DNA of 64,000 nucleotides. Origin: a virus. The stretch lies in IMG/VR virus record IMGVR_UViG_3300046323_000673, positions 19,861-83,860 of that record, one strand, 5' to 3'. Below, piece after piece: positions 1 through 64,000 of the stretch. The number at the start of each line of letters is the position of its first letter. Within the stretch, counting starts at the first letter, position 1. The notes under the pieces were generated by a model that ran no database searches, was not told the DNA's origin, and worked only from the letters and a program-made list of their open reading frames with translations. The position numbers and the translations under genes are program-made.

Positions 1-306
1 ATCTACGACTGCCCAAGGGATTGCGACTTCTACACGTGCAGCAACAGCAAGTGCATATCCACCGGCACGAAAGCCGATGGTATGCCCTGCTCTCTCCAAT
101 GCACCGACCAACCAGCCTTCTGTCGAGCGGCAACGTGCACACCAGGGTGTGAGTATTCCCTCGATTGCCCACGACCCCCGAACGACTGCCAGGCCGTCAC
201 GTGCGCAAACAATGAGTGCTCGTACGGTCCAATGAGCAACGTCCCGTGCGACAACAACAATGGCACATGCATCAACGGCGCATGCTCGGTTGTCACCAAC
301 GACTGA
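1..306 (+). CDS. Cys-rich repeat protein, 5'-truncated at window edge
   Basis: Frame open from base 1 (IYDCPRDCDFYTCSNSKC...); repeated C-x(2-6)-C units typical of myxobacterial-type Cys-rich exported proteins. Confidence 0.6.
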   Translation: MYDCPRDCDFYTCSNSKCISTGTKADGMPCSLQCTDQPAFCRAATCTPGCEYSLDCPRPPNDCQAVTCANNECSYGPMSNVPCDNNNGTCINGACSVVTND

Positions 307-535
307 ACATCCCACTGACCAACGCGCCATGATCCCTTCACGAAGAAGTGACGCGAACCGATAAACTCGGTCGCTTTTGGTGATTGGACCTCGGTGCTTC
401 ACCGAAACACACGGATGCACACGCATCCCATAAATTGGCGATTCGCCCCCCAATAGATAGCAATCACCACCGCGTCACTTCTTCGCTCTTCCCACCCAAC
501 ACATGACGAACAGGGTATAACCACCCCCATTCATC

Positions 536-1864
536 ATGTTTAACCCGTCAATTCGCGTTACTTCCATTGCCCAATTGGCGGCCCTACAAGGGGTCGACAT
601 CGCGCTTGCAGCGACCTCAGTAGGCCTTGACCCGATCCTGATTGAAAGGGTCGACAATGGGCGTCAGGGCTTCCCTAAAAGCTATGCACGAAATCTAGCC
701 GCTGCGTTGGGGGTTGATGAACCGACCCTACTCGCGGCGGCTAGAACCGTACTCGACGACAGTGCATACCCGCAGTCGATGGCGAGCGTGGCAATCGCAC
801 CCAAACCGCCCGAAGCGATCTTGGGCGAGACGTTCCCCATGTGCCTCACGAACGTGACGCGTAATCAGTCGACGGTGATGGCACCCGCGTTGACGGTTTG
901 GCTTGTTGGGCAGGACGTTGGGAACGTGGGGAGCAAGGGCGCGTTCGGGCGAATCAACAGGAACACGGGCGTACCTCTCGCGCCGATAGAGATGTCGAAC
1001 AATGTGCAGATGCCGATGACGCTAACGAGGGGTATCGACACGCTCTACACGTCGGGTGATGTGTCGGAGTTGGGGAACCCGAGAGTTGCGGCCGTATCGT
1101 TATTGAGCGGGACCATCACGCACGAGAGTTTGATCGGAACAACGAACAACACGTGCACGGTCACATACGCGCCGGCAACGAATGAGCTTTGGGTATCGGT
1201 GCAGCTCGACGAACGTGTGTACGTGCTCGATGTAGTTACGGGCGGGGTTCTCTATTCACTCGCGCTCACGTACTTGGGCAATGACTACGAGCCGTGCGGG
1301 ATGGTTGCCGCTAACGGGAAGATGTACGTCACGGGTGCACGAAACCTCGGGGGTGGATCATGGGAGGGCCACCTGTTCGAGTTCAATCAAACCACGTACG
1401 CGATTGAGCGGGTATCAACGGGGGACAACATGGGCACGTGCGTTGACGTGGCATTCGACGGCGTTGATACGTTCTACGTCGTGTCGAGCATCGTGGCAGG
1501 CGGGGGGTTCTTCGTTGTGCCGACCTCGAGCTTTTCGAGCTCGGCACGATCGTTCAGTGGGTTGGAGTTGATCTACGATGCGAAGTGGGTGGTGTGCGCG
1601 TTTGGGTTCGTGTTCGTGTCGGAGCAAAACATCGGGTCGATACCCAAGCTGATACGAGTCACGCCCGGTAGTGGTTTGCAGTTAGCGGCGACGTTCCTTT
1701 CGTTTGGGGGTAGTGGGTACTTGGGCAAGCCGGGGTTTGACTCGCTATTGTTATGGGTACCGAATCCCAACGATGGGACTGTATCCATGGTCAAACCCGA
1801 TACGATGACGGTGATGACGAGCGTGTTCGTGGACGGGCAACCATGGGCGGCAATCGTCGTTTGA
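536..1864 (+). CDS. N-terminal XRE-like HTH fused to beta-propeller (YncE-like) domain
   Basis: 442 aa; N-terminus ALAATSVGLDPILIERVDNGRQ...ARNLAAALGVD resembles XRE HTH; C-terminal ~320 aa has beta-rich blade repeats ending GQPWAAIVV. Confidence 0.6.
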   Translation: MFNPSIRVTSIAQLAALQGVDIALAATSVGLDPILIERVDNGRQGFPKSYARNLAAALGVDEPTLLAAARTVLDDSAYPQSMASVAIAPKPPEAILGETFPMCLTNVTRNQSTVMAPALTVWLVGQDVGNVGSKGAFGRINRNTGVPLAPIEMSNNVQMPMTLTRGIDTLYTSGDVSELGNPRVAAVSLLSGTITHESLIGTTNNTCTVTYAPATNELWVSVQLDERVYVLDVVTGGVLYSLALTYLGNDYEPCGMVAANGKMYVTGARNLGGGSWEGHLFEFNQTTYAIERVSTGDNMGTCVDVAFDGVDTFYVVSSIVAGGGFFVVPTSSFSSSARSFSGLELIYDAKWVVCAFGFVFVSEQNIGSIPKLIRVTPGSGLQLAATFLSFGGSGYLGKPGFDSLLLWVPNPNDGTVSMVKPDTMTVMTSVFVDGQPWAAIVV

Positions 1865-1880
1865 GGGCATGATGGTGGGC

Positions 1881-2198
1881 ATGAGACCTACCCTTGAAGA
1901 GATCGCGGAAGCACGCGCCCTAGCAACGCGAATGCTATTTCACCGTTCAGATGACCTTGTGTTGATGAAAGTGTTGCGCACGTTCATCGCGACAACAGCC
2001 CCATTAACGAAGGAACAAGCCATCCCGGTGATGGTTGGGCACGCGAACAAGGCAGGCGATTGGAAAGGCACGGACGCCGATATTGAGAGCGCAACCAAAG
2101 CCTTGATGACCGATTCGTCGGTTGGTCGAAGCGGGTGGCAAGACGTCGTGTGGGCGCAATGGGCAACGCTTGTGCACTTCAACGGGGGTGTAGAGTGA
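1881..2198 (+). CDS. hypothetical protein
   Basis: ORF; CATGAT hexamer 7 bp before ATG (leaderless pattern). Confidence 0.6.
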   Translation: MRPTLEEIAEARALATRMLFHRSDDLVLMKVLRTFIATTAPLTKEQAIPVMVGHANKAGDWKGTDADIESATKALMTDSSVGRSGWQDVVWAQWATLVHFNGGVE

Positions 2199-2578
2199 GC
2201 ACGTTTCATTGCAAGAAGTTGTGCGAAAGTAGTTGTTGCTCATCATTCCGTATTGCGCTTATTGCGGATGGCAAGCGCAGCCAATTCGCAACTGCATCTT
2301 GCGATTGTTTCGAGTGTTCAGCGTGTGACCTGATTACGGACCCCAAGAAGCTTGCCAAGCTGATGATGAAGGCGTTGCGTGCACGGGGTTTGGATGTCGA
2401 ATCGTGGTCGCCCGAATATCCACCCTATGACCCGTCGATCGCGATACGGCTGAAGGATGGGTCGTTTCGTAGAATCATGTCGATGAAGCAGGCACGTACC
2501 GACCTTCTCATGGTGATGGCAACACCCGCCGACGAAACAAGCTTTGACGTCGTGAAGCAGATCATCGGCGCGGGATGA
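2195..2578 (+). CDS. hypothetical Cys-containing protein
   Basis: GTGA overlap with previous stop codon. Confidence 0.55.
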   Translation: MSTFHCKKLCESSCCSSFRIALIADGKRSQFATASCDCFECSACDLITDPKKLAKLMMKALRARGLDVESWSPEYPPYDPSIAIRLKDGSFRRIMSMKQARTDLLMVMATPADETSFDVVKQIIGAG

Positions 2579-2616
2579 TGTCGCGTGTGTTAGGGTACGC
2601 ATCGGGTCAGTTGTAG

Positions 2617-2646
2617 AAATCCAATTGGATCGATCCAATTGGATTT
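2617..2646. repeat. 30-bp palindrome copy 1 (exact)
   Basis: AAATCCAATTGGATCGATCCAATTGGATTT, intergenic; followed by CGTCGAG-TAACAT. Confidence 0.97.
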
Positions 2647-2670
2647 CGTCGAGTAACATAGAGGGTCGTC

Positions 2671-3231
2671 ATGTTAGCAAGCGTCGAACGAGTGATCATT
2701 TGGGATGGTACGGGACAAGAACGGGTTGGAACTTTGGTGTATCCGAGTCCCGCGTTGTCGAGTGAGGAGGACAACGGGCGCATCATCACGCTTCCAACCG
2801 ACGAACGATTGTTTGGCAAGAGCGCGCTTGGTGGGCTCTTCATTCGTCATTGGGGCGGCGGGGTGAAGTTCACGTCGATGCAGCCGCAACGACATTGCCC
2901 GATGGTCCTGCATGTTTCGTCGGACTTGTCGTTTCTGCATTGGGTGCTGCGCATTGAAAAGGCCGATTCGAAAGCGGATGTACGCGGCACACTCGCGATC
3001 GTCGGAACGAACGATCCGGTGATTCAATCGGTCGGGGTATTGTCCGCGATAGGGCGCACCGTTGACCTGTCGTCGCTCGGGGAAGCCGACAAGCAAGGTG
3101 GGTGGTTCATCAAGGGCAAATCGGTCCTACGCACAATGCAGGACGGGCTTTGCCCATTGATGGTGCAAGCGGTGAGTGACAACTTGCGCGTGAGGTGGAC
3201 GGCGCTCACCCAAAGTCGAAGCGAGGAATGA
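2671..3231 (+). CDS. hypothetical protein
   Basis: 186 aa ORF with GAGGG RBS, just downstream of palindrome 1. Confidence 0.7.
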   Translation: MLASVERVIIWDGTGQERVGTLVYPSPALSSEEDNGRIITLPTDERLFGKSALGGLFIRHWGGGVKFTSMQPQRHCPMVLHVSSDLSFLHWVLRIEKADSKADVRGTLAIVGTNDPVIQSVGVLSAIGRTVDLSSLGEADKQGGWFIKGKSVLRTMQDGLCPLMVQAVSDNLRVRWTALTQSRSEE

Positions 3232-3485
3232 ACGTGTTGAAGAAGCTTGGGGCGTTCATCTGGTTCGTGTACGATGTTGGGCGCCTCCTGTTCACTCGCG
3301 AATACAACGAACCTGATACGCCCCCGAACGACGACGATGAAGGCGAGCACGTACCAACAACACCCGTCGTGCACGTGTCGCCTGATGCATCGCGGATGAT
3401 CTCCCGTCCCAAGCCGGTCATCGCACCGGCAATCGACGAACCACTTGAAGGCAGCATCGAAGCTCGCCGACGCATGATCAACTGA
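3228..3485 (+). CDS. small hypothetical protein
   Basis: ATGA overlap with previous gene, GAGG RBS. Confidence 0.55.
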   Translation: MNVLKKLGAFIWFVYDVGRLLFTREYNEPDTPPNDDDEGEHVPTTPVVHVSPDASRMISRPKPVIAPAIDEPLEGSIEARRRMIN

Positions 3486-3805
3486 TGTTCACAGTGATCA
3501 ATGGCCATTCTGTCGATATTGTGGAGAGCGAGTTTCGTAGACGATTTCACGTGGAAGTCGCGCACGTCATCGATGAGATTCACGCAATGAATCTCATCGA
3601 GTCGGTTGGTGGACACGTTCCATTTCGCCGAAGACAATCCGTCGAAATGACGCTTAAACACTTGTTGTCGATCGGCTCGTACCCAGACGACAAGCTGCAA
3701 GCATCCCTGAAACATCCGACAACCGTTACATCGCAACCCACCATGAGGTTTATGGTTGGCGTCGTATCGCGTCTTTTTGGCGACGTTGGAGATGATTCAC
3801 GGTAG
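3485..3805 (+). CDS. hypothetical protein
   Basis: TGATG coupling with previous gene. Confidence 0.55.
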   Translation: MFTVINGHSVDIVESEFRRRFHVEVAHVIDEIHAMNLIESVGGHVPFRRRQSVEMTLKHLLSIGSYPDDKLQASLKHPTTVTSQPTMRFMVGVVSRLFGDVGDDSR

Positions 3806-3813
3806 AAGGAACC

Positions 3814-5916
3814 ATGGGTTTCTTCCGCAACGATGGGCAAACGTTCCCCGGCCCCGCATTCCCCATTCAATCCACCGTGCGCGGCACGAACGGCACGATA
3901 TACGCCGTGAGTTCGTTTGGCGTGGATGACACGACGTTTGGCCCGTCGTTCCGCCCGCAAAGTCTTGTCGAGAACGACCGACATAGGACGCTCGACTTCC
4001 GCCGGAAGTTCTACAATTGCACACAGCACGACCACAAGATCTACGATATGTCGGGGCGGATGAACCGGGGTGGGCAGATGGCCCTTATGCAACCCCTGCT
4101 TTCCTCGCAACCCCCGCCGTTTTACGTGCCCCTTGATCAACGTCGGCCGAACAACCCGTATCGACTCGCGCGATTGATCGTGCAGGCGTTCACGAACTTC
4201 GTATTCGGTGAACATCGATTCCCGAAGATCAAATGCACGGGCGATACCGACGCGGAAGACTTCGCAGACGCGCTTGTGCAGGCGAGCGACCTACCCACTG
4301 TGATGATTCGCGCACGCAACATGGGCGGGTCATGCGGAAGCGTTGGCCTATCGTGGCGGTTCTATCAGGGCAAACCATGCGTGCGTGTGCATTCCGCGGC
4401 GAACGTGTACGTGCACGAATGGGTTGATCGTGATGAAGGCGTCGTCGCGCACGTGAGCGAGATCTATCTCGTGTATCGGGATGTTTGGAACGACAAGGCA
4501 AAGAAGCAGGAACGAGCCCCGCATTGGTACCGTCGCGATTGGACACCCACCGCCGATATCGTGTTTGTCGAACAGCCATTGAACAAGGACGGGGGTGCTA
4601 ACGAGTGGGTTGTCGATGAAGATCAAACGGTCGTGCACGATGACGGGTTTGCCCATTTCGTCTGGATTCCAAATCAACCGAGTGACGACGACGAAAGCGA
4701 ATACGACGGCGAACCCGATTACGAGGGGTTATTCGAGCAAGCCAACACGATCGATATGCTCAACAGCGTGCTCGCGACGGGCACAGTGCGAAACCTTGAT
4801 CCCACGCTCGTATTGAAGCTATCGACCGAACAGCAAGAGATGCAGAAGCGCGGCGTGTCTAAAGGAAGCGACAATGCGTTGAACGTCGGCGAATCGGGTG
4901 ATGCGAAGTATTTGGAACTCGGGGGCACGGCTGCATCGACGGGCATTGCGCTCTTGAAGCAGCAACGGCAATTCGCGCTCGAGGTCGCACAGTGCGTGAT
5001 TCCCGACCCGAACGAGATTGCAGCAGCAGCAACGTCGGGGCGTGCGATCGAATTGCTCTATGCACCCATGGGCGCGAAATCATCCATATTCCAAGCGCAA
5101 TATGGCAAGGGCATCACGTCGCTTGTTACGCAGATGATCACGAGTGCTCGAAAGCGAATGCCGACAACGAACGAGGATGGATCACTTGAATACCCGCTCG
5201 AACTCGATGGCGAGACGGGGTTGATGGTCCCCGTCGAATACTTCCTCGACTTGCCCCCACGCGAGATCACCGAAGCGGTTGTCGACCCGATATCGGGATT
5301 GCCCACGGGTGAGAACAAGATCGTCGGGTATGAGCAGCGCAAGCCGGGCAAGGGGCGAGTGTTCGTGTGCGAATGGCCGAAACGATTCGGAACGACAGAC
5401 ACTGACGATCAATCAGCCGCAACGACAACCGCGACAAGCACGGGCGGGAAAGCATTCGTGTCGCAACGAAGCGCGGTGGAATCGTTTGCAAAGCGTATGG
5501 GCCGTGATCCACACGAAGAATGGAAGCGCGTACTTGAGGAAAAGAAGCAGGCAGACGAACGTGAACAAGGGATGTTCCCCGGCACGGGCGGGGCAGTGGC
5601 GTCGTCGTTGGGTGCTGATACGGGTCAAGCGTCAGTTGACGACGTGGAAGAGCAGGACGGGGCGATTGCGGGCGAGCAAGGGGGGGGCAATGACGTCGCG
5701 CCTGTGCCCACTGAGATCGAACCGTCGCTTGTGCTTAACGGTGCACAGATACAAGCGGCACTCGAAATCGTGCAGCAGGTCGTCACGCAACAAATCCCAC
5801 GTGATACAGCGATCGGCCTGCTCAAGATCGGGTTCAATATGACCAACGCACAATCAATCGAGATCCTTGGTTCGGCTGGTCGTGGGTTTGTTCCTGCATC
5901 GCAAGACGGCAACTGA
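3814..5916 (+). CDS. phage portal protein (SPP1 gp6-like)
   Basis: 700 aa, AAGGA RBS, lies before a gp7/Mu-F gene; portal-like segments (NLARLIV-like YRLARLIVQAFTNFVFGE, GDAKYLE). Confidence 0.8.
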   Translation: MGFFRNDGQTFPGPAFPIQSTVRGTNGTIYAVSSFGVDDTTFGPSFRPQSLVENDRHRTLDFRRKFYNCTQHDHKIYDMSGRMNRGGQMALMQPLLSSQPPPFYVPLDQRRPNNPYRLARLIVQAFTNFVFGEHRFPKIKCTGDTDAEDFADALVQASDLPTVMIRARNMGGSCGSVGLSWRFYQGKPCVRVHSAANVYVHEWVDRDEGVVAHVSEIYLVYRDVWNDKAKKQERAPHWYRRDWTPTADIVFVEQPLNKDGGANEWVVDEDQTVVHDDGFAHFVWIPNQPSDDDESEYDGEPDYEGLFEQANTIDMLNSVLATGTVRNLDPTLVLKLSTEQQEMQKRGVSKGSDNALNVGESGDAKYLELGGTAASTGIALLKQQRQFALEVAQCVIPDPNEIAAAATSGRAIELLYAPMGAKSSIFQAQYGKGITSLVTQMITSARKRMPTTNEDGSLEYPLELDGETGLMVPVEYFLDLPPREITEAVVDPISGLPTGENKIVGYEQRKPGKGRVFVCEWPKRFGTTDTDDQSAATTTATSTGGKAFVSQRSAVESFAKRMGRDPHEEWKRVLEEKKQADEREQGMFPGTGGAVASSLGADTGQASVDDVEEQDGAIAGEQGGGNDVAPVPTEIEPSLVLNGAQIQAALEIVQQVVTQQIPRDTAIGLLKIGFNMTNAQSIEILGSAGRGFVPASQDGN

Positions 5917-6914
5917 TGAAGCGCGCATCGCCCCTCGAAATCCTTCAACGTTCCCGACAACGCGCGCTCGACTTCGCGGGCAAAGCGGGCACGGCGCGGA
6001 TGCGTCACGTGTTGGAAAAGGCCCAACGCGATATGGAACGGCGGTTGAAGGAAACCGAGGGGCTGGGCGGGGCAGGCAGTGGAAGCTTCACCGCTGCCCA
6101 ATTGCGCACAACGTTGGCCCAAGTGCGTGACGTATTGCGTGCGACGGCATTGCCAGGGATGCAAAGCGATATCGTGGACGTTGGGAAGATGGCGGCGGAA
6201 AGCGCGGCGCAATCAACGATCGAATACATACGCGCGAGCGACAAGGCGTTCACGGGGCTTGGTCGTTCCCTCGCAATCGATAACGCGGCGCTTTACGATG
6301 TTGCCGTGCGAGGGTCGGAAGCGAGCATCTTGCGTCGCATTGGCTCGAACCCGAAAGACCCTCGTTCGTTGGGCGTGTTGCAGCGGTATGGGATCAACAC
6401 GGTTGGCGCGTTCGAGGGCGTGTTGCAACAACGATTGATTGCACAGAAGCCATGGGCAGACGTGCGCAAGGAACTGATTGAAGAGTCGCCGTTTCTGCAA
6501 GGCCAACCGATGCATTGGGCGGAACGCATTGTTCGAACCGAGGTCATGGGCGCCAACAACTTCGCGTCGAATTCGGCGATCACTGAATTGAATGAGCAGC
6601 TCGACGACATGCTGAAGATCAATTCAGCGACGTTCGACAACCGTACAAGTGCCGATAGCTACGCGGTGCACGGGCAGATACGTCGCACGAACGAGGCATT
6701 TGATTCGTGGTGGGGGAGCTTTATGCATCCACCGGATAGGCCGAACGATCGCAGTGTGGTCGTGCCGCACCGGATGTCGTGGCCATTGCCCGCTGGATTG
6801 AAGCCCAAGAGTGATGGGGAGATCGCCGCACGTTGGGCAATGGAAGGGCGGAAGGGTTCACCACCGGCACGGCCGCGAATCAGCACGGTGCCGATGGATC
6901 AATTGCGGAAGTGA
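5916..6914 (+). CDS. head morphogenesis protein (Mu gpF / SPP1 gp7 family)
   Basis: WAERIVRTE, DNRTS, HGQ and HPPDRPNDRS (family motif PPxHPNCRC). Confidence 0.85.
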   Translation: MKRASPLEILQRSRQRALDFAGKAGTARMRHVLEKAQRDMERRLKETEGLGGAGSGSFTAAQLRTTLAQVRDVLRATALPGMQSDIVDVGKMAAESAAQSTIEYIRASDKAFTGLGRSLAIDNAALYDVAVRGSEASILRRIGSNPKDPRSLGVLQRYGINTVGAFEGVLQQRLIAQKPWADVRKELIEESPFLQGQPMHWAERIVRTEVMGANNFASNSAITELNEQLDDMLKINSATFDNRTSADSYAVHGQIRRTNEAFDSWWGSFMHPPDRPNDRSVVVPHRMSWPLPAGLKPKSDGEIAARWAMEGRKGSPPARPRISTVPMDQLRK

Positions 6915-6985
6915 ACCGTCAAGTAACCCGTGCAATATATTCCAGCACTCGACGAACATCCCTTCCTCGCGATACCCTCACGTGT

Positions 6986-7240
6986 ATGTCGATGTTCAAG
7001 CTCCGAACCGCACCGGGCGATCCCGGTATCAGGCGGGGTGATGCAGGCCGGTTCGTTCCGGCTGCACCTCCCCAAGTCACGCGTGAAGCTGTGAACGAGG
7101 GTATCGACACGATGCAGCTCGTTCACGAACGCTACCAAGCCCCCGAGCATCCCACGCCGGGGAAGAAGCGGGGCGTGTCGGAAAACCCCTGGCCTCCCGC
7201 AACGCCCCCCGCGCAGTCCCCTTTCCGCGTTCGTTCGTGA
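6986..7240 (+). CDS. small Pro-rich hypothetical protein
   Basis: TACCCT hexamer 7 bp before ATG; fills gap in head module. Confidence 0.5.
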   Translation: MSMFKLRTAPGDPGIRRGDAGRFVPAAPPQVTREAVNEGIDTMQLVHERYQAPEHPTPGKKRGVSENPWPPATPPAQSPFRVRS

Positions 7241-7258
7241 TACGTTCAACAAGTAACC

Positions 7259-7288
7259 AAATCCAATTGGATCGATCCAATTGGATTT
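7259..7288. repeat. 30-bp palindrome copy 2 (exact)
   Basis: Intergenic; followed by CATCGAG-TAACGAAGGGAT. Confidence 0.97.
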
Positions 7289-7313
7289 CATCGAGTAACG
7301 AAGGGATTTGGTC

Positions 7314-7589
7314 ATGGCACAAGGCGACGGCAAGACACCGGGCACTGGTTCAAGTAGCCCGTTTGGCGACGGGCAGGGCGGCATCAGCGGCGGACGGGCA
7401 GCCCCGTTTGACCAGTTCGCGCAATCGAACCCGCAACGCCCTGTATCCCCTACGAGTTTTCCCAAGGGGCAAGTTCCCGCGGGTGGCGAGATCTTGAAAG
7501 CGGACCCCGTTGCGGGTTCGATTCGTGCCGCGCAGATCGGCACGACTGCAACGAACAACCGTCCCCCCTTCCGCACACGAGGCGCGTAA
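7314..7589 (+). CDS. small Gly/Pro-rich hypothetical protein
   Basis: ORF with AAGGGA RBS. Confidence 0.6.
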   Translation: MAQGDGKTPGTGSSSPFGDGQGGISGGRAAPFDQFAQSNPQRPVSPTSFPKGQVPAGGEILKADPVAGSIRAAQIGTTATNNRPPFRTRGA

Positions 7590-7592
7590 TCA

Positions 7593-8003
7593 ATGGGCGG
7601 CATCGTCGAACTCTCAGGCGGGTTATCCGCGGGTGCACCGGCGGGTTGCGGGTGTGGCGATGCCTCACTCGTATTCCCGTTTGAGTTTCCCGGCGGATGC
7701 AGCGGCAAACCATTCACGGTAAGCACGCAAGGCGGCCGGACGATCATCAGCCCGGTGACATACGTTTCGCTTCCGAATATTGGAACGGGCGGCGACGTCA
7801 CAAAAGCGGATCTCTTTGCCTTTCGAGGTGAAGGGACGGTCGAGCTCGAACTCACGTTCGACGACGGCATTGGAGGCACGACGGTTGTTGTGGTTCCAAT
7901 GCAGGGACTTTACTTCCAAACGTTTGGCGCTCCGAAGTACCTGGTAGGGGTACGGGTGCGCGGTAACAGCACGATCACGTATTTCGCATCAGGACCTCAA
8001 TAG
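7593..8003 (+). CDS. hypothetical (possible virion) protein
   Basis: 136 aa beta-rich ORF in head module. Confidence 0.6.
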   Translation: MGGIVELSGGLSAGAPAGCGCGDASLVFPFEFPGGCSGKPFTVSTQGGRTIISPVTYVSLPNIGTGGDVTKADLFAFRGEGTVELELTFDDGIGGTTVVVVPMQGLYFQTFGAPKYLVGVRVRGNSTITYFASGPQ

Positions 8004-8023
8004 GTCGGAGGACACGGACGAAC

Positions 8024-8704
8024 ATGGCGAACATCAAAGAGAAAGCAGCGCTTGCGGGCGCGACGAACAACACGTTACCCGAGCACTTGAAAACGATCGG
8101 GTTTGCCGCGGTGATGCGTGGGCAAATCAATCAAGTGGTTCGGAAGAAGGATCCCGCGGCGAGTGTGTATTCGCCGGTCGCAACGGTGGAAGCGGTTGTG
8201 CTCGCCGACGATGCGAAAGCTACGAGCATCCTGCGTGCATACGCGCGTGTCGGAACCGTGACGGGTGCGCTTACCGTGGTTGCACCGGGAACCACGCCGG
8301 CGACAACCGAGATTTCGATTCAGCCGAACGGTGACATCATGGTTCTCGCGGCTGATGCTATTACGAGTCTCGACGTCACGTTCGTCCCGGAACGAGGCGA
8401 CGTTGACGAACTCCCGAATTGGCCCGTCGCATCCGATGCGATTGCATTGCCCGCGCGCATCACCACGCCGGGTGCGATCCTCTTGCTTGAAGCTGAATCA
8501 CTTGAAGGAACGCTCACGGGCAAACTGCGTGTGCTCGCCCCGAGTGCATCCGCAGCGGCGACAGGCCAAGCACGCTTGAACCTCGCGAAAACGAGCGTGA
8601 AGTTTGCCCCCGCGGATGCAGTGACGAAAGCGCGCGTGAAGCTGCTTGTGTGCGCGGCGGTCGATCTTGACACGGTTCTCGAATCCGACGCGACTATTCA
8701 GTAA
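8024..8704 (+). CDS. putative head decoration/structural protein
   Basis: 226 aa Ala/Val/Thr-rich with internally repeated domain; GGAGG RBS; position in head module. Confidence 0.6.
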   Translation: MANIKEKAALAGATNNTLPEHLKTIGFAAVMRGQINQVVRKKDPAASVYSPVATVEAVVLADDAKATSILRAYARVGTVTGALTVVAPGTTPATTEISIQPNGDIMVLAADAITSLDVTFVPERGDVDELPNWPVASDAIALPARITTPGAILLLEAESLEGTLTGKLRVLAPSASAAATGQARLNLAKTSVKFAPADAVTKARVKLLVCAAVDLDTVLESDATIQ

Positions 8705-8726
8705 TAACAAACGGAGGAAGGTCGTC

Positions 8727-9695
8727 ATGGCAGAACAATCGCAAGAGCAGGGTAACGAAACGGGTGCTGCGGGTGGGAACGCTGCACCGGACAAACAAGG
8801 CGGGGGCGCGTTTGGTACCGCCACACGTGCGCCCGTCTTCCCGTCGCAAGCCGCAGCGGCAACGCAAGGCAACAACGCTGCACAGGGGCAGGACGGGGCA
8901 GCAGCGGGCGGTGTAGCGCCAACAGTTCGCAAGCCCGTAGGCACTGCGCAGATCCCCGACGAAGCGTTGAATGCTCGACTCGAACGCAATCGCCGACAAA
9001 CCGAAGACAAGTATCTGAAGATGCTTGGTGTAAAGAGCGAAGCAGAAGCGAAAGCCAAACTCGATTCGCTCAAGAGTGCCGAGCAAGAGGGCGAGAAACG
9101 TCGGCTTGCGGAACTCTCCGAAGTCGAGCGGTACAAGGCAGAACTCGCCACCGCGCAACAACGAATCGCGCAGCTCGAATCGCAACTCGCGGAACGTGAT
9201 CAAGAGCGTGAACACGAGCAACACGAGCAAGTGATCGTGCGTGTTGCGGGCGAGAGCATCAAGCCGAACGCGTTGCGCCTCTACAAACTCGATCTCGCGC
9301 AACACGTGAAGAAGCTCGCGGTGACAAACCCGCAACTTGCCGAGTCTTTCAACGAACGCGGTATCCGACGATTCACCGACAAGTGGTTGAAGGAAAACCC
9401 TGAGTTTGCGAAAGCGCCCGTCGATGCAGCACCGGCGGGTACTGGTAATGCATCGGCGAAACCCCCCGCGACGGGTGCACGTCCCGCGCCTGCACAACCG
9501 GGCCTTGTGCGCCGTCCCGTGTCGACAGGCGCGCCTGTTCGTAAAGTCGGGGCACCCCCCGTTAATGGGCAAGCAGGCGGCGCGAATGGCCTGTTCAACG
9601 GCAAGACGCCCAAGCCGGGCCGTGCCAATTCGATGAATAACCAAGAATTCAAAGAGTACGTAAAGCAAACGACCGGCGCCAATTATAGCGGCTAG
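8727..9695 (+). CDS. capsid scaffolding protein
   Basis: GGAGG RBS; charged coiled coil (AELSEVERYKAELA...) with low-complexity ends; directly before major capsid gene. Confidence 0.75.
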   Translation: MAEQSQEQGNETGAAGGNAAPDKQGGGAFGTATRAPVFPSQAAAATQGNNAAQGQDGAAAGGVAPTVRKPVGTAQIPDEALNARLERNRRQTEDKYLKMLGVKSEAEAKAKLDSLKSAEQEGEKRRLAELSEVERYKAELATAQQRIAQLESQLAERDQEREHEQHEQVIVRVAGESIKPNALRLYKLDLAQHVKKLAVTNPQLAESFNERGIRRFTDKWLKENPEFAKAPVDAAPAGTGNASAKPPATGARPAPAQPGLVRRPVSTGAPVRKVGAPPVNGQAGGANGLFNGKTPKPGRANSMNNQEFKEYVKQTTGANYSG

Positions 9696-9710
9696 GTCAC
9701 CCTCCCAACG

Positions 9711-9740
9711 AAATCCAATTGGATCGATCCAATTGGATTT
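9711..9740. repeat. 30-bp palindrome copy 3 (exact)
   Basis: Between scaffold and major capsid genes. Confidence 0.97.
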
Positions 9741-9764
9741 CGTGATCCATCCCATCACAATCCA

Positions 9765-9794
9765 TTGACGAACGGTGATCCTCGCGCGTAGGGT
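9765..9794 (+). promoter_or_regulatory. candidate sigma70-type promoter for capsid gene
   Basis: TTGACG-18bp-TAGGGT. Confidence 0.35.
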
Positions 9795-9915
9795 TGTATT
9801 CACACGCCCCCCCGTACACACGCGAGCGGCCAATCACGCGGCACACCGGCGGTCAATCAGGTGGTCTCCAGGCGACGCTAAGCACGACCCATAGCGGGGC
9901 AAGGAGACTGTTCAC

Positions 9916-11301
9916 ATGTCACTCGTTTTGGGTATCCCGCCCGCAATTCTCAACCTCGTTCAGCAAGGCTTGCTTGAACGAGCATTCCACGACGGCCTCT
10001 TCCCCTCGCTGCTCTATCGCGGCGAAGCGCAGTACGAGGAATGGCAAGGTCAAACCGGCACTGAGATCTTTATGACTCGGCCCGGGCTCTTGGCACCCAT
10101 CACGACCCCGCTCGTTCCAGGTGTGGATCCCGTTCCGCAGACCGTGAGTTTTGAGCAATGGGTTGCACGGCTTGATCGTTATTCGGGGACGATCGATACG
10201 CACATGCCGACGTCGGCGGTTGCGCAAGCTGATTTGTTCATGCGCAATGTTCAGCAGCTCGGTTTGCAGGCCGGTCAGAGCCTCAACCGTTTGCCCCGCA
10301 ACGCGCTTTACAAGTCGTACCTATCGGGCCAAACAGTGACGATCCTCGTCACTGCGGTACCTGATACGGCAATCCGTGTTGCGTCGTTGAATGGATTCAC
10401 TGACGTCGTGAGTCGTGGCGTGAACGTGCGCCCGTTGCCGGTTTCCCCGAGTGCACCGTTGCCCATTACGATCAACGGAACGACCGCGCGTAACGTGGTT
10501 GGTGCATTCCCCGATGACCCGAACGATCCGTACGGACCGGGCACGCTATTGCTTGATGCAGCCGTGGGTGCAGTGGTTGCAGTTCGTTCGTCAGTGCTTT
10601 CGCGATTCAAGCCACGCGTGATTCGTTGCGGCGGTGGTAGCTCGATTGACGCAATCGGAAGCACGGACGTGCTCACGTTGCAGGACGCAATCAATTCCAC
10701 GAATTGGCTGCGCAAAAACAACGTTCTTCCCCACGAAGATGGGTACTACCACGGGCATATCAACACGGACGCCAACTCGCAGGTCTTCCAAGATCCCGCG
10801 TTCCAACGATTGAACACGAGCTTGCCGAATGGCGAGTATTACCAAAAGGCGTTCTTCGGAACGATCGCCGGTATCGCGTTCTACTCGAACAACGAAAACC
10901 CGGATTACACCAACTCGGGGGCTCGTACGCTTACCGGGACGAACGCTGCGTATAGCGCTGACATCGGCGCTGAAACGACGAACGAATCGGGGATCAACAT
11001 TGGTCGCGTGGTCATCACCGGCCGTGGTTCGATCTACGAAAAGGGCCTCGACGAAAACGCATACGTCACCGAAGCGGGTGTTACCGGAAAGATCGCCGAT
11101 TTCCAGGTGGTGAATGGCGGTGTGGAAATCAGCACCGAACGTATTCGATTGATCCTGCGTGCCCCGCAGAATCGTTTGCAGGATCAAGTAGCTGCAACGT
11201 GGTCGATCACGACCTGCTTCCCGATTCCCTCGGATGCGGCGAGCGGCGGACTTGAGCGATTCAAGCGTGCGGTCGTCATCGAACACGCGCTCGATAGCTG
11301 A
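9916..11301 (+). CDS. major capsid protein
   Basis: 461 aa, strong AAGGAG RBS, follows scaffold; resembles N4-gp56-type capsids (LTLQDAI..LRKNNV, YHGHIN, FGTIAGIAF). Confidence 0.8.
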   Translation: MSLVLGIPPAILNLVQQGLLERAFHDGLFPSLLYRGEAQYEEWQGQTGTEIFMTRPGLLAPITTPLVPGVDPVPQTVSFEQWVARLDRYSGTIDTHMPTSAVAQADLFMRNVQQLGLQAGQSLNRLPRNALYKSYLSGQTVTILVTAVPDTAIRVASLNGFTDVVSRGVNVRPLPVSPSAPLPITINGTTARNVVGAFPDDPNDPYGPGTLLLDAAVGAVVAVRSSVLSRFKPRVIRCGGGSSIDAIGSTDVLTLQDAINSTNWLRKNNVLPHEDGYYHGHINTDANSQVFQDPAFQRLNTSLPNGEYYQKAFFGTIAGIAFYSNNENPDYTNSGARTLTGTNAAYSADIGAETTNESGINIGRVVITGRGSIYEKGLDENAYVTEAGVTGKIADFQVVNGGVEISTERIRLILRAPQNRLQDQVAATWSITTCFPIPSDAASGGLERFKRAVVIEHALDS

Positions 11302-11312
11302 TTGATTCAGTA

Positions 11313-11379
11313 GGCAAGAGCGGGACGGTTGACGATCGCCCTGCTCTTGCCGCACGATGCGACCTCCCTAGGAGGTCGT
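11313..11379 (+). promoter_or_regulatory. two tandem hairpins after capsid gene, second one occludes the RBS
   Basis: GGCAAGAGC(11313-21)/GCTCTTGCC(11343-51); CGACCTCC-CTA-GGAGGTCG (11360-78) contains GGAGG of the next gene. Confidence 0.6.
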
Positions 11380-11382
11380 TTT

Positions 11383-11973
11383 ATGGCTCGAAATCTTCCC
11401 GCAAACACTGAAGAACGAAACCTTACCCCGGTTGATGCGCAAGCGTTGAAGGAAGCGCAAGCGTTGAATGCTGCTGCTGATGCTTCGCGTGGTACGTCAA
11501 ACGTTGCTGCTGAAGCTGCACGTGCGCAGCAGCAACAAGGCGCGAGTGTGCAAGTGCTCGATGCAACGCCCATTCGAACGGTGGATATGTCCCCGCCGGG
11601 TAACAAGATTGACGCATTACCGGACATGGTCAGTCGGCATCTTGTCGATGCGTCAACGACTGCACCCGTCGTGCGCAGTGCACTTGATGTTCCCTTACCC
11701 AAAGTGGCGCGAACAGGAACGGCAATCGTGATGCAAGGCGTGGGTGCAATGCAAGGCAACGGAGCGACCGAAGCAGTAGAAGCAGCTCCCCCAGTCGAAC
11801 GAAAGTATCGTGTTATGGAAACACGAATGATCCTTGACACGACAAGTGCATCGCGAACAAAGCTGCAAGAGGGAAAGGAAATCAGTGACAAACACTACAC
11901 GATTCGCCGATTGCAGCAGCAGGGCGTGAAGCTCAAAGACATTACAGATCTTGATCCCAACGCGCCGGTTTGA
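11383..11973 (+). CDS. hypothetical protein (post-capsid)
   Basis: GGAGGT RBS, Ala-rich ORF. Confidence 0.7.
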   Translation: MARNLPANTEERNLTPVDAQALKEAQALNAAADASRGTSNVAAEAARAQQQQGASVQVLDATPIRTVDMSPPGNKIDALPDMVSRHLVDASTTAPVVRSALDVPLPKVARTGTAIVMQGVGAMQGNGATEAVEAAPPVERKYRVMETRMILDTTSASRTKLQEGKEISDKHYTIRRLQQQGVKLKDITDLDPNAPV

Positions 11974-11986
11974 AAGGGTTTGACCA

Positions 11987-12394
11987 ATGGGTGTCGATTA
12001 TCTGACCGCTGATGAAAAGGTCCGCATTCGGCACCACCTTGGTTACCTGAATGTGGATGAATCGAGCACGTTCGTGATCGGTTTGCCCGCGGGTGTCGAA
12101 ACGCAATTCATGATCGAGGGATCGTTTTCCCGACTGCTTGCCGCTGCATTGCCCCAGGTGCGCAAGCTCTTGCAATACTGCGAATGCACCGAGGAACAAC
12201 GATTCAGCTCGCAACCCAACGCGGTTGTGAAAGAAGTCGATGGGATCAAGATGGGCGCAGAGGACGAACAGTTGATGCTTTCCCGCAATTACGACTATTG
12301 GCGCGCGGCACTCGCCAACATGTTCGGGATCCCGCCCAACCAGTTTGATATGCGGTACGGCGGCGGTTCACTCAACATCCGCGTGCAGGGGTGA
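11987..12394 (+). CDS. putative head-tail adaptor
   Basis: 135 aa, LTADEKVRIRHHLGY N-terminus; synteny. Confidence 0.6.
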   Translation: MGVDYLTADEKVRIRHHLGYLNVDESSTFVIGLPAGVETQFMIEGSFSRLLAAALPQVRKLLQYCECTEEQRFSSQPNAVVKEVDGIKMGAEDEQLMLSRNYDYWRAALANMFGIPPNQFDMRYGGGSLNIRVQG

Positions 12395-12406
12395 GCATCG
12401 AAGGTG

Positions 12407-12436
12407 AAATCCAATTGGATCGATCCAATTGGATTT
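12407..12436. repeat. 30-bp palindrome copy 4 (exact; extends to 38 bp, 12403-12440)
   Basis: Between convergent genes; GGTG...CACC flanks extend the symmetry. Confidence 0.97.
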
Positions 12437-12447
12437 CACCCCGTTCA

Positions 12448-13002
12448 TCACCGCGAGCGTGGACGACGTCGCAACATGCGAGGGACGCGAATCGCTGAAC
12501 GAAGAATCGACGCGAGTTCTTCACGGTCGAGTTTGCGTGCGTGTGCGAGTTCTTCTTCCAATCGAAAACAACGCTGAATCAACTCGTTGTATTCGGCGTT
12601 CAATGCATCGAACGAACCGAATTGTTTCAATTGTGATTCGAGCACGCGAACACGAGCATTCAGGTTTGCGCATTCGGTCGTCTTGGCATCGAGATCTGTT
12701 TGCTTGAACATCGTCTGCTCAACTGCCCATTGAAGGCACGCCGCTTCGTTCTCGGCAGTCTTGCGATCGAATGTGACTTCCGCAAGCTTGGCGTGGATCT
12801 GTTTCGCGCATGCCCATGTACACACGTCAAATGATGACTTATTGAATCCATTTCTTACGAATTCGGATCGATATCCTGCACTGAAATGACGCCATTCGTC
12901 TTCGTCTGGGTTTGGTGGGTATGCATTGCGTCGCTTGTTTGGATTCGCTTCCTGTTTCCCGCACGCATCACAGATCATTACTGTGGTTGTTTCGCTGCTC
13001 AT
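12448..13002 (-). CDS. antisense hypothetical protein, CxxC zinc-binding plus coiled coil
   Basis: CDACG...CTWAC; GAGGA RBS; CATGAT upstream. Confidence 0.7.
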   Translation of the reverse strand: MSSETTTVMICDACGKQEANPNKRRNAYPPNPDEDEWRHFSAGYRSEFVRNGFNKSSFDVCTWACAKQIHAKLAEVTFDRKTAENEAACLQWAVEQTMFKQTDLDAKTTECANLNARVRVLESQLKQFGSFDALNAEYNELIQRCFRLEEELAHARKLDREELASILRSAIRVPRMLRRRPRSR

Positions 13003-13050
13003 TGATTGATCCTCGCTCTCGTTCCCATCATGCGATGATTGCGCCTGCCC

Positions 13051-13611
13051 ATGAAACCTCGAGCCCTACCCGCTGGTACCGCGGCACGAACAGTGCTCGC
13101 ACGCATCGCCCCTGCCATCGACAACGCGCGACAAGTCGCAACCGAGATCGGCGCGCGTCCGTATCAAGTCTTCCTCGTGTGGGGCGCGTGGGGTGGCAAG
13201 GAACGGGGCGAAGGAACGTTCGGGGAACTCGCACGGTTGCAGCTATTGCCAAACCCCAAGATCGACACTGTGCAATTCACGAACACGCCCTACAGCGCGG
13301 GGCAGTTGCCCGTGGGTGCATTGCGCGTGTCGGGTATTTCGTCGACGTATACGCAACCTGTTTTGCAGGGTAATCGACTTCCGAATGGGCATGAGTTCGA
13401 CAAGCAAAACAGGCGTAACGACTTCTTCTACGAGATCACGCTCGATGATCGAACCCCGAGTGAAGACCCCGAACGTGCGCGTATGCGATTGCTCTCTGGA
13501 CCCACGCTCATGCCCACGCGCGTATCGTGGGAGATGCAACTTGAACGCTCGTCTGATGATCGTTCCAATCGGGAAGCACGCATTGATCGCGCGAATGGAA
13601 AGGGCTGCTGA
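13051..13611 (+). CDS. putative head-closure/neck protein
   Basis: Size and synteny between adaptor and gp10-like gene. Confidence 0.55.
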   Translation: MKPRALPAGTAARTVLARIAPAIDNARQVATEIGARPYQVFLVWGAWGGKERGEGTFGELARLQLLPNPKIDTVQFTNTPYSAGQLPVGALRVSGISSTYTQPVLQGNRLPNGHEFDKQNRRNDFFYEITLDDRTPSEDPERARMRLLSGPTLMPTRVSWEMQLERSSDDRSNREARIDRANGKGC

Positions 13612-14117
13612 TGGCTGCTGAAATCACGTTGCAGGAAGCGGCGCAACGAACGGAAGAACTCAAAGAGAAGTGGCACAAGGCGGCTGTGCTTGGCTTGCAA
13701 TCAGCAGCGGCAAGGGGCGTGCAGGACATCGTCACGCGCATCATCCCATCACGCACGCCGCAACCCGTGGACCGGGGAGTCTATCGCTCGGGATGGCGGT
13801 TCTATACAGCTCCCGATGGTGCGGTGATTGATAACGCCGAACCGCACGCCATCTTGATCGAAGACGGCGTGCGTGCGGGTAACGTTAAGATCGGGAAGAA
13901 GATGATCGACGCGCTTGCTGAGTGGGTACAGCGCAAGGGCATTGTTAGTGGGGATGACGCACGTTCGGTTGCATGGGCAATCGCGAAGTCGATGCAGCGC
14001 CGGGGGATATTCAACAAGGGCAAGGGAATGGGGATACTTGCCGAACTGGTCGACAAGTATCTGCCCGGCTATGTCGAAGAAGAAGTTGCGCGGGAAGTCG
14101 AACGGGCGGGGTTCTAG
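13611..14117 (+). CDS. HK97 gp10-like neck/tail component
   Basis: PVDRGVYRSGW, NAEPHAILIEDG, WVQRKG motifs. Confidence 0.7.
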   Translation: MAAEITLQEAAQRTEELKEKWHKAAVLGLQSAAARGVQDIVTRIIPSRTPQPVDRGVYRSGWRFYTAPDGAVIDNAEPHAILIEDGVRAGNVKIGKKMIDALAEWVQRKGIVSGDDARSVAWAIAKSMQRRGIFNKGKGMGILAELVDKYLPGYVEEEVAREVERAGF

Positions 14118-14245
14118 ATCGATTTACGTTGCGCCATTTTCAACGCATTCCGACGTAGTGCATCGAAATCGGCGATTAAGGCGAGTTCCCGAATGCACAG
14201 AAGTATCCGATAGAATTTGAGTTCGTCCTGATTCATGTGGTGATT

Positions 14246-14470
14246 CTAGATCTTCTTGGCGAACCCGTATCGTTTGCCACGCTTTTCACCTTCCGCGTCG
14301 ATTGCACCAAGCGCGGTGAGGTACGCAATCGCGGCGCTCCATTCGGATGACGAGCATGAAACGTGAACAGCGATTTCGCCCTTGGTGAGTTTCTTGTCTT
14401 TCGACTTTTCGAGTGTGTTGACGATCTGTTGAGCGATTCGTTGGGTATTCGATGAGACTTCGGTAGCCAT
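14246..14470 (-). CDS. small winged-HTH DNA-binding protein (antisense)
   Basis: IVNTLE..LTKGEIA..SSSEWSAAIAYL..GAI..EGEKRGKRY; AAGGAG RBS. Confidence 0.7.
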   Translation of the reverse strand: MATEVSSNTQRIAQQIVNTLEKSKDKKLTKGEIAVHVSCSSSEWSAAIAYLTALGAIDAEGEKRGKRYGFAKKI

Positions 14471-14500
14471 GGAATTGAACTCCTTTCGAGTCGGGATAGG

Positions 14501-14704
14501 TCATGCGACGTTTCTCGCGGCCCGTTGCGCGCGTTTCACTTCTTCCCGTCGTGATTGTGCCGCCTTCACTTGTGCGAGGTGCACGGCGCATCGCTTGTTT
14601 GGCTTCAACGCATCACGTTTGCAGTCGATGCATTTACCCATGTTCATTTGCTTCTTCCGCCATGCGTCGCGGTCTTCGTCGAAGATGCTGATTTTATGGA
14701 TCAT
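14501..14704 (-). CDS. small basic Cys/His protein (antisense)
   Basis: GKCIDCK...RCAVH; CATGAT 6 bp before ATG next to palindrome 5. Confidence 0.6.
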   Translation of the reverse strand: MIHKISIFDEDRDAWRKKQMNMGKCIDCKRDALKPNKRCAVHLAQVKAAQSRREEVKRAQRAARNVA

Positions 14705-14720
14705 GCCGTGATCATGCGTG

Positions 14721-14750
14721 AAATCCAATTGGATCGATCCAATTGGATTT
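14721..14750. repeat. 30-bp palindrome copy 5 (exact)
   Basis: Between divergent genes. Confidence 0.97.
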
Positions 14751-14771
14751 TGTGATGCTACCTTCACAACC

Positions 14772-15491
14772 ATGGCCGTTTTCGACGCGCTTAGGAAATA
14801 CCTTGCGGGCGGGCTGTTCTTCGGCCGGGCAAACCCAAGGAACAAGCCCCGACCCCTTCCCTCGCACGATGCACGGTCGTACGCGCTCGCGAAGTTTGGC
14901 GACTTCCTCGCGGCGCTCGAATGGTCCCGTCCTGGTGACGTCGGCAAACCCGATGTTCCATATCGAATCGCACGCGAGGATATTTACGAGGAACAACCCG
15001 ACGATCCCGCGCAATTGAACTTCCCAAGCATCGCGTTCCTTCCCGCGCGGGGCATGCACGATCAATACAACCTTGGTCCAAGCGACATTATCGACGAAAG
15101 CCGAGACCAGTTTGGGAAGGGCACCGTGCTGCTCTTGCAAGGGGAGTACATCGAACCGTTCATGATCGAGGTGTGGGGAAGTCACATCGCTGAACGCCGG
15201 TCGATTCTTGCCGGCATACAAGCGGTGATGCGAATGAACGAGCGTTCGAATGCGTTGCAGCTCCTGCTTCCCGAATACTTTGGTCGGGTCGCAAGCTTCA
15301 GTTTGATGGATTCGCAGAACATCGACGATCCCGACGTTGTTCGTGGACGCCGGCGGGGGCAAGTCGCGGTCGAACTGCGCGTACCCGAAGTTGTGCTTGT
15401 CGACGTCGTAACGATGCGTCCCTGCCTATGTGTTGAGGTCGTGGACAAGCTGCGTTCCGAACAATGCGGACAAGATGCCGACTCGACGTAG
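14772..15491 (+). CDS. putative tail completion/terminator protein
   Basis: Immediately before sheath; FPSIAF motif; TACCTT 7 bp before ATG. Confidence 0.6.
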   Translation: MAVFDALRKYLAGGLFFGRANPRNKPRPLPSHDARSYALAKFGDFLAALEWSRPGDVGKPDVPYRIAREDIYEEQPDDPAQLNFPSIAFLPARGMHDQYNLGPSDIIDESRDQFGKGTVLLLQGEYIEPFMIEVWGSHIAERRSILAGIQAVMRMNERSNALQLLLPEYFGRVASFSLMDSQNIDDPDVVRGRRRGQVAVELRVPEVVLVDVVTMRPCLCVEVVDKLRSEQCGQDADST

Positions 15492-15518
15492 AGCGAAACA
15501 ACGGCGTAACGTACTTGC

Positions 15519-17738
15519 ATGGGTGCAGGCTTTTTACGCAGATTCATCGGGCGCCAACCTACAGTCGACGAGCTTCTCGCGATTGAAGGCGTTGTGCTCA
15601 TTGACAAGGATCCACCGGCGGCGATCAACGGGGCAAACACGGGTGTTGCCCTTGTCGTAGGTGAGTTCGAGGATGGTCCGTTCAATACGCCGCTAGAGAT
15701 CCTTTCATCGAATGATCTCGCGACGACGTTCGGGCAATTCGGTTTCAACTATGACGGTTTGGCGGGGGGTAACCCTTGTGCTCGATCACGACTCGCGGAC
15801 GGGGCGACATCCCCCGAGTATTGGAACGGCAACGGGTTCATCGGGCTTGTGAACAAGAGGTTCGCGGGGCTCGTTCTCGTTCGCGTTGATACGAGCGTGG
15901 GTGAAGTTTCGTTCACAAGACTTGCGAGTCTATCCGGACGAACTGATTTCTCGTTCGCGCTTTCCGATGGTGCATCGCTCGATTTCGATATCGGCGCGGG
16001 TACAGTATCGGCGGTGTTTAACGGCGCGGTTGCGACGATTGCAAGCGCGGCGGGCACGTACCCAAGCACGTTCACCGGCGGGCAAACCCTGACCGTCGCA
16101 ATCGAGGGAACGACCTACGTGATCACGTTCCTCGCGGCGGACCAAACCCAAGCGCAGTGCATCGCGCGAATGAACGCGGCGGTTGGGTACACGGCATTCG
16201 TTTCGTTCAGCGCAACCGTGATCGATTTCAATGGTCGCATTGAAGGCACCGATGGCGAGATCCAAGTGCTCGCGGTGAGCGGCGCACTCGTCACGACTGC
16301 AACCGGGTTTTCCGCGGGCGCTGCTGTAAACGGAACGGGCAACGTCCCGAACCTTGCAGCCATTTCAAGCACAGATGCCGACGCGGTAGTGAATGCGGCG
16401 GATGCAGACACCAACATCGACCGCGACGCGAACAACGCGATTCGCATCGTGAATACGGGTACGCCTGGCACAGGCACGATCATCGTCGATAGTACGAGCA
16501 CGGCACTCGCGTTTGGCTTCCCGCTCGACACGGAAGCAGATGCCGCAGTGGGCATTGATGGGAGCATTCCCGCGGGCACACGTATTCGAACAGGTGCGGG
16601 CGTTGAATTCGTCACAATGACGACGACGGCAATCACCGCGGCAAACGCCGGCCCCTACACGATTCGCGTACGACACGCGCTCGACAATGGTGCAGGTGCA
16701 TCACAACTCGTTTCGACGCTGAACGTTGTGCCTTTCCCGATTGCGATCGGGGCATTCGCAGTGACGAACAATCTGCCTATCGGTGCGGCGAAAACGGAAG
16801 CACAACTTGACGCGCTGTACACGACCGCGATTCAAGGAACGAAGTCGATCAAGGGCATCACGAAGAAAGTGAACATCATCGTGAGTGCGCGACAATCGAA
16901 CACGATTCGTTCGGCGCTGAAGGTGAATCAGCTTGAGGCGTCCACGGAAGGCTGCTTCGGGCGTATCGCATGCATTCGTCCCCCACTTGGAATCACTCGA
17001 GCAACCGCGCGCAGCACGTCGGCACAACCCGGCGTCGGGGCGTATAGGAACCGGGGTGTGGTGTACTGTTACCCCGGCGTTCAAACCTACGTCCCGCAGA
17101 TTGCAGCACGTGGCATCGCGGGCGGTGCGGGGTTCACCGCGGACGGGATCATCAACACGGGATTCGATACGTGGATGACCTCGATCCTTTCTCAACTCCC
17201 GCCGGAAGAAGATGCGGGGCAAGAAACCGGGTATTTGGCAGGCGTGCTTGATATCGAACGCAATGCCGATGTCGCTGATTTGAAGATCGAGGATTACATC
17301 GCGTTCAAGGCGTCGGGTATTGCCGCACCTCGCATCGATGACGGCGTATGTATCGTGCAAAGTGCGGATACAAGTGTTGACCCGGCGGTTGACCCCGTGG
17401 GCGTTCCCATTGCCCGACAACGATTCGTGTATTACCTGCAAGACACGCTTGGTCCGCGTCTCAATACGTACGTGAAGAAGGGCAGCACGAACGAACGACG
17501 GGCGTTGGTCGTGGGCGAAGTCGACGGGTTCTTGTCGGGTTTGCTTAGCGAGGGACAACCGTCACTCGCGCGCATTCTTGGTTATGAAATCGACACAATT
17601 AGCGGCAACACGCCTGCACTTCTCGAACGAGGGATCTTTCGTATCATCGAACGTGTGAAGATGATCGCGCCGTTCCGAGCTATTGTGCTCGAATCAATAG
17701 TGGGTGAAACGGTTCAGATCGCCGAAACAGCGGCGTAA
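15519..17738 (+). CDS. contractile tail sheath protein
   Basis: 739 aa; GVVLID...VALVVGEFEDGPFNTP N-terminus; sheath-like C-terminus (NTPALLERGIF). Confidence 0.85.
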   Translation: MGAGFLRRFIGRQPTVDELLAIEGVVLIDKDPPAAINGANTGVALVVGEFEDGPFNTPLEILSSNDLATTFGQFGFNYDGLAGGNPCARSRLADGATSPEYWNGNGFIGLVNKRFAGLVLVRVDTSVGEVSFTRLASLSGRTDFSFALSDGASLDFDIGAGTVSAVFNGAVATIASAAGTYPSTFTGGQTLTVAIEGTTYVITFLAADQTQAQCIARMNAAVGYTAFVSFSATVIDFNGRIEGTDGEIQVLAVSGALVTTATGFSAGAAVNGTGNVPNLAAISSTDADAVVNAADADTNIDRDANNAIRIVNTGTPGTGTIIVDSTSTALAFGFPLDTEADAAVGIDGSIPAGTRIRTGAGVEFVTMTTTAITAANAGPYTIRVRHALDNGAGASQLVSTLNVVPFPIAIGAFAVTNNLPIGAAKTEAQLDALYTTAIQGTKSIKGITKKVNIIVSARQSNTIRSALKVNQLEASTEGCFGRIACIRPPLGITRATARSTSAQPGVGAYRNRGVVYCYPGVQTYVPQIAARGIAGGAGFTADGIINTGFDTWMTSILSQLPPEEDAGQETGYLAGVLDIERNADVADLKIEDYIAFKASGIAAPRIDDGVCIVQSADTSVDPAVDPVGVPIARQRFVYYLQDTLGPRLNTYVKKGSTNERRALVVGEVDGFLSGLLSEGQPSLARILGYEIDTISGNTPALLERGIFRIIERVKMIAPFRAIVLESIVGETVQIAETAA

Positions 17739-17749
17739 GAGGTGACGTC

Positions 17750-18199
17750 ATGGGCGATCGATTAAAGGGCCAAGAGGTATCAATCAGGGTCATCGACTCG
17801 GGGACGATGGTCGCGAGTCTCGATTCGATCACGAGCTTCAATGAGGAAATGAAGTCGGAGATCAAAGAGGACGGCTTTCTCGGGGAAGTCGCGAATCGAT
17901 TCGATGACATCTTCAACGGGTTTGGCGGCGACTTTGAAATTCACGTCCGTCGTTCGGATTATGTGAATTTTCAAAAACGCGTGAAGGAACGACAACAACG
18001 CAAGGTCGTGACGCGCGTGTTCAACGTCGTGCGTACCGACCTCTACCCCGATGGCACGTCGACCGTGTTCACGTACATCGACGTGAAGTGGGGGGCGATG
18101 AGTACGAGCGCGGGAAGTCGCACCGACTTCGTGAAGATGAAAACAAGTTTTGCTTGTTCAGAACGCGCCGACAAGCAAAACGCACTGCCCCTTTCCTGA
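17750..18199 (+). CDS. tail tube protein
   Basis: 149 aa directly after sheath, GAGGTG RBS. Confidence 0.75.
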   Translation: MGDRLKGQEVSIRVIDSGTMVASLDSITSFNEEMKSEIKEDGFLGEVANRFDDIFNGFGGDFEIHVRRSDYVNFQKRVKERQQRKVVTRVFNVVRTDLYPDGTSTVFTYIDVKWGAMSTSAGSRTDFVKMKTSFACSERADKQNALPLS

Positions 18200-18221
18200 C
18201 AAATCCCTACGTTACTCGACG

Positions 18222-18251
18222 AAATCCAATTGGATCGATCCAATTGGATTT
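18222..18251. repeat. 30-bp palindrome copy 6 (exact)
   Basis: Intergenic; CGTCGAGTAACGTAGGGAT flank lies on the minus strand. Confidence 0.97.
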
Positions 18252-18330
18252 CGTTCGTTCACGCACACGAGCACGCATCCCTTGACGTCTTGCCCTATTG
18301 GCGTTCTGATGTGATTTGGAGGTCGTGACG

Positions 18331-18981
18331 ATGGCTGATAAGAACGACGCTGATTGGTTTGATGGCGACGGCAAAGCGGGGCAGGAAGAGGGTACGCAAG
18401 AGCAAGGTGCCGAACTTGAAGTCGAGGACGATGACGAGTCGCAAGGGGCGGTGATGGATGAAGTTCCCATCGAAGAACTGCAATCCCCCGCGGCCGATCT
18501 CAAAACGGAAGAGCCAAAAAAGATCACAACGCGACAAATGGTCCCCAAGTCGGACGGTGTTCGTCGCGCGCCGGTATGGGCAAAGATCCCAAAGGGAATG
18601 AAGTTTCCCAAGGGTATCGACGTTTTGATTCTTCGCATTCGCGCCGAATTGACGATGTATCCCGGCAAGGGTGAACGTCAGGTCATTATCTGGCAGGTAA
18701 CGGACGGCGATCAAAAGCTCGCGATATCCCGCGCAATGGGCGATTCAAACCGCCTTGGAATCGAAATGACGAAACAGATGATTCGCGCGGCCGATGGTCA
18801 GCAAATCAATTGGACGGGTGATCCATCCGCGCCGGGAATTGATATCGATCGGTTTTGGCACGAAATCGGACAGAAGGGTCGGTCGATTCTTCATCGCATC
18901 ACAAACCAATTGTGCGTGATGAGCGAGGAAGAACATGCTGATTTTTTCGAGCATTGCATCGCTGCCGTTCGGACGGGCTAA
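18331..18981 (+). CDS. tail assembly chaperone (G-like)
   Basis: Between tube and tape measure; GGAGGT RBS; slippery T TTT TTC at 18942-18948. Confidence 0.65.
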   Translation: MADKNDADWFDGDGKAGQEEGTQEQGAELEVEDDDESQGAVMDEVPIEELQSPAADLKTEEPKKITTRQMVPKSDGVRRAPVWAKIPKGMKFPKGIDVLILRIRAELTMYPGKGERQVIIWQVTDGDQKLAISRAMGDSNRLGIEMTKQMIRAADGQQINWTGDPSAPGIDIDRFWHEIGQKGRSILHRITNQLCVMSEEEHADFFEHCIAAVRTG

Positions 18982-19289
18982 GGTTTGACAAGGAAGGCTT
19001 CACGCTTGATCCTGATGAGCGATTGAACCTTCTGAAACGGCTCATTCGATATGCGGGCGATGCTGAAATGTACGCGTTCGTGATTGCTTACTGCACGTCG
19101 ATCAACCCAATCGATATGCATAAGAATCGAATCTGGCAACACGTATACCTTGCCAGGTATATGCGCCTTTCCCCGAGCGAGATTGAGCGCATGCCCCTCT
19201 CGCTTATCCGTCAATACATCGCTACCCTGTCCGAGTTCATCAAAAAGGAAGCAGGTCCCGCGCAGCAAGCCGAGACCGACTTCGTGTGA
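18942..19289 (+). CDS. tail chaperone -1 frameshift extension (GT-like)
   Basis: The -1 frame is open from the slippery site to 19289; LSPSEIERMPL motif typical of the T part. Confidence 0.6.
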   Translation, partial: FFRALHRCRSDGLRFDKEGFTLDPDERLNLLKRLIRYAGDAEMYAFVIAYCTSINPIDMHKNRIWQHVYLARYMRLSPSEIERMPLSLIRQYIATLSEFIKKEAGPAQQAETDFV

Positions 19290-19304
19290 TGCGAGGGTAG
19301 TTTC

Positions 19305-21284
19305 ATGGCGAAAACCACCGAAGTCAAAGTGAAGTTAAAAGTCGAGGACGGTGGTTCGTCCAGTGTCCTCGATCGAATCAAGAAGGGATTCTTCGGGGTC
19401 GAATCTGCTGAAAAGTTAGCCGAAAAATCGGCGAAAGATTTCGCCGAACAGTTCGTCGAGCAAAACAAAATCAAGGAACGAATCGATAAGGTCAAAGACT
19501 CGTTCCTTGATTTATCACGTAGCATTGCGGTATCTGCCATCGAAGGGCAAAAAGCTGATAAGTCGATCGCTGGTTTGATCGCGATTGCACAGGGTTCGCA
19601 ATGGTCCGCGGCGTATGAATCGGCGCAAGCGTTGAACGATCAACTCGACGAAATCAGTGTGAAGGCGGGGCAAGCAGGCGATGACGTAGGAGCTGCATTC
19701 CAGGTCATGGCCGAAATCAGCGGCGCGACGGAAGGCGGCCTAGCGAAAGCGAAAGAGCAAACCGCGAGTCTTGCGACCATTGCCAATACGCTCGGGAAAA
19801 GCACGGCGGACATCGCGCGTGAATTCAGCTTCATGGGTGAAGGCGTCGTGAAGACCAAGGGGCAGCTTTTCCAGTTGCTTCAAACAACGGGAATCTTCGG
19901 GGACAAGACGAAAGATGCGTCGAATTATTGGGCAAGTTTGACCGAAGAAAGCAGGCTTGAACAACTCTCGTCTGGGCTCGAAAAGGTCGCATCCAAGCTG
20001 AAGGATAGCGAGCCGGTGATCGGCGACTACCTCACGACGATCGACAACTTGTTCGGTATGGCAAAAGAGAAGCTCGGGGAACCAATCATCAATTCGATGA
20101 AACCCGCACTTACCGACTTGATTGGACGATTGAAAGTCGCAATGCCCGCGATTGAAAAGTTCGGCATTGTCATGGGCAAAGAGATTAGTCATTGGGTCGA
20201 TGACGCGGTGAAAGAGATTTCGGAGGGTTTCAAGTACATGGAAACCCACGCGGAAGAGATAAAGAACGCAATCGCAGAAGGGTACAAAACGGCGAAAGAA
20301 GTCGTGATGTTCATCCTCGATCACAAGGAAGAGATCGCGATCGCGTTCGGTGCAAATGCAGTGTTGCCAGGACTTCGTGCGGGTGCAAGTGCCGCGGGTT
20401 CGCTCATTGATGCGAGTGCCAAGGGGATTGGACCATTGGCGGGCACGGGCGGGGGTATTGCAGCGGGTGCTGCAACAATGGTTGCGTTTGCCGCGGCGGT
20501 GGGTGCATTCGCATTGGTTGTCGATCAATGGGGCGAGTTGATGGCGTCCACAGAAGGCGGCAAAAGCGAGGGGCAGCAAGACTTCGCGGCGTATCAACGG
20601 TCGTTTGAGCAACGTGCAGCAGCTCCCGATACGGGTGCATGGGGCAAAGACGAAATGAAGGGGTTTGAGCAGCAGCGCGCAGCGTTCGTGCAGCTCGCGC
20701 AAGACCTGGGTGAAAACGCACGTGCGGCCGGGGAACTTGCTGATCGTGCATTCGCGGCGCACAAGGGTATGCGCGATATGGTTGGGCCCGTCGAAGAAGC
20801 GCAAAAGATGTTCGACAACTTCGCAAAAGCCCGTGCTGAAGGGATGATTCCCGATGAAGCGAGCATTGCGACGGCTGATTCATTGATCGGGCAAGTAGGT
20901 GCGAGCTTTACAAAAGCAATGGCGACGCACAACCAAGGGGCATCGCAATACATCGCGAACCTGCTTGCGAAAAGCGAGGGGTTGCAAGGTGCATTCCTCG
21001 CATCTGCTGATCTCACGAGTGAAGGGTTTGAAGCCCTCGCAAGCATGGTCGAAGGGCAATCGAAGGAGTTTGCTGATTTGCTTCGGGGAAGAGCAGGCGA
21101 AGGAAAGACCGCGCCGGCGACGCCTGCTGCACCCAAAGTGGTGATGACGGGCGGACAAACATTCCAAATCAAGCAGGACTTCCGCGATCAAGATCCCGAC
21201 CGGGTTGCGATCATGTTCGAGCGGGATATTGGTCGGAGTATTGAAAGGAAGTTGTCGGCGGGGTCGAACGTGTTTGGCGCCTAA
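19305..21284 (+). CDS. tail tape measure protein
   Basis: 659 aa Ala/Gly-rich helical protein after the chaperone. Confidence 0.75.
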   Translation: MAKTTEVKVKLKVEDGGSSSVLDRIKKGFFGVESAEKLAEKSAKDFAEQFVEQNKIKERIDKVKDSFLDLSRSIAVSAIEGQKADKSIAGLIAIAQGSQWSAAYESAQALNDQLDEISVKAGQAGDDVGAAFQVMAEISGATEGGLAKAKEQTASLATIANTLGKSTADIAREFSFMGEGVVKTKGQLFQLLQTTGIFGDKTKDASNYWASLTEESRLEQLSSGLEKVASKLKDSEPVIGDYLTTIDNLFGMAKEKLGEPIINSMKPALTDLIGRLKVAMPAIEKFGIVMGKEISHWVDDAVKEISEGFKYMETHAEEIKNAIAEGYKTAKEVVMFILDHKEEIAIAFGANAVLPGLRAGASAAGSLIDASAKGIGPLAGTGGGIAAGAATMVAFAAAVGAFALVVDQWGELMASTEGGKSEGQQDFAAYQRSFEQRAAAPDTGAWGKDEMKGFEQQRAAFVQLAQDLGENARAAGELADRAFAAHKGMRDMVGPVEEAQKMFDNFAKARAEGMIPDEASIATADSLIGQVGASFTKAMATHNQGASQYIANLLAKSEGLQGAFLASADLTSEGFEALASMVEGQSKEFADLLRGRAGEGKTAPATPAAPKVVMTGGQTFQIKQDFRDQDPDRVAIMFERDIGRSIERKLSAGSNVFGA

Positions 21285-21484
21285 GAGTCAAACACGTCGC
21301 TTATTTTGAAAGCGTATCGCGAATTGACGACACGTTCATCTTCACGAACAAGCGCGCCGTGCCCATTTATGCAAGTTGCAGGCTCGCAACTTGTTTCATG
21401 AATACCCCTGCTTCCAGGTTCATACATAAGATCACGACGTGCTTTGTATCCGCACGTTTTGCAAACCAATGTGACGCGGGTCAT
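21281..21484 (-). CDS. small antisense Zn-ribbon protein
   Basis: CKTCG...CINGH; stop overlaps tape-measure stop by 4 bp. Confidence 0.55.
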   Translation of the reverse strand: MTRVTLVCKTCGYKARRDLMYEPGSRGIHETSCEPATCINGHGALVREDERVVNSRYAFKISDVFDS

Positions 21485-21837
21485 GACTGATGGGAACCGC
21501 GCGGGTCGTGTTGGCCTTCGGTGCCGAAGAAATCTTCCTGTACAAGTTCGTCCAGGAACTCATTGAATTGCTGGACGAACGTTTCCCGTTCGTCTTTCGA
21601 TAATCCCAAGATCACGTCGAACAAGTACGCGGGATGTTTGATGTTCGCAATTGATTGGTCAACGAACGTGCAACGCGACAAGTATTGTTGCAATGCGTTG
21701 GTCATCGACTGCTTCATTGCAAATCGTTCGTAGAGCAATGTGCTTGTAATGGGCGAATGTCTTTCCATTGCGAGAATGGCGACGAACACGCGGGCAAGGT
21801 TGGCGGTACTTGCGTACTTGAAATTGGCACGGGGCAT
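21481..21837 (-). CDS. antisense hypothetical protein
   Basis: GGAGGT RBS; C-terminal DFFGTEGQHDPRG; ATGA coupling. Confidence 0.65.
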   Translation of the reverse strand: MPRANFKYASTANLARVFVAILAMERHSPITSTLLYERFAMKQSMTNALQQYLSRCTFVDQSIANIKHPAYLFDVILGLSKDERETFVQQFNEFLDELVQEDFFGTEGQHDPRGSHQS

Positions 21838-21872
21838 GAGATGAAACCTCCTGCCCTCGTCATGCCGCGCGT

Positions 21873-22085
21873 TCAGTGTCGTCGTTTGCTTGGCTTTCCT
21901 TTCCGACGATTGCGTGCAAGGTTTGCACGCTTCTCGCGACGATTGCGAATGCGGGGTTGATTAGGTGATGGCTTATCAGGCGCGAAGTTTGTAACAACAT
22001 GACCTTGCAACATTGCGTGCCGTTCGGCTTCTGCCATCGGGTCGAATTCATCAACGATAAACTTGGTGGGTGTGGTGTTATCCAT
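21873..22085 (-). CDS. small basic antisense protein
   Basis: CATGAT 7 bp before ATG next to palindrome 7. Confidence 0.5.
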   Translation of the reverse strand: MDNTTPTKFIVDEFDPMAEAERHAMLQGHVVTNFAPDKPSPNQPRIRNRREKRANLARNRRKGKPSKRRH

Positions 22086-22101
22086 GTTCGACATCATGCA
22101 C

Positions 22102-22131
22102 AAATCCAATTGGATCGATCCAATTGGATTT
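22102..22131. repeat. 30-bp palindrome copy 7 (exact)
   Basis: Between divergent genes. Confidence 0.97.
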
Positions 22132-22205
22132 CACGCTCTCCCACGCGTGATGGTACACTCGCCACGTAAGCGCCCCCCACGGGCACATAGGAGGCACGGA
22201 AGCAC

Positions 22206-22904
22206 ATGCAGCACATGCATTTCGATTGGACGATGATCACGCCCGAAGAAGCGGGCGCGCTGGAAGAAGCAGCGGTGACAGCTCTTGATGCAGGCGAGTT
22301 TGGTTTGACCGAAATGCCCGCTGAACTCATGACGACGGGTGAAGAAGTTGTCGAGGAAGCCCTCGAAACGGTCGAAGACGAAAACGCCGAAAGCATCGAA
22401 GAACAGGCCGAAGAAGCAATCGAAGGGGAAGAATTGCACGCGGGCGAGATCGACCCGACCGTGCTAGGCGAGATCGCTTCTGCGTGCGCTGACAAGGCCG
22501 AAGAAGCCGCGACGAAAGCGGAAGAAGCTGCTGAACTCGCGGATGATTCCGAGCTTGAAGGCGTCGATCCCAAGGAAGCCAAGACAGCAGCGGAAGATGC
22601 ACGTGAAGCCGCTGATGCAGCTCGTGAAGCAGCCGATGAAGCTGAGAAAGCAGTCGCGGATGAAGATTATGGGAAGGCTCTTGAGCTTTACATGACGGCT
22701 GCCGAAGAAGCGGCGACGGCGGAAGAAGCGTGCACCGTTGCGTGTGCAGCCGCAAAGATGAACCAACAACCGCCTGTTGCAGCAGCACCGAGTGGCGACA
22801 AGGGTGCAGCAGCGAAAGCCGCTCCTACGCCCCCTGCAACGCCCGCAAAGTCCAAGCCTGCAAAGGGCATGGCGGGTTGGGCCGATCGCGTACTTGCAGC
22901 CTAG
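22206..22904 (+). CDS. highly acidic Ala/Glu-rich protein
   Basis: 232 aa, GGAGG RBS, upstream TG-g-TACACT extended -10. Confidence 0.75.
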   Translation: MQHMHFDWTMITPEEAGALEEAAVTALDAGEFGLTEMPAELMTTGEEVVEEALETVEDENAESIEEQAEEAIEGEELHAGEIDPTVLGEIASACADKAEEAATKAEEAAELADDSELEGVDPKEAKTAAEDAREAADAAREAADEAEKAVADEDYGKALELYMTAAEEAATAEEACTVACAAAKMNQQPPVAAAPSGDKGAAAKAAPTPPATPAKSKPAKGMAGWADRVLAA

Positions 22905-23209
22905 CTTCGGTGTCTGCGTTCCAAAGCATCGTGAAAGCGTCGTTTCGCTTCACGATGCTTTGCATCTGCTTCATCGGCTTCGCGACGTAGCTTGTCGATA
23001 TCAATGGGAACAACGTTCATTTCGATGAACTTCTGAACATCCTCGTTCAGTTTGCCAGTATCGTCAAACAAGCGAGCGATCAAACTTTCAGCACGTAATC
23101 CCAGAATGTCAGACGTGTTTGACCTGAGTTCGACAGAATGAAGTTCCTGTCTGATGCCGAGTTCCGAATTGATGCCTGTGATTTTGAACGTGATATCGAT
23201 TCTTTGCAT
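22901..23209 (-). CDS. antisense hypothetical protein
   Basis: Stops overlap in CTAG; CATGAT 6 bp before ATG. Confidence 0.65.
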   Translation of the reverse strand: MQRIDITFKITGINSELGIRQELHSVELRSNTSDILGLRAESLIARLFDDTGKLNEDVQKFIEMNVVPIDIDKLRREADEADAKHREAKRRFHDALERRHRS

Positions 23210-23229
23210 ACGTCGATCATGCCGTGACG

Positions 23230-23259
23230 AAATCCAATTGGATCAACCCAATTGGATCT
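23230..23259. repeat. 30-bp palindrome copy 8 (3 mismatches)
   Basis: AAATCCAATTGGATCAACCCAATTGGATCT between divergent genes. Confidence 0.9.
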
Positions 23260-23278
23260 CACGTGATACCCTTCCCAC

Positions 23279-24481
23279 GTGAGCAGCATCGTCATCGAAG
23301 AACTCGAGGGGCAGAAGCGCACTTTAACCTTGAACGGCCCGGCATTGCCCCTTCGCGGCGCAACATGGGGCGGCGAGATGCGCCTCGTGACTGCGTTCCC
23401 ACCAGGGCGGGGCGGTGAAGCAACGCAGCAGGTTCTAGGCATCACGGAAGCCCCTAGCGAATGGGAGGGCACGTGGAACACGACGCGCATGGTTGCAGCT
23501 CCGTCAGTTCTTCGTTCGTCAGGGCAGAACCAAGGCATCACACGCGCGTTCACGCTCATGACGGTGTTCGAGGAAATCATCCGCGCCGGTTCTCTCTTGC
23601 GCGTTACGTGGGCAACGGAGAACCGAAAGCTCGAGCGCGAGGGTCGGGTTGGGAGTTTCAAGTTTCCCATCGACCGCGAAGACGATATTCGGTGGAACGC
23701 GTCGTTCGTTTGGACATCACGTGGTTCGGGCAATTCGGTCACGCCCGTCGCGCAAGCTGAAGAAGATATCGAAGCGTCACTGCGCGCAATCAATGGCACC
23801 TTGGCGGATATCCAAAGCGTGATCGTTGGTTCGCCCGTGCAGAGCATCACGCCAACCACACCGAACGGCGCATCGTTTCTCACGCTTGGGCAGCTCGAAC
23901 AAATCGCGAGTGCACCCCGCAACTTCGCCGACCAAATCGGAAACACGGTTGTGTTTCTGCAATCAAATGTTTCACGCGCGATCGGCGTGGTCGAAACAAT
24001 ACGGGCACAACCGTCGCAGGTTGCGGAAATTGCATCGACGACATCGCAACAAGTGCAAACCGAAATGCTCGATATTCGCAAACGACTAGGGCGCATTCCC
24101 CCCGAGACGTTGGTTGAGCCGGGTTCGTCCGTTTCAACAGTTGCGCGCACGTCAGCATATTTCGCGAGCATCGGGGGCAAGACGAACAAGACGATTCAGC
24201 AAACGATCGCGGTGCAGAACGCGGCACGAAAGAACGTGCGGGCGGGGGATGCGCGTAGGGGTCAAGATCGCGCCGATCCATCGAACGTGATCGAAACGAT
24301 ATTTGCACGCGCGGGCGATACGTTCGCGGGGTTGTCGATGAAGTATTACGGGTCGGCTGATTTGGCGGCGCAACTCGCGCGGGCGAATGGGTTTCCCGCG
24401 TATCAAGTCGCGCCCCCGGTGGGAAAGCGGCTCATCATCCCCGAATTCACAAGCTCGGATGGTCCGCAGAAATCGAGCTAG
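23279..24481 (+). CDS. tail tube initiator / baseplate protein with C-terminal LysM
   Basis: ARAGDTFAGLSMKYYGS...LARANG...GKRLIIP; synteny. Confidence 0.75.
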   Translation: MSSIVIEELEGQKRTLTLNGPALPLRGATWGGEMRLVTAFPPGRGGEATQQVLGITEAPSEWEGTWNTTRMVAAPSVLRSSGQNQGITRAFTLMTVFEEIIRAGSLLRVTWATENRKLEREGRVGSFKFPIDREDDIRWNASFVWTSRGSGNSVTPVAQAEEDIEASLRAINGTLADIQSVIVGSPVQSITPTTPNGASFLTLGQLEQIASAPRNFADQIGNTVVFLQSNVSRAIGVVETIRAQPSQVAEIASTTSQQVQTEMLDIRKRLGRIPPETLVEPGSSVSTVARTSAYFASIGGKTNKTIQQTIAVQNAARKNVRAGDARRGQDRADPSNVIETIFARAGDTFAGLSMKYYGSADLAAQLARANGFPAYQVAPPVGKRLIIPEFTSSDGPQKSS

Positions 24482-24735
24482 TTCGAATTGGAATCAAGCA
24501 ACGCAAGTTCGGCACGCATTGCAATCACATCGGCTTCGATATCTTTGATCGCCGATTTCAATGCGGTGCGCTTTGCTTCATTGATTTCTTGTGCACCGAT
24601 TCGGCTCCCACGTGCATGCCAAACGTCAGTGCCCTTTTCATTCGATATGCCAATCGGTTTGGTCGACTTGCCTTCCCAATACCAGATATCGAATTTTGGA
24701 TTGATTGAACGATGGTTCCACATGCTCACCTTCAT
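24478..24735 (-). CDS. antisense hypothetical protein (alternative start 24723)
   Basis: Stops overlap in CTAG; starts beside palindrome 9. Confidence 0.6.
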   Translation of the reverse strand: MKVSMWNHRSINPKFDIWYWEGKSTKPIGISNEKGTDVWHARGSRIGAQEINEAKRTALKSAIKDIEADVIAMRAELALLDSNSN

Positions 24736-24744
24736 GCTGCACCC

Positions 24745-24774
24745 AAATCCAATTGGATCGATCTAATTGGATTT
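24745..24774. repeat. 30-bp palindrome copy 9 (1 mismatch)
   Basis: ...GATCTAATTGG variant; between divergent genes. Confidence 0.95.
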
Positions 24775-24793
24775 TGCCGTGTAACATAGGGAC

Positions 24794-26509
24794 ATGCCCG
24801 TTCGTGAGCAGCCCCGACAAAGCTACACCCCCCGCGCACGCCTCGAACTCATCATCCGTTTGGAAGACTTCGGGGACAAGGCGAACCCTGTCCCGCCTTC
24901 CCCGGTGATGCCTCCTCACTTACGCAGCGGGAAGAAGAAGGGCGGCACGAACGATGACAAGCTGCGTATCGAGCGCGAGGGCGATCGTTTGGTCCTGCGT
25001 TCACCCACCGCGGGCGATAACAAGGGCCCCCCGCAACAACAGATCCGTAGCAGCGACAACCGCACGTTTCGACTCGACGGGCTTGTTCCATTGCGCGCAA
25101 CTGTGAACCGCAACGGGCCACGCATGGCCGATACGCTTTCCCTCTCCGTCGACTTCGCAAGCTTGCCACTCGACCCGCGCGTGATTCGAAGCATCGCCGT
25201 GCAATTGTGGATCGGATGCATCACGCCCGAACAGCTTGCGGAAGAATCTCAGGGCAAACGAAAAACACCCTGTCCGGATACGTTCACCGATTCATTCGGA
25301 CGAACGAGAAGCAACCTGCGATTCCAAGGATACGTCGATGACTTCGAATGCACATTGAACGACGGCGCTCCTGAAGTGAACCTTGAATGCACCGACAACA
25401 CGCGCATCCTGATTGATCAAGACGCGCCAGTGAAACTCACGGTATCGGCTGATAAACCCCTCGACGAAGCAGTCGCCGACTACCTCTCGAACTTCCCGCA
25501 ATTCGTGGGCCTTAGCGTTGAGTACAGGCCGGGGGGTGTGGCTGTTCCGAGCTTGGGTACTGCCCTTGCTAAAACCGCGTTTAAGCCAAAGCTAGGGCCT
25601 CCCCCGGCGGGCGGCGGCGCGGGTGGGAAAATGACGGTATGGGATTACCTGACCGACATCGCGGGTTCGGTGGGCTTGCTTGTTCGGTTCGAGAATACGA
25701 CCGTGATTCTGCAACGCCCTCGCACGTTCTACGCGGGGCGGGGACGTGCACGCCCTGATGATCCATTTCGTGGACGCATCTTGCCCACGGGAAGGCAGAT
25801 TGATTCACGCCTGCTTGTGTATGGGCGCAACGTGGACGAACTCGGGTTCAAACGTAAGTTTTCCCGGAACATCAGTACGAACGTGGAAGTGCGCTGTTAT
25901 TCGCCCCGATTGGGCAAAACGTTGGTTGCTCGATACCCGGTTGGAAAATCGGATAGGCAAAACAAGCCTGTGCCCGGCGACAAGCAAGATACGTCGTGGA
26001 AGGTCGTCACGGTGTACGGCATTGAAGACGAACCCACGTTACGCGTCGTTGCACAAGGCGTGTACGAGCAATTAGGCAGGGCTGAACTCACTGGCAAAGT
26101 CGTCACGAAGAACCTTGGCAGCTTTGGTGGAAGCAATAGCGATCCCGATTTACTCGATGTGCAAGCGGGTGATTCGGTCGTGATCGAAGTGCAGCGGGAT
26201 GATCCGGCACTCACGGCAATGGGCGGGCAGGGCGGAAGCGGGAACGCGCAAGCATTTCTCGAACGGTTGGGATACCCGAGCGATTTTGCAACGGCGTATC
26301 AAAACGCGGTGACGAACATCGGATTACCGACGACGTTTCGTGTTCGTACCACGGCGATTGATTGGGATTTCGAGCAAGGTGTGACGCTCGATTACGAGGT
26401 GGTCAATTACGTGGAAGTGCGCGCGTCGAAGGAATTACCGGAAGGGGAAGAGATTCCCGATGTGGACCCCGCCGATCAACCGGATAGGGTCGCGGTTGAG
26501 AGCGAGTGA
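24794..26509 (+). CDS. baseplate hub protein (P2 gpD / Mu gp44-like)
   Basis: 571 aa; FQGYVD...LECTDNTRILID, TVWDYL, LVYGRNV; precedes spike. Confidence 0.7.
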   Translation: MPVREQPRQSYTPRARLELIIRLEDFGDKANPVPPSPVMPPHLRSGKKKGGTNDDKLRIEREGDRLVLRSPTAGDNKGPPQQQIRSSDNRTFRLDGLVPLRATVNRNGPRMADTLSLSVDFASLPLDPRVIRSIAVQLWIGCITPEQLAEESQGKRKTPCPDTFTDSFGRTRSNLRFQGYVDDFECTLNDGAPEVNLECTDNTRILIDQDAPVKLTVSADKPLDEAVADYLSNFPQFVGLSVEYRPGGVAVPSLGTALAKTAFKPKLGPPPAGGGAGGKMTVWDYLTDIAGSVGLLVRFENTTVILQRPRTFYAGRGRARPDDPFRGRILPTGRQIDSRLLVYGRNVDELGFKRKFSRNISTNVEVRCYSPRLGKTLVARYPVGKSDRQNKPVPGDKQDTSWKVVTVYGIEDEPTLRVVAQGVYEQLGRAELTGKVVTKNLGSFGGSNSDPDLLDVQAGDSVVIEVQRDDPALTAMGGQGGSGNAQAFLERLGYPSDFATAYQNAVTNIGLPTTFRVRTTAIDWDFEQGVTLDYEVVNYVEVRASKELPEGEEIPDVDPADQPDRVAVESE

Positions 26510-26535
26510 TTTACTGTGATGATTGTCGTTTGTCC

Positions 26536-26730
26536 TTAACGCAACACGATCTTTTTCTTTTGTGCGCCGGTAAATGGATTCACGACGAAGATCTCTTTAT
26601 ATACTCCAGGAAAGAACGCGTTGATAAACTCAAAACGTGTACATTGCAATCTGACAATTTCTCCTGGTTTTGAATTGAGTAAGTTAAAACAATCACGTGA
26701 TAGCTTTCCATTCGTAGAATCTTTAATCAC
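26536..26730 (-). CDS. small AT-rich antisense protein
   Basis: AGGA RBS, GTG start; visibly AT-richer than flanks. Confidence 0.5.
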   Translation of the reverse strand: MIKDSTNGKLSRDCFNLLNSKPGEIVRLQCTRFEFINAFFPGVYKEIFVVNPFTGAQKKKIVLR

Positions 26731-26788
26731 GGTTTGTCTCTTTCCTGTAATGGGTGGGTAGTATGCATGAATTTTTCATGCAGCACCC

Positions 26789-26818
26789 AAATCCAATCGG
26801 ATCGATCCAATTGGATTT
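26789..26818. repeat. 30-bp palindrome copy 10 (1 mismatch)
   Basis: AAATCCAATCGG... variant; between divergent genes. Confidence 0.95.
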
Positions 26819-26838
26819 CACCGTGATACAGGTAGGGC

Positions 26839-27870
26839 ATGCCCCCCCGACGACGACCACGCGCACGCCCGATGAACCTTCCCGATCTCGCAAACGCGAT
26901 GAAGGGACCGGGCAACGACACGCGGCAATGGGTATCGTTTGGCCTGGTTGACGAGGTGCCCGTCGACTTCGATGTTGACCACGGCCCGCTCATATCAGTC
27001 ATCTTGAAACCATCCGAAGTCGAGGTGGTTTGCCGAGTTGCGATGCAGGTAGGAGGCAATGGGGAGGGCGAGTATTACCCGTTCGTCGAAGGCGATGAAG
27101 TCATCGTGCTTGTCCCCGGCGGCAACGAACGAGGCGGATGCGTCATCGTCGGACGATTGCCCAACCAACGCACGCCATTCCCCCAAGGAAGCGTCGCGGG
27201 ACAAGACCCATCGACGAATGCATTCGGGTTCCGCCGGACGAAAGCACCGTTCATCAGTGAAGCGGACGGGCCAATCCTTCAGCGACAAGCCAAGAGCGGC
27301 GCGTTCATTTCACTTGATGAAGCCGGTACGGCGACGATTGCGAATGGCGACAAGAGCGCGATGCAATTGTCGTCAGACGCGCTCACAATTCAATCGGGTG
27401 ACGGCAACTCGATTGTGCAGCTCGACATCACGGGTGGACGCGCAACCGTGCAAAGTGGTTCGGCGGTGCTCACCCTCGCAAGTGCGACGGCTGTACCCGC
27501 GACAAGCTCGATCGTGACACCCAACGTGCTGCAATTCTCGACGGCAGGGGCTCCCCCGGCGGAACACGTCATCACGACAGAAGCGGTCGTGAATCTTGTA
27601 TCGGGCATCTTGAACACGTTGGGTGTTGCATTGACCGCACTTGGCGCAACGCCGTTGACGGGTGCGGTACTTGGCGCGTTACTCGAAGATCCAGCGTTCT
27701 CGATTGCGTTAGCAGCGGCGATCCCAGTGATTGCACAACGGCAACAGAACAGCCTTGTTGCGCTCGCATTGGTTGCCGCGTTTAGCAATCCAACGGCGAA
27801 ACCCCCGCCGGTGCCAGGTCAGGGACAGACGTCACCGGGAATAGGCTGTACGGGGCTCTTGGCGGGGTAG
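26839..27870 (+). CDS. baseplate spike / assembly protein V
   Basis: GNGEGEYYPFVEGDEVIVLVPGG...VIVGRL OB-fold motif followed by beta-helix-like repeats. Confidence 0.8.
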   Translation: MPPRRRPRARPMNLPDLANAMKGPGNDTRQWVSFGLVDEVPVDFDVDHGPLISVILKPSEVEVVCRVAMQVGGNGEGEYYPFVEGDEVIVLVPGGNERGGCVIVGRLPNQRTPFPQGSVAGQDPSTNAFGFRRTKAPFISEADGPILQRQAKSGAFISLDEAGTATIANGDKSAMQLSSDALTIQSGDGNSIVQLDITGGRATVQSGSAVLTLASATAVPATSSIVTPNVLQFSTAGAPPAEHVITTEAVVNLVSGILNTLGVALTALGATPLTGAVLGALLEDPAFSIALAAAIPVIAQRQQNSLVALALVAAFSNPTAKPPPVPGQGQTSPGIGCTGLLAG

Positions 27871-28061
27871 GAACGAACGACTTTCCACGTGGGATCATTC
27901 GTCGCTTTGCGAAGCCAATTGCGTACGTAAATCGCGACCGATTTCTTGCGATAAACCTGCCCGTCTTTGCGATGCTTGCTCCATTGATAACCACGCGCTG
28001 TTTCTAACGTGTATTGTCCTTTTCCGTTTTTAATGCGGAACTTGGGCTTCTTATCCTTCAT
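27819..28061 (-). CDS. small basic antisense protein
   Basis: MKDKKPKFRIKN..., AT-richer insert between baseplate genes. Confidence 0.5.
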   Translation of the reverse strand: MKDKKPKFRIKNGKGQYTLETARGYQWSKHRKDGQVYRKKSVAIYVRNWLRKATNDPTWKVVRSYPAKSPVQPIPGDVCP

Positions 28062-28098
28062 AACGTCATATTTGATCGCGCTGCTCATATCTGCGATC

Positions 28099-28416
28099 AT
28101 GGCACGCATGGGTCGTTCACCTTCACCCGATGCAGCACCCCCCGTTGAACAAGCAGCAGCAGCCGCAAACGCATCGTTTCTGCCATCACCGACAGGGCTT
28201 GAACTGTGCGGGTTCGCCTTGCCTGCAATCCCGGCGTTCCCTGGATTGCCCGCACTTCCGAGTCTCGACACGTTGTTTGCTTTCCCGCCCGCGTTCAGCT
28301 TCCCGATTCCGATGGTGTGCGGGTTGGCGGATAGTTTGGCGGGGAGCGTTGGGTATGGCGGGGGACGTACGCCGTCGCGGGTGGAAGCGATTGATCACGA
28401 ATTCGATGGGGCGTGA
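28099..28416 (+). CDS. Pro-rich hypothetical protein
   Basis: ORF in baseplate cluster. Confidence 0.5.
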   Translation: MARMGRSPSPDAAPPVEQAAAAANASFLPSPTGLELCGFALPAIPAFPGLPALPSLDTLFAFPPAFSFPIPMVCGLADSLAGSVGYGGGRTPSRVEAIDHEFDGA

Positions 28417-28417
28417 T

Positions 28418-28672
28418 TCACAAGTCGATGCAATCGGCGACGCTAAAGCTACGTTCCGATTTCAATTGAGCTTTCAATCGTTCGACTTCTGCTTTCAAGG
28501 CATCACGTTCCATTGCCAATTCTACGATAACGCCTGGATACACGTAGCCTTGGTATCCGTTAGGAATCAATTCAGGATGCACACAATCGGTCCGATAAGT
28601 CTTCAAAACATCAGCATCGATCGTCATTTGCATAGGAACACCAAGTAAAGTTCCTGCCCATACAATTTTCAT
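28418..28672 (-). CDS. antisense hypothetical protein with C-terminal coiled coil
   Basis: GAGGTG RBS; ERDALKAEVERLK. Confidence 0.6.
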   Translation of the reverse strand: MKIVWAGTLLGVPMQMTIDADVLKTYRTDCVHPELIPNGYQGYVYPGVIVELAMERDALKAEVERLKAQLKSERSFSVADCIDL

Positions 28673-28705
28673 GAAATCACCTCTTGTTCGCTTCATGCCA
28701 CGACG

Positions 28706-28735
28706 AAATCCAATTGGATCGATCCAATTGGATTT
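28706..28735. repeat. 30-bp palindrome copy 11 (exact)
   Basis: Between divergent genes. Confidence 0.97.
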
Positions 28736-28792
28736 CACCGACAAAACCGATGATCCTTGACCCAACGCCCCAACTTGCACGACCCTGTACCC

Positions 28793-29596
28793 ATGCCGCT
28801 CGTGCAGATCAAGATCGACCAAGCAGGTAAACCAGCGGGCCTTCCCGGCGTCGCACGTGAAGATCTCGACGTCAGCGTCGATGTCGTCTTGAGCGCGGTT
28901 GGCGGACCCTTCAGGCAGTGGCGATGGTCGGTCATCGATCAAGCACTCGAGTTCGAAACCGACTCGCTTGGAACAGCCGCGATCGTTTCACCGTCTTCGA
29001 GCACGACCGTGCTGTCTCCCATCGATGCGTCGGGGACTTACTTGGTGCAGCTTGAGATCGATAGCGGCTCGGGACTCGGGGCGACGGCTGATGACATCGT
29101 GCGCATCACATTTTACGCGGGCGTACCGCTTGCGATCGAACCAGACGAACTTCCGCAACGCATCCCCGCGGCGCGTGAATACACGGAGCACAACGTCCCG
29201 AATGCGGCCTACCCGCTCGGGAACGTAATCGGTTGGGCCTACACGATCGGCAAGTGGCTTAATGGGGTCGCGCGACGGCTTTATCGAGTTGCGCCCCGTG
29301 CGGGCATTCGCATAACAACCGCAAGTGCAGGGCCTACCGTTTCGGTTGTGCGTCAGTTCTACATGTTGATCCCCACGTTCAACGGCACGACGTACACGTG
29401 CACGATTGATCCGCCATTCCCCAACGCGTTTTATGGGGTATCGATTACGCCACACGAAAGTGTGGATTATGGGCACCCTAAAACGTGGGCGGTGAACGTG
29501 GTAAGTTCGTCCGTGTTCGAGGTCGTGTTTTACGACAACGCGGATGCACCAACGGGCGCGGACTTCACTGCGTTCGTCGGCCTTGGGGATAGCTGA
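28793..29596 (+). CDS. putative tail/baseplate-associated protein
   Basis: Ig/PKD-like N-terminus (GTYLVQLEID), beta-rich C-terminus. Confidence 0.55.
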   Translation: MPLVQIKIDQAGKPAGLPGVAREDLDVSVDVVLSAVGGPFRQWRWSVIDQALEFETDSLGTAAIVSPSSSTTVLSPIDASGTYLVQLEIDSGSGLGATADDIVRITFYAGVPLAIEPDELPQRIPAAREYTEHNVPNAAYPLGNVIGWAYTIGKWLNGVARRLYRVAPRAGIRITTASAGPTVSVVRQFYMLIPTFNGTTYTCTIDPPFPNAFYGVSITPHESVDYGHPKTWAVNVVSSSVFEVVFYDNADAPTGADFTAFVGLGDS

Positions 29597-30465
29597 TGCT
29601 GGGCCTTGGTTGGGGCTCTAGCGGGTGGGGGGCTAGTGGTTGGGGTGCGCCTACCCTTGCCGATGCACTCACGATTCTATCGGCGGTTGCGGTCCGGGAA
29701 AACTGCGTGCGTCTCACGTTCAATTTGATCCTCGCGTACACCGACGTGCGAGGACTTGTCGACGCGGCCGATCCTGATAACTACGTGTTCGAACCTGTGG
29801 AAGGCACGATCGGCGAAGATGGTTTGCCCCCCCGGCCTGTGTTTCCCGTGCTTGTCGAACAAGTCAAACGACCCGACGTGAATGGTAAATCGATCGACGT
29901 GTGGCTTGATCGACGATTGTCACCATATCCCGCGCAATATCGTGTTCGTTGCGTGCGTTCAGTTGCCGCAAATGGCGCTGCACTTTCAAGCATGATTGCC
30001 GTGTTTCACGGCGTAACGTGGGCACCTCCCACGCCGGAAAACGCAACCACGCCCGCAACCGACATCGCGAATCCCGGATATGAATCAGCATCGATCCCGG
30101 GTTCAACGCAGATCTTGGGCGTGTATCCAACGACGTCCCAAGGCGACTACGCGACGGATCAAGGACTCGTTTCGTACAAGAAACGCATCTTTCGCCGGCT
30201 CACGACAAGGCGTGGACGATTCGCGCATTTGCCAAATTACGGCGTAGGGTTGCTTGACCAGATCAAACGCCTCGCCAAACCTTCGATCAAACAGACGATC
30301 GCGGCGCAAGCAGAGGCGCAAATACGCGAGGAACCTGAAACACTCGACGTGCGCGTGACAATCACGAGCGACGCAAACACACCGGGACTCTTCCGATTCC
30401 GCGTGCAGGCGCGAACAAGTGTGTTCGGTACGGTAAACCTCGACATTCCCGTATCAACTGCGTGA
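29596..30465 (+). CDS. baseplate wedge protein with gp25/gpW-like C-terminal domain
   Basis: RRLTTRRG..HLPNYGVGL...EEPE motif. Confidence 0.75.
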   Translation: MLGLGWGSSGWGASGWGAPTLADALTILSAVAVRENCVRLTFNLILAYTDVRGLVDAADPDNYVFEPVEGTIGEDGLPPRPVFPVLVEQVKRPDVNGKSIDVWLDRRLSPYPAQYRVRCVRSVAANGAALSSMIAVFHGVTWAPPTPENATTPATDIANPGYESASIPGSTQILGVYPTTSQGDYATDQGLVSYKKRIFRRLTTRRGRFAHLPNYGVGLLDQIKRLAKPSIKQTIAAQAEAQIREEPETLDVRVTITSDANTPGLFRFRVQARTSVFGTVNLDIPVSTA

Positions 30466-30475
30466 TTATTGCCGG

Positions 30476-31582
30476 GTGGATACCCCTACCCGCTTCGACC
30501 TCTACCAGATTGGCCGTGAGTATCTGCTCACGTACGCGACAAACATTCAGCGCAACGTGGTTGACACTGAAGGGTCGGATGCGAACCTGTTCGTCGGGGC
30601 AACAAGCTTCATGGCGGGCGCGGTATCAACGCAACTTGCCGCTCGATTAGCTGCGCATTTTGCTCGTTCCGCAATTGGTGAAGACCTTGATCGATTGCTT
30701 GTCGATCGGTGGACCCTACCGCGTAAAGGTGCAGCACCCGCAATCGGTTCCGTTCGTTTTTACCGAACATCAGCAGCAGCCGGTGCGGGTACGGTTCTGG
30801 TTGGAACGAAGGTCGGAACGGATGACGGTATCGAGTACGTCACAACAACGCCTGCGCTCTTCAGCACAGGAACGCTTTCGGTTTCCGCTGACGTGCGTGC
30901 AACACGCGCGGGCGATACGCAGCAAGTCGGACGATACCGGCTCGTTCGTATTTATCAACCGGGTGTGATCTTTGACCCGTCGATTCAAGTCATCAACGAC
31001 GAATCCACCGCGGGCGGGGAACCTCGAGAAGATGACGACGACTATCGATTGCGAGGGCAGAACGCACCTGCTTCGCTTGCACGCGGAACGTTACAAGCCA
31101 TTCGTGAGGGTGCGGTATCAACGCCGGGTGTAGCGACTGCAATGGCAACGGAAGCCATCGACGGGGATCTTCGTCCCGCACGCGTTGTGCTTTTATCCAT
31201 CGCGGATGGTTCGGGGTTGGCAAATCGCGCATTAGGAAACGAGGCATTGCGCACCGTTGATGATTATCGCGCGGCGGGAATTGCCGTGATTGCCACGTTA
31301 TCCACGCCGTTTCTGATTGGCGTGCGATTGAAACTCGCGTTCATCGCGGGCGTGTCGACGACGATCCTGAGTGATACCGTTCGGCGTGCGGTGATCGCAT
31401 ACGTGAACAGTTTACCCACGGGCGGCGCGCTCTATCGCTCGAACTTGAACAGCTTGCTTGCGCGGTACCAGGCAAACGGGCTGATACCGAATCAAAGCAG
31501 CATCGTCGAACCAACGGGCGATATCTTCCCGCCGGCGGGGCGAACGATTCGCACGACAAGCGATCTCGTCACGTTGGAGTGA
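30476..31582 (+). CDS. baseplate J-like protein
   Basis: AIGEDLDRL...LPRKGA, GGEPREDDDDYRLR, RGTLQAI. Confidence 0.85.
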   Translation: MDTPTRFDLYQIGREYLLTYATNIQRNVVDTEGSDANLFVGATSFMAGAVSTQLAARLAAHFARSAIGEDLDRLLVDRWTLPRKGAAPAIGSVRFYRTSAAAGAGTVLVGTKVGTDDGIEYVTTTPALFSTGTLSVSADVRATRAGDTQQVGRYRLVRIYQPGVIFDPSIQVINDESTAGGEPREDDDDYRLRGQNAPASLARGTLQAIREGAVSTPGVATAMATEAIDGDLRPARVVLLSIADGSGLANRALGNEALRTVDDYRAAGIAVIATLSTPFLIGVRLKLAFIAGVSTTILSDTVRRAVIAYVNSLPTGGALYRSNLNSLLARYQANGLIPNQSSIVEPTGDIFPPAGRTIRTTSDLVTLE

Positions 31583-31593
31583 TCAAAAGGACA

Positions 31594-31623
31594 AAATCCA
31601 ATTGGATCGATCCAATTGGATTT
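31594..31623. repeat. 30-bp palindrome copy 12 (exact; extends to 36 bp, 31591-31626)
   Basis: Intergenic after baseplate J. Confidence 0.97.
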
Positions 31624-31867
31624 TGTGGGCGCGGCGACGGGACTCAAACCCGCGACTCCGACAACCTTGGGTAAAAGATAACGAAAACTCCAAAGTCGTC
31701 GGCGTACGTCACCTTGATCTGCACCGCGCATACGCATCATGACTCGTCGTCGAAGTACTCGCACGACATATCGTTCGGCGCCGCGTGAGTCATACGTTGT
31801 CGTCGGCGCCGAACGACGTGTCACTTGGGTACCAGGGCGACGCATGCTTTGCGCTAACATCGCCAAC

Positions 31868-33442
31868 ATGGCCGAACTGAAGACAGGACCCATCACCCGC
31901 GCAGAGCTCGAACAGATTTGGAAGAGCGTCACGGACCCCGAGTATTCCCGCGCGTTCATCGACCGGGGTGAAGGACAAGGGTTCGAAGCGCACACGCAAG
32001 CGATGCAGCAGCTCGCGCGCGTATCGACGGGCATTGACCGAACAACGCAAGGGCTCTACGTCAAATCTTGGTCGGGACAAACGTTCGAGCCTGCATCAGG
32101 CGCGCAGTTCTCGACTGTGGATATCACCATCACCCGATCGAAGGAATTCGTTTGGTCGGTTGTGCTTCCCGTCGGAACACGCATTCAAGAGGTAGCGATC
32201 GATTTCGGTCGACTCGGGGGGGAAGAAGTTATCACCGGCCGGGAATACCTCTTCCCGCAAAACACGGGATTCGTCTCAGGGCAACCCGGACCCATCACCA
32301 TTACCGCGATTGCAGATAGGCAAGGTGAAGGTTTCGACAATCCCCTGCCCGGAACGTTGAACCGCATTGCACAGGTCGGTGTTGGGCTCTCCAATTCAGG
32401 CGCGAGCATCGTGCTTGGAACGAGCATTCATTCGATGATTCTCGCAATCGAACCCGACGTGATTACGAATGACCAGATCGGGCAATACGTGCAGTTCATC
32501 GCAGGTGCGAACCAAGGGCAGATCCGCCGCGTCGTGGGTATTATTCCGCCCGATCCGATAACGCCGATCGATGGCGGAACCGCACTGCTTGAAGCAACGC
32601 AAATCTTTCGATTCGCATCAGTGGCCGGAACGTTCATCCCCGGCGAGATACTTTCGCAACCCGCAACGCCCGCGACAAGCATCGTCGTTTTGCAGGGACC
32701 GACCCATTTGATCGCGCAACGGCAAAGCGGGGATATCGTCGCGGGAACGCTTGTGTATGGCGTGCAAAGCGGCGCGGTTGCAGTCTTCGATTCTGTCGAT
32801 CAATCGGGTGACTTGATCGCCGAAACGAACACCGCAACATGGCGGATCATGAGCTGGGGTGAATTCGGGATTGCTGTTACGAACGAGGAACACCCCAACG
32901 GCGGACGTGCAGCCGTGCTTGACGAAATTGGATATGAGCGGATGACGTATCGCGGCACGGGCGAAAGCGACGATGGGTTTCGTAAACGCGTTGCGAACTT
33001 TGCGGACCTCGTGAGTCCCAAGGCGATCACGCGCATTGCGAATCGAATCCTTGTTCCGTACGGATACGAGGCGCATTTGTGCGAGGTGGGGAAGCCGAAC
33101 TTTCGAGGGTTCTTCTACGACGGCGATCCCGTGCAGCAAAACCCAGCAATCGCGTTTGCATACGATCTCGACTTCGCATTGCAACCCGCGCAAAAGCTCA
33201 TGCTCGAACTCGATTACACAGAATTCCGCGCGTTCTTTTTGTTGGGTGTGCCGCGACTTGCGCTTGGTGAATTCGGGTTTGCGTACGATGATGGGATGGT
33301 GAACTTCTACGATGCAGCGCCATACCTATCGTTTTTCGATGGGTTTCCGGCAACTGCATCGACGATTTACCGAACGTTATGGCACGCGGTAAACGGGGCA
33401 AAAGCGGGCGGGGTAGGGTTTGACTTGTCGGTGGATTGCTAA
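31868..33442 (+). CDS. second baseplate wedge protein (J/I-related)
   Basis: LDEIGYER..RGTGESDDGFRKRV motif; C-terminal KAGGV. Confidence 0.65.
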   Translation: MAELKTGPITRAELEQIWKSVTDPEYSRAFIDRGEGQGFEAHTQAMQQLARVSTGIDRTTQGLYVKSWSGQTFEPASGAQFSTVDITITRSKEFVWSVVLPVGTRIQEVAIDFGRLGGEEVITGREYLFPQNTGFVSGQPGPITITAIADRQGEGFDNPLPGTLNRIAQVGVGLSNSGASIVLGTSIHSMILAIEPDVITNDQIGQYVQFIAGANQGQIRRVVGIIPPDPITPIDGGTALLEATQIFRFASVAGTFIPGEILSQPATPATSIVVLQGPTHLIAQRQSGDIVAGTLVYGVQSGAVAVFDSVDQSGDLIAETNTATWRIMSWGEFGIAVTNEEHPNGGRAAVLDEIGYERMTYRGTGESDDGFRKRVANFADLVSPKAITRIANRILVPYGYEAHLCEVGKPNFRGFFYDGDPVQQNPAIAFAYDLDFALQPAQKLMLELDYTEFRAFFLLGVPRLALGEFGFAYDDGMVNFYDAAPYLSFFDGFPATASTIYRTLWHAVNGAKAGGVGFDLSVDC

Positions 33443-33861
33443 CGTTCGCGACGGGGTTTCCAGGGCGGTTCTTCCCCCGGTTCGCCCATTGTTTGAGCGA
33501 GACCGGGGATGGTTCCCGCTGCGCCAAGCACGGCACCAAGAATCGGGTAGTGGGGTAAGTACCCCAGTCGCAGTTTCAAATGGGACCACTTTGGGAACGC
33601 AAACGGTCGTACTTGACGAACCCTAGTCGATGACGATTTGTGCGTACCTGAACACGCGAACCGATGACAAGAATCGTCCGATCCATCGAATGAGTGCTTG
33701 ACCGTTGCAAAGTGGTCAAGTTTCACCGTGACAAACTACTAAACAATGTCCTAGCGCGCGGACAAACACTAGAAAACACTGCGTTTGGTGCTAGATTGGT
33801 CTTACTTGACGTGCACTGAAGAGTCGATTTGTTCGACGCCGGTGCGCTTCGCGAGGGGACC

Positions 33862-34959
33862 ATGTCGAACGTTTTGTCCGACGAGAAGCGTCTTGCCGTT
33901 CTTGCGGCATTGGTGGACGGCAATTCTGAGCGTGCGGTCGAACGCATGACCGACGTTGATCGGAAGACGGTTCGTCGACTTGCGATTGCGTTGGGTGAAG
34001 GTGCGGTCAACCTGCACAATCGTCTCGCGCGTGGGTTGTCGTGCTCTCTTGTCCAAGTCGATGAGATTTGGTCGTACGTGCAGAAGAAGGAAGCTCGCGT
34101 CACTGAGAAGGACGGCCCCGACGTAGGAGAGGCGTACACGTTCGTCGCGTTGGATTCGTCATCGCGGTTTGTCATTGGTTGGCACGTGGGCAAGCGTGAC
34201 CAAGCGTCGACAGACACCTTCATGCAGGACGTGCGTGCGCGGCTCGTTGTTATGCCCGCCATGACGTCGGACGGGTTCGCGCCGTATATCAGTGCGATCG
34301 GTGCGTCGTTCGGTCCTGGCATCGATTACGCGCAAACGATCAAGAATTACGGAAGCAAGGGACGTCGCGAGGGCGGATCGGATCACCGCTACGAGCCCCC
34401 TCGTGACCCGTTCATCACGAAGAAAAGCATCTTCGGCGCTCCGAACCTTGAACGCGCGAGCACGGCCTACGTAGAGCGAAACAACGGGACAATGCGCCAT
34501 CACATTGGACGCATGCGCCGCTTGTGTTTGGCATTTTCCAAGAAACTTCCGAACCATCGCGCGGCAATTGCGTTGGCGTACGTGCACTACAACCTTTGCC
34601 ACGTGGTCTCTACGTTGCGCGTAACGCCCGCGATGGCGGCGCACGTGACGGATCATGTTTGGGATCTTCGGGAGTTACTTGCGGCGTTGCTTGACGCTGC
34701 TCCTTGTGAAGCACCGGAGAAGCAGGTCCTTGCGTCTCGCGTGCCCGAAGTGACGCACCGCGAGCTTCCGAATAATCGCGGCTTTCTTCGGGTCGTGGAC
34801 GGCGGGAAAGCCAAACCTGTAGCGCCTACGCCGATCGCCCCTGTACCCGTTCCAATGGTTGCGACGGTAGCCGAACCCGAAATACCACGGGGGACGCAGC
34901 TCGATCTTTTTGCCTGGAAAACACGTGAAAGACAGCTTTCGCTGTTTCCCGATGCGTAA
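33862..34959 (+). CDS. IS1-family DDE transposase
   Basis: N-terminal HTH; DEIWSYV, TSDG..Y, STAYVERNN..R...R...FSKK motifs. Confidence 0.9.
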   Translation: MSNVLSDEKRLAVLAALVDGNSERAVERMTDVDRKTVRRLAIALGEGAVNLHNRLARGLSCSLVQVDEIWSYVQKKEARVTEKDGPDVGEAYTFVALDSSSRFVIGWHVGKRDQASTDTFMQDVRARLVVMPAMTSDGFAPYISAIGASFGPGIDYAQTIKNYGSKGRREGGSDHRYEPPRDPFITKKSIFGAPNLERASTAYVERNNGTMRHHIGRMRRLCLAFSKKLPNHRAAIALAYVHYNLCHVVSTLRVTPAMAAHVTDHVWDLRELLAALLDAAPCEAPEKQVLASRVPEVTHRELPNNRGFLRVVDGGKAKPVAPTPIAPVPVPMVATVAEPEIPRGTQLDLFAWKTRERQLSLFPDA

Positions 34960-35029
34960 CAAATAGACGTTGCCAATAAACATGGTCTATTGCTTCAATC
35001 ATGTTCATCGATTTTGGGGACGTGTGACA

Positions 35030-35491
35030 ATGAAGCATGAGCGTAACAACTGGCCTCCGTCGTCGGCACAACTCGCGATCATAGACAAGAAGTGGCATCT
35101 GAGCGCAGAGCTACCACTTCCACCTGAAAGCACGTTGATCGAACATGCTTTTTTGATTGCGTGCGGTGTTCGACCAATGGCGTTGGTTTGCGCTATCGGT
35201 AATGATCCGGGAGCCGTGTACTATGTCGCGCTACGGCTTGACAAGTACGCGGTAAACGCTGGCGATAACGTGATCGCGTTTATGGTTCAGGATGATAACG
35301 GCGTCATGCAATGTGGATTTGCCGGTGCACCATGGGTCATCGATATGCTTCGATTTGCATACAGCACAGCCGCTGCGGACCATAAGCACGAGATAATCGG
35401 GCTACTGCTTGGCTACAGTGCCAACGCCATCGACCGTCATGCGTGTTTCAATGCGGGCAAACCCGTAATTAACCCAATAGGTCAAGTTTGA
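35030..35491 (+). CDS. IS passenger, hypothetical protein
   Basis: ORF inside IS; IGLLLGYS motif. Confidence 0.6.
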   Translation: MKHERNNWPPSSAQLAIIDKKWHLSAELPLPPESTLIEHAFLIACGVRPMALVCAIGNDPGAVYYVALRLDKYAVNAGDNVIAFMVQDDNGVMQCGFAGAPWVIDMLRFAYSTAAADHKHEIIGLLLGYSANAIDRHACFNAGKPVINPIGQV

Positions 35492-35867
35492 CCGCATACC
35501 AATCGCATTGGGGGCACATGGTACATCTAGTAAACTCGTCAGATTTTATCAGTCGGACTTCCTTCATGTGGCCACACACGCTCAAATAGCTACCCGTGAA
35601 TGGCACTTTGCCATTAAGCGTTGTCTTATTGGCTATGAGTTCACGAGCATTCTTTTGCACGCTTAGCGATCGCATTACATCATCGCTTTGGCGTGCTGCT
35701 ATTACCATGTGTATCGAATTTGTACTCTCGAACAGTACCGGATTAACGGATATAACTTCGTACGAACCGTTCGTCAGTTCGTCGAGCGTGGCTTTCGCCT
35801 TTTCTAGCGGCACTGTGCGCACTTCCCAAGTGTAGACAGTGTGGAGAGGCAAAGGTTTGTCGGCCAT
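35469..35867 (-). CDS. IS passenger, hypothetical with C-terminal Zn ribbon
   Basis: CGH...CTMCPQC. Confidence 0.55.
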   Translation of the reverse strand: MADKPLPLHTVYTWEVRTVPLEKAKATLDELTNGSYEVISVNPVLFESTNSIHMVIAARQSDDVMRSLSVQKNARELIANKTTLNGKVPFTGSYLSVCGHMKEVRLIKSDEFTRCTMCPQCDWYAVKLDLLG

Positions 35868-36134
35868 GGATCGGATCCCATGGCGAGCGCACGCAACACG
35901 AATCCCTTGACTCGGGACCGTTACCCCTTCATCATCGCACGCATCCGTGACGGGATGGCGGGCGAGTCTGTCGGGGCGAAAGCCGCGCGGCTCGCCCTTC
36001 TACTTTTGTTGTCAACCGCTAAACGTCCAGACAAGCCCAAACGTTCAGCGTGTGAATGGATGGAACACCACGGCGAGCCAGTCAATGGGGCATTGTGTGG
36101 AATTTTCTACGCAATTCTAAGCAATTGGAATTGC

Positions 36135-36392
36135 TCACGAATGCGAGACAAGAGGGGCAGTTGTCGCGTCAATCCGTGCTTCGATCTCGCGTAAACCCTT
36201 CAAGATCTCCCGACGTAGGAACACGCGTGAATGCACGCGTTTATCAGGCGTCGCGGTAGCGTCTTCGACCAACGAACGAAGGTTCGTCACAACGGGACGA
36301 AGCAGATCCGCATAGGCCGCAAGGGCCGCGGGATCGGAAGTCTGGATCGCGGCACGTATCCGCGCGCGTTCCCTCACTCGGGATCGGCTCAT
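36135..36392 (-). CDS. IS passenger, small helical protein
   Basis: GGAGG RBS; ATGA coupling to HTH gene. Confidence 0.55.
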   Translation of the reverse strand: MSRSRVRERARIRAAIQTSDPAALAAYADLLRPVVTNLRSLVEDATATPDKRVHSRVFLRREILKGLREIEARIDATTAPLVSHS

Positions 36393-36733
36393 GCTGCCCT
36401 CCCGATGATCGGCGTCGTGACGACAACCTTCCCGCCTAGAAGGACCTCTACAGGCACCTTTGCCACGGCCGCCAAACGGATCGCGAACGTTCCGGTAGGC
36501 GGGATCCCGTTGGGATTTGCGATGCGTCGAAGCGTCCCGGATGGGATCCCGGTTTGGACGGCGAGACAAGCGAAGCTTCCGAACGCGCGCTTCAACTTAC
36601 GCACGGCGACGCGTACGGCCTTAGTTTCTTCGGGGGATAACTTCAACGCGTCGGAACGACGGCGCTTTGCGGGGGATGTTTTAGACGTGTCGTTTTCTTG
36701 GCCAGCTTCGCTAGGCCAGGATAGATCGAACAT
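36389..36733 (-). CDS. IS passenger, XRE-type HTH regulator
   Basis: LAVQTGIPSGTLRRIAN...AIRLAAVAKVPVEVLL; GAGGT RBS. Confidence 0.75.
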   Translation of the reverse strand: MFDLSWPSEAGQENDTSKTSPAKRRRSDALKLSPEETKAVRVAVRKLKRAFGSFACLAVQTGIPSGTLRRIANPNGIPPTGTFAIRLAAVAKVPVEVLLGGKVVVTTPIIGRAA

Positions 36734-37393
36734 GGGCGTGACCTCGTAGAGCGGGGTTGCGTCAAGTCGCCTCGGAGGGTTTCCAGATCCTTCGGGGCGA
36801 CGCCTTTTCAGGCACGCACATTCTACATCGCCGCAAGTTCGATCGTGTTAAATGGGACCACTATTCATGAAAGTACCCCACTACCAAGAATCGCCATTGT
36901 CGCGATTCTTGCATTTCGATTCACGCGGCGATATGCGGGCGATTGATTCGGGCGATGAACCGTCACCTCCATTTGATCTGAACCTGGCATCGCGGGATCA
37001 ACCCCGGTGATGTATTCGCTCGCAACGGGCGTTCCTTGGGGCGTGCCTTCCTGTTCCTGCACGTCGGTTGTCTTGTGTTCGGCACGCTCGGGAACTGCCA
37101 GTTGCGGCGCGGCAAATTCACCATTCACCCATTCAATGATCTCACGTTCACCATCTGGTAAAACGTACCTAAGTTTGGGCGAATCGTAATACCAGTATAC
37201 GAGACGTCCATCGGGCAACCTTGACTCGTGATGATTGTGCACATTGGCGCAATCATACGCATTGTATTGGCATACAATGCCGGAAGGATGAAGCGCGTGG
37301 CAATATGACGGCTTCTGTTTGGGAAAGTCGGGATGACCCGCGGTGATGGGTTTCCCGTACCATTCCCCAAGTCGAGCATTGTTTCGTTTCGCT

Positions 37394-38449
37394 TCACCCA
37401 TTTAAGCACCTATCACAGTGGCGCATTCGTACATCGCCATCCTTCGAAAACAGCTTGATCCCGTGAACCGGACATTCGTCAATCGGAACATGCGCGGAAT
37501 AAGCGAATGCACTCTCATCACGAACAATTAATTGCTCATTGCCCAACCATCCTTGTTTGCGCAGTTCACCGACGATATCAGCAGGCGTCCACCCCGGCGG
37601 CTTCAATCGCTTCCCATCGCTTTCGCGTTTGGGCCCGTCTTTCTTCGCCATGTTTGCGGCGTGGATCGCGCGTGCAATTGGTCGACCATCGACGCCACAT
37701 GCAACCCGCGCCCCTTCGATAACCACGTCGAGATCGCCCAACGCGTCGATGAATTCGGGGAAGTCGACTTTGATTCGTCCATCTTTGATAATCGCAAGAA
37801 TCGAATCTTGGATTGATTCCAATTCCATGCACTCCGCTTCACCGCCGCCATAAATGCCTTGATTTCCAAACACGGAATCAAGCAGCTCGACGAACTCTTC
37901 CGCAATGAGCCGCAATCGAAAGCGCACGGTCGCATCGCTCGGAATGCCAGGCGTATCCCGACGCTCTTGGTCGGGAAGCACAACCGTGAACAGCTCGCGA
38001 ACCTGCGTTGTGCGGTCATTGGCGCGGCATTGTTCAAGCTCTTTGCGCATACGCTGAACATCGAGTGCGATACCATCGCCGCCGTTTTCGGATGCATGCC
38101 CAACGTGCGCAAGTTCGGCTGAAACGTCGCGGATGACTTCGCGGAAACAATCGCGGTACATATCGCGTTCAATACGCATTTCGTCAAGTTGTTTTTGCAA
38201 TAAGCGGATCGAACTATGCTTCTCGATGAACGCAATGCATTCGGGCGGCGCACCATCCTCCGCGCGTTGATGCCACGCGTCGGAAAGCTCCTGCTTAAAG
38301 TCGTGGATCAAGTCATAGTCGTCAGTACCGTCACCATCCCGTTTTGCGATGATGTGGCTGTACGCATCCGAGATCATGGATCGTGCCCACGCATCGAAGA
38401 ATTCGTCGAGTTCATTGGCGTCGTCGTTGGGTGTTTGCTCTTGAGTCAT
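37394..38449 (-). CDS. MazG-like/PRA-PH nucleotide pyrophosphohydrolase domain protein
   Basis: RLRLIAEEFVEL...EFIDALGDLDVV...IHAANMAK...DGKRLKPPGW; AAGGAG RBS. Confidence 0.8.
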   Translation of the reverse strand: MTQEQTPNDDANELDEFFDAWARSMISDAYSHIIAKRDGDGTDDYDLIHDFKQELSDAWHQRAEDGAPPECIAFIEKHSSIRLLQKQLDEMRIERDMYRDCFREVIRDVSAELAHVGHASENGGDGIALDVQRMRKELEQCRANDRTTQVRELFTVVLPDQERRDTPGIPSDATVRFRLRLIAEEFVELLDSVFGNQGIYGGGEAECMELESIQDSILAIIKDGRIKVDFPEFIDALGDLDVVIEGARVACGVDGRPIARAIHAANMAKKDGPKRESDGKRLKPPGWTPADIVGELRKQGWLGNEQLIVRDESAFAYSAHVPIDECPVHGIKLFSKDGDVRMRHCDRCLNG

Positions 38450-38486
38450 CGGGGGGAAGCTCCTTCGTTTGGGTTCATGGCACACA

Positions 38487-38516
38487 AAATCCAATTGGAT
38501 CGATCCAATTGGATTT
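38487..38516. repeat. 30-bp palindrome copy 13 (exact)
   Basis: Divergent junction. Confidence 0.97.
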
Positions 38517-38553
38517 TGTCGGCAGTAGTACGAAAAGAAAACAAACAACATCA

Positions 38554-38623
38554 CTTGACACCCTAGGCATCATGCCCTATATATGGGTTGTCGACGGCGC
38601 GATGAGTGCTGCAACAAGGGAGC
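38554..38623 (+). promoter_or_regulatory. sigma70-type early promoter plus leader, copy A
   Basis: TTGACA-17bp-TATATA, A-rich UP tract; 70-bp block repeated at 39590. Confidence 0.8.
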
Positions 38624-38632
38624 TGGACGAAG

Positions 38633-38836
38633 ATGAACATCGGGGACGTGGTAACCGCAAAGGTTCGATGTGAAGTGGTTGAGCTTGTTGTGTCGTCGGT
38701 GATTCAGGTTTCCGACGCGATGAAGCAAGCCAAGCCCGGTATTGTGTGTACGATCATCGCAGAAGGCAGCCACAAGCGTACGCAGTTGTGCAAGATCGCT
38801 GACGTGTTCTCTGATGGTTGCGTTGCTTGGATGTGA
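38633..38836 (+). CDS. small hypothetical protein (cassette A)
   Basis: AAGGGAG RBS. Confidence 0.6.
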   Translation: MNIGDVVTAKVRCEVVELVVSSVIQVSDAMKQAKPGIVCTIIAEGSHKRTQLCKIADVFSDGCVAWM

Positions 38837-38845
38837 TGAGCCAAT

Positions 38846-38893
38846 CGCATCTTTGATGAACCCCGACGATAGCGCCGGGCTCAGTGCGTTAAG
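38846..38893 (+). repeat. conserved post-ORF hairpin, copy A
   Basis: CGCAT..TGATGAACCCCGACGAT.GCG.CGGG..GTGCGTT shared with 39909-39958. Confidence 0.7.
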
Positions 38894-39189
38894 TGCCTAG
38901 AACATTGTCACAAGACGGCCCCTGGAACGCGTCGACATTCCCGAACCACCAAAGACACGACCGAACCAACCAACGACGCACCTTGCCCGGTTCTATTGCG
39001 AACGAAATACGTTCACGACCGGGCGAGTGTTACGCGTTTGGGCTAGCGGGTCGTGCGGCGTGAGGGGGTAGGGGGTTTTGTTGTTGCCGTTTGGGAGACG
39101 GCTGCGCGTTCGCTTGCCGTCGTGGCGATGGGTTCAAGTACAGCGCGTTCACCACTCGCACTTGGTCCAACAACATCACGTCGCGACGT

Positions 39190-39411
39190 CGTTGCGTGCA
39201 ACGCAACGGAGCACTCCGCTAGGAGTGCTCCTGAGACAATGATCAAGTATGATTACGAAATATAGCGATATATTGCGTAAGATCTAAGTATTTCGATCCC
39301 ATACAAAATAGTACCTTGACACCTTGCCTATGTCACGTCACCCTAGAGGGCGGCGGGAGGGGAAGGTCTGGATCTTACGCGTGCGTGTGTGCGCATGCGC
39401 GTGTACGCGTG
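39190..39411. other. non-coding structured region, candidate origin or packaging signal
   Basis: Tandem hairpins 39190-39231, AT-rich tract ~39240-39320, 36-nt alternating purine/pyrimidine run 39376-39411. Confidence 0.35.
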
Positions 39412-39513
39412 ACGTGCGCGAGGGGCGATCGAATGAGGTGTGGGCGACCTGAGACGTCCACACGTGACGAGTTTGGACCATCGCCGGGACGTGTTTTGCT
39501 ATGTTACCCGATG

Positions 39514-39543
39514 AAATCCAATTGGATCGATCCAATTGGATTT
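39514..39543. repeat. 30-bp palindrome copy 14 (exact)
   Basis: Upstream of promoter copy B. Confidence 0.97.
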
Positions 39544-39589
39544 GCATTTTGGTTGTTGAACGTACCGAAAATAAAAAGATCAAGATCGT

Positions 39590-39659
39590 CTTGACTACCT
39601 AGACAACATGCCCTATATATGGGTTGTCGACGGCGTGATGGGTGCCGAGACAAGGGAGC
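39590..39659 (+). promoter_or_regulatory. sigma70-type early promoter plus leader, copy B
   Basis: TTGACT-17bp-TATATA; close copy of 38554-38623. Confidence 0.8.
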
Positions 39660-39668
39660 AAGACGCGC

Positions 39669-39902
39669 ATGAACACGACGGACGCAAACGGCAAGACCCT
39701 AGATCAAGCTCGTGAATACGCACAGGCCACCGCGAACAAGCTTGGCGCGTCCACGAACGATCGAGTCGTCACGCTGAACCAGCTCTACCATTCGAAGCGT
39801 CGCTGGTCATACGGCGTGCGCTTTGAACTTCCAGGCGATTTGACGACGAAGGTCGTGGACGGCTCGCGCATCGAATCGGTTGAACAGTTTTACCCACAAT
39901 GA
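39669..39902 (+). CDS. small hypothetical protein (cassette B)
   Basis: AAGGGAG RBS. Confidence 0.6.
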   Translation: MNTTDANGKTLDQAREYAQATANKLGASTNDRVVTLNQLYHSKRRWSYGVRFELPGDLTTKVVDGSRIESVEQFYPQ

Positions 39903-39908
39903 GATCCA

Positions 39909-39958
39909 CGCATTCCTGATGAACCCCGACGATGGCGTCGGGGTTTGGTGCGTTGAAG
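39909..39958 (+). repeat. conserved post-ORF hairpin, copy B
   Basis: AACCCCGACG-ATGG-CGTCGGGGTT perfect stem. Confidence 0.7.
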
Positions 39959-39969
39959 GGTAGGAGATC

Positions 39970-40278
39970 ATGAGCATGTGTTGCAGGAATCATCTGTTGT
40001 GTTTGGGCCTTGGCGCGGATTGCGCGCCTCCCATTGAACTTGAAGTGCTTTTCAATGGGGAGCTTTCGCGCACGATTCCCGTGTCGAACACTTCACCCGA
40101 AGCGATTCACGAGGCGCTCGATTCGGCTCCCATGGGCGGGGGTTGGGGCGTGCGTATCAAGAGCACCGCCGATATCCTCGACTTGATTGGTGCATTTCAC
40201 ACAGTGGCAACTGCAAGTGGTTGGGTTTTCGAGTCTCAGTTTGGGATGATGTTTGATTGTGCCGAGGTTTCGCAATGA
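39970..40278 (+). CDS. hypothetical early protein
   Basis: AGGAG RBS; first of an ATGA-coupled run. Confidence 0.65.
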   Translation: MSMCCRNHLLCLGLGADCAPPIELEVLFNGELSRTIPVSNTSPEAIHEALDSAPMGGGWGVRIKSTADILDLIGAFHTVATASGWVFESQFGMMFDCAEVSQ

Positions 40279-40451
40279 CACGGGCGGCACAGGAACTCAC
40301 GAGTATCGTCGACGACTACGAGCGGGAAGCAAACGAGTTCGAACAATGCGCGGCGATGCGTCGCGGTGACATGAAGCTCGAGCGGGAAGCGATGACTTGC
40401 CGCTCGGAAGCACGCAGGGTTCGTCAAGAATTGGAAAGGTTTGGACGATGA
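40275..40451 (+). CDS. small hypothetical protein
   Basis: ATGA overlap, GAGGT RBS. Confidence 0.6.
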   Translation: MTRAAQELTSIVDDYEREANEFEQCAAMRRGDMKLEREAMTCRSEARRVRQELERFGR

Positions 40452-40753
40452 AATCTATTTCAATCAATGGGCGCGTAGTTAGTGCCCGTTCATGTGGTGT
40501 AAATGTATTTTGTCGCGATATTCATGCAAGTGGGATTATTTGTATTTATGAAAATTCAAGCGGTCATCCCCCAGTTGGCGATATGCCAGCACATGTACAT
40601 ACGACAACAACTCGTAAACATGGGCCGATGTATTGGAATTCAGATGAAGGTCCATTGTTTTTTATGAATGAGTTAAGACAACCGATTGACCCACCATTGG
40701 CATGGACTCACGGCTGTTTTGCCGTCTTGAACGATAAAGGCGAATTGATATGA
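40448..40753 (+). CDS. hypothetical Cys/His protein
   Basis: ATGA overlap; AT-richer. Confidence 0.6.
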   Translation: MKSISINGRVVSARSCGVNVFCRDIHASGIICIYENSSGHPPVGDMPAHVHTTTTRKHGPMYWNSDEGPLFFMNELRQPIDPPLAWTHGCFAVLNDKGELI

Positions 40754-41286
40754 AAAACAATCGAGTGATTACATTCCTTCAGCGCAAGGGTGCACGCGAA
40801 ACGTGGGAGTACGAGCGGGTCGTGATCCTGCTGCTTGAACTGGCCTGCTTGGTCGCGGGTGTGCTCGCGTCCCCGTCACGTACCACGATGCTTCTAATGG
40901 CAATCGATTTGCCGCGTTCGCTTTACGCAACCGAACTTGCACGAGCGGTACGGTCAGGAGCGGCAAGGAAGGCCGAACGCGCGAAAGCAATGGGCATCCC
41001 TGAAGTCGAGCTTGCGTGCTCGCGGGATATTGAACGCGCGGCGAAGAATCAGCAGCTCATGACTGCGGCACAACCCGTGGTCGGACTTGCGTTGTCAGTC
41101 GCGGGTTCGGGGCAGGGATTCACGCGAGCGATCATTGTGGGGTTTATCGTGTCGGTGATTCGATGGGCGAGCGTCGAAGTGTATGGAGTTTGGCGCGCGT
41201 GGTATCGGGAACGTGTACCCGTGCAGGTGACAAGACAATCACGTGATTTGACTCATGCGCTCATGATTGGGCAGGTGAAATCATGA
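40750..41286 (+). CDS. putative membrane protein
   Basis: ATGA overlap; hydrophobic segments. Confidence 0.65.
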   Translation: MKNNRVITFLQRKGARETWEYERVVILLLELACLVAGVLASPSRTTMLLMAIDLPRSLYATELARAVRSGAARKAERAKAMGIPEVELACSRDIERAAKNQQLMTAAQPVVGLALSVAGSGQGFTRAIIVGFIVSVIRWASVEVYGVWRAWYRERVPVQVTRQSRDLTHALMIGQVKS

Positions 41287-41963
41287 ATCGCGTATCATTC
41301 CACGGCGACGCATCGTTGCCGCATTACGTGCACGGCGGGCATTTCGAGTACAGCCATGAAGTCAATGGGATCCCAACGTGGGAAAGCGTCAAGGTGCCTC
41401 GTGAGCTTTGGGGTGAAGGATATCCATGGTGCACTGATAAAGATCGCGAGTATTATCGTCAATGGGATCATCGGCAGTTCCTTCCATACGTTCAATTGCG
41501 TCCTGAAGACAAACCATGTGGGCAATCCCGTGGTGAAGGTCAAGGAGCTGGCACTGCGCAAATAACGTACACGGCGAGCCATACAGTTTTCGCGTGCTGG
41601 GATTACACCGGCGATGTTCGCGGCGGGAGCTATTCGATGTTTTGGATCGATGGTCGGCTATCGGCAAACGATATGATCACCGCGATCAATAGAGACTTCC
41701 CGTGCATCTGGGCACGCATTACGGGTGGCAGCGGCGCAATGCATGTTTGGGGCGATGATCCTCCGCCGGTTGCGACTGCCTTGGACGTGGTTGCAGTGGC
41801 GAAAGTAGCGACGTCAAAAGCAGAACCCGCGCCAACGTATGACTTTTCGATTCCTGACGAGCTGTTCGTTAGGGCAGCACCCACGCCCGAACTTGTGCAG
41901 ATCGTCGAAGATGCCACACCTGTTGCCAATGAACAATTGCGAAGTGCGATGGTGAAACCATGA
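41283..41963 (+). CDS. hypothetical protein
   Basis: ATGA overlap, AGGTG RBS. Confidence 0.65.
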   Translation: MNRVSFHGDASLPHYVHGGHFEYSHEVNGIPTWESVKVPRELWGEGYPWCTDKDREYYRQWDHRQFLPYVQLRPEDKPCGQSRGEGQGAGTAQITYTASHTVFACWDYTGDVRGGSYSMFWIDGRLSANDMITAINRDFPCIWARITGGSGAMHVWGDDPPPVATALDVVAVAKVATSKAEPAPTYDFSIPDELFVRAAPTPELVQIVEDATPVANEQLRSAMVKP

Positions 41964-42256
41964 ATTGGAAAGCTGACGAATCCGGTTCGTTTTCTGAACT
42001 GAACATTGACCCGTTCACGTTGCGCGTTGCGTGCGGCGACAATGGGAAGTTTTACGCGGCCGTTTTTCGCAGTACCATCGTTTGCACGATGACGTTCTCA
42101 ATGTACAAGACGGAAGCGAACGCGCAACGTGCCGCGGTGAAGCTGTTCGAGAAATACGTGACCAGTGAATGGCAAGTGCTTCGCGATGCATTCGCGAATT
42201 TGCGTTTGCAAAGTAATGATAAACGAAAGCGAATGCCGAAGTTTGTTCCTTTATGA
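41960..42256 (+). CDS. hypothetical protein
   Basis: ATGA overlap. Confidence 0.6.
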   Translation: MNWKADESGSFSELNIDPFTLRVACGDNGKFYAAVFRSTIVCTMTFSMYKTEANAQRAAVKLFEKYVTSEWQVLRDAFANLRLQSNDKRKRMPKFVPL

Positions 42257-42265
42257 GGTGAAGTC

Positions 42266-42574
42266 ATGAAGCGCAAAATCATGCAAGCGACTGTCATTCG
42301 ATTGGACAAGAATGGTATTCCACCGAGCGTGAAGCCGAACTCGTTTTGGCTCATGAACAAGCAAGAGACGGGTTGGTCAAGCCATGGGTACCCATACCCT
42401 TCAATTGGCAGACTTCTTAATGAATGGGATGTTTTATTAGGTGCATCTGGTAACGATAAGCATGGTGCATTCATTAAAGCGCATCCTATTCCTGACGATC
42501 CGCATGAGCGATACAATCGATTGAAAGAACATCGAAACACTTTGCGAATGCTTGTCGATAATTCAGTTGCATGA
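42266..42574 (+). CDS. hypothetical protein
   Basis: GAGGTG RBS. Confidence 0.6.
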   Translation: MKRKIMQATVIRLDKNGIPPSVKPNSFWLMNKQETGWSSHGYPYPSIGRLLNEWDVLLGASGNDKHGAFIKAHPIPDDPHERYNRLKEHRNTLRMLVDNSVA

Positions 42575-42581
42575 TCCGTAC

Positions 42582-44081
42582 GTGAAGCGGATATCCATTA
42601 CGATCGACAACAGATTGCGTATGCGTGCGAGCGATCTCGATTCCGAGACGCTTACCCACCTGCAACGCGAATTCACCCACCGCAACCCCCAAAAGGCCAA
42701 GCTCGAAAAGCAGACGGAAGGCGCGAAGTACAATCGCGCCAAACCGTTCCTGAAGTTCGCCCTTGCGAAAAGCGCAGCCGCACAACCCGCGACGATTTCG
42801 ACGTGGGCATTGAATGGCGACGAACTCACGTTCCCCCGTGGCGGGCGCGAACGATTGACGTTCATGCTTGAGGATCGCGATTACTTGGTCGACACGATTG
42901 ATCAACGCACGGACGGCACGCTTCCCTGGCCGAACGCGCGCTACACGGGCGAGCTATGGGACTTTCAGCAACGCATGGTTGAGACGGGCATGCAGGTTGA
43001 GGAAGGCATCGCGCGTAGCCCTACAGGCTCGGGAAAGACCGAAGCAATCATCGGGCTTATGTGCGAAGCGAATCTGCCATCACTCGTGATCGTGCATGGG
43101 CACGCATTGCTTGATCAATGGATTCGTCGGGTGCGGCAATCGACGAATATCAATGATATCGGAATCATTGGCGATGGGAAGTTTGACCCGAAGCCGATTA
43201 CAATCGGGATGCAGCAAACGCTTGCTCGCCGAATCGATAAGGTTAGAGGGTTTTTTGGGTTCGTCGCGTGTGACGAGGCGCATCTATTCGCGGCTGATAC
43301 GTTTCTTGAAGTGGTTGATCAATTGCCTTCGCGGTACCGGGTTGGATTCACCGCGGACGAACACCGTAAAGATGGGAAGGAATTCCTGCTCTACGATACG
43401 CTTGGGCCTGTCTTCGCGGAAGTGAAGGAAAAGAAGCTTGTTGATGAAGGGTACATTCTGGACGTCGAAGTTCGCCTTGTGCCCACAGGTTTCGAGCGGC
43501 AATGGTGGACCGATCTTCACCCGCAAGCACGCGGAATGGAAATGCTTCGGCTTATTAACGAAATGGGCGAAGACAACGAACGGAACGCAATCGCTACCCA
43601 AATCGCGTTATGGGCAGCGCGGGAAGGGCACCAAGTGCTTGTGATGGCGCATCACACCGTGCATTGTCGTCGACTGCTTGCCGATATTGCCGCGTCAAAC
43701 CCGCGCGTTGGATTGCTTATCGGCGAAGACAAAGACGCGTACGTGCGAGGTATCGCAGGAATGATGCAGGGTTCCGTTCAGATCGGCGTTGGTACCTACA
43801 AGAAGATGGGTACCGGCATTGATTTGAAGGCATTGTCAAGGGGTGTTGCCGTCACGCCGGTGCACTTGAACAAGTTTTTCCTGAAGCAACTGAAGGGTCG
43901 GTTCTGTCGCACTGCTACCGATAAAGCAGATTCGGCGATCTACGTGCTGTACGACGAATTGATCTTCGGACTCGCGCCAGTGGAAAACTTCAAACGTTGG
44001 GCGTCACGTGTGCTTGTGCGTGATGATGACCAATGGATTGACGCGAAAGAATACTTGAAGCGCGAGAAGGCCGAATCATGA
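42582..44081 (+). CDS. superfamily 2 DEAH-box helicase
   Basis: LWDFQ, SPTGSGKT, DEAH, TA, GTGIDL, QLKGR..R motifs; GTG start 6 bp after CATGAT. Confidence 0.9.
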   Translation: MKRISITIDNRLRMRASDLDSETLTHLQREFTHRNPQKAKLEKQTEGAKYNRAKPFLKFALAKSAAAQPATISTWALNGDELTFPRGGRERLTFMLEDRDYLVDTIDQRTDGTLPWPNARYTGELWDFQQRMVETGMQVEEGIARSPTGSGKTEAIIGLMCEANLPSLVIVHGHALLDQWIRRVRQSTNINDIGIIGDGKFDPKPITIGMQQTLARRIDKVRGFFGFVACDEAHLFAADTFLEVVDQLPSRYRVGFTADEHRKDGKEFLLYDTLGPVFAEVKEKKLVDEGYILDVEVRLVPTGFERQWWTDLHPQARGMEMLRLINEMGEDNERNAIATQIALWAAREGHQVLVMAHHTVHCRRLLADIAASNPRVGLLIGEDKDAYVRGIAGMMQGSVQIGVGTYKKMGTGIDLKALSRGVAVTPVHLNKFFLKQLKGRFCRTATDKADSAIYVLYDELIFGLAPVENFKRWASRVLVRDDDQWIDAKEYLKREKAES

Positions 44082-44620
44082 GAACGATGAAACCGCTTCC
44101 ACCATTGCCGAATCACGTGCTTGCAAAGCAGGGCCTTGGCGCGTGGGTTGAGCAGGTGAATCAAAAGGCGATATCGAAACCGCCCAAAAAGAAAGCGAAG
44201 TACACGCCTCGTTCGGTCAGTGGGTATGAGCAGGCGCGCACGCAAGCCGACGTGTTCGCCAAGTCGGGCACGTGGGGCGATGCCGAACCGCGGCACTTGG
44301 TTGGCCTTTATGCGCTCTTGCATGAGCAAGTCTATGGCGTACCGCCCGAGGAATTGAAAGACGCTTGGAAGACGGCTGTAGGCGCGGCAAAGTACATGCT
44401 CGAAAACGAGTTCGCGGGGGACATGCGCGCTCTTATCGAGTTCGTTCGTTGGGTGTGGAAGAAGGAGCGCCGGCGGGAAGATATGCGCAAGGCGAATCCG
44501 GGTGATGACGGGTTCCGCATCGGTTGGCGATATCAATTCAAAAACAAGACATTGCTCACGGATTACCGCGTTGAATTGGCACGTGCAATTGAGGCAGCAA
44601 CGCCCAAGGGGAAGCGATGA
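44078..44620 (+). CDS. hypothetical replication-module protein
   Basis: ATGA-coupled on both sides between the two helicases. Confidence 0.7.
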   Translation: MRTMKPLPPLPNHVLAKQGLGAWVEQVNQKAISKPPKKKAKYTPRSVSGYEQARTQADVFAKSGTWGDAEPRHLVGLYALLHEQVYGVPPEELKDAWKTAVGAAKYMLENEFAGDMRALIEFVRWVWKKERRREDMRKANPGDDGFRIGWRYQFKNKTLLTDYRVELARAIEAATPKGKR

Positions 44621-46254
44621 GAGCACGAACAGCAGCGGGCAAAGTGGATGCGTCAACATCCGTCGTGTCGTCGACTGATGCGTTCCTTGGGTCGTATTCA
44701 CCCCCGAACTTGCAAGCTACGTCCGGAAATCCAATTGGATCGATCCAATTGGATTCGAAGGGGAAGGCAGCAGCAAGCAAGCCATCACTCAAGGGCGAGA
44801 CGATCAAGATCCCCATGCCCGAACCAGTGGGCGAGATCGTCATCATCGGCGCGGCATTGGTTGACCATGATGCACGTGCGCGCCTCGTGAAGGCATTACC
44901 AAGCGATTCGTTTTACGCGAAAGGGCATTCTGAGATCTGGTCTGTGATTGCCGAGCTTGAACGTAAGGGGCTTGCGTATGACCCATTGACGGTGCAACAA
45001 ATCAGTAATGGGCGGGTTGATACGAGCTACCTTGATTCGATTATCACGCAACGCCCGGTCGTGCCCCCGAATCTCGACTTTCATATTGAATCGTTGAAAT
45101 GGTATCGGACCCGCGTTGAATTCATTAAAGGTCCACTTACTTCGACGCTTGAATTGGTGAAGGATCCAAACGCGGATATCGAAACGATCAAGCGCGCGGT
45201 GGATCAACAAGCCGCCACGTTGAAAAGCTCGGGGACGCATCGGTACTTGCGTGATTCGCAAGTGCTCGTTCGTGAGCAGATGGCGGCGATTCGTGCGCGT
45301 CGTGGGGGCGCGGCTGTGTACCCGTTCGGGATTGATGGGTTTGACGTGTACGGGAAGGACGAAAAGCTCGACGACGGCACCGACATATCGAATACGTGGC
45401 GGGTGATCCCCGGTTGTGCACCGACGAAAACAACGGTTGTCACGGGCGTCTCAGGTTCGGGCAAAACGACAGTGACGGCGAACATTGCCCTTGCCCAAGT
45501 CAATGCAGGGCGTCGTGTGCTTTACGGCGCGTGGGAACAGGGTTCGGGCATGACGCTCGAAATGATGGCGGCGCATTCACTCGGCATATCGAAAAGTCGA
45601 TTGATGACGGGCCACATGACCGATGATGAGGACGTTGCAATCGAGCAAGAAATGGATCGCATTGGCGCGTATGTGAAGTTCTTCGACGTGCCGTTTGGGC
45701 GCAAGCAGGGCGAGCGGGTAATCAACGATCGCACGCTCGATACGATCGCCGAGTATATCATCGCGAGTCGATGCGAGGTTGCGATCTTTGACCTATGGCG
45801 TCGTGCACTTCGTCAATTTGATCCGGATGAAGAAGAAGCAGCGCTTTACCGGCAACAATCGATTGCAGAAGAAACGAAGGTTCATCAGATCCTTATTCAT
45901 CAGCAGCGATTGAAAGACCTTGAGCAGCGCGAGGACAAGCAACCCACACGCGAGGGGTTGAAGGGTTCGGGCGCGTGGGTTGAGATGCCAGATACGATCA
46001 TCGGCGTTCACCGGGAAAGCCTGTTCAAGGCAGTCCCGAGCGATGTCATTCGATTGATTCTGCTCAAACAACGATATGGGGTTTGGCCGCTCGCAGTGGA
46101 TCTCGATTTCAATCCTGATACGGGCTGCATGTTGAATGGAAGAAGCGCGAACTTTGCCGTTCGTGGGGGCACCAAGGAAGGGTTTGACGCGTTCCTCGAC
46201 AAGCCGGTTGAGATGAACCGGCAATCAAATCGACGCGGCGGGCGTAGGTCATAA
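44617..46254 (+). CDS. dnaB: DnaB-like replicative helicase
   Basis: DnaB N-domain-like DSFY..HSEIW; GVSGSGKT; IFDLW; HQ; LKGSGAWVEMPD; KQRYG. Confidence 0.85.
   Translation: MRARTAAGKVDASTSVVSSTDAFLGSYSPPNLQATSGNPIGSIQLDSKGKAAASKPSLKGETIKIPMPEPVGEIVIIGAALVDHDARARLVKALPSDSFYAKGHSEIWSVIAELERKGLAYDPLTVQQISNGRVDTSYLDSIITQRPVVPPNLDFHIESLKWYRTRVEFIKGPLTSTLELVKDPNADIETIKRAVDQQAATLKSSGTHRYLRDSQVLVREQMAAIRARRGGAAVYPFGIDGFDVYGKDEKLDDGTDISNTWRVIPGCAPTKTTVVTGVSGSGKTTVTANIALAQVNAGRRVLYGAWEQGSGMTLEMMAAHSLGISKSRLMTGHMTDDEDVAIEQEMDRIGAYVKFFDVPFGRKQGERVINDRTLDTIAEYIIASRCEVAIFDLWRRALRQFDPDEEEAALYRQQSIAEETKVHQILIHQQRLKDLEQREDKQPTREGLKGSGAWVEMPDTIIGVHRESLFKAVPSDVIRLILLKQRYGVWPLAVDLDFNPDTGCMLNGRSANFAVRGGTKEGFDAFLDKPVEMNRQSNRRGGRRS
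44727..44756. repeat. 30-bp palindrome copy 15 (last base differs), inside the dnaB ORF
   Basis: Reads in frame as NPIGSIQLD. Confidence 0.95.
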
Positions 46255-46255
46255 A

Positions 46256-47227
46256 ATGCGAATCATTAACATTCTCAACCTACTCGAACGGTTGGGAATC
46301 AAAACGAAACCAAAGGGGCGCGAGCTTTGGGCTTGTTGCCCATTGCATGAAGAGCGCACACCGTCCTGGCAGATTCGCGACGACGCTGATGATCCGATCA
46401 AGCACGGGCGATGGCGATGCCTTGGGAAGTGCCACACCGGCGGCGGACCGATATCGCTCGTGATGCACGTGCTCAACCTGGACTCAAAAGCCGCATGGGA
46501 ATGGATCAAGTCGGGAAGCACGCACGAACGCGTTGTGCTGGGTATTGACTTCGATTCGACGGGCCCCGATCTTTCAAGGCATGTGTTTGGGTTTCAAATC
46601 CCCCAAGGGGTTGAGTTTGCGCCCCTGTTTGATTGGCCCAAACCCGCGTCGCAATACCTCGAGCAACGAAAAGTCACGGCTGAACAAGTCGACAAGTGGG
46701 GTATCGGGTTTGCTCGTGATGGGAAGCTCGCGAAGCGTATTGTGTTTCCGTGGCGTGAAGCATCGGGCAAGCTCCTTGGGTACACGGCGCGGGCGTATGT
46801 GCCACACGAGAAGCGATATCTTGAGCCAAGTGAGAAGGAAGGGGCGTCAAGGGGTGCGGTGTTCGGTGAGGAGCACTGGCCCCCGCCGGGTGATGCTCGA
46901 GATGTTGTTGTCGTTGTTGAAGGCGCGTTCGATGGGCTTGCGATTGAACGTGCGACGGGGATCCCGTTCGGTGCGCCGAATGGATCAAACTTCCTCCCCT
47001 CGCATGCGAACAAGATCTCGACGTTCAAAAGGATCATTACCGCGACGGACCCTGATGCAGCGGGGGCGGCGTTCCAAGCGGCGGTTGAGACGTTGTCCCG
47101 TCATTCGCAGGTGATTCCGATTGAATTGCCGATAGATGCAAAGGGCGGAAGGTTTGACCCCGCACGACTTGCGACCGAACGCGGAAACGACGAATTGCGC
47201 AAGATCATCATGGGGGCGATATCGTGA
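46256..47227 (+). CDS. dnaG: DNA primase (CHC2 zinc finger plus TOPRIM)
   Basis: CPLHEERTPS, WRCLGKC, VVEGAFDGL, TDPDAAG. Confidence 0.9.
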   Translation: MRIINILNLLERLGIKTKPKGRELWACCPLHEERTPSWQIRDDADDPIKHGRWRCLGKCHTGGGPISLVMHVLNLDSKAAWEWIKSGSTHERVVLGIDFDSTGPDLSRHVFGFQIPQGVEFAPLFDWPKPASQYLEQRKVTAEQVDKWGIGFARDGKLAKRIVFPWREASGKLLGYTARAYVPHEKRYLEPSEKEGASRGAVFGEEHWPPPGDARDVVVVVEGAFDGLAIERATGIPFGAPNGSNFLPSHANKISTFKRIITATDPDAAGAAFQAAVETLSRHSQVIPIELPIDAKGGRFDPARLATERGNDELRKIIMGAIS

Positions 47228-47565
47228 AGAGTAAGAATCCTGTATCTAGGAAAAACCCTAGTTCGCGTTGGGGACAAACGCTCAATCAATATGGGCTTGC
47301 AGCCGCAATCGAATTGCTGAAGGGTTTACTTGCCGAAACGGGCGGCAATGTTCGTCGTGCGAGTGCATTGCTTGGCAAACGTCGTGAGGACGTGGTTGAC
47401 CTTATCGACAAGCACGGCCTGAAGGGGTACGTTCAAGAGCAGCGGCGACTACTCGCGGACCGAAAGACGCAATCCAAGTCGTGGATTGAACAAACACAGA
47501 AGGAGCTTTGCGATGGACCAGCAGATTCAGGCGATGGCGATGGCGTACCAGGGGATGGCGGCTGA
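47224..47565 (+). CDS. Fis-type HTH protein
   Basis: LAETGGNVRRASALLGKRREDVVDLIDKHGL. Confidence 0.7.
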   Translation: MKSKNPVSRKNPSSRWGQTLNQYGLAAAIELLKGLLAETGGNVRRASALLGKRREDVVDLIDKHGLKGYVQEQRRLLADRKTQSKSWIEQTQKELCDGPADSGDGDGVPGDGG

Positions 47566-47662
47566 AGAGATCTTCGCCGATATGCAGGCGCAAGGGGCGG
47601 AAGCCTTGTTCGTTGACGCGTGGATGGTCGCAAATTATCTCGCGCATCTTGCTAGTGCGTGA
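47513..47662 (+). CDS. 49-aa hypothetical protein (below ORF-track cutoff)
   Basis: AAGGAG RBS; MDQQIQAMAMAY... Confidence 0.45.
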   Translation: MDQQIQAMAMAYQGMAAEEIFADMQAQGAEALFVDAWMVANYLAHLASA

Positions 47663-47698
47663 TGACCGTGGCATGATGCCAGTTGAGGATTCGTCGTC

Positions 47699-48010
47699 AT
47701 GTCATTTCATTATACGAGATTGGGACATTTGATGAACGAGGACAAGTTCGCGGAAGCGGCCGAAATCTTCGTTCAGAAACTTGTCGAATACGAGATCAAA
47801 ACAGCAGCAGCAGAGAACCGTGCAGTTGTTGTAAAGACGAACAAAGCAGCGTTCTCGCGAGATCCCGAGTTTGGGGCGAATTACCGCACGGTGAGTCGCT
47901 GGGCGACGACGCTGCTTGATCACGGGTTCGACGTGATTGGTGAAGCGAAGAAGAAGCTTGAAGCGCACATCGCAAGTTCGGGGCAGGCGACGACGACAAC
48001 GACAAGCTAA
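47699..48010 (+). CDS. hypothetical protein
   Basis: GAGGA RBS; followed by terminator. Confidence 0.6.
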   Translation: MSFHYTRLGHLMNEDKFAEAAEIFVQKLVEYEIKTAAAENRAVVVKTNKAAFSRDPEFGANYRTVSRWATTLLDHGFDVIGEAKKKLEAHIASSGQATTTTTS

Positions 48011-48042
48011 CCAAGTAACCAGGGCGACGAATCCAAATCGAC

Positions 48043-48081
48043 AAACCCGGTGGGACATGTTCTCACCGGGTTTTCGTTTTT
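48043..48081 (+). terminator. rho-independent terminator
   Basis: AAACCCGGTG...CACCGGGTTT followed by TCGTTTTT. Confidence 0.7.
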
Positions 48082-48105
48082 GTTTGGGTCGTGCACAAAT
48101 AATCC

Positions 48106-48134
48106 TCGACAGATAAGACACCATGCCCTAGGCT
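48106..48134 (+). promoter_or_regulatory. promoter related to the duplicated early promoter
   Basis: TCGACA-17bp-TAGGCT, with spacer AGACACCATGCCC nearly matching AGACAACATGCCC of copy B. Confidence 0.55.
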
Positions 48135-48180
48135 TACTCTACCGTTGTGGTTGTGCGACGGCCAAGAAAGTCGAGGGATC

Positions 48181-48984
48181 ATGCGACGCTCATTACGGAC
48201 GATTGATTCGGAGAAGGCGCTTGCCAATTACCTTACAGGTATTGGCATTTTGAAGATGCGATCCGAAGGTGTCGAGTTGGAGGAAGCTGCAAAAAAGAAT
48301 GGCGTGTCGCTTGCGTATGCCTGGTCGTTATCGACGATTGCGCAGCACTTTCCTAAAGAGGTGTTGATGCGGCTCGGGATCGGTAAATGCGAGACCATCT
48401 ACAAGTTGAAGGTGCCAGGTAATCATTTACCCGTGATTTATCGAATTGCGGGTATGTGTTCGATGTACGAATTGCGTCAGACGCTTACCGCTCTTTATGG
48501 TGAGCCGAATGGGCGTGAACGTGTGGCTGTGTTGCAATGCAATTGCAAGGCAAGACGCCCGATTCCTTATGCGCGGTTGTCTATTATGAAATGTGATACG
48601 TGCATTAAATACAAGGAAAGAGCTGAAAACTGCAAATTGATCGGGTTGTGCCGATGTGGAAGAGCAAGGCATGGTGAAAGTAACCGGTGCATATCGTGTA
48701 TTGAGAGTATGAGGAAGCATGACCTAAAACGACGAATTACGCGGGAAGTATTGGATGGTGTTCAAGTTGATCACCATCAAAATCGTATTGAATCTCGTAA
48801 ACAGCGTAGACGTGAACGCGAGGCTAAATACGTCGCGAATGGGTTGTGTCGTTGCGGGAAAACACCTAGCCCTGGATTCCGCTGTTGTGAACGCTGCAAA
48901 ATGAAATTCCGAGCTTGGTCGAAGGCTTACTATGTCAAACGCCCACGTGCGCATTCTAGTTCTGTCGAACAGGCAAGCCAATGA
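48181..48984 (+). CDS. Cys-rich basic hypothetical protein
   Basis: Repeated GLCRCG...CxxC units. Confidence 0.6.
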   Translation: MRRSLRTIDSEKALANYLTGIGILKMRSEGVELEEAAKKNGVSLAYAWSLSTIAQHFPKEVLMRLGIGKCETIYKLKVPGNHLPVIYRIAGMCSMYELRQTLTALYGEPNGRERVAVLQCNCKARRPIPYARLSIMKCDTCIKYKERAENCKLIGLCRCGRARHGESNRCISCIESMRKHDLKRRITREVLDGVQVDHHQNRIESRKQRRREREAKYVANGLCRCGKTPSPGFRCCERCKMKFRAWSKAYYVKRPRAHSSSVEQASQ

Positions 48985-49574
48985 GCACTTACGAGTCAGC
49001 ACCGGCGGTTCAGATGGTCGCGACGACGTGTTGCGTGTGCGGGCGGGCGTTGCTTGACGCTGTATCAGTAAAGAGCGGTATTGGTCCTATCTGCGCAGAT
49101 AAGACGGGTTATGGGCGTGAGAGCATGCCCGAAGCTGAACGTGCTGAGGTCAATCAATTGGTCTACGAGTTGGCTGCGTTGGGACGTGATGCGCGGGCGG
49201 TTGATCGATTGCCGCGACTTCGGGCGCTTGGCTTCCACGACCTCGTTCGGCGTGTCGAGGAACGCCTGCAATCGCTTGTCGAGATTCGCACGGGGCTTAC
49301 TGAACCTACGGAACAGGCTGGACCTGTGCGGGTATGGGTGGAGTTCCCAAAGCTAGAAACGCATGTATTCGACGCGGTGTTGCGGGATCTCAGGTGCGTG
49401 CCGGGTCGACAATGGGTGCGCGACGCATCGGGCAAAACGGGGCGCAATACATTTGATCGAACGCGCGAAGCTTCGAATGCATGGCGGGCATTGCTCGCGA
49501 AGCATTTCCCCGGTCGTGTTGTGTTGGGGCTGAAGGGTTTGTATGTGGTGTGGTCTGACGATGGTGAGCGTTAG
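48981..49574 (+). CDS. DUF6011-like zinc-finger protein
   Basis: CCVCGRALLDAVSVKSGIGPICA. Confidence 0.7.
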   Translation: MSTYESAPAVQMVATTCCVCGRALLDAVSVKSGIGPICADKTGYGRESMPEAERAEVNQLVYELAALGRDARAVDRLPRLRALGFHDLVRRVEERLQSLVEIRTGLTEPTEQAGPVRVWVEFPKLETHVFDAVLRDLRCVPGRQWVRDASGKTGRNTFDRTREASNAWRALLAKHFPGRVVLGLKGLYVVWSDDGER

Positions 49575-49590
49575 GCTGCTTTCCAAATGC

Positions 49591-49620
49591 AAATCCAATT
49601 GGATCGATCCAATTGGATTT
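49591..49620. repeat. 30-bp palindrome copy 16 (exact)
   Basis: Followed by CATCGAGTAACGAAGGGAT, identical to copy 2 flank. Confidence 0.97.
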
Positions 49621-49645
49621 CATCGAGTAACGAAGGGATCGTCTT

Positions 49646-50335
49646 ATGGCTAGAGCGGGTCGTCAGGGTTTGAACGATGCGTTGATGGACTTGCGTGAGG
49701 GAAGGATCAACCTTGCGCGATTCTTTCAGCTTGCGGAAAAGGACATTCAACGAATGGCGGATGCGCTGTATTCGCGGTGGGTGCTTCCGCCGGGCGTGTC
49801 GTCGGATGATCTTTGCCAAGAAATGCGCGTTGGGGTATTGATGCACCGGTGGGATCTCGGTTGGGTTCCTGGTACGCGCAATAAAAAAGGTGCATTGATA
49901 TCAATTAGCGTGCATTTCAATTGGCGAATGCACGTGCACGGCAAACGTTGGCTGCACGAACAACGGGGCGCGCATCGTCGCAGTGGGCATGCAATGTCGA
50001 GGTTCCCGATATGCATGGCATTCTTTCGTGATGATGATTACGAAGGTGACGAGTTTGACCGTTTTGGTCAAACCATTGATTCATCCGCGGCACAAGAGCA
50101 GGCCAATAAGGAAATCGTTTTGGCGGCGTATGACAAGCTGCCTTTTGAGAAGGCCACCGCGTGGGCTGTGTACGTCGCTGAAGGCGATGAAGAGCAGGCG
50201 GCAAAGCGTATCGACGCGTCGGCGGGACTTGGGAGTGCATGCCACGCTTCGACGATTGTCGAGGCTCGCAAGGTGGTAAAGCGGGCAGTGAAGGACGGCC
50301 GGGCGCTTGCTCGTGCCATGAATGCATCGGCGTAG
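49646..50335 (+). CDS. putative sigma70-like transcription factor
   Basis: Region-2-like IQRMA...SDDLCQEMRVGVL...W; region-4-like AYDKLP; 229 aa. Confidence 0.5.
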   Translation: MARAGRQGLNDALMDLREGRINLARFFQLAEKDIQRMADALYSRWVLPPGVSSDDLCQEMRVGVLMHRWDLGWVPGTRNKKGALISISVHFNWRMHVHGKRWLHEQRGAHRRSGHAMSRFPICMAFFRDDDYEGDEFDRFGQTIDSSAAQEQANKEIVLAAYDKLPFEKATAWAVYVAEGDEEQAAKRIDASAGLGSACHASTIVEARKVVKRAVKDGRALARAMNASA

Positions 50336-50355
50336 GGTTGGAGAGGGTCACGATC

Positions 50356-51768
50356 ATGAAGAAGAACGAAATCGATCCGAATACGAAAATCGACATTGCA
50401 GCAGTGAATGAAGAGGTACTCGATGGGTATCTCGTGAAGTTGGGATTGCCCACGAAAGGGATTGTGCCCTTGCGATTGCTTCGACTTCACGAGGCAATGC
50501 AGCTTTTCCCGGACAAATCCAAGTTGGCGAATTGTACGCCCTCAAAAGACAAACCGGGTTGTCGCGGATCGAGTCACGTTGATCTGAATTGTTGCCCGTT
50601 TTGCGGTGATGGCGATGCGGATCAAACGGTCGCATCGCAACGGTCGAATGCAGCCGATCCCGAACAACTCGTGATTGACGAGTTGAAACGTCTCATTGAA
50701 AAGAAACAAGCTGCTGACGAGAAACTTGCTGAGGAGAAACGTGCAGTTGATGAAAGATTTGCTGCTGAATTTGCAGCAAAGGAAAAGGAAAAAAACAAGC
50801 ACGTAACAGTGCCGTCCCCCGTCGCAGGTCAAGCATTGGTTCCCGTGGGGAAAAGCAAACGAGCGGCGAAGAAAACTGCGCAATCAGCTCTCGCGCTTGA
50901 TACGGCGAACACAGCGGTTGTGGATGCACCAAATGCACCATTAACAGCCGAGGATCTTGATATCTCGAACGAGATTATTCGGGATGGTTTCAAGCGTGCC
51001 AAGCTTGGTGTTTACGACGCGGCTGCTGAAATGTTTCGTGTGTTCAGCAATAAGGCGTGGATGCAACGCCGAAACCCGGATGGGACATCGAAGTATAGTT
51101 CGTGGGCGCAATGGGTCAACGCGGAACATGGTTACAGTGAAGACTACGCTTATCAGTTGATTGACCTGCCAAAATTCTTCACTCGTGAGCAGGCAGCGAC
51201 GATTGATCCGACCAAACTGATTCTTTCATTGCGCATCGAAGATTCAGAACGGCGCAAGATGCTTGAGTCTGGTGAACTTGAAAAACTTACGGTTCGTCAG
51301 GTGAAGTCGCGCATTACACAAAATCCTTTAACCGAAGCGCGCAACCCCGAACGAGGCGACAAGGGCTCCAAGGCTTCACACACGCGTCTTCCCGGCGGAA
51401 CCAAGTCGACGTCCAAGGGGACGAACAAACTCGGTTCTGTAGGCACTTCCGCCCCGGCAAACGATACGCCTGCGCCTCCCCCGCCCCGTACACCGGAACG
51501 CATAACGATCCACACGTGCATGCTTCCGACTGCGATCGATTTCAAGATGTTGGCGCGTAATCATTCTGAAGGAAAACCGGATGTTCCCGCGACGGATCTT
51601 AAAGACGACCCGTATGCGTACATTACGTGCGCAAATGGCGTCGAACTTCGACTCCTTGTTTTCAAGGGGCAAGACGGGACGCTGAAGGGGTCACTCACCG
51701 TTGTATCCAATTCGGATCTCGTGTCGCATGAACACGACGAACCGGACCCTGATAACGAAGAGGAATGA
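50356..51768 (+). CDS. hypothetical protein with Zn ribbon, coiled coil and possible HTH
   Basis: CCPFCG; YSSWAQWVNAEHGYSEDYAYQLI. Confidence 0.7.
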   Translation: MKKNEIDPNTKIDIAAVNEEVLDGYLVKLGLPTKGIVPLRLLRLHEAMQLFPDKSKLANCTPSKDKPGCRGSSHVDLNCCPFCGDGDADQTVASQRSNAADPEQLVIDELKRLIEKKQAADEKLAEEKRAVDERFAAEFAAKEKEKNKHVTVPSPVAGQALVPVGKSKRAAKKTAQSALALDTANTAVVDAPNAPLTAEDLDISNEIIRDGFKRAKLGVYDAAAEMFRVFSNKAWMQRRNPDGTSKYSSWAQWVNAEHGYSEDYAYQLIDLPKFFTREQAATIDPTKLILSLRIEDSERRKMLESGELEKLTVRQVKSRITQNPLTEARNPERGDKGSKASHTRLPGGTKSTSKGTNKLGSVGTSAPANDTPAPPPPRTPERITIHTCMLPTAIDFKMLARNHSEGKPDVPATDLKDDPYAYITCANGVELRLLVFKGQDGTLKGSLTVVSNSDLVSHEHDEPDPDNEEE

Positions 51769-51771
51769 GTC

Positions 51772-54315
51772 ATGCAAACACGCTCGTCACGGCGCGCTAA
51801 TGAACGGCGCGCGTACACCAATGCATTTTGGGCAGGGCAACACATTGTGCTTCTGTCCCGTGACGAGCGCGGCGAATTGGTTCGTGAGTTAGTCCCCGCC
51901 GAACACACGTCCTTTATTCGCAAAACAGAATTTGACAAGCATCCGACTTTGCGTGCGGTAATTGAGCAAAGTCGGTTCGTGCTTGGTTGGCGTCCTGAAG
52001 GCGAGTTCATCCGCATATCGTGGACAACCCGCGACAAATCAATTCAAGCAGCCGAGAAGGGCGGGTTTTTCGCAAGTCACGGCATTGACGTGTTTGAAGC
52101 TGACGTTGATCCCGTGCGCCGGTTTGTCACGGATAACCCGATCGATATTCAAAAGCCGAAACGTGCGTATCTTGATTTGGAGACGGACGATCGGGTGAGT
52201 TTTTCCGAGTTGCACAAGATGCGGATCTTGTGTTGGTCGGTCATTTCGCACGATGTTGACCCCGTAACAGGCAAGCAGGTGATGCAAACGGGCGTGCTCG
52301 CGGCTGAAACGATTGAAGCTGAACGCGAGCTATTGAAGTCGCTCTTTGCTGCGCTTGCCGATTACGATCAAGTTGTTGCGTGGAACGGCGATCGTTTTGA
52401 TTTTAAAGTCATTGGACATCGATTGCAAGCGGCGGGACTTGCGGTTGAACTTCGCCGATGGCTTTGGACCGATCAAATGCTTGTGTTTGAACGGTTCGAC
52501 AAGGCGAGTGCAGAGAGCGGCGAAGAAAAGCAGAGTATGTCGCTTGCCGCGGTAGCTGCATCGAAACTAGGCGTGGACGAAAAGAAGCTTGTCGAGCTTG
52601 GTAAAGTGGGCGGGGAACGCACCTATGCAATGTGGGCAGTGGGCGGCGAAAAGCGTAAATGCCTTATCGAGTATTGTGTCGATGACACGTTGAAACAATA
52701 CAAGATTGAATGCAAAACTGGATACCTCGACCTGCTTTATGCAGTCGCGGAAGTAACGCACACGTTTCCCGATACACGCGGTGCGGACCCCATTCAATTC
52801 GTCGAGGGGTTTTTGCTGCGTACAGGCGTCGAACGGGATTATCGATTCCCCACGTGGTACCCGCCCGAAGTAAACGAGAAGGGCGAGCGCGAGAAGTTCC
52901 GCGGCGCGTGGGTACAAGAGCCAACGAAGACGGGGATCTTGCATGACGTGCACGTTGCCGACTTCGCGGGGATGTATCCCACGATCATTATCACGTGGAA
53001 TATGTCGCTCGACACGATGCGCCCAGAAATTCAATTGTCGGAAACATGGCTTACGCGCCCGACATATCGAATGCATTTACCATTGGAACGTTATCCAATC
53101 CCCGAAGGGCATTGCGCAGCGCCGGGCACCGACATTGCATTCGTGAATGAGCCGCAAGGGATTCTTCCCGCGGCGGTGAGTGAAATCATTCGGTTGCGTG
53201 CGCATTGGAACGACGAAAAGAAGAAGCATCCACCAGGCTCGCCTGCATGGCACGACGCGAATCGTCGGAGTGCCGCGTTCAAGATTGTCGCGAATAGCTT
53301 CTACGGTGTGATGGGTTCGGTATGGTCGCGCTTCTTTGATAAGCGACTTGCCGAAAGCGTGACGCAAGCAGGTGTTTGGCTCATTCAGGAGACAAGCAAA
53401 GCAGGTGAAGCGCGGGGCATCAAAACGGTTTACGGCGACACTGATAGCATCTTTTCAATGGGCGTGACAGAAGCAGAGTTTCGATTGTTTGTCGAGTATG
53501 CGAACAATGAGCTGTATCCACGTTTGTTGAAAGGGCAGGGTTGCTCGCGTAACCGAATCAAGCTGGAGTTTGAAAAATCGTTTCGTCTGCTCTTGTTAAT
53601 GGGTAAAAAGCGGTACGCGGGCGCTTATTCGCAATACAAGGGCAAGCGCGCGGATGCGACAAGCAAGCCCGAAATCAAGGGGCTGGAGTTTAAGCGGGGC
53701 GACGTTACGCGGCTTGCTCGCCATTTGCAAAGTGACGTGATTGATTCGATCATGGCGGGTGAGTTGACCCCTGCGAAGTACGAAGAAATCGTGATGCGTT
53801 ACCGGATGCTCTTGCTTGAAGGGCAGGTTGAGCTTGCCGATATTGTGCAATCGAAGGGCTTGTCGAAGTCTTTGCGCGAGTATCAAGCGAAGTCGAAGAA
53901 AGACGGGACGGATAGCGCCCTGCCTGCACACGTGGTTGTCGCGAAAGAACTGAAGAAGCGAGGGCAAGACGTTGGGCAGGGGATTCGCGTCGAGTATTTC
54001 GTGAAGGATTCCAAGACGGACCCTGTTTCGTATGCGCCGGCGGAAGACTGGACAGGCGAGTTCGATCGGTATCACGCGTGGGAGAAGCTTGTTTATCCCG
54101 CGACAGAACGAGTGCTCGCGTGCGCATTCAAGTCGCAAGATTGGACTCGTTTTGCACGGGTTCGGCCGGCGAAGGAAGTCGCGGGGGGCGTGAACCTGTT
54201 CGGCGCGGGAACGCTTGCGGTACCCGTGGGAGGCGTGGCAAAGCGGGTCGTGCGCAAACCATCGTCGAAAGCGAGCACGGGTTCGAATAGGTCGGGGCAA
54301 GGTGACTTGTTCTGA
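51772..54315 (+). CDS. polB: family B DNA polymerase with 3'-5' exonuclease
   Basis: DLET, WNGDRFD, YCVDD; DFAGMYPTII, KIVANSFYG, YGDTDS, KKRY, KGLE. Confidence 0.95.
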   Translation: MQTRSSRRANERRAYTNAFWAGQHIVLLSRDERGELVRELVPAEHTSFIRKTEFDKHPTLRAVIEQSRFVLGWRPEGEFIRISWTTRDKSIQAAEKGGFFASHGIDVFEADVDPVRRFVTDNPIDIQKPKRAYLDLETDDRVSFSELHKMRILCWSVISHDVDPVTGKQVMQTGVLAAETIEAERELLKSLFAALADYDQVVAWNGDRFDFKVIGHRLQAAGLAVELRRWLWTDQMLVFERFDKASAESGEEKQSMSLAAVAASKLGVDEKKLVELGKVGGERTYAMWAVGGEKRKCLIEYCVDDTLKQYKIECKTGYLDLLYAVAEVTHTFPDTRGADPIQFVEGFLLRTGVERDYRFPTWYPPEVNEKGEREKFRGAWVQEPTKTGILHDVHVADFAGMYPTIIITWNMSLDTMRPEIQLSETWLTRPTYRMHLPLERYPIPEGHCAAPGTDIAFVNEPQGILPAAVSEIIRLRAHWNDEKKKHPPGSPAWHDANRRSAAFKIVANSFYGVMGSVWSRFFDKRLAESVTQAGVWLIQETSKAGEARGIKTVYGDTDSIFSMGVTEAEFRLFVEYANNELYPRLLKGQGCSRNRIKLEFEKSFRLLLLMGKKRYAGAYSQYKGKRADATSKPEIKGLEFKRGDVTRLARHLQSDVIDSIMAGELTPAKYEEIVMRYRMLLLEGQVELADIVQSKGLSKSLREYQAKSKKDGTDSALPAHVVVAKELKKRGQDVGQGIRVEYFVKDSKTDPVSYAPAEDWTGEFDRYHAWEKLVYPATERVLACAFKSQDWTRFARVRPAKEVAGGVNLFGAGTLAVPVGGVAKRVVRKPSSKASTGSNRSGQGDLF

Positions 54316-54332
54316 CGGGTAATGTCCTAGCC

Positions 54333-54362
54333 AAATCCAATTGGATCGATCCAATTGGATTT
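54333..54362. repeat. 30-bp palindrome copy 17 (exact)
   Basis: Intergenic; followed by CGTGATG-CATGAT. Confidence 0.97.
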
Positions 54363-54396
54363 CGTGATGCATGATCCACCTAGGAGGTCCTGCATC

Positions 54397-55386
54397 ATGG
54401 CGGACGATGGGTTTCCGGTTGCGAGTAGTGCGAGGTCGAGACGGCGGGGTGCGGCGGGGGTAGCACGCACGCCCCAAGCGTCAATTGATGATTTCCTTGG
54501 CGGGGGATCTTTATCGCGTTCAGCAGCCCCTACGACGTCGGCATTGCCCGATCCGGGTGGATGGGTGAGCGACAAGAGCGGGGTTGAGGTTTATCAAATC
54601 AAGGGACAGTTCGTTCCCCAGTCGCACAATACGATGACGGAACGCGAGATTGCACGGCCAGGTGAATCGGTCGTTGATACGGCTGAATCGAAGTATCCCA
54701 AGGTCGATGCAGTCGCGAGTGGTAAAAGTACCGAAACGTTGGTGGGTGACGATGCGCGTGAGATGGGACGTCGCATTGCCGCGGAAGTTGCGAAAGTGGA
54801 TGCGCCGACGATTATCATGCCCAAAGCAGCATCAGCGCCCGCGATGAACCCGAGCGGGCTTGACGATGCACTTTCCGCGCCTCGCAAGCACAATTCGCCC
54901 GAGCTGTATCCCGCGTATGCGCGCATTATCAAAACCACGTTCAATTTCGATCCTGAGAAGGTTTACGACGAATTGAACGAGAAGCTTCGTTTCAATAAGC
55001 CAATTCGGGATATGGGTTATCTTGAATTGAGCGAAGCACTCGACGAGGCGGCAAGACTGCACCGGGACGCGTCTCGCCTGCACGCGCATGCAAAAGTGAC
55101 GCTCGCGGTGTTCGAGGCTGATTGCGATGCAATGAGCGGCGATATGCGCACACAAGCTTCGAACCAATTGAAGGCTGAAAAGGAAAAGAACGGCGGTAAG
55201 CAGATCACGGACGGGGATGTCACGGCGCGGATGGCATCGCTGTTCCCCGATGAGTACCGGCGTCAAACGCGAATGAAAGCGGAAGCTAAGGCGAGCGCTG
55301 GTGATCTTGAGAATCTTGTCGAGATTTGGAAGATGCGCCGTCGCGAAATCGACACGATGCTTCGCGAGTGCCGTAGCGGCGCGTGA
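54397..55386 (+). CDS. hypothetical protein, helical C-terminus (possible UvsY-like mediator)
   Basis: AGGAGG RBS; position before SSB-like and RecA genes. Confidence 0.6.
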   Translation: MADDGFPVASSARSRRRGAAGVARTPQASIDDFLGGGSLSRSAAPTTSALPDPGGWVSDKSGVEVYQIKGQFVPQSHNTMTEREIARPGESVVDTAESKYPKVDAVASGKSTETLVGDDAREMGRRIAAEVAKVDAPTIIMPKAASAPAMNPSGLDDALSAPRKHNSPELYPAYARIIKTTFNFDPEKVYDELNEKLRFNKPIRDMGYLELSEALDEAARLHRDASRLHAHAKVTLAVFEADCDAMSGDMRTQASNQLKAEKEKNGGKQITDGDVTARMASLFPDEYRRQTRMKAEAKASAGDLENLVEIWKMRRREIDTMLRECRSGA

Positions 55387-55438
55387 TGATTACGGTGGGG
55401 GATTGGCAAGTAACGTAAGAACGCAAGGTGTGAAGGTA

Positions 55439-57058
55439 ATGGGACACGATAAAGGGTTGGATGGTTTCTTGGGTGCATCGAGTAAGTCGCCGAAATTGGG
55501 CGGTGTATTCCTTGGCAGTTGGAAAAAGAACATCGACGAACAGCACGGCAAACTCACAATTTGGTTGCCGACTGAGTGCATGCCTTTTTCATTTTGGGCG
55601 CATCCGATGCAGGCGGTGATTGAGTCTCAGGGCAAGCTGAAGGTCGTTCCGCGCATGTTTGGTTGTCACGAGGCGACGATCATGAAGCAGATCAAAAAGG
55701 ATCAAGTCGTCAGTGCTGCGTTGCAACGTTGGCGGCACGATAATGGGGAAGCCGAGCACAAGCCCGAATTGTGCCCGCAATGCATCTTGACTGATGTTGT
55801 TGCGCGAATGGTCGACAAGGGAGAGCTTGGATTCACCGAGATCGTTTTCGAGTGGGTCGGAACTGATAGCACTGTCGAGATCATGGCGGGTGGTATCGCA
55901 GGCACGTTTCGTAAGAAGTTTGCGAATTTGACACGTGATCAACAAGTCGCAATGCGCAAGGCGGGCGTTCGTGAGAAGGACGCGTATAAGCACGATATGA
56001 GGACGAACATGAAGTTTTTCTTCGTTATTGCTGACGACGGGAATCCGGACAAGGGTTTACTGACAACATCGGAAAGCGAAGGATTTGGTGATAAGGTCAA
56101 GGCCGCGATCCTTGCTGAGAAGCTAAAGGTTGCCGAGCAAAACAAGTTCACGGATGCGAATGACCCGCGATTGAATGCATCGCCGTTGCGTGAGAAATGG
56201 GACCCGTCTTTAAATCCGTATCCATTCGTTTGGCTATACGACGACACACAAGATGTTCCCGCTAATAAAGCAAAGGTTGTCGCAATGAATGGGACAGAGA
56301 TTCCCGCGGCAATTCGTGAACTCATATTCGATACGGAGTTGCCCGATCTGCTTGCGATTGAACCGGCGATTGAACCGGGTAATTGCTACGAATTGCGCGC
56401 TGAATGGGAAGCGCATTGCAAGGTGCAGCTCCCGTGGGATGAAATCTTTGGACCGGCGGAAGCGGCGGGGCTCATGCATCCACCGGGCGAGAGCAAGGAA
56501 GAGCGCACACCCGAAGTCACGACGAAAGCAGCGGCAACGGGACAGCAAGTCAAGCTTCCTGCATCGGGTGCGATCTGTATTGGCGACGATCATATCGTTT
56601 GGAAAAACAAGGCATTCAAGCCCGGTCCCGAGTTTAAGGGGCGTGAGGTGCACTTGTTGGCCCCTGAAGGTGCAACTGATGCCGACGTTTCGCGTGCGAT
56701 TGCTGCATTCAAAACGGTCGCGAAGGAAGTAGCTGAGATCGTTTCGTGTGAGCATTGCGGTGCGCAAATGACGACGTTCGATCCGTCGTGCCCGAAGTGC
56801 GGCGCCGAGTACAGCGACGAAGGTGTGTTGATGTCGCGACCATGCGTGAAGGAAGGGTGCGGGGCGCAAGTACCGCTCGTGAAGCCGGGCGGGTGGCAAG
56901 AGGGCGATCCCCTTGCCTATATCTGCGCAAAGTGCGCGACGGTGCATGTTCTTGAAGAGAACGATCAAAGCGTCGAATGGAAAGCGCAACCCGCACCCGC
57001 GCCAGTTGCAGGGGCTTCCCGTCGTCGTCGTGGCGGTTCGGGCACCACGTTTCCTTGA
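55439..57058 (+). CDS. putative ssDNA-binding protein with C-terminal zinc ribbons
   Basis: H..C...CPQC motif, context before recA; CEHC..CPKC, CVKEGC..CAKC. Confidence 0.5.
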   Translation: MGHDKGLDGFLGASSKSPKLGGVFLGSWKKNIDEQHGKLTIWLPTECMPFSFWAHPMQAVIESQGKLKVVPRMFGCHEATIMKQIKKDQVVSAALQRWRHDNGEAEHKPELCPQCILTDVVARMVDKGELGFTEIVFEWVGTDSTVEIMAGGIAGTFRKKFANLTRDQQVAMRKAGVREKDAYKHDMRTNMKFFFVIADDGNPDKGLLTTSESEGFGDKVKAAILAEKLKVAEQNKFTDANDPRLNASPLREKWDPSLNPYPFVWLYDDTQDVPANKAKVVAMNGTEIPAAIRELIFDTELPDLLAIEPAIEPGNCYELRAEWEAHCKVQLPWDEIFGPAEAAGLMHPPGESKEERTPEVTTKAAATGQQVKLPASGAICIGDDHIVWKNKAFKPGPEFKGREVHLLAPEGATDADVSRAIAAFKTVAKEVAEIVSCEHCGAQMTTFDPSCPKCGAEYSDEGVLMSRPCVKEGCGAQVPLVKPGGWQEGDPLAYICAKCATVHVLEENDQSVEWKAQPAPAPVAGASRRRRGGSGTTFP

Positions 57059-57073
57059 TTGAGGTAACCAATC

Positions 57074-58366
57074 GTGAGAACTGTCAACAATGGCGCGGAT
57101 CTAGTCGCGTCGATGGTAAACAACGCAAGCGCTGCGCGTAAAACCGCGGCGCTTGGCGCCTGTCTTGACGAAATTGGACTTTCGCAAGCGGCTGATGTGC
57201 TCCGTTCGGTTCGGGCAGTACCGACGATCTTTCCGTGGGTAGACACGACAATCGGTGTTGGCGGTTGGCCTACAGATCGATTTTCAATTGTGCACGGCCC
57301 AAGCAATATGGGCAAAACCGCGTTTGTAATCGGACAATGCTTGTCGTTCGTGCAGGTTGGTCATCCCGCATTGTTTCTCGATGCTGAAACGACGACGGCG
57401 AACAGTGGCGATTGGGTGCATTCTCTTATGGGCGAATGTACGAAGTCACCATTGTTTCGATTGGAAAAACCAAAAAGCTACGAGAAGATTGTCGAACTTA
57501 CGCGTAAGTTCTGCAATGCAATCGGCGACTTGAAAGCGAAAGGGAAAGTCGATCAAGACACGACGGGGATCGTCGTGCTCGATTCGATTCGCAAAGCGAT
57601 ACCGACGAAGCTTCTTGATCAATTGATTCGCGAGTTCTCGGATGGTGCCAAGCCGGGCAAGAACGACCGCAACGGTATTGACGGTGCGGGCGGTAGGGCG
57701 AATCAGATCAAGGCGGCATTGAATGCGCAATGGGCTGACGAACTGACAGCGTTGCTTGACCAGACAGGCACATGCTTGATCGCCATTGCACGCGAATATC
57801 AAAACACCGACCAGTCGCAATACGCGCAAGCGTATAAATTGGGCGGCGGTGATGGGATCATATTCGAGGCAAGCGTTCGGGCGCGCATTACGGAAAGCAA
57901 GCGATACGCTGACGACGAACACCGACTATTTGCAACTGAGCATTCCGTCGAGATCTTGAAAACGAAGGTTGCGGGCAAGGAAGAAAGGTTTCCGCGGGCG
58001 TTTTTCCACCTCGCATCGGGCAACGAAGAAGGCGTGCAGTATGGGTTTGACCGGGCAAGGGACGTGCTTTACCTTGCGAGGCACTTGGGGATCATCGGCA
58101 GTGGCGCGTGGTATCCGTTTGAGGGTGAGAACCTTGGACAGGGCGAAACAAACGCGTTGAAAACATTGCGGGCGAATCCTACATTGATGCAGAAGATCGA
58201 AACGAAATGCCGATTCGCGAAGATGCCTCAAGACGCACAGGTCGAAGCGGTTGGGCAGAACGGGGCAGTGGTTGTGCAGGAAGGGCCCAAGACGGAACCT
58301 TCCCCGTCGAAGGTAGCAGCGGCGCCCCGTAAGCGTGCAGCAGCCGGGAAGGCGGCGAAGAAGTGA
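57074..58366 (+). CDS. recA: RecA/UvsX-like recombinase
   Basis: GVGGWP..R..IVHGPSNMGKT, FLDAE, VVLDSI, GGDGIIFEASVR, KTKV, LGQG. Confidence 0.9.
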   Translation: MRTVNNGADLVASMVNNASAARKTAALGACLDEIGLSQAADVLRSVRAVPTIFPWVDTTIGVGGWPTDRFSIVHGPSNMGKTAFVIGQCLSFVQVGHPALFLDAETTTANSGDWVHSLMGECTKSPLFRLEKPKSYEKIVELTRKFCNAIGDLKAKGKVDQDTTGIVVLDSIRKAIPTKLLDQLIREFSDGAKPGKNDRNGIDGAGGRANQIKAALNAQWADELTALLDQTGTCLIAIAREYQNTDQSQYAQAYKLGGGDGIIFEASVRARITESKRYADDEHRLFATEHSVEILKTKVAGKEERFPRAFFHLASGNEEGVQYGFDRARDVLYLARHLGIIGSGAWYPFEGENLGQGETNALKTLRANPTLMQKIETKCRFAKMPQDAQVEAVGQNGAVVVQEGPKTEPSPSKVAAAPRKRAAAGKAAKK

Positions 58367-58500
58367 ACTTGGAACAGTTCATAAATTCGTTTCTGTACAA
58401 CGCAGCAGTAGATGCGCTTGGTAGAAACGATTTGAATATCGATCAACAACAGGCAATTGATCGATTCTTTGATTGGTATTGGCGAGGTGCACGAACGTGA
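58363..58500 (+). CDS. 45-aa hypothetical protein (below ORF-track cutoff)
   Basis: GTGA overlaps at both ends bridge recA and sbcD. Confidence 0.5.
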   Translation: MNLEQFINSFLYNAAVDALGRNDLNIDQQQAIDRFFDWYWRGART

Positions 58501-59252
58501 AGATCTTAGTTACCGGTGATTGGCACCTTGACGCACGCACGGCGGGCTTCGACAGGTTCGAGGATCTCCGGGCGGCGGTATCTTGGACAGTGGATATCGC
58601 GGATAGAGAGCACGTGGATCTCTACGTGATGCTTGGTGATCTTTGCGATCCTGATACGACGCGATCTCACCGTTCAATCGGGCTTGCTTGCGAGACGGCG
58701 GCAAACCTTGCGGACCGCGGGATTGCGCAGGTGTGGATCTCCGGCAACCACGACGTGATCGAGGACGGGTCGGGTAGCACGACGATGGCGGCGCTTGCGG
58801 GCTGGTCCGGCTTGCGCCGTTTTCGTTCCGATAAGAATCAGTTCGCGCGCATGTTCCAAGTCGCGGAAACTCCCATGCATATCCCGCGATTCATGGGCAC
58901 GACCAATGACGTGATTCTGTTCCCATTCACTGCGCGAGTGAACGCATACGATCCGGTTCAATTCGTTGAACGAACATCACTTTCGCAGGGGTGCACGAAA
59001 GTGCTCGTGTTCGGGCACTTGAACGTGATTGGCGCGGATGATGGGAGCGAAACGGAAGACTTTCCCCGCGGGCGTGAGGTCGTGTTTCCGACTGACACAT
59101 TGCTCGCGAAGTGGGGTGATCTTTGCTTTCTTTCCAATGGGCACTACCATCGCCGGCAAGTCGTGCGTGGTGTTCGAATGCCGGGTGCGCTTGGTCGACT
59201 CGGGTTTGGTGAAGTTGGGAATCCGGCGGGTGTGTTGATTGTCGAGGTGTGA
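58497..59252 (+). CDS. sbcD: SbcD/Mre11-like metallophosphoesterase nuclease
   Basis: GDWH, GDLCD, GNHD, GH, GHYH. Confidence 0.85.
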   Translation: MKILVTGDWHLDARTAGFDRFEDLRAAVSWTVDIADREHVDLYVMLGDLCDPDTTRSHRSIGLACETAANLADRGIAQVWISGNHDVIEDGSGSTTMAALAGWSGLRRFRSDKNQFARMFQVAETPMHIPRFMGTTNDVILFPFTARVNAYDPVQFVERTSLSQGCTKVLVFGHLNVIGADDGSETEDFPRGREVVFPTDTLLAKWGDLCFLSNGHYHRRQVVRGVRMPGALGRLGFGEVGNPAGVLIVEV

Positions 59253-59277
59253 AGATGCGCATGATGTCCCTCGAGGG

Positions 59278-61743
59278 ATGAACATGCGCACTCGAAAAGA
59301 AGCAGCAGCAAAAACAGAACCCTTGCCGGAACAATCTGGCAAGGGTTCTTTCGTTTCAACGGTTCACGAATTCGATCACGGGGAATCGCGACCCCTTATT
59401 GATATCGATGAAGATAGTCGAATTTGGGAACTTGGTGACGGAATTGGTGAATCGTGGATGTCGGGGGCGATCGTTCGTCTTTGCCCCCCTGCATCAGTAA
59501 CGGATGCACGGCTCGCACGAATTGAGCAAACGATACGAGAAGCGGGCGCGGTGAGTGTGAAGGTCGTGCGGCGCGAGGTTGCTGTGTTGGGCATGGGTGG
59601 CAAGGTGGAAAGGGTCGAAGCAATGCAGGACGTACGAAGTCATCGGGAAGTGGTCGAAGCGAAGCTGCAATCGGTGAAGACCGACAACCCCGACGAACTG
59701 CGCGCGATCGTATTGCGTGCATTGGAGGAAGGGGCAAAGCAATCCAAACCGACGATCAAGCCGCGTGGGAATGGACCGATTTACATCACGTCGATTCGCT
59801 TGATGAATTGGCAACGATTCCAAGGTCCGCATGTAGTGAACCTCGATCAATCGGTTTATGCGATCACCGCTGAACATGAAGAGAACCCCGGCCGATCGAA
59901 TTGGCTCGGCAAGTCGAGCCTGCTAGGGACCATCCCGTTCGCCCTTTACGGATGGCACACACGACCACGGGAAGACGCTTGGATAAGCGACGAAGAGAGC
60001 GAGGGCGGGGTTGCGTTGACGTTATCGGACGGGTGCGTGATTCAGCGTAAGCGCGCGCGTGGCAAGTCGACCAAGCTCGTGTTGAAGCGACCTGACGGAT
60101 CGCAATCGTTCGACGATGAAGCGCAACGGGAGATTATCGAACGTGTGGGTTTGACCGAAGCTGACTTCTTCAGCACGAGCTTCTTCGTGCAAAAGAGCAT
60201 TGGGCAGTTCGTCACAATGCAGCCCGCGAAACGGCAAGAGTTGATCTCGGGATGGCTTGCGCTTGGACCCTTGCGTGCGGCGGAAGAGTGGGCGCGGGAT
60301 ATGCTCGATCAATCGGCGGGGCAGGAAATGAAGCAGCGCGAACGCCTTACGCAATGGGAACAGGAGGCGAAGCGTATTGAAGAACAATGGGGTCGCGATG
60401 TTGAGCAATCGATCACGAATCACATCGCGGGAATGGAAGCGAAGCTGAAGGAAGCGCAAGAGCAGGCGTCGGTGATTCGTGCGCAGAACCAAGCGGCTGA
60501 ACATGTGGATCATCGTCGAAGTGCAATTGAACGAGCACGATTGACGAGCGCTCGTGCTGCATCCGAGCTTGCGACGGCGGAAGCGGCGATGCAGGGGATC
60601 GATCGGCTCGCATTGCAATCGTCACTTGATCGGGCAACGGAAGAGCACTCGCGTGCAAATGTTGAATGGCATAAAACAACGGGCGAAGCAGACACACGAC
60701 GGCGTTTTCTTGTTTCTGGATTTAATGGAAAGTGCCCCGTTGCGCAGATTGAATGCCCAGCAAAGGACGCAATTAACTCGCGACGGGAAGAAGCCGATGC
60801 GCAGTATCAAACGGCGGAACGAGCGCGAATTGCAGCGGCTAAACGACAAGAAACGACGAACGATCACAAGCGCGATGCTGAATTGTTGATATCGTCGGCG
60901 AATCAAAAGTCGAACGCGTTCCGTGAAGCAATACGTGCGTTTGATGCAGCCAAGAAGGCAGAAGATTCGCTCGGGGCAATGCCCGAAGTGATGCCATTGT
61001 TGGGCACCACTGAAGAATTCGATGCAAACGTTCGGCAATACGCACGGGATATCGAGCAAGCCCGGACGGCACTTGTTCAGCATCAGGCGGCTATTAAACA
61101 GCTTGAAGGGGCAAAACACGCAGCAGAGCAGGTGGCAAAGGAAAGCGCGCTCTACGGGGCAGTTGCTCGGCTTCTAGGGCGTGGTGAAGGTGGGGCTCAA
61201 AAGGATATCGCGGCGGGTGCGCTTGCCGTGATTGAAGCAAGCACGAATCAAAGTCTTGCTGAATCGGGCGTTGAATTGTCTGTATCGTTGAAATGGGGAA
61301 CGGAGAGCACGACGGAACTCGCGACGTATTGCAGTGGGTGCGGCGCTAGCTTCCCGGCGAGCAAACGGGTGAAGAACTGCGCAAGGTGCAATGCGGTGCG
61401 CGGGCCCAAGGTTGACGAAAAGATTGACTTTGCGCTTTCGGATCGCAGTGGCGCGGCTGAAGATCTTGCCGGGTTTCATTTGCAGGTTGCGGCGGCGGCA
61501 TGGCTCTATGGTCAACGCGGCGTTCCGTGGCGTGTGATTGCCGTGGACGAACCGTTTGGCGCGCTTGACGAGGCACATCGCAAGTCGATGGGCGTGCACG
61601 TAGCGAGGCTATTGAAGTCGAGGTATGCGTTCGAGCAAGCGTTCGTGATTGCGCACGATACAAGCAGCACTGATGCAATGCCGGGACGTATTCGGGTGAT
61701 TGCGGGTTCGGGTGGTTGGTCGAGGGTGGAGGTGGAATCGTGA
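59278..61743 (+). CDS. sbcC: SbcC/Rad50-like ATPase with N-terminal extension
   Basis: SIRLMNWQRF, SNWLGKSS, FFVQ, long coiled coil with central CPV..C, SGA, VDEPFGALD, IAH. Confidence 0.85.
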   Translation: MNMRTRKEAAAKTEPLPEQSGKGSFVSTVHEFDHGESRPLIDIDEDSRIWELGDGIGESWMSGAIVRLCPPASVTDARLARIEQTIREAGAVSVKVVRREVAVLGMGGKVERVEAMQDVRSHREVVEAKLQSVKTDNPDELRAIVLRALEEGAKQSKPTIKPRGNGPIYITSIRLMNWQRFQGPHVVNLDQSVYAITAEHEENPGRSNWLGKSSLLGTIPFALYGWHTRPREDAWISDEESEGGVALTLSDGCVIQRKRARGKSTKLVLKRPDGSQSFDDEAQREIIERVGLTEADFFSTSFFVQKSIGQFVTMQPAKRQELISGWLALGPLRAAEEWARDMLDQSAGQEMKQRERLTQWEQEAKRIEEQWGRDVEQSITNHIAGMEAKLKEAQEQASVIRAQNQAAEHVDHRRSAIERARLTSARAASELATAEAAMQGIDRLALQSSLDRATEEHSRANVEWHKTTGEADTRRRFLVSGFNGKCPVAQIECPAKDAINSRREEADAQYQTAERARIAAAKRQETTNDHKRDAELLISSANQKSNAFREAIRAFDAAKKAEDSLGAMPEVMPLLGTTEEFDANVRQYARDIEQARTALVQHQAAIKQLEGAKHAAEQVAKESALYGAVARLLGRGEGGAQKDIAAGALAVIEASTNQSLAESGVELSVSLKWGTESTTELATYCSGCGASFPASKRVKNCARCNAVRGPKVDEKIDFALSDRSGAAEDLAGFHLQVAAAAWLYGQRGVPWRVIAVDEPFGALDEAHRKSMGVHVARLLKSRYAFEQAFVIAHDTSSTDAMPGRIRVIAGSGGWSRVEVES

Positions 61744-61922
61744 GTGAAATGTTAAATCGAAAGTTTCCAAAATTGGACGAACCCGCTCGCGAAATCGTTT
61801 ATCGGGCATTGATGGCAGTTACGACAAATGACGATGAACATTGGAAGTCGGGTCGTGATTATGTTCACGATGGTGCTGATGAATGGTTGAAGGAGATCAA
61901 ACAAGATAACAGCAAGCCATGA
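61740..61922 (+). CDS. small hypothetical protein
   Basis: Overlap-coupled at both ends, GGAGG RBS. Confidence 0.55.
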   Translation: MSEMLNRKFPKLDEPAREIVYRALMAVTTNDDEHWKSGRDYVHDGADEWLKEIKQDNSKP

Positions 61923-62539
61923 GAACACGACATAGCCCAACGTCAACCGTTCTCGCGCTTGACCCCGGTCTTGCACACGTGGGGTATATCCTTGCTCGTA
62001 TTTGGCGCGGGCAAGGATTCCAGTGTTCCCCATGGGATATCGAGGTTGTCGAGGCGGGGTTATGGATCGCGCCACTCCCCGATATCGACGAACGAGTTCT
62101 CGACGCAATCGACGACACGACGAATCGGGCGATGTTCCAATTGGGCAATGTGCTCGCGAAGTACACGCAGGAAGGCGCCTCCGTCATCGTCGCGGAAAAG
62201 ATCTCACACCCTCGTGACGCATCGACGGCGATCCAAGTCACCGCGTTTTGGGCGATGCTCACCTACGCATTGAAGCAGCAGGCGATTCCGTTCGTGGCAC
62301 TTCGGCCGCAAGATATTCGCACGACGTTGGGTCTTCCCAAGACCAAGGCGACGATGACTCGGAATGATAAGAAGAAGCTCGTGACGGACGAAATCGAACG
62401 CAGGTATGGGCAGCCCAAGCTGAAGACGCTCTTGAGGCATCTGACGCGCAAGGAAGACCGTTCGCACCCACTTGATGCGCTTGCTAGCTTCACCGCGGCG
62501 ATGATCAAACAGTTCGGTACGGACTGCACGTTTCGGTGA
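61919..62539 (+). CDS. ruvC: RuvC-like Holliday junction resolvase
   Basis: VLALDPGLAHVG, IVAE, P..IR, H..DALA. Confidence 0.8.
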   Translation: MRTRHSPTSTVLALDPGLAHVGYILARIWRGQGFQCSPWDIEVVEAGLWIAPLPDIDERVLDAIDDTTNRAMFQLGNVLAKYTQEGASVIVAEKISHPRDASTAIQVTAFWAMLTYALKQQAIPFVALRPQDIRTTLGLPKTKATMTRNDKKKLVTDEIERRYGQPKLKTLLRHLTRKEDRSHPLDALASFTAAMIKQFGTDCTFR

Positions 62540-62561
62540 CGATCATCTATGTTGCTCGATG

Positions 62562-62591
62562 AAATCCAATTGGATCGATCCAATTGGATTT
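62562..62591. repeat. 30-bp palindrome copy 18 (exact; extends to 38 bp)
   Basis: GATG...CATC flanks; intergenic. Confidence 0.97.
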
Positions 62592-62644
62592 CATCAATTG
62601 GCAACGCGCCTAACGTGTGGTCATCTCGGGGCGTGGCTGAATTC

Positions 62645-62977
62645 ATGGCGATTGGAACGGTGATCGCGAGCATCGGGGGCACACTTGCCGCGATCGCGAA
62701 GGATCGTTCCGATCGTTCGGCGATCGTGAAGGACTTGGGCGAGCTCAAAACGCAAGTCCAGGACCTCATCGATGCAGTCGAGCGGGTGAAGGCGCGGCTG
62801 AAGGGGCAAGGTCCCGACGCGGCTGTTGTCGCAATCCAACGGCAACTGGAGTCGTTCGATGCAAGGATCGACAAGCTCGCGGCGCGCATTGATGAACGTG
62901 ATGAGCAGCGGGTATCGCTTCAACGCGAGCTTGGGGCTATTGGGGCAAAGATTGAAATCTTGTTGGCGGCGAAGTGA
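62645..62977 (+). CDS. small coiled-coil protein with hydrophobic N-terminus
   Basis: ORF after palindrome 18. Confidence 0.55.
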   Translation: MAIGTVIASIGGTLAAIAKDRSDRSAIVKDLGELKTQVQDLIDAVERVKARLKGQGPDAAVVAIQRQLESFDARIDKLAARIDERDEQRVSLQRELGAIGAKIEILLAAK

Positions 62978-63146
62978 GGATGGTCATGGGCGAGAAACCC
63001 AAGCAAGCGCAGCAGTGTGATCAGTATGGCGGGGCGATTGTCGAGGCAAAGCGTTTGAATGAACGGCTCGACGAATTGATGAGAAAACGAAGGTTGGCGC
63101 CTGCATCGGTGAGAAGTTGTCAAGCTGGTGAGAAGTTGCCAAGCAG

Positions 63147-63365
63147 CTAGCGCGGCGGGAACTCGAGATCGTCGAGTTTGTTTTTGATTGAGCGGCTTGC
63201 ATCGCGTTGCGTGTCGGTCACGTGCTGTTCAAGGGCTCCCAAACGAAGCAGAATGAACAGCACTGCAACAATCAAACAACCGCCAATGATCGCGACGGTG
63301 ACGGTTAGCGCGAGAATTCGCTCGATGAGTTCGGCGATAAGCTTTTGCTGTTCATCGTTCCCCAT
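63147..63365 (-). CDS. small single-TM membrane protein
   Basis: ILALTVTVAIIGGCLIVAVLFILL. Confidence 0.5.
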   Translation of the reverse strand: MGNDEQQKLIAELIERILALTVTVAIIGGCLIVAVLFILLRLGALEQHVTDTQRDASRSIKNKLDDLEFPPR

Positions 63366-63952
63366 AGAACGCGAGCATGCAGGACAATCAGCGCAACGTA
63401 CAGCACGCAATAAACGATCACGGCGGGCCACCAATGCCCCTTGACGAGATGACCAACCATCGCGGCTGTACCCTCCCCGATTGCGCATAAAAACGCGGCG
63501 GTTTCAAAGGGTGACAGTTTGGTCGGGACGCGCGCTAAAACGAACAGGGCGAGACCAATTGCGCATACGCCATCGAATGCAGCGACGGCTTGCGCAACGA
63601 TTACGATTCGCCCGTTCGCGAATAGGTACGGGATGCACCCGAGTGCGGTGATGAGCAGGCCGGCGAAGACGAACACCCACCCCGCCATCTTTCGTTTATT
63701 GAAGGCCCAAAGCAGGACGAACGCCGTTCCTATCGGCCAAACCATGAAGAGCGTGCGGCTCGTGAAAACGTCGAGTGCAAGGGTGGGAGTTTCGCCCAAG
63801 CGATGACGGACGATGTTTGCGCAGATGGTCGCGAATAACAGGGCGGGAATCGGCGCAAATGGTTCGTCTTGTTCAAGGCGAACCACAGCTACAATCACGC
63901 TCGATATGAACGCGATTGTGAGTAGGGTGTATGCGATTTGGAGTAACTGCAT
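63305..63952 (-). CDS. multi-pass membrane protein
   Basis: 215 aa with about 7 hydrophobic segments. Confidence 0.65.
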   Translation of the reverse strand: MQLLQIAYTLLTIAFISSVIVAVVRLEQDEPFAPIPALLFATICANIVRHRLGETPTLALDVFTSRTLFMVWPIGTAFVLLWAFNKRKMAGWVFVFAGLLITALGCIPYLFANGRIVIVAQAVAAFDGVCAIGLALFVLARVPTKLSPFETAAFLCAIGEGTAAMVGHLVKGHWWPAVIVYCVLYVALIVLHARVLWGTMNSKSLSPNSSSEFSR

Positions 63953-64000
63953 GTATGCATCATGCAGGCGTGGGCGGGGTTTATAGAAGGGGCTTTATTG

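Follow-up and report, generated by a model that had tools for sequence, protein, structure and literature searches.

The sequence examined here belongs to an uncultured freshwater phage, represented by an IMG/VR virus record of 83,860 bp with a CheckV completeness of 91%. The window, i.e. the whole stretch of 64,000 nucleotides that was analysed, corresponds to bases 19861-83860 of this record. Dispersed through it is a 30-bp palindrome with a 14-bp direct period, two GATC and two CAATTG sites and a G+C content of 10/30, against 52-59% G+C across the window; the symmetry, the period, the GATC and CAATTG sites and the AT-richness had been listed in the initial annotation, and these properties are directly visible in the sequence. 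A search allowing up to 3 mismatches yielded 18 matches in the window, 14 exact and four with one to three changes, which reproduces the number and positions first reported (Table 1), and no match was obtained in 100 dinucleotide shuffles (chance expectation 0). When the rest of the record was searched, five further copies were found, all upstream of the window, giving a total of 23, among which 19 are their own reverse complement and identical at all 30 bp. The 12-bp half-site (at most one mismatch) occurred 36 times, that is, twice in each of 18 copies, and never alone (0.22 expected). No other repeated palindrome of at least 12 bp was present in the record.

Under a conservative gene set, 21 of the 23 copies are located within gaps totalling 17,455 of the 83,860 bases. 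Seventeen window copies had originally been described as intergenic; 16 of the 18 clearly are, and the other two (44727 and 62562) are ambiguous, since each overlaps the opening codons of the longest ORF but precedes alternative starts. The PHROG match of the DnaB-like gene around 44727 begins only at residue 73, and this copy may therefore be intergenic. The stretch from 31623 to 38487, which holds an IS-like rve gene, is free of copies, in agreement with the earlier remark that none lies inside the IS.

The palindromes are not an assembly artefact. The initial annotation had named spanning by long reads as the check on this point; spanning by independent contigs was obtained in part: the variant copies 24745 and 26789 are bridged by Logan contigs of four other runs from four studies (24745 by contigs from runs X3 and X6, 26789 by contigs from runs X3 and X4), whereas at the exact copies the k=31 contigs are broken or tangled because the repeat is 30 bp long. 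The order of the segments across exact copies is therefore without independent confirmation from Logan contigs.

Table 1. Palindrome copies in the window and the ParB-family gene upstream of it (window positions except in the last row; SD, Shine-Dalgarno sequence; + and -, strand)
Feature	State	Left side	Right side	Other
2617..2646	exact	38 nt 3' of stop of + ORF 2135-2578	24 nt 5' of ATG of ORF 2671-3231; flank CGTCGAGTAACATAG plus SD	syntenic copy in relative G003; shared downstream gene 61% identical
7259..7288	exact		ATG of ORF 7314-7589 25 nt downstream	syntenic with G003 copy ahead of homologous gene, 72% identical
9711..9740	exact; symmetric extension 3 bp	15 nt past stop of ORF 8727-9695	TTGACG 25 nt downstream, preceding major head gene 9916-11301	syntenic G003 copy, likewise then TTGACG
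12407..12436	exact; symmetric extension 4 bp	12 nt past stop 12394	11 nt from end of - ORF 12448-13002	convergent ORF ends, no gene start near; syntenic copy in G003; RNA hairpin -25.9 kcal/mol
14721..14750	exact	- ORF 14501-14704, codon score >99th percentile of antisense null	TACCTT + 7 nt + ATG, opening 239-aa ORF	divergent starts on both sides
18222..18251	exact; symmetric extension 3 bp	22 nt past stop of ORF 17750-18199	TTGACG 31 nt downstream	
22102..22131	exact	ATG of - strand ORF at 5 nt; coding score ambiguous, 85th percentile	+ gene 22206-22904 at 74 nt	
23230..23259	degenerate: 3 changes, 2 in core	CATGAT + 6 nt + ATG, opening 102-aa - ORF	TGATACCCT + 6 nt + GTG, opening 400-aa ORF	
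24745..24774	1 change, C20 to T	- ORF 24478-24735, codon score at 100th percentile	TAACAT + 6 nt + ATG, opening 571-aa ORF	syntenic copy in distant relative G001
26789..26818	1 change, C at position 10, same as all relatives		ATG of 343-aa ORF 20 nt rightward	
28706..28735	exact	- ORF 28418-28672 with SD, score at 99.4th percentile	TTGACC 22 nt rightward	divergent starts on both sides
31594..31623	exact; extension 3 bp (TTTT tail)	11 nt past stop of ORF 30476-31582		terminator-like pattern passed, - strand; adjoining tRNA-like stretch called by neither ARAGORN nor Rfam
38487..38516	exact; extension 3 bp	start of - gene 37394-38449 (matches nucleotide pyrophosphohydrolase PHROGs)	TTGACA at 39 nt, then 17 nt, then TATATA	divides divergent units
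39514..39543	exact		TTGACT 48 nt rightward, beyond A-rich stretch	terminator-like pattern passed, + strand
44727..44756	1 change, T30 to C	inside longest ORF of DnaB-like gene 44617-46254	in-frame ATG 59 nt downstream	
49591..49620	exact	16 nt past stop of ORF 48981-49574	25 nt ahead of ATG of ORF 49646-50335	flank CATCGAGTAACGAAGGGA
54333..54362	exact	17 nt past stop of family B DNA polymerase gene 51772-54315	CATGAT at offset 8, then SD, then ATG 54397	
62562..62591	exact; symmetric extension 4 bp	22 nt past stop of ORF 61919-62539	in first codons of ORF 62549-62977, or upstream of later starts of same ORF	
Record bases 4819-6846	ParB-family protein, 675 aa			upstream of window; ParB N-terminal CTPase-type domain and ParB HTH

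At many copies, a -10-like hexamer and a start codon in leaderless geometry follow closely downstream. A strict flank test (TANNNT, 5-8 nt and a start codon, with an ORF of at least 60 aa and no more than 45 nt from the copy) was passed by 5 of 16 flanks in the relative G001 (random rate 1.5%, P 2e-6), 2 of 6 in the relative G002 (P 0.001) and 3 of 46 in this record (P 0.02), where a looser hexamer was found on 12/46 flanks against a random rate of 9.6% (P 0.001). The strict geometry was absent from the G003/L005 lineage (0/10 and 0/6 flanks), in which the copies are placed 20-29 nt ahead of SD-led start codons. TTGAC was seen 6 times within 60 nt of the copies against an expectation of 3.1, which is not a significant excess (P 0.1). 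At least two copies (12407 and 31594) are placed between the ends of convergent genes, where no start is near.

Conservation of the palindrome in related phages

Palindromes that are homologous to this one and share the invariant core GGATCGATCC were detected in relatives from other samples, and comparison with these identified the central 14-bp core TYGGATCGATCCRA as the conserved unit. One copy each was present in L002 and L006, three in L005/L007 (as a 20-mer), five, four and three in G003, G004 and L131, respectively, eight in G001 and three in G002 (as a 22-mer). The outer arms are uniform within each genome and different between lineages, and in the viral contigs scanned no arm variant was shared between lineages. 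Retention of the core extends over phages with G+C contents of 55-67%, which probably infect different hosts. When site positions were compared in related phages, as suggested at the outset, four or five copies proved to be syntenic between the record and G003/G004, with differing arms and with downstream homologues 61-86% identical, and one was syntenic with G001.

The two nested 12-bp palindromes, on which a dimer-of-dimers site had been postulated, are specific to the present lineage. The closest relative, whose ParB is 93% identical, carries symmetric changes at positions 10 and 21; the 30-bp dyad survives these, but both 12-bp palindromes are lost. Relatives with ParB 57-60% identical carry 20-22-bp palindromes with other, non-palindromic arms. 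The dimer-of-dimers layout is thus unsupported.

A separate observation concerns L131, in which 5 flank bases present in its 99.8%-identical relatives have been replaced by 7 bases mirroring the opposite flank. Here an arm can be seen directly, between near-identical genomes, to have grown by templated copying, which constitutes a small separate result, and a hairpin or foldback form therefore matters, at least mutationally.

An orphan ParB-family protein and its candidate sites

The ParB-family protein encoded upstream of the window matched Pfam ParB_N (7e-17) and HTH_ParB (3e-7), and scored 107.3 bits with the NCBIfam model parB_part against a cut-off of 58.45. In searches against the PDB, Spo0J, ParB and Noc were matched with E values down to 4e-21, or 6e-27 with a profile, and the alignments to these structures extend over about 145 residues, that with Spo0J (6sdk) covering the HTH. 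The phage ParB profile gave 1e-23 to 1e-27 for Spo0J and Noc and a marginal E value of 0.002 for KorB (8qa8). A G-x-x-R-x-x-A nucleotide-binding motif (G60, R63, A66) and an ENRDR..PLEEA motif are invariant in all 12 ParB homologues, and about 500 extra C-terminal residues carry conserved cysteine clusters. A motif search for a ParA-type Walker A protein found none among the 93 predicted proteins of the 91% complete record. Among about 70 proteins screened, this ParB is the sole recognised sequence-specific DNA binder. Adjoining parB is a gene for a Dam-family methylase (Pfam 2e-45, NCBIfam 2e-66), the start of which lies beside a copy. This arrangement is kept in L005 (Dam 56% identical), and the hexamer, 6 nt and ATG ahead of the Dam gene are conserved between the record and L005. 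The core of the palindrome contains two GATC.

In all four lineages for which the region is available, a copy is located 12-48 bp past the parB stop codon; this adjacency is weak evidence for ParB binding, because the four lineages are related and non-independent and copies also fill 21 of the 50 sizeable gaps. The ParB recognition helix is identical in the record and L002, the palindromes of which differ at positions +/-6, and it varies among homologues having the same core; no co-variation was seen between recognition helix and palindrome. No ParB was found in G001-G004, which are fragments 11-50% complete and comprise the structural region only.

Taking these data together, we propose, with a probability of roughly 0.4, that the palindromes are ParB/KorB-like docking or operator sites bordering transcription units. 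A phage protein, most likely the phage's own orphan ParB, would dock on them as double-stranded DNA, and the part read by ParB would be the central 14-16 bp (TYGGATCGATCCRA), which is clade-wide and of the size of a ParB site. The sites would mark the borders of transcription units, past stop codons, between divergent genes and upstream of -10-like hexamers; these hexamers are often 5-8 nt ahead of the start codon, and a palindrome there would take the place of the -35 element. As for the presumed direction of regulation, bound protein may block or time the transcription of many units together, and by family precedent clamps could load at the sites and slide. The central GATC pair may be the target of the Dam-family methylase encoded beside parB, and its methylation state might gate binding. 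A site bound by a protein for a phage-wide regulon, as the initial annotation proposed, is still the best reading once its dimer-of-dimers layout is removed, and the orphan ParB-family HTH protein is now the candidate binder. Two features count against ParB: a conserved centre with co-varying arms is what one would expect from a hairpin and not from an operator with two half-sites, and an HTH dimer would leave the 30-bp identity of 19/23 copies unexplained.

In the IncP plasmid RK2, KorB is a ParB-family CTPase clamp which acts as a global silencer of promoters from its operators (PMC11790492). The present array resembles KorB-OB in combining many near-identical palindromic sites, scattered across a single replicon, with a ParB-family HTH protein, and also in that partition is not an obvious task, as no ParA was found. 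Proximity of the sites to promoters, as in KorB-OB, is significant in G001 and G002, weaker in the record and absent from G003 and L005 by the strict flank test. The array differs in that the replicon is a phage, the protein is only marginally similar to KorB, no counterpart of the clamp-locking co-repressor (KorA/TrbA) is known for it, the palindromes measure 20-30 bp with lineage-specific arms around a 14-bp core, and binding is putative. Likewise, the N-terminal domain and HTH align with those of the ParB-parS and Noc-NBS systems, and the core matches their site size and dyad symmetry, whereas the number and placement of sites (23 on 84 kb, nearly all in gaps), the long C-terminal extension and the missing ParA set the phage apart. 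The core sequence is unrelated to the known ParB-type sites checked.

A fuller version of the proposal joins several elements into one claim. In a freshwater phage clade, one network would control genes across the whole genome: an orphan ParB-type CTP clamp would load at 20-odd identical palindromes bordering every transcription unit; the phage's own Dam would set the state of two GATC per site; binding, and hence an early/late expression switch, would track replication; and the sites would be kept identical by templated copying and inter-copy exchange. We regard this combination as doubtful; if true, a virus would have reinvented the KorB type of plasmid regulon and placed it under epigenetic gating. 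Should the ParB link alone hold, CTP-clamp gene silencing would be extended from plasmids to viruses, and the annotation of uncultured phages would be helped. Phage ParB-fold proteins are common and the DNA targets of most are yet to be defined; the portions of the literature searched contained no description of a phage ParB-operator regulon. A single HTH-bearing orphan ParB and a single family of sites make a testable pair. Natural variants also exist, in which three or four types of arm flank the same core and the core of one copy is damaged, and from these it could be learnt what a phage ParB recognises and how it affects transcription.

Alternative functions and comparison with known repeats

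The main rival is a hairpin that acts in nucleic acid and not as duplex DNA, which we consider unlikely. As RNA, a stable stem with a UCGA loop would form on transcription from either strand and could be a site of processing, stabilise the ends of mRNAs or act as a weak terminator between operons; as DNA, a single-stranded hairpin or cruciform could serve replication or recombination. A protein would then read the conserved apex, and the stem would need only pairing. This agrees with the invariance of the apex and the top of the stem and with arms that change between lineages but remain complementary, although the arms are also identical among the copies of one genome, and pairing alone does not demand identity. 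RNA hairpins of -12.6 to -25.9 kcal/mol were predicted for all six copies folded, from five lineages, with z-scores of -3.2 to -6.5, while Rfam 15 gave no match at the gathering score in the whole window. The flanks of 8/23 copies pair for at least 3 bp beyond the shared unit, with site-specific sequences (permutation mean 2.7, P 0.0014), as do those of 3/11 copies in G001/G002 for 4 bp (P 0.015); symmetric extensions can, however, arise without selection, as in L131. Six stem substitutions in imperfect copies, a small number read from the sequences, count against the hairpin, as only one yields a G-U pair in the + (sense) transcript and five yield A-C mismatches. With regard to location, the spacing of the G003 copies ahead of SD-led starts is the usual place of a 5' stem-loop and the convergent-gene copies suit an end-of-transcript role, but copies between divergent starts would be transcribed only if promoters overlap across them. 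Stems of 8-9 bp, as in the relatives, are short for RNase III. A terminator-like pattern was passed by 2/8 copies in window positions 20001-40000, and no U tract follows the stem in the relatives, so that intrinsic termination is not conserved. An intrinsic (bidirectional) terminator was rejected on the basis of this pass rate, the 33% G+C of the stem and the lack of a T run in the relatives. The cruciform offered as an alternative by the initial annotation gains from the templated arm growth and is rated below ParB docking.

Less probable still is an operator for a different, unrecognised dimeric DNA binder of phage or host origin, which would regulate at unit borders in the same way, with ParB having another target or task. 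Most proteins of the record are without a family match (against Pfam, none of 10 early or small proteins could be placed in a family, nor could 8 of 10 in another set), 30 conserved bp exceed the footprint of one ParB HTH dimer, and the absence of co-variation between recognition helix and site also fits. Other tasks are known for phage ParB-fold proteins, which, in the cited sections, can activate DNA-modifying enzymes (PMC13229309) and show diverse domain fusions (PMC12704722). Set against this, the roughly 70 proteins screened included no alternative binder, and the retention of the core across phages of such different G+C content argues against a host factor.

A recombination or self-propagating element, in the form of cassette-exchange hot spots or of REP-type spread and homogenising with little regulation, seems quite improbable. 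Its cassette form had been among the earlier alternatives, and copies do adjoin lineage-specific DNA: those in the tail-gene region lie next to small - strand ORFs and genes without a counterpart in G001, and about 2.8 kb absent from G003 ends at copy 2617. Within a genome the arms show concerted evolution, templated copying was directly seen to lengthen an arm, flank families such as CRTCGAGTAACRTAG are common to copies (about 12/46 flanks, counted by eye), and genes for a UvsX-like recombinase and SbcCD-like nucleases are present in the phage. The invariant core across deep lineages and the syntenic positions nevertheless imply purifying selection on a function. Indels also occur away from copies (a 4,099-bp skip, 33441-37541, in run X3, and a gap difference before the portal gene), and recombination among 23 copies that have no orientation would lead to deletion or inversion of essential genes, a cost needing a benefit. 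The PeSL of T4-type phages, described in the cited sections as composite promoter-terminator motifs (PMC2839356, PMC4122927), are similar in being repeated stem-loop regulatory motifs beside small variable genes with signs of modular exchange, and dissimilar in that the present element is one perfect palindrome with an invariant core, the conserved positions of which include core structural gene junctions. For REP/RAYT, neither the cognate Y1 (IS200/IS605-like) transposase nor any other dedicated transposase beside the IS-like rve gene was found among the roughly 70 proteins screened, which are part of the proteome.

Stoperators of Cluster A mycobacteriophages are dozens of short intergenic sites distributed genome-wide, whose bound protein is proposed, in the section cited, to silence transcription (PMC4351075). 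The palindromes are comparable as many copies of one short site in intergenic DNA across a phage genome, but identity with stoperators was rejected: stoperators are asymmetric and oriented with transcription, whereas 19/23 copies here are their own reverse complement, and neither an immunity repressor nor an integrase was recognised. In a few phage groups, dyad repeats spread over the whole genome have been described, without explanation. In one of these, the Cluster O mycobacteriophages, 17-bp dyad repeats 5'-TGTTCGGNNNCCGAACA are present in more than 30 copies per genome and consist of 7-bp inverted motifs with a 3-bp separation, to which a dimeric protein is predicted to bind (PMC4351075). 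No mycobacteriophage appeared among our tblastn hits, and the Cluster O repeat differs in sequence and layout, so the resemblance is of kind only. In Corndog, 14/34 sites are intergenic and most are away from promoters, according to the same section (PMC4351075), as opposed to the 21/23 copies in gaps here, and the palindrome of the present phage is longer and spacer-less, with arms varying between lineages.

Occurrence and composition of the palindrome family

The window was searched with the 30-bp palindrome allowing up to three mismatches, and all 18 starts listed in the initial annotation were recovered and nothing else, among which 14 copies were exact and 4 carried one to three changes. 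The 30-mer had no match in 100 dinucleotide-preserving shuffles, and its 12-bp half-site was always paired and never found alone (36 matches, or 18 x 2). The palindrome had been described as AT-rich in a GC-rich genome, and its G+C content is indeed 33% versus 52-59% in the window. The whole record (L001) is linear, 83,860 bp in length and 91% complete according to CheckV, and contains 23 copies. Nearly all copies had been taken as intergenic; using a conservative gene set, in which gaps constitute 21% of the record, 21 of the 23 were located in gaps, and two overlapped the opening codons of the longest ORFs, although alternative starts lie downstream of both.

The phage was found in at least eight freshwater metagenome runs. 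As a check for artefact, variant copies 24745 and 26789 (copies are named by their start in the window) were bridged by Logan contigs from four runs, each belonging to a different study. At exact copies the k=31 Logan contigs end or tangle, with loose ends leading into the flanks of other copies; since the repeat is 30 bp long, these breaks are no evidence against it. Homologous palindromes in relatives assembled from other samples are stronger evidence against an artefact than contig bridging. The palindrome observation is confirmed and extends to a phage clade.

Among viral contigs, neither the exact palindrome nor a version with free central bases had a match outside its own record, and the literature matches listed for the 10-bp core were to cloning primers and the like. 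Restriction avoidance was rejected, with GATC present 638 times (about 318 expected) and CAATTG 43 times outside the copies (about 16 expected). Over the whole record TCGA (823 versus about 318), like GATC, is two to three times as frequent as base composition predicts; the phage encodes a Dam-family methylase. The coordinates of the features considered in this study are listed in the following table.

Coordinates of features in the record and its relatives
Feature	Coordinates	Strand	Remarks
ParB-family protein	record 4819-6846		675 aa; ParB_N and HTH_ParB domains
Dam-family methylase	record 7649-8491	-	
Block of virion genes with small ORFs	window 12448-28672	- (small ORFs)	
tRNA-like stretch ending CCA	window 31626-31729	-	beside a copy
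Early-type promoter regions	window 38554-38623, 39590-39659; L001:6900-6960; L002:2030-2090		near-duplicates
CATG-N7/8-CATG motif	window 14702-14717, 24721-24736, 26766-26780; genome 9-24, 17429-17444, 21728-21743		
Enlarged palindrome	L131:2045-2088		44 bp, perfect
Family B DNA polymerase	window 51772-54315		
Stretch between 542-aa gene and copy 2617	genome 19689-22476 (window 1-2616)		about 2.8 kb; 3-4 ORFs
Segment skipped in metagenome run X3	window 33441-37541		4,099 bp
IS-like rve/DDE gene	window 33829-34959		

Relatives of the phage and variation of the palindrome

PHROG and Pfam analysis identified a tailed phage with portal, head morphogenesis and major head genes, together with replication genes (helicases, a DnaB-like helicase, primase and a family B DNA polymerase), a UvsX-like recombinase and SbcCD-like nucleases. 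No close relative was found among cultured phages, and a megablast search of the phage collection with window 1-20000 gave no match. Neither the portal protein nor the ParB alignment retrieved relatives from the viral contigs. Against genome contigs, the ParB alignment gave solely distant N-terminal matches (30-34%) and no host clue. Loci L002-L012 are metagenome contigs retrieved with the ParB alignment, and the further related records are viral contigs retrieved with a shared 14-mer. In the loci with distant ParB (L009-L016), no palindrome of 14 bp or longer was repeated.

The palindrome in this record and its relatives (arm-core-arm)
Lineage	Relatedness	Palindrome	Copies
This record		AAATCCAATT-GGATCGATCC-AATTGGATTT	23
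L002	ParB 93%	AAATCCAATC-GGATCGATCC-GATTGGATTT	1 seen
L005/L007, G003/G004/L131	ParB ~60%, structural proteins 60-86%	CTTTC-GGATCGATCC-GAAAG	3 to 5 per fragment
L006	ParB 57%	CTTATC-GGATCGATCC-GATAAG	1 seen
G001 and G002	structural proteins 27-67%; G+C 60% and 67%	GACGTC-GGATCGATCC-GACGTC	8 and 3

The central core is invariant across the lineages and reads T-Y-GGATCGATCC-R-A over 14 bp. The arms are uniform inside each genome and differ between lineages, and each arm type is absent from every other viral contig of the collection. Between the record and L002, positions 10 and 21 differ symmetrically, which keeps the 30-bp dyad and abolishes both nested 12-bp palindromes. All relatives carry C/G at these positions, which makes T/A the probable derived state in this record; copy 26789 keeps C on one arm. 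The nested layout, from which a dimer-of-dimers site had been proposed, is therefore a peculiarity of one lineage and is not conserved. In G001 and G002 each arm happens to contain a palindromic hexamer as well, at a different spacing, and the other two arm types have none.

As for positions, copies 2617, 7259, 9711 and 12407, and one 2.5 kb upstream of the window, precede the same homologous genes in this record and in G003/G004, with similar spacings although every arm has changed. Compared with the distant G001, some positions coincide (e.g. 24745) and others are one gene off or absent, and one G004 copy is at a position without a copy in this record. These comparisons point to palindrome sites that are retained over long periods, yet turn over.

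Candidate roles of the palindrome

The proposal of a protein-binding regulon is supported in part, without its dimer-of-dimers layout. Our best reading is a protein-docking regulon, most probably bound by the orphan ParB-family protein of the record (probability about 0.4). Structures of Spo0J, ParB and Noc can be aligned with the N-terminal 170 residues of this ParB, HTH included (E 4e-21 for the single sequence, 6e-27 for the profile). Eleven full-length homologues with 56-89% identity, all metagenomic, were identified, and the nucleotide-binding motifs are invariant in 12/12 homologues. No ParA-type protein was found in the record. A copy lies 12-48 bp past the parB stop codon in all four lineages for which that region is available, the order parB - copy - dam (- strand) - copy is conserved in L005, and the tightly packed operon that ends with parB starts directly after another copy. 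The record has no second repeated palindrome of 12 bp or longer. ParB-type proteins have been found to require a dyad-symmetric site of roughly this size.

The closest known system by proposed mechanism is KorB-OB; KorB, the ParB-family silencer of plasmid RK2, silences many promoters from dispersed operators (PMC11790492). The closest by phenomenon is the 17-bp dyad repeat of Cluster O mycobacteriophages. Stoperators are asymmetric, unlike the palindromes here, and T4-type promoter/stem-loop cassettes (PeSLs) are reported to have variable small genes nearby, as do these palindromes. Phage ParB-fold proteins are diverse and mostly uncharacterised (PMC12704722; PMC13229309), and the literature matches listed include no description of a phage ParB-operator regulon.

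Several points argue against the link to ParB. The recognition helix is identical in the record and L002 despite the +/-6 difference in the site; it differs among homologues having the same core; and identity over 30 base pairs is more than a ParB HTH dimer accounts for. Nor did the last 500 residues of ParB show a second DNA-binding domain: Pfam found nothing significant there, and a structure search of the Atlas yielded only weak leads (TM 0.43 to FtsK_gamma-carrying viral ParBs). Two clusters of invariant cysteines were observed in the long C-terminal part of the homologues (residues 220-255 and 570-610), namely C-x2-C-P-K-R-T-G ... C-x-D-x2-C and a C-rich block near residue 573, which suggest metal-binding modules without a family match.

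Among the alternatives, a function of the palindrome as a hairpin in nucleic acid fares best, and is nevertheless unlikely. All variants fold to stable RNA hairpins with a UCGA loop, and a conserved apex with co-varying arms has the look of a functional hairpin. In addition, the flanks of a single copy pair beyond the common unit with site-specific sequence, above permutation, at 8 of the 23 copies in this record (P 0.0014); the sum of flank extensions gave P 0.015 for the GACGTC type and was not significant for the CTTTC type. However, such complementarity can arise without selection, as in L131 (99.8% identical to G003/G004), where, compared with the same site in L089 and L082, five flank bases have been swapped for seven mirroring the opposite flank, which yields the enlarged palindrome. 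Quasi-palindrome-type templated copying is an established mechanism; the change bears its signature and appears to be a direct case of palindrome growth. A purely RNA role is further disfavored by the lack of a U tract after the stem in relatives and of an Rfam match, by the uniformity of arms within genomes, and by the stem substitutions, just 1/6 of which is G-U compatible in the sense transcript. The tRNA-like stretch gave no tRNA by ARAGORN, and no Rfam family was found in the window; the palindrome adjoining it passes a terminator-like pattern on the - strand.

Within the docking reading, a binder other than ParB, which the points on the recognition helix and site length would favor, is less probable than a hairpin. 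A recombination or self-copying role of the palindromes is the least probable, and the docking, hairpin and recombination/self-copying roles are not mutually exclusive.

Gene context, promoters and additional observations

Copies are found behind + strand genes (2-62 nt past the stop codon), between divergent genes (Dam and the next + gene; a pyrophosphohydrolase-like gene and the early region; several small - strand ORFs and tail genes) and between convergent ends (12407 and 31594). Most of the small - strand ORFs interleaved in the virion gene block start beside a copy. Five of the ten tested exceeded the 99th percentile of the antisense null in codon usage, with Dam as positive control. Nine of the ten had no PHROGs family, the sole match being that of 12448-13002, weakly (E 9e-4), to a family of unknown function, and no counterparts were found in G001.

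Outward from the copies, the flank consensus at positions 1-4 is C-R-T-S, and a -10-like hexamer was present at offset 7-9 on 20 of the 46 flanks (two per copy), the hexamer set having been chosen after viewing the data. TANNNT is a -10 form of actinobacterial promoters, and a strict test required that TANNNT, 5-8 nt and the start codon of an ORF no shorter than 60 aa should follow one another no farther than 45 nt from the copy. Positive flanks numbered 3/46 in this record (random rate 1.3%, P 0.02), 5/16 in G001 (P 2e-6; mostly TGATACCCT followed by 6 nt and GTG at homologous gene starts), 2/6 in G002 (P 0.001), 0/10 in G003 and 0/6 in L005. With a looser hexamer, 12/46 flanks of this record were positive versus a random rate of 9.6%. 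Copies in G003 lie 20-29 nt ahead of SD-led starts. Judged by the hexamer and start codon geometry, promoters with an extended -10 and a short leader or none would have the palindrome in the -35 place at many sites, although not universally.

A sigma-70-type promoter with the palindrome as -35 was rejected, because TTGGAT is separated from the hexamer by 8 or 22 nt, which is the wrong spacing. TTGAC-type promoters 22-48 nt downstream at 6/23 copies were not significant, a generic scan for promoters and terminators gave no excess over shuffled sequence, and the strict TTGACN-16/18-TANNNT scan gave 3 sites versus 4.4 in shuffles. As for promoters of a phage-encoded RNA polymerase, no such enzyme was recognised among the proteins screened.

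The CATG-N7/8-CATG motif, in the form CATG[AC]N + 6-7 nt + ATG, has 30 occurrences over the two strands, versus about 6.5 expected from base composition, and several of them are 4-9 nt from palindrome copies. Because it is the same read from either strand, it may account for part of the hexamer and start codon geometry of - strand flanks. The early-type promoter regions each consist of an A-rich stretch, TTGACW, 17 nt including GCATCATGCC, and TATATA, and each is located 38-48 nt past a palindrome copy, ahead of its own different small ORF.

The best cultured-virus matches of the family B DNA polymerase are haloarchaeal tailed viruses (24-27% identity), and for the portal gene there are matches in Ralstonia and Komagataeibacter phages (29-30%). 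An archaeal virus, as the polymerase might indicate, was set aside in view of DnaB/DnaG-type replication genes, ParB, SD sequences and TTGACA-type promoters. G003 has no counterpart of the stretch between the 542-aa gene and copy 2617, and there the gene and the copy are 33 bp apart. Finally, one X3 contig joins the ends of the skipped segment, which holds the IS-like gene and neighbouring ORFs and seems to be absent from part of the population.

What the first reader, a model, noticed from the sequence alone, without database searches (positions are those of the whole stretch)
12448..33442. Virion operon systematically interleaved with small antisense genes headed by the palindrome
Seen: minus-strand ORFs interrupt the + strand structural cluster at 12448-13002, 14246-14704 (2 genes), 21281-22085 (3), 22901-23209, 24478-24735, 26536-26730, 27819-28061 and 28418-28672. 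Six of these blocks begin directly at a palindrome (copies 5, 7, 8, 9, 10, 11), and several look AT-richer than the flanks. Established: tail and baseplate genes are normally one contiguous co-oriented operon, and morons are sporadic. Inference: these are acquired cassettes of the form [antisense ORF + palindrome], where the palindrome also restarts the downstream structural gene and makes insertion harmless. This could be an undescribed gene-capture route or a built-in antisense silencing of late genes.
Basis: partly seen in the sequence, partly recalled or inferred. Interest (0 to 1): 0.78.

Follow-up and report, generated by a model that had tools for sequence, protein, structure and literature searches.

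The report
Antisense accessory genes beside phage palindromes
In an uncultivated phage, small foreign-looking genes sit backwards between the tail genes, each starting next to a repeated 30-letter palindrome that marks gene junctions all over the genome, and close relatives carry different genes in the same slots; this is a new variant of a known way for phages to pick up genes.

Summary
Eleven minus-strand ORFs in eight blocks interrupt a + strand myovirus head-tail-baseplate module. Six blocks start 9-58 nt from a copy of a perfect 30-bp palindrome. All four ORFs testable against close relatives are under purifying selection (dN/dS 0.12-0.31). All eleven are AT-richer than their neighbours, and none occurs in any distant relative. 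Close relatives (84-96% nt) lack, replace or swap the cargo at three slots.

The cassette reading is only partly right. The palindrome is not the cargo's private header: the genome has 23 copies, and about 16 have no antisense gene. Related phages, almost wholly one-stranded, carry 9-24 copies of their own different palindromes at the same kinds of junction. At one slot the cargo changed while the palindrome stayed. At another, a relative has cargo but no palindrome.

My best reading: the palindrome is a resident, probably protein-bound junction signal, set inside very short divergent promoter regions. The spacer upstream of it is a safe harbour for self-promoted antisense ORFans. The closest known are PeSL cassettes of T4-type phages and classical morons.

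No RNA data exist, so expression, promoter function and antisense silencing remain untested.

Call: new variant of a known kind; moderate interest.

The parts
12407..12436 (.). Palindrome copy between convergent genes g11987 (+, ends 12394) and ORF 12448-13002 (-). The flanks extend it to a 38-nt perfect palindrome.
   Evidence: RNA hairpin -27 kcal/mol, z -5.8.
12448..13002 (-). Accessory gene, 184 aa, with a CxxC motif near the N-terminus. It starts 36 nt from the divergent + gene at 13039, without a palindrome at its start. Its upstream region has GCATGAT and an AGGA Shine-Dalgarno.
   Evidence: dN/dS 0.21 against L030. 9 homologs at 43-78% identity, all metagenomic. No hit in distant relatives. 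GC 0.506.
14246..14470 (-). Accessory gene, 74 aa, likely a stand-alone winged-helix DNA-binding protein.
   Evidence: It matches the C-terminal ~70 positions of the PADLOC DrmD (E 2.2e-8) and DrmMI profiles. The nearest Atlas clusters are all winged-helix families, score 0.93 (a lead only). It is found only in this genome, in 0 of 5 relatives.
14501..14704 (-). Accessory gene, 67 aa. Its ATG lies 16 nt from the palindrome and is preceded by CATGAT plus 6 nt.
   Evidence: dN/dS 0.12 against L024. Motif.
14721..14750 (.). Palindrome copy at the divergent junction. The + gene starts at ATG 14772, 21 nt to the right.
18222..18251 (.). Palindrome copy between the co-oriented tube gene and g18316, with no cargo. 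The CGAGTAACGTAGGGA box points left, at nothing.
   Evidence: (I2). The close relatives L034 and L036 are colinear here.
21281..21837 (-). Two accessory genes (21281-21484, 67 aa; 21481-21837, 118 aa). The stop of the first overlaps the tape-measure gene's stop (CTAA).
   Evidence: Window 21284-21870 is absent from the close relatives L028 and L035. GC 0.475 and 0.501.
21873..22085 (-). Accessory gene, 70 aa. Its ATG lies 16 nt from the palindrome, after CATGAT plus 7 nt.
   Evidence: dN/dS 0.31 against L028 and L035. Motif.
22102..22131 (.). Palindrome copy. The + gene g22206 starts 74 nt to the right.
22901..23209 (-). Accessory gene, 102 aa. Its stop overlaps the g22206 stop (CTAG). Its ATG follows CATGAT plus 6 nt.
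   Evidence: dN/dS 0.27 against L035. In L028 it is replaced by an unrelated 62-aa minus ORF.
23230..23259 (.). Degenerate palindrome copy (3 of 30 positions differ). The hub gene starts 19 nt to the right.
   Evidence: It is precisely absent in the close relative L028.
24478..24735 (-). Accessory gene, 85 aa (81 aa if it starts at ATG 24723). Its stop overlaps the hub gene's stop (CTAG).
   Evidence: Its coding score is the best of the set, 0.18 bits/aa. The slot holds a 155-aa ORF in L037 and a 160-aa ORF with a Recombinase domain in L033.
24745..24774 (.). Palindrome copy (1 mismatch). Its right flank, TGCCGTGTAACATAGGGA, is the same as that of genome copy 1. g24794 starts 19 nt to the right.
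   Evidence: No relative has a motif at this junction (0 of 7). The junction is at most 33 nt long in 16 of 17 related loci.
26536..26730 (-). Weakest candidate gene: 64 aa, GTG start 58 nt from the palindrome. A 13-aa mini-ORF lies between them, and its stop overlaps the GTG.
   Evidence: GC 0.369, score -0.03 bits/aa. Untested in relatives.
26789..26818 (.). Palindrome copy (1 mismatch). g26839 starts 20 nt to the right.
27819..28088 (-). Accessory gene, 89 aa, second in the leftward pair. Its ATG follows CATGAT plus 7 nt, far from any palindrome.
28418..28696 (-). Accessory gene, 92 aa (84 aa if it starts at ATG 28672, which has an AAGAGG Shine-Dalgarno).
   Evidence: GC 0.44.
28706..28735 (.). 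Palindrome copy. g28757 starts 21 nt to the right.
31594..31623 (.). Palindrome copy between the co-oriented baseplate J and fibre genes, with no cargo.
13039..33442 (+). Conserved tail and baseplate genes that the cargo interrupts: tail completion 13611-14117, sheath 15519-17738, tube 17750-18199, tape measure 19305-21284 (name inferred from size and position; no family hit), hub 23279-24481, gp25-like 29596-30465, baseplate J 30476-31582, fibre 31739-33442 (name inferred from position; no family hit).
   Evidence: PHROG and Pfam hits. Order conserved in 21 related loci.

Best explanation
The minus-strand ORFs are real, recently acquired accessory genes (ORFan morons). Each is wedged into the short spacer between the stop codon of one tail or baseplate gene and the palindromic junction element that heads the next gene.

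The palindrome is a resident element. It is genome-wide in this phage, and related phages have counterparts with other sequences. It is most likely the binding site of a phage-encoded two-fold-symmetric DNA-binding protein. It lies inside very compact promoter regions:
- To the right, a CGNGTAAC(A/G)TAG box (-10-like TAACAT) and a purine-rich Shine-Dalgarno lead to the + gene 19-25 nt away.
- To the left, a CATGA(T/A) box sits 3-8 nt from the palindrome. It is followed after 6-7 nt by the ATG (a leaderless-type start), or further on by a Shine-Dalgarno and then the ATG.

Each palindrome-headed gene can then be expressed on its own, so DNA inserted just upstream of the palindrome does no harm. 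These slots turn over quickly among close relatives by recombination in the conserved flanks.

Shown: the ORFs are real genes; they are foreign and lineage-specific; the slots vary; the palindrome is independent of the cargo; the spacing is fixed.

Inferred: protein binding, promoter function, leaderless starts, and why the cargo is antisense.
For: 1. Real genes. dN/dS is 0.21, 0.12, 0.31 and 0.27 for the 4 of 4 minus ORFs that have a close relative. Each is the best frame of six in its gap. ORF 12448-13002 has 9 homologs.
2. Acquired. GC is 0.37-0.54 against 0.569. 0 of 11 hit the 21 related loci. 0 of 19 hit four complete relatives. Those relatives are almost one-stranded by my gene caller: 96/96, 78/78, 85/88 and 90/98 genes on one strand, against 74/85 here.
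3. Slots vary among 84-96% nt relatives. L028 and L035 lack 21284-21870. L028 has another ORF at g22206|hub. L037 and L033 have two other ORFs at hub|g24794. All replacement cargo at these three slots is also antisense.
4. The palindrome is resident. There are 23 copies. G001 has 24 copies of TGGAACTCGAGTTCCA, and its 14-nt core occurs 0 times in four other relatives. G002 has 18 and G005 has 9 copies of their own palindromes. In 7 relatives, 30 of 30 motif copies lie between homologs of window genes, many at the same junctions as here.
5. Two-fold symmetry reaches the centre in every clear case: central CG in 7 different palindromes and one near-palindrome. An RNA loop does not need that.
6. 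Fixed spacing and boxes. CGWGTAACRTAG occurs 7 times against 0.56 expected, always beside a palindrome. CATGAW-N6-7-ATG occurs 12 times against 2.94 expected, with 0 of 100 shuffles reaching 12. Six of these start minus ORFs of 67 aa or more. The L033 and L028 cargo starts have the same box.
7. Only 58-70 nt separate the divergent start codons at hub|g24794. Any promoter there must overlap the palindrome.
Against: - No expression data of any kind exist.
- The sigma-70 consensus scan found nothing at any palindrome: 6 sites in 20 kb against 10.2 expected. The proposed -10 boxes are weak (CATGAA lacks the final T), and no -35 exists.
- The relatives' palindromes show no conserved flanking box, so the promoter model may not extend to the family.
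- No binding protein was identified. A conserved 180-aa candidate gave no fold match. The ParB-like gene is not conserved. The winged-helix cargo gene is lineage-specific.
- The palindromes sit 2-25 nt after stop codons and fold into stable hairpins (-17 to -27 kcal/mol). That equally fits an RNA-level role.
- Five copies carry the box pointing at no gene.
- Gene calls come from my own crude caller.
Confidence: 0.6

Rival explanations
1. Antisense ORF and palindrome travel together as one mobile unit. It inserts between late genes and brings the restart signal with it.
For: The junctions hub|g24794 and g24794|g26839 are at most 33 nt in 16 of 17 related loci and at most 23 nt in 13 of 14. None of 7 relatives has a motif at hub|g24794. 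So palindrome and cargo are both lineage-specific there. The palindrome-plus-box unit is repeated over 56-64 nt in both orientations (I1, I2, D2). Copy 14 shares its right flank with genome copy 1, which suggests the unit is copied around.
Against: About 16 of 23 copies have no antisense ORF. Cargo was swapped at hub|g24794 with the palindrome and flanks unchanged. L028 has cargo without a palindrome at g22206|hub. The indel 21284-21870 is bounded by stop codons, not palindromes. No slot has a palindrome on both sides of the cargo. The cargo ORFs are not paralogs of one another.
Confidence: 0.2
2. The palindrome acts as RNA. It could be a bidirectional terminator or attenuator, a processing site, or a stabilising hairpin at operon junctions. 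The cargo would simply accumulate on the upstream side of these hairpins.
For: The hairpins are stable (-17 to -27 kcal/mol, z -3.8 to -6.9 on the + strand). The copies lie 2-25 nt after stop codons here and 2-11 nt after them in many copies of G001 and G002. The core is flanked by AAA and TTT. In 10 of 23 copies the flanks extend the pairing with different sequences (ACG/CGT, ACA/TGT, GTG/CAC, ATG/CAT). PeSL stem-loops are proven terminators (PMC2839356, section 13 read).
Against: Only 1 of the 9 copies in the 20-kb scan met the terminator pattern, and the scan total was not above chance (29 against 25.4). The U-tract is 3-4 nt, and the relatives' palindromes have none. Sequence is invariant at all 30 positions in 19 of 23 copies, with no compensatory changes. 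Self-complementarity through the would-be loop and the nested 12-mer structure are not needed for a hairpin.
Confidence: 0.25
3. Built-in antisense control. Leftward transcripts from the palindromes exist to silence or time the upstream late genes, and the ORFs are secondary.
For: At three slots the cargo stop overlaps the + gene's stop by 4 nt (CTAA, CTAG, CTAG), with no room for a terminator. Leftward transcripts would therefore run into the late genes.
Against: The ORFs are under purifying selection as proteins. Relatives manage without any antisense units. Cargo content differs between close relatives, which a conserved regulatory RNA would not allow.
Confidence: 0.1
4. The minus ORFs are chance open frames in oversized intergenic spacers.
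For: Their coding scores are low (about -0.2 to 0.18 bits/aa). 10 of 11 have no family match in Pfam, PHROGs, NCBIfam or PADLOC beyond a coiled-coil-type hit.
Against: dN/dS is 0.12-0.31 in 4 of 4 tested. One has homologs down to 43% identity. One has a recognisable DNA-binding domain. Start-associated motifs are present.
Confidence: 0.03

Closest known systems
PeSL (promoter-early stem-loop) mobile regulatory cassettes of T4-type phages (Arbiol et al. 2010, PMC2839356: abstract and section 13 read; Comeau et al. 2014, PMC4122927: abstract read)
   Same: Both are repeated intergenic units laid out as stop codon, stem-loop, -10 box, Shine-Dalgarno and start codon. Both sit immediately upstream of ORFans in regions that differ by insertion, deletion and replacement between close relatives. 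Both have a few copies inside virion modules.
   Different: PeSLs carry consensus sigma-70 promoters and G/C-run stem-loops of varying sequence. Here the element is one invariant 30-bp perfect nested palindrome with no sigma-70 consensus. The cargo is antisense inside the late operon, whereas PeSL cargo is co-oriented in early hyperplastic regions. The indels here are bounded by a palindrome on one side only. Mini-circles could not be looked for.
Morons of lambdoid phages (Juhala et al. 2000, Hendrix; recalled, not read here)
   Same: Single genes lie between two genes that are adjacent in relatives. Their base composition differs from the flanks. They apparently have their own start signals.
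   Different: Morons are sporadic and usually carry a terminator. Here at least 7 independent units in 16 kb are all antisense. Three have a stop overlapping the neighbour's stop, and six start at the same repeated element.
17-bp dyad repeat of Cluster O mycobacteriophages (Cresawn et al. 2015, PMC4351075: passages read)
   Same: More than 30 invariant copies of a dyad-symmetric motif are spread through a phage genome, many between ORFs or near 5' ends of genes. Their function is unknown.
   Different: The Cluster O motif is 7+3+7 with a variable centre, and 10 of 34 copies lie inside genes. No link to antisense cargo or to slot turnover was described in the passages I read.
Stoperators of Cluster A and start-associated sequences of Cluster K mycobacteriophages (recalled; seen only in search listings)
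   Same: These are genome-wide, phage-specific short motifs in intergenic positions that co-vary with the phage lineage. The start-associated sequences have fixed spacing to start codons.
   Different: Stoperators are asymmetric 13-mers whose orientation follows transcription. Neither motif is a long perfect palindrome, and neither is tied to antisense insertions.

Membership tests
Moron (independent accessory transcription unit in a late operon) | The gene lies between two genes that are adjacent in related phages. | tested here: met
   hub|g24794 is at most 33 nt in 16 of 17 related loci. g24794|g26839 is at most 23 nt in 13 of 14. 0 of 11 ORFs are present in 21 loci.
Moron (independent accessory transcription unit in a late operon) | Base composition differs from the flanks. 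| tested here: met
   GC 0.37-0.54 against a mean of 0.569.
Moron (independent accessory transcription unit in a late operon) | It has its own promoter and terminator. | tested here: inconclusive
   A start-associated CATGAW-N6-7-ATG motif is enriched (12 against 2.94), but there is no sigma-70 consensus. There is no room for a terminator where the stops overlap.
PeSL-type mobile regulatory cassette | A repeated intergenic unit combines a stem-loop with a promoter, then a Shine-Dalgarno and a start. | tested here: inconclusive
   The stem-loop and the fixed box, Shine-Dalgarno and start are present. Promoter activity is not shown, and the sigma-70 consensus is absent.
PeSL-type mobile regulatory cassette | The units sit at the borders of insertions, deletions and replacements between close relatives. 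| tested here: inconclusive
   The right border of the replaced segments at hub|g24794 lies within 15 nt of the palindrome. The left borders are at stop codons. The 21284-21870 indel has no palindrome at either border.
PeSL-type mobile regulatory cassette | Mini-circles form by recombination between units. | not testable with these tools
   Only short assembled contigs were available. The loose ends at palindromes were flanks of other copies.
Intrinsic (bidirectional) terminator | A G+C-rich stem is followed by a U-run. | tested here: not met
   1 of 9 copies in 12000-31999 fits the scan pattern. The total was 29 against 25.4 in shuffles. The U-run is 3-4 nt.
Operator or activator site of a dimeric DNA-binding protein | Exact two-fold symmetry with invariant sequence at many sites, placed at fixed distance from starts. 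| tested here: met
   19 of 23 copies are perfect over 30 nt. The symmetry runs through the centre in this genome and in 7 relatives' motifs.
Operator or activator site of a dimeric DNA-binding protein | A cognate binding protein exists. | tested here: inconclusive
   No candidate was established. The small winged-helix-like ORF 14246-14470 is a lead only.

The most novel reading that the evidence does not exclude
A family of uncultivated myovirus-like phages punctuates its genome with about 20 copies of a lineage-specific perfect palindrome that acts as a two-way expression node. The node fires leftward as well as rightward, so the spacer upstream of it becomes a ready-made expression niche. 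In this lineage the node, with its flanking boxes, has been copied to new tail and baseplate junctions together with antisense ORFans. It would then be a palindrome-based, orientation-reversed counterpart of PeSL cassettes that serves as a gene-capture and gene-nursery system inside the late operon.
Probability: 0.25. Interest if true: 0.75.

Novelty: new variant of a known kind. Interest (0 to 1): 0.5.

Why it matters
Late operons of tailed phages are usually treated as closed, co-oriented blocks. Here a conserved tail and baseplate module tolerates at least seven antisense insertions, and the same slots hold different genes in phages that are about 90% identical. So gene flux can be concentrated at defined, signal-marked junctions even in the most conserved part of a phage genome.

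The lineage-specific palindromes (9-24 copies per genome, a different sequence in each lineage, with a central CG in all) point to a cis-trans regulatory pair that co-evolves across a whole phage family nobody has cultured. Both ideas can be tested directly with 5'-end RNA mapping, reporter constructs and DNA pull-downs. The 30-bp element would also be a handy marker for tracking this phage group in metagenomes.

Tried and rejected
**Searches for relatives that found nothing**
- Megablast of 12000-34000 against phages: no match.
- tblastn of the sheath protein against phages: no match.
- Hub protein in viral contigs: no relative.
- Exact palindrome: 0 in viral contigs and 0 in genome contigs.
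- Locus search with P0006, the 55% homolog of ORF 12448-13002 that sits on an 84-kb contig: nothing.

**Expression**
- No RNA holder is listed.
- Laying contigs of four DNA runs gave only short unitigs. The loose ends at palindromes were flanks of other palindrome copies, not recombinants. The two joints listed had 21-nt sides and were not used.

**Ideas dropped**
- tRNA near 31640: none found.
- T7-like RNA polymerase promoter (the ATAGGGAG resemblance is recalled): Pfam finds no RNA polymerase in the genes scanned.
- ParB/KorB-type global regulator: the ParB-like gene lies outside the window and has no tblastn homolog in four relatives.
- Conserved 180-aa protein (44078-44620) as the binder: model pLDDT 73, no PDB fold match at E of 0.001 or better.
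- Paralogy among cargo ORFs: none.
- Cargo family names: Pfam, PHROGs and NCBIfam gave nothing for the small ORFs. The JetC hit of ORF 12448-13002 (E 2e-4) lies in a coiled-coil stretch and was not used.
A PDB sequence search gave 0 hits.
- The L037 cargo has only 3 homologs.

**Not seen**
- The supplements of the PeSL papers were not opened. They may hold PeSL border details that bear on the comparison.

Full report
**What the window is.** The window is bases 19861-83860 of a single 83,860-bp virus record. Metagenome fragments of close relatives join its two ends (L025, L026), so the record is close to a whole, circularly permuted genome. PHROG and Pfam hits show a myovirus-type module on the + strand:
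- portal 3814-5916
- major head protein 9916-11301
- tail completion 13611-14117
- sheath 15519-17738
- tube 17750-18199
- hub-like 23279-24481
- gp25-like 29596-30465
- baseplate J 30476-31582

A replication module follows: helicases, primase, family B polymerase, a RecA-like protein and an SbcD-like protein. No deposited phage is similar.

**The palindrome.** AAATCCAATTGGATCGATCCAATTGGATTT is a perfect 30-bp palindrome built of two 12-bp palindromes joined by CG.
- The 26-nt core occurs 18 times in the window, against 0 in 100 shuffles.
- The genome has 23 copies, 19 of them perfect over 30 nt.
- The 12-mer never occurs alone.
- By my own gene calls, 22 of 23 copies lie between genes. One lies in the 5' part of the longest DnaB frame.

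**The minus-strand ORFs.**
- In each gap between + genes the minus ORF is the best of six frames by a home-made Markov score. It scores about -0.2 to 0.18 bits/aa, against about 0.22 for structural genes.
- Their GC is 0.37-0.54, against a mean of 0.569 for 19 + genes.
- Four ORFs could be compared with close relatives. All four show purifying selection in the minus frame: dN/dS 0.21 (12448-13002), 0.12 (14501-14704), 0.31 (21873-22085) and 0.27 (22901-23209). The neighbouring + genes give 0.06-0.23.
- ORF 12448-13002 has 9 homologs at 43-78% identity, all from metagenomes.
- ORF 14246-14470 matches the C-terminal domain of the DrmD and DrmMI profiles (E 2.2e-8). Its nearest Atlas clusters are all winged-helix families.
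- The other nine have no family.
- ORF 26536-26730 remains doubtful.

**Link to the palindrome.**
- Seven leftward units in the window start next to a copy: six in the tail and baseplate module, plus the long leftward block that ends at about 38449 beside the copy at 38487.
- Start codons lie 9-37 nt from the palindrome. For 26536-26730 the distance is 58 nt, with a 13-aa mini-ORF between.
- ORF 12448-13002 is the exception. The palindrome lies between its stop and the stop of g11987. There the flanks extend it to 38 nt.
- On the other side the + gene starts 19-21 nt from the palindrome at five of the six slots.
- The divergent start codons are therefore only about 58-110 nt apart.

**Flanks.**
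- Fourteen of 23 copies carry, on one side only and 3 nt from the palindrome, a box CGNGTAAC followed by (A/G)TAG and a purine run. Nine point right and five point left.
- As CGWGTAACRTAG it occurs 7 times in the window against 0.56 expected, always beside a palindrome.
- The five leftward boxes face no gene.
- The leftward flank of the seven cargo-bearing copies instead reads (G/C)CATGA(T/A).
- The motif CATGAW-N6-7-ATG occurs 12 times in the window, against 2.94 ± 2.1 in shuffles; 0 of 100 shuffles reach 12.
- Six of the nine minus-strand hits are the start codons of minus ORFs of 67 aa or more: 14704, 22085, 23209, 24723, 28088 and 63952. Several + strand hits also start ORFs.
- The replacement cargo in L033 and L028 starts the same way.
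- I read CATGAW as a weak -10-like element followed by a leaderless start. That is inference.
- The consensus sigma-70 scan finds nothing at the palindromes.

**Distant relatives.** The sheath protein recovered 21 viral contigs at 42-56% identity. These represent about 12 distinct lineages.
- Nearly all + genes are conserved in the same order, but 0 of 11 minus ORFs are found.
- 0 of 19 window minus ORFs hit four complete relatives.
- Junction lengths are tight. hub|g24794 is at most 33 nt in 16 of 17 loci, against 312 nt here. g24794|g26839 is at most 23 nt in 13 of 14, against 329 nt here. tail completion|g14718 is at most 23 nt in most. L016 is the exception each time.
- Three other junctions vary across the whole family: g11987|g13039, tape measure..hub and g26839|g28757.
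- By my caller the relatives are almost one-stranded: 96/96, 78/78, 85/88 and 90/98 genes, against 74/85 here.

**The palindrome is a family trait.** Seven of the roughly 12 lineages have their own repeated palindrome:

| Lineage | Motif |
|---|---|
| L004 / G001 | TGGAACTCGAGTTCCA |
| L013 / G002 | GATTGGAAACCCGGGTTTCCAATC |
| L003 / G005 | ACGGAAACACGTGTTTCCGT |
| L007-11 | ACGGATGATCGATCATCCGT |
| L016 | GTCGGTGATCGATCACCGAC |
| L014/15 | CCGCAATACGTATTGCGG |
| L018-21 | near-palindrome CCGCAACACGTATT... |

- Whole records hold 24 (G001), 18 (G002) and 9 (G005, 79% complete) copies. The 14-nt core of the G001 motif is absent from four other relatives.
- I found no such repeat in L001, L002, L006, L012 or L017.
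- All 30 copies in seven loci lie between homologs of window genes, often at junctions that carry a copy here: before the major head gene, after g11987, tail completion|g14718, tube|g18316, before the hub, g24794|g26839 and after g26839. None lies at hub|g24794.
- All motifs keep a central CG and, in the seven true palindromes, symmetry through the centre. That fits recognition of double-stranded DNA by a symmetric protein better than a hairpin loop. The lineages are related, so this is not seven independent trials.

**Close relatives.** The exact core finds 17 short metagenome contigs at 84-96% nt identity.
- **Tape measure|g22206.** L028 and L035 lack 21284-21870 (two of the three ORFs) and keep 21873-22085.
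- **g22206|hub.** L035 matches the window. L028 has an unrelated 62-aa minus ORF and lacks the palindrome precisely, while both flanks remain.
- **hub|g24794.** L037 has a 155-aa minus ORF. L033 has a 160-aa minus ORF with a Recombinase domain (PF07508, E 1.7e-4, above cutoff). The palindrome, the left flank TTCATGCCGCAC and the right box are kept in both.
- **tube|g18316.** This junction has no cargo, and L034 and L036 are colinear with the window.
- **Outside the window.** L027 and L038 carry two extra + strand ORFs between a palindrome and the next gene, and a 486-nt + strand insert upstream of that palindrome.

Slots beside palindromes therefore turn over. In the late module all cargo seen is antisense, and the palindrome and the cargo change independently.

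**Reading.** The antisense ORFs are ORFan morons in hyperplastic slots. The palindrome is a resident junction signal, not their header.
- The space between the divergent starts is too short for any promoter that does not overlap the palindrome. The symmetry is exact. I therefore favour a protein-bound operator or activator site shared by two short promoters (confidence about 0.45 for this step).
- An RNA-level role remains possible (0.25).
- The cassette idea survives only for the two junctions where the palindrome itself is lineage-specific, and through the observation that palindrome plus box is repeated over 56-64 nt in both orientations.
- The strict antisense orientation is unexplained: at least seven units, about 0.008 by chance if orientation were free. 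Insulation from late read-through, or use of a two-way node, are guesses.

**Known parallels.**
- PeSL cassettes of T4-type phages have the same anatomy and the same link to ORFans and indels (PMC2839356, abstract and section 13; PMC4122927, abstract). They use consensus sigma-70 promoters and variable stem-loops, and their cargo is co-oriented in early regions.
- Cluster O mycobacteriophages have more than 30 invariant 17-bp dyad repeats of unknown function (PMC4351075, passages).
- Morons are recalled, not read here.
- My searches for the combination of antisense cargo and a repeated palindrome in a late operon listed no paper describing it. These were keyword searches of an open-access library only.

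I confirmed that count.

Noticed in passing
window 38554-38648 and 39590-39684: Two 95-nt direct repeats (81% alike) each hold a consensus-like promoter (CTTGACA, 17 nt, TATATAT). Each lies about 40-50 nt downstream of a palindrome copy (38487, 39514). A similar layout follows a copy upstream of the window. These look like the early promoters, and they show that the host reads sigma-70-type signals.
   Followed up: partly
window 33439-38449 (minus strand): A leftward block of about eight ORFs includes a MazG-like nucleotide pyrophosphohydrolase (PHROG 671, E 2e-20) and an ORF with weak repressor-like hits. The block starts beside the palindrome at 38487, and none of its ORFs is found in four complete relatives.
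   Followed up: partly
window 33829-34959 (+): An ORF has weak rve / IS1 DDE transposase hits below the Pfam cut-offs. Its coding score is low and it is absent from relatives. It may be an insertion sequence or its remnant.
   Followed up: no
window 21281-21284, 22901-22904, 24478-24481; L037: Stop codons of convergent genes overlap by four bases (CTAA, CTAG, CTAG). The unrelated cargo in L037 ends on the same CTAG. The cargo in L033 ends 10 nt away.
   Followed up: partly
window 21268-21297 (+): An 11-bp-stem hairpin spans the tape-measure gene's stop codon and is followed by a T-rich run. It is the only terminator-like site at a cargo border.
   Followed up: no
L021 12844-12981 (-) and 6760-6867 (+); the same in L018-L020 and G004: Weak matches (E 5e-5 to 4e-3) to the N-terminal GQRFGKL...CDCG part of the L037 cargo lie between sheath and tube, and after the major head gene, of distant relatives, on either strand. 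A small gene family may hop between junctions.
   Followed up: no
genome bases 4819-6846 (upstream of the window): A 675-aa ParB-like protein has a GxxRxxA-type motif (my reading of the sequence, from recall). It is not conserved in four relatives.
   Followed up: partly
L025, L026: Fragments of close relatives join the end of the window (about 63995) to the start of the genome record, with about 133 nt between. The record is therefore close to a complete circular map.
   Followed up: no
L030 614-706; run X4 at window 12399: Close relatives have an extra 93 nt between the g11987 stop and the palindrome. It begins with a classical-looking hairpin (AAACGGGC...GCCCGTTT).
   Followed up: no
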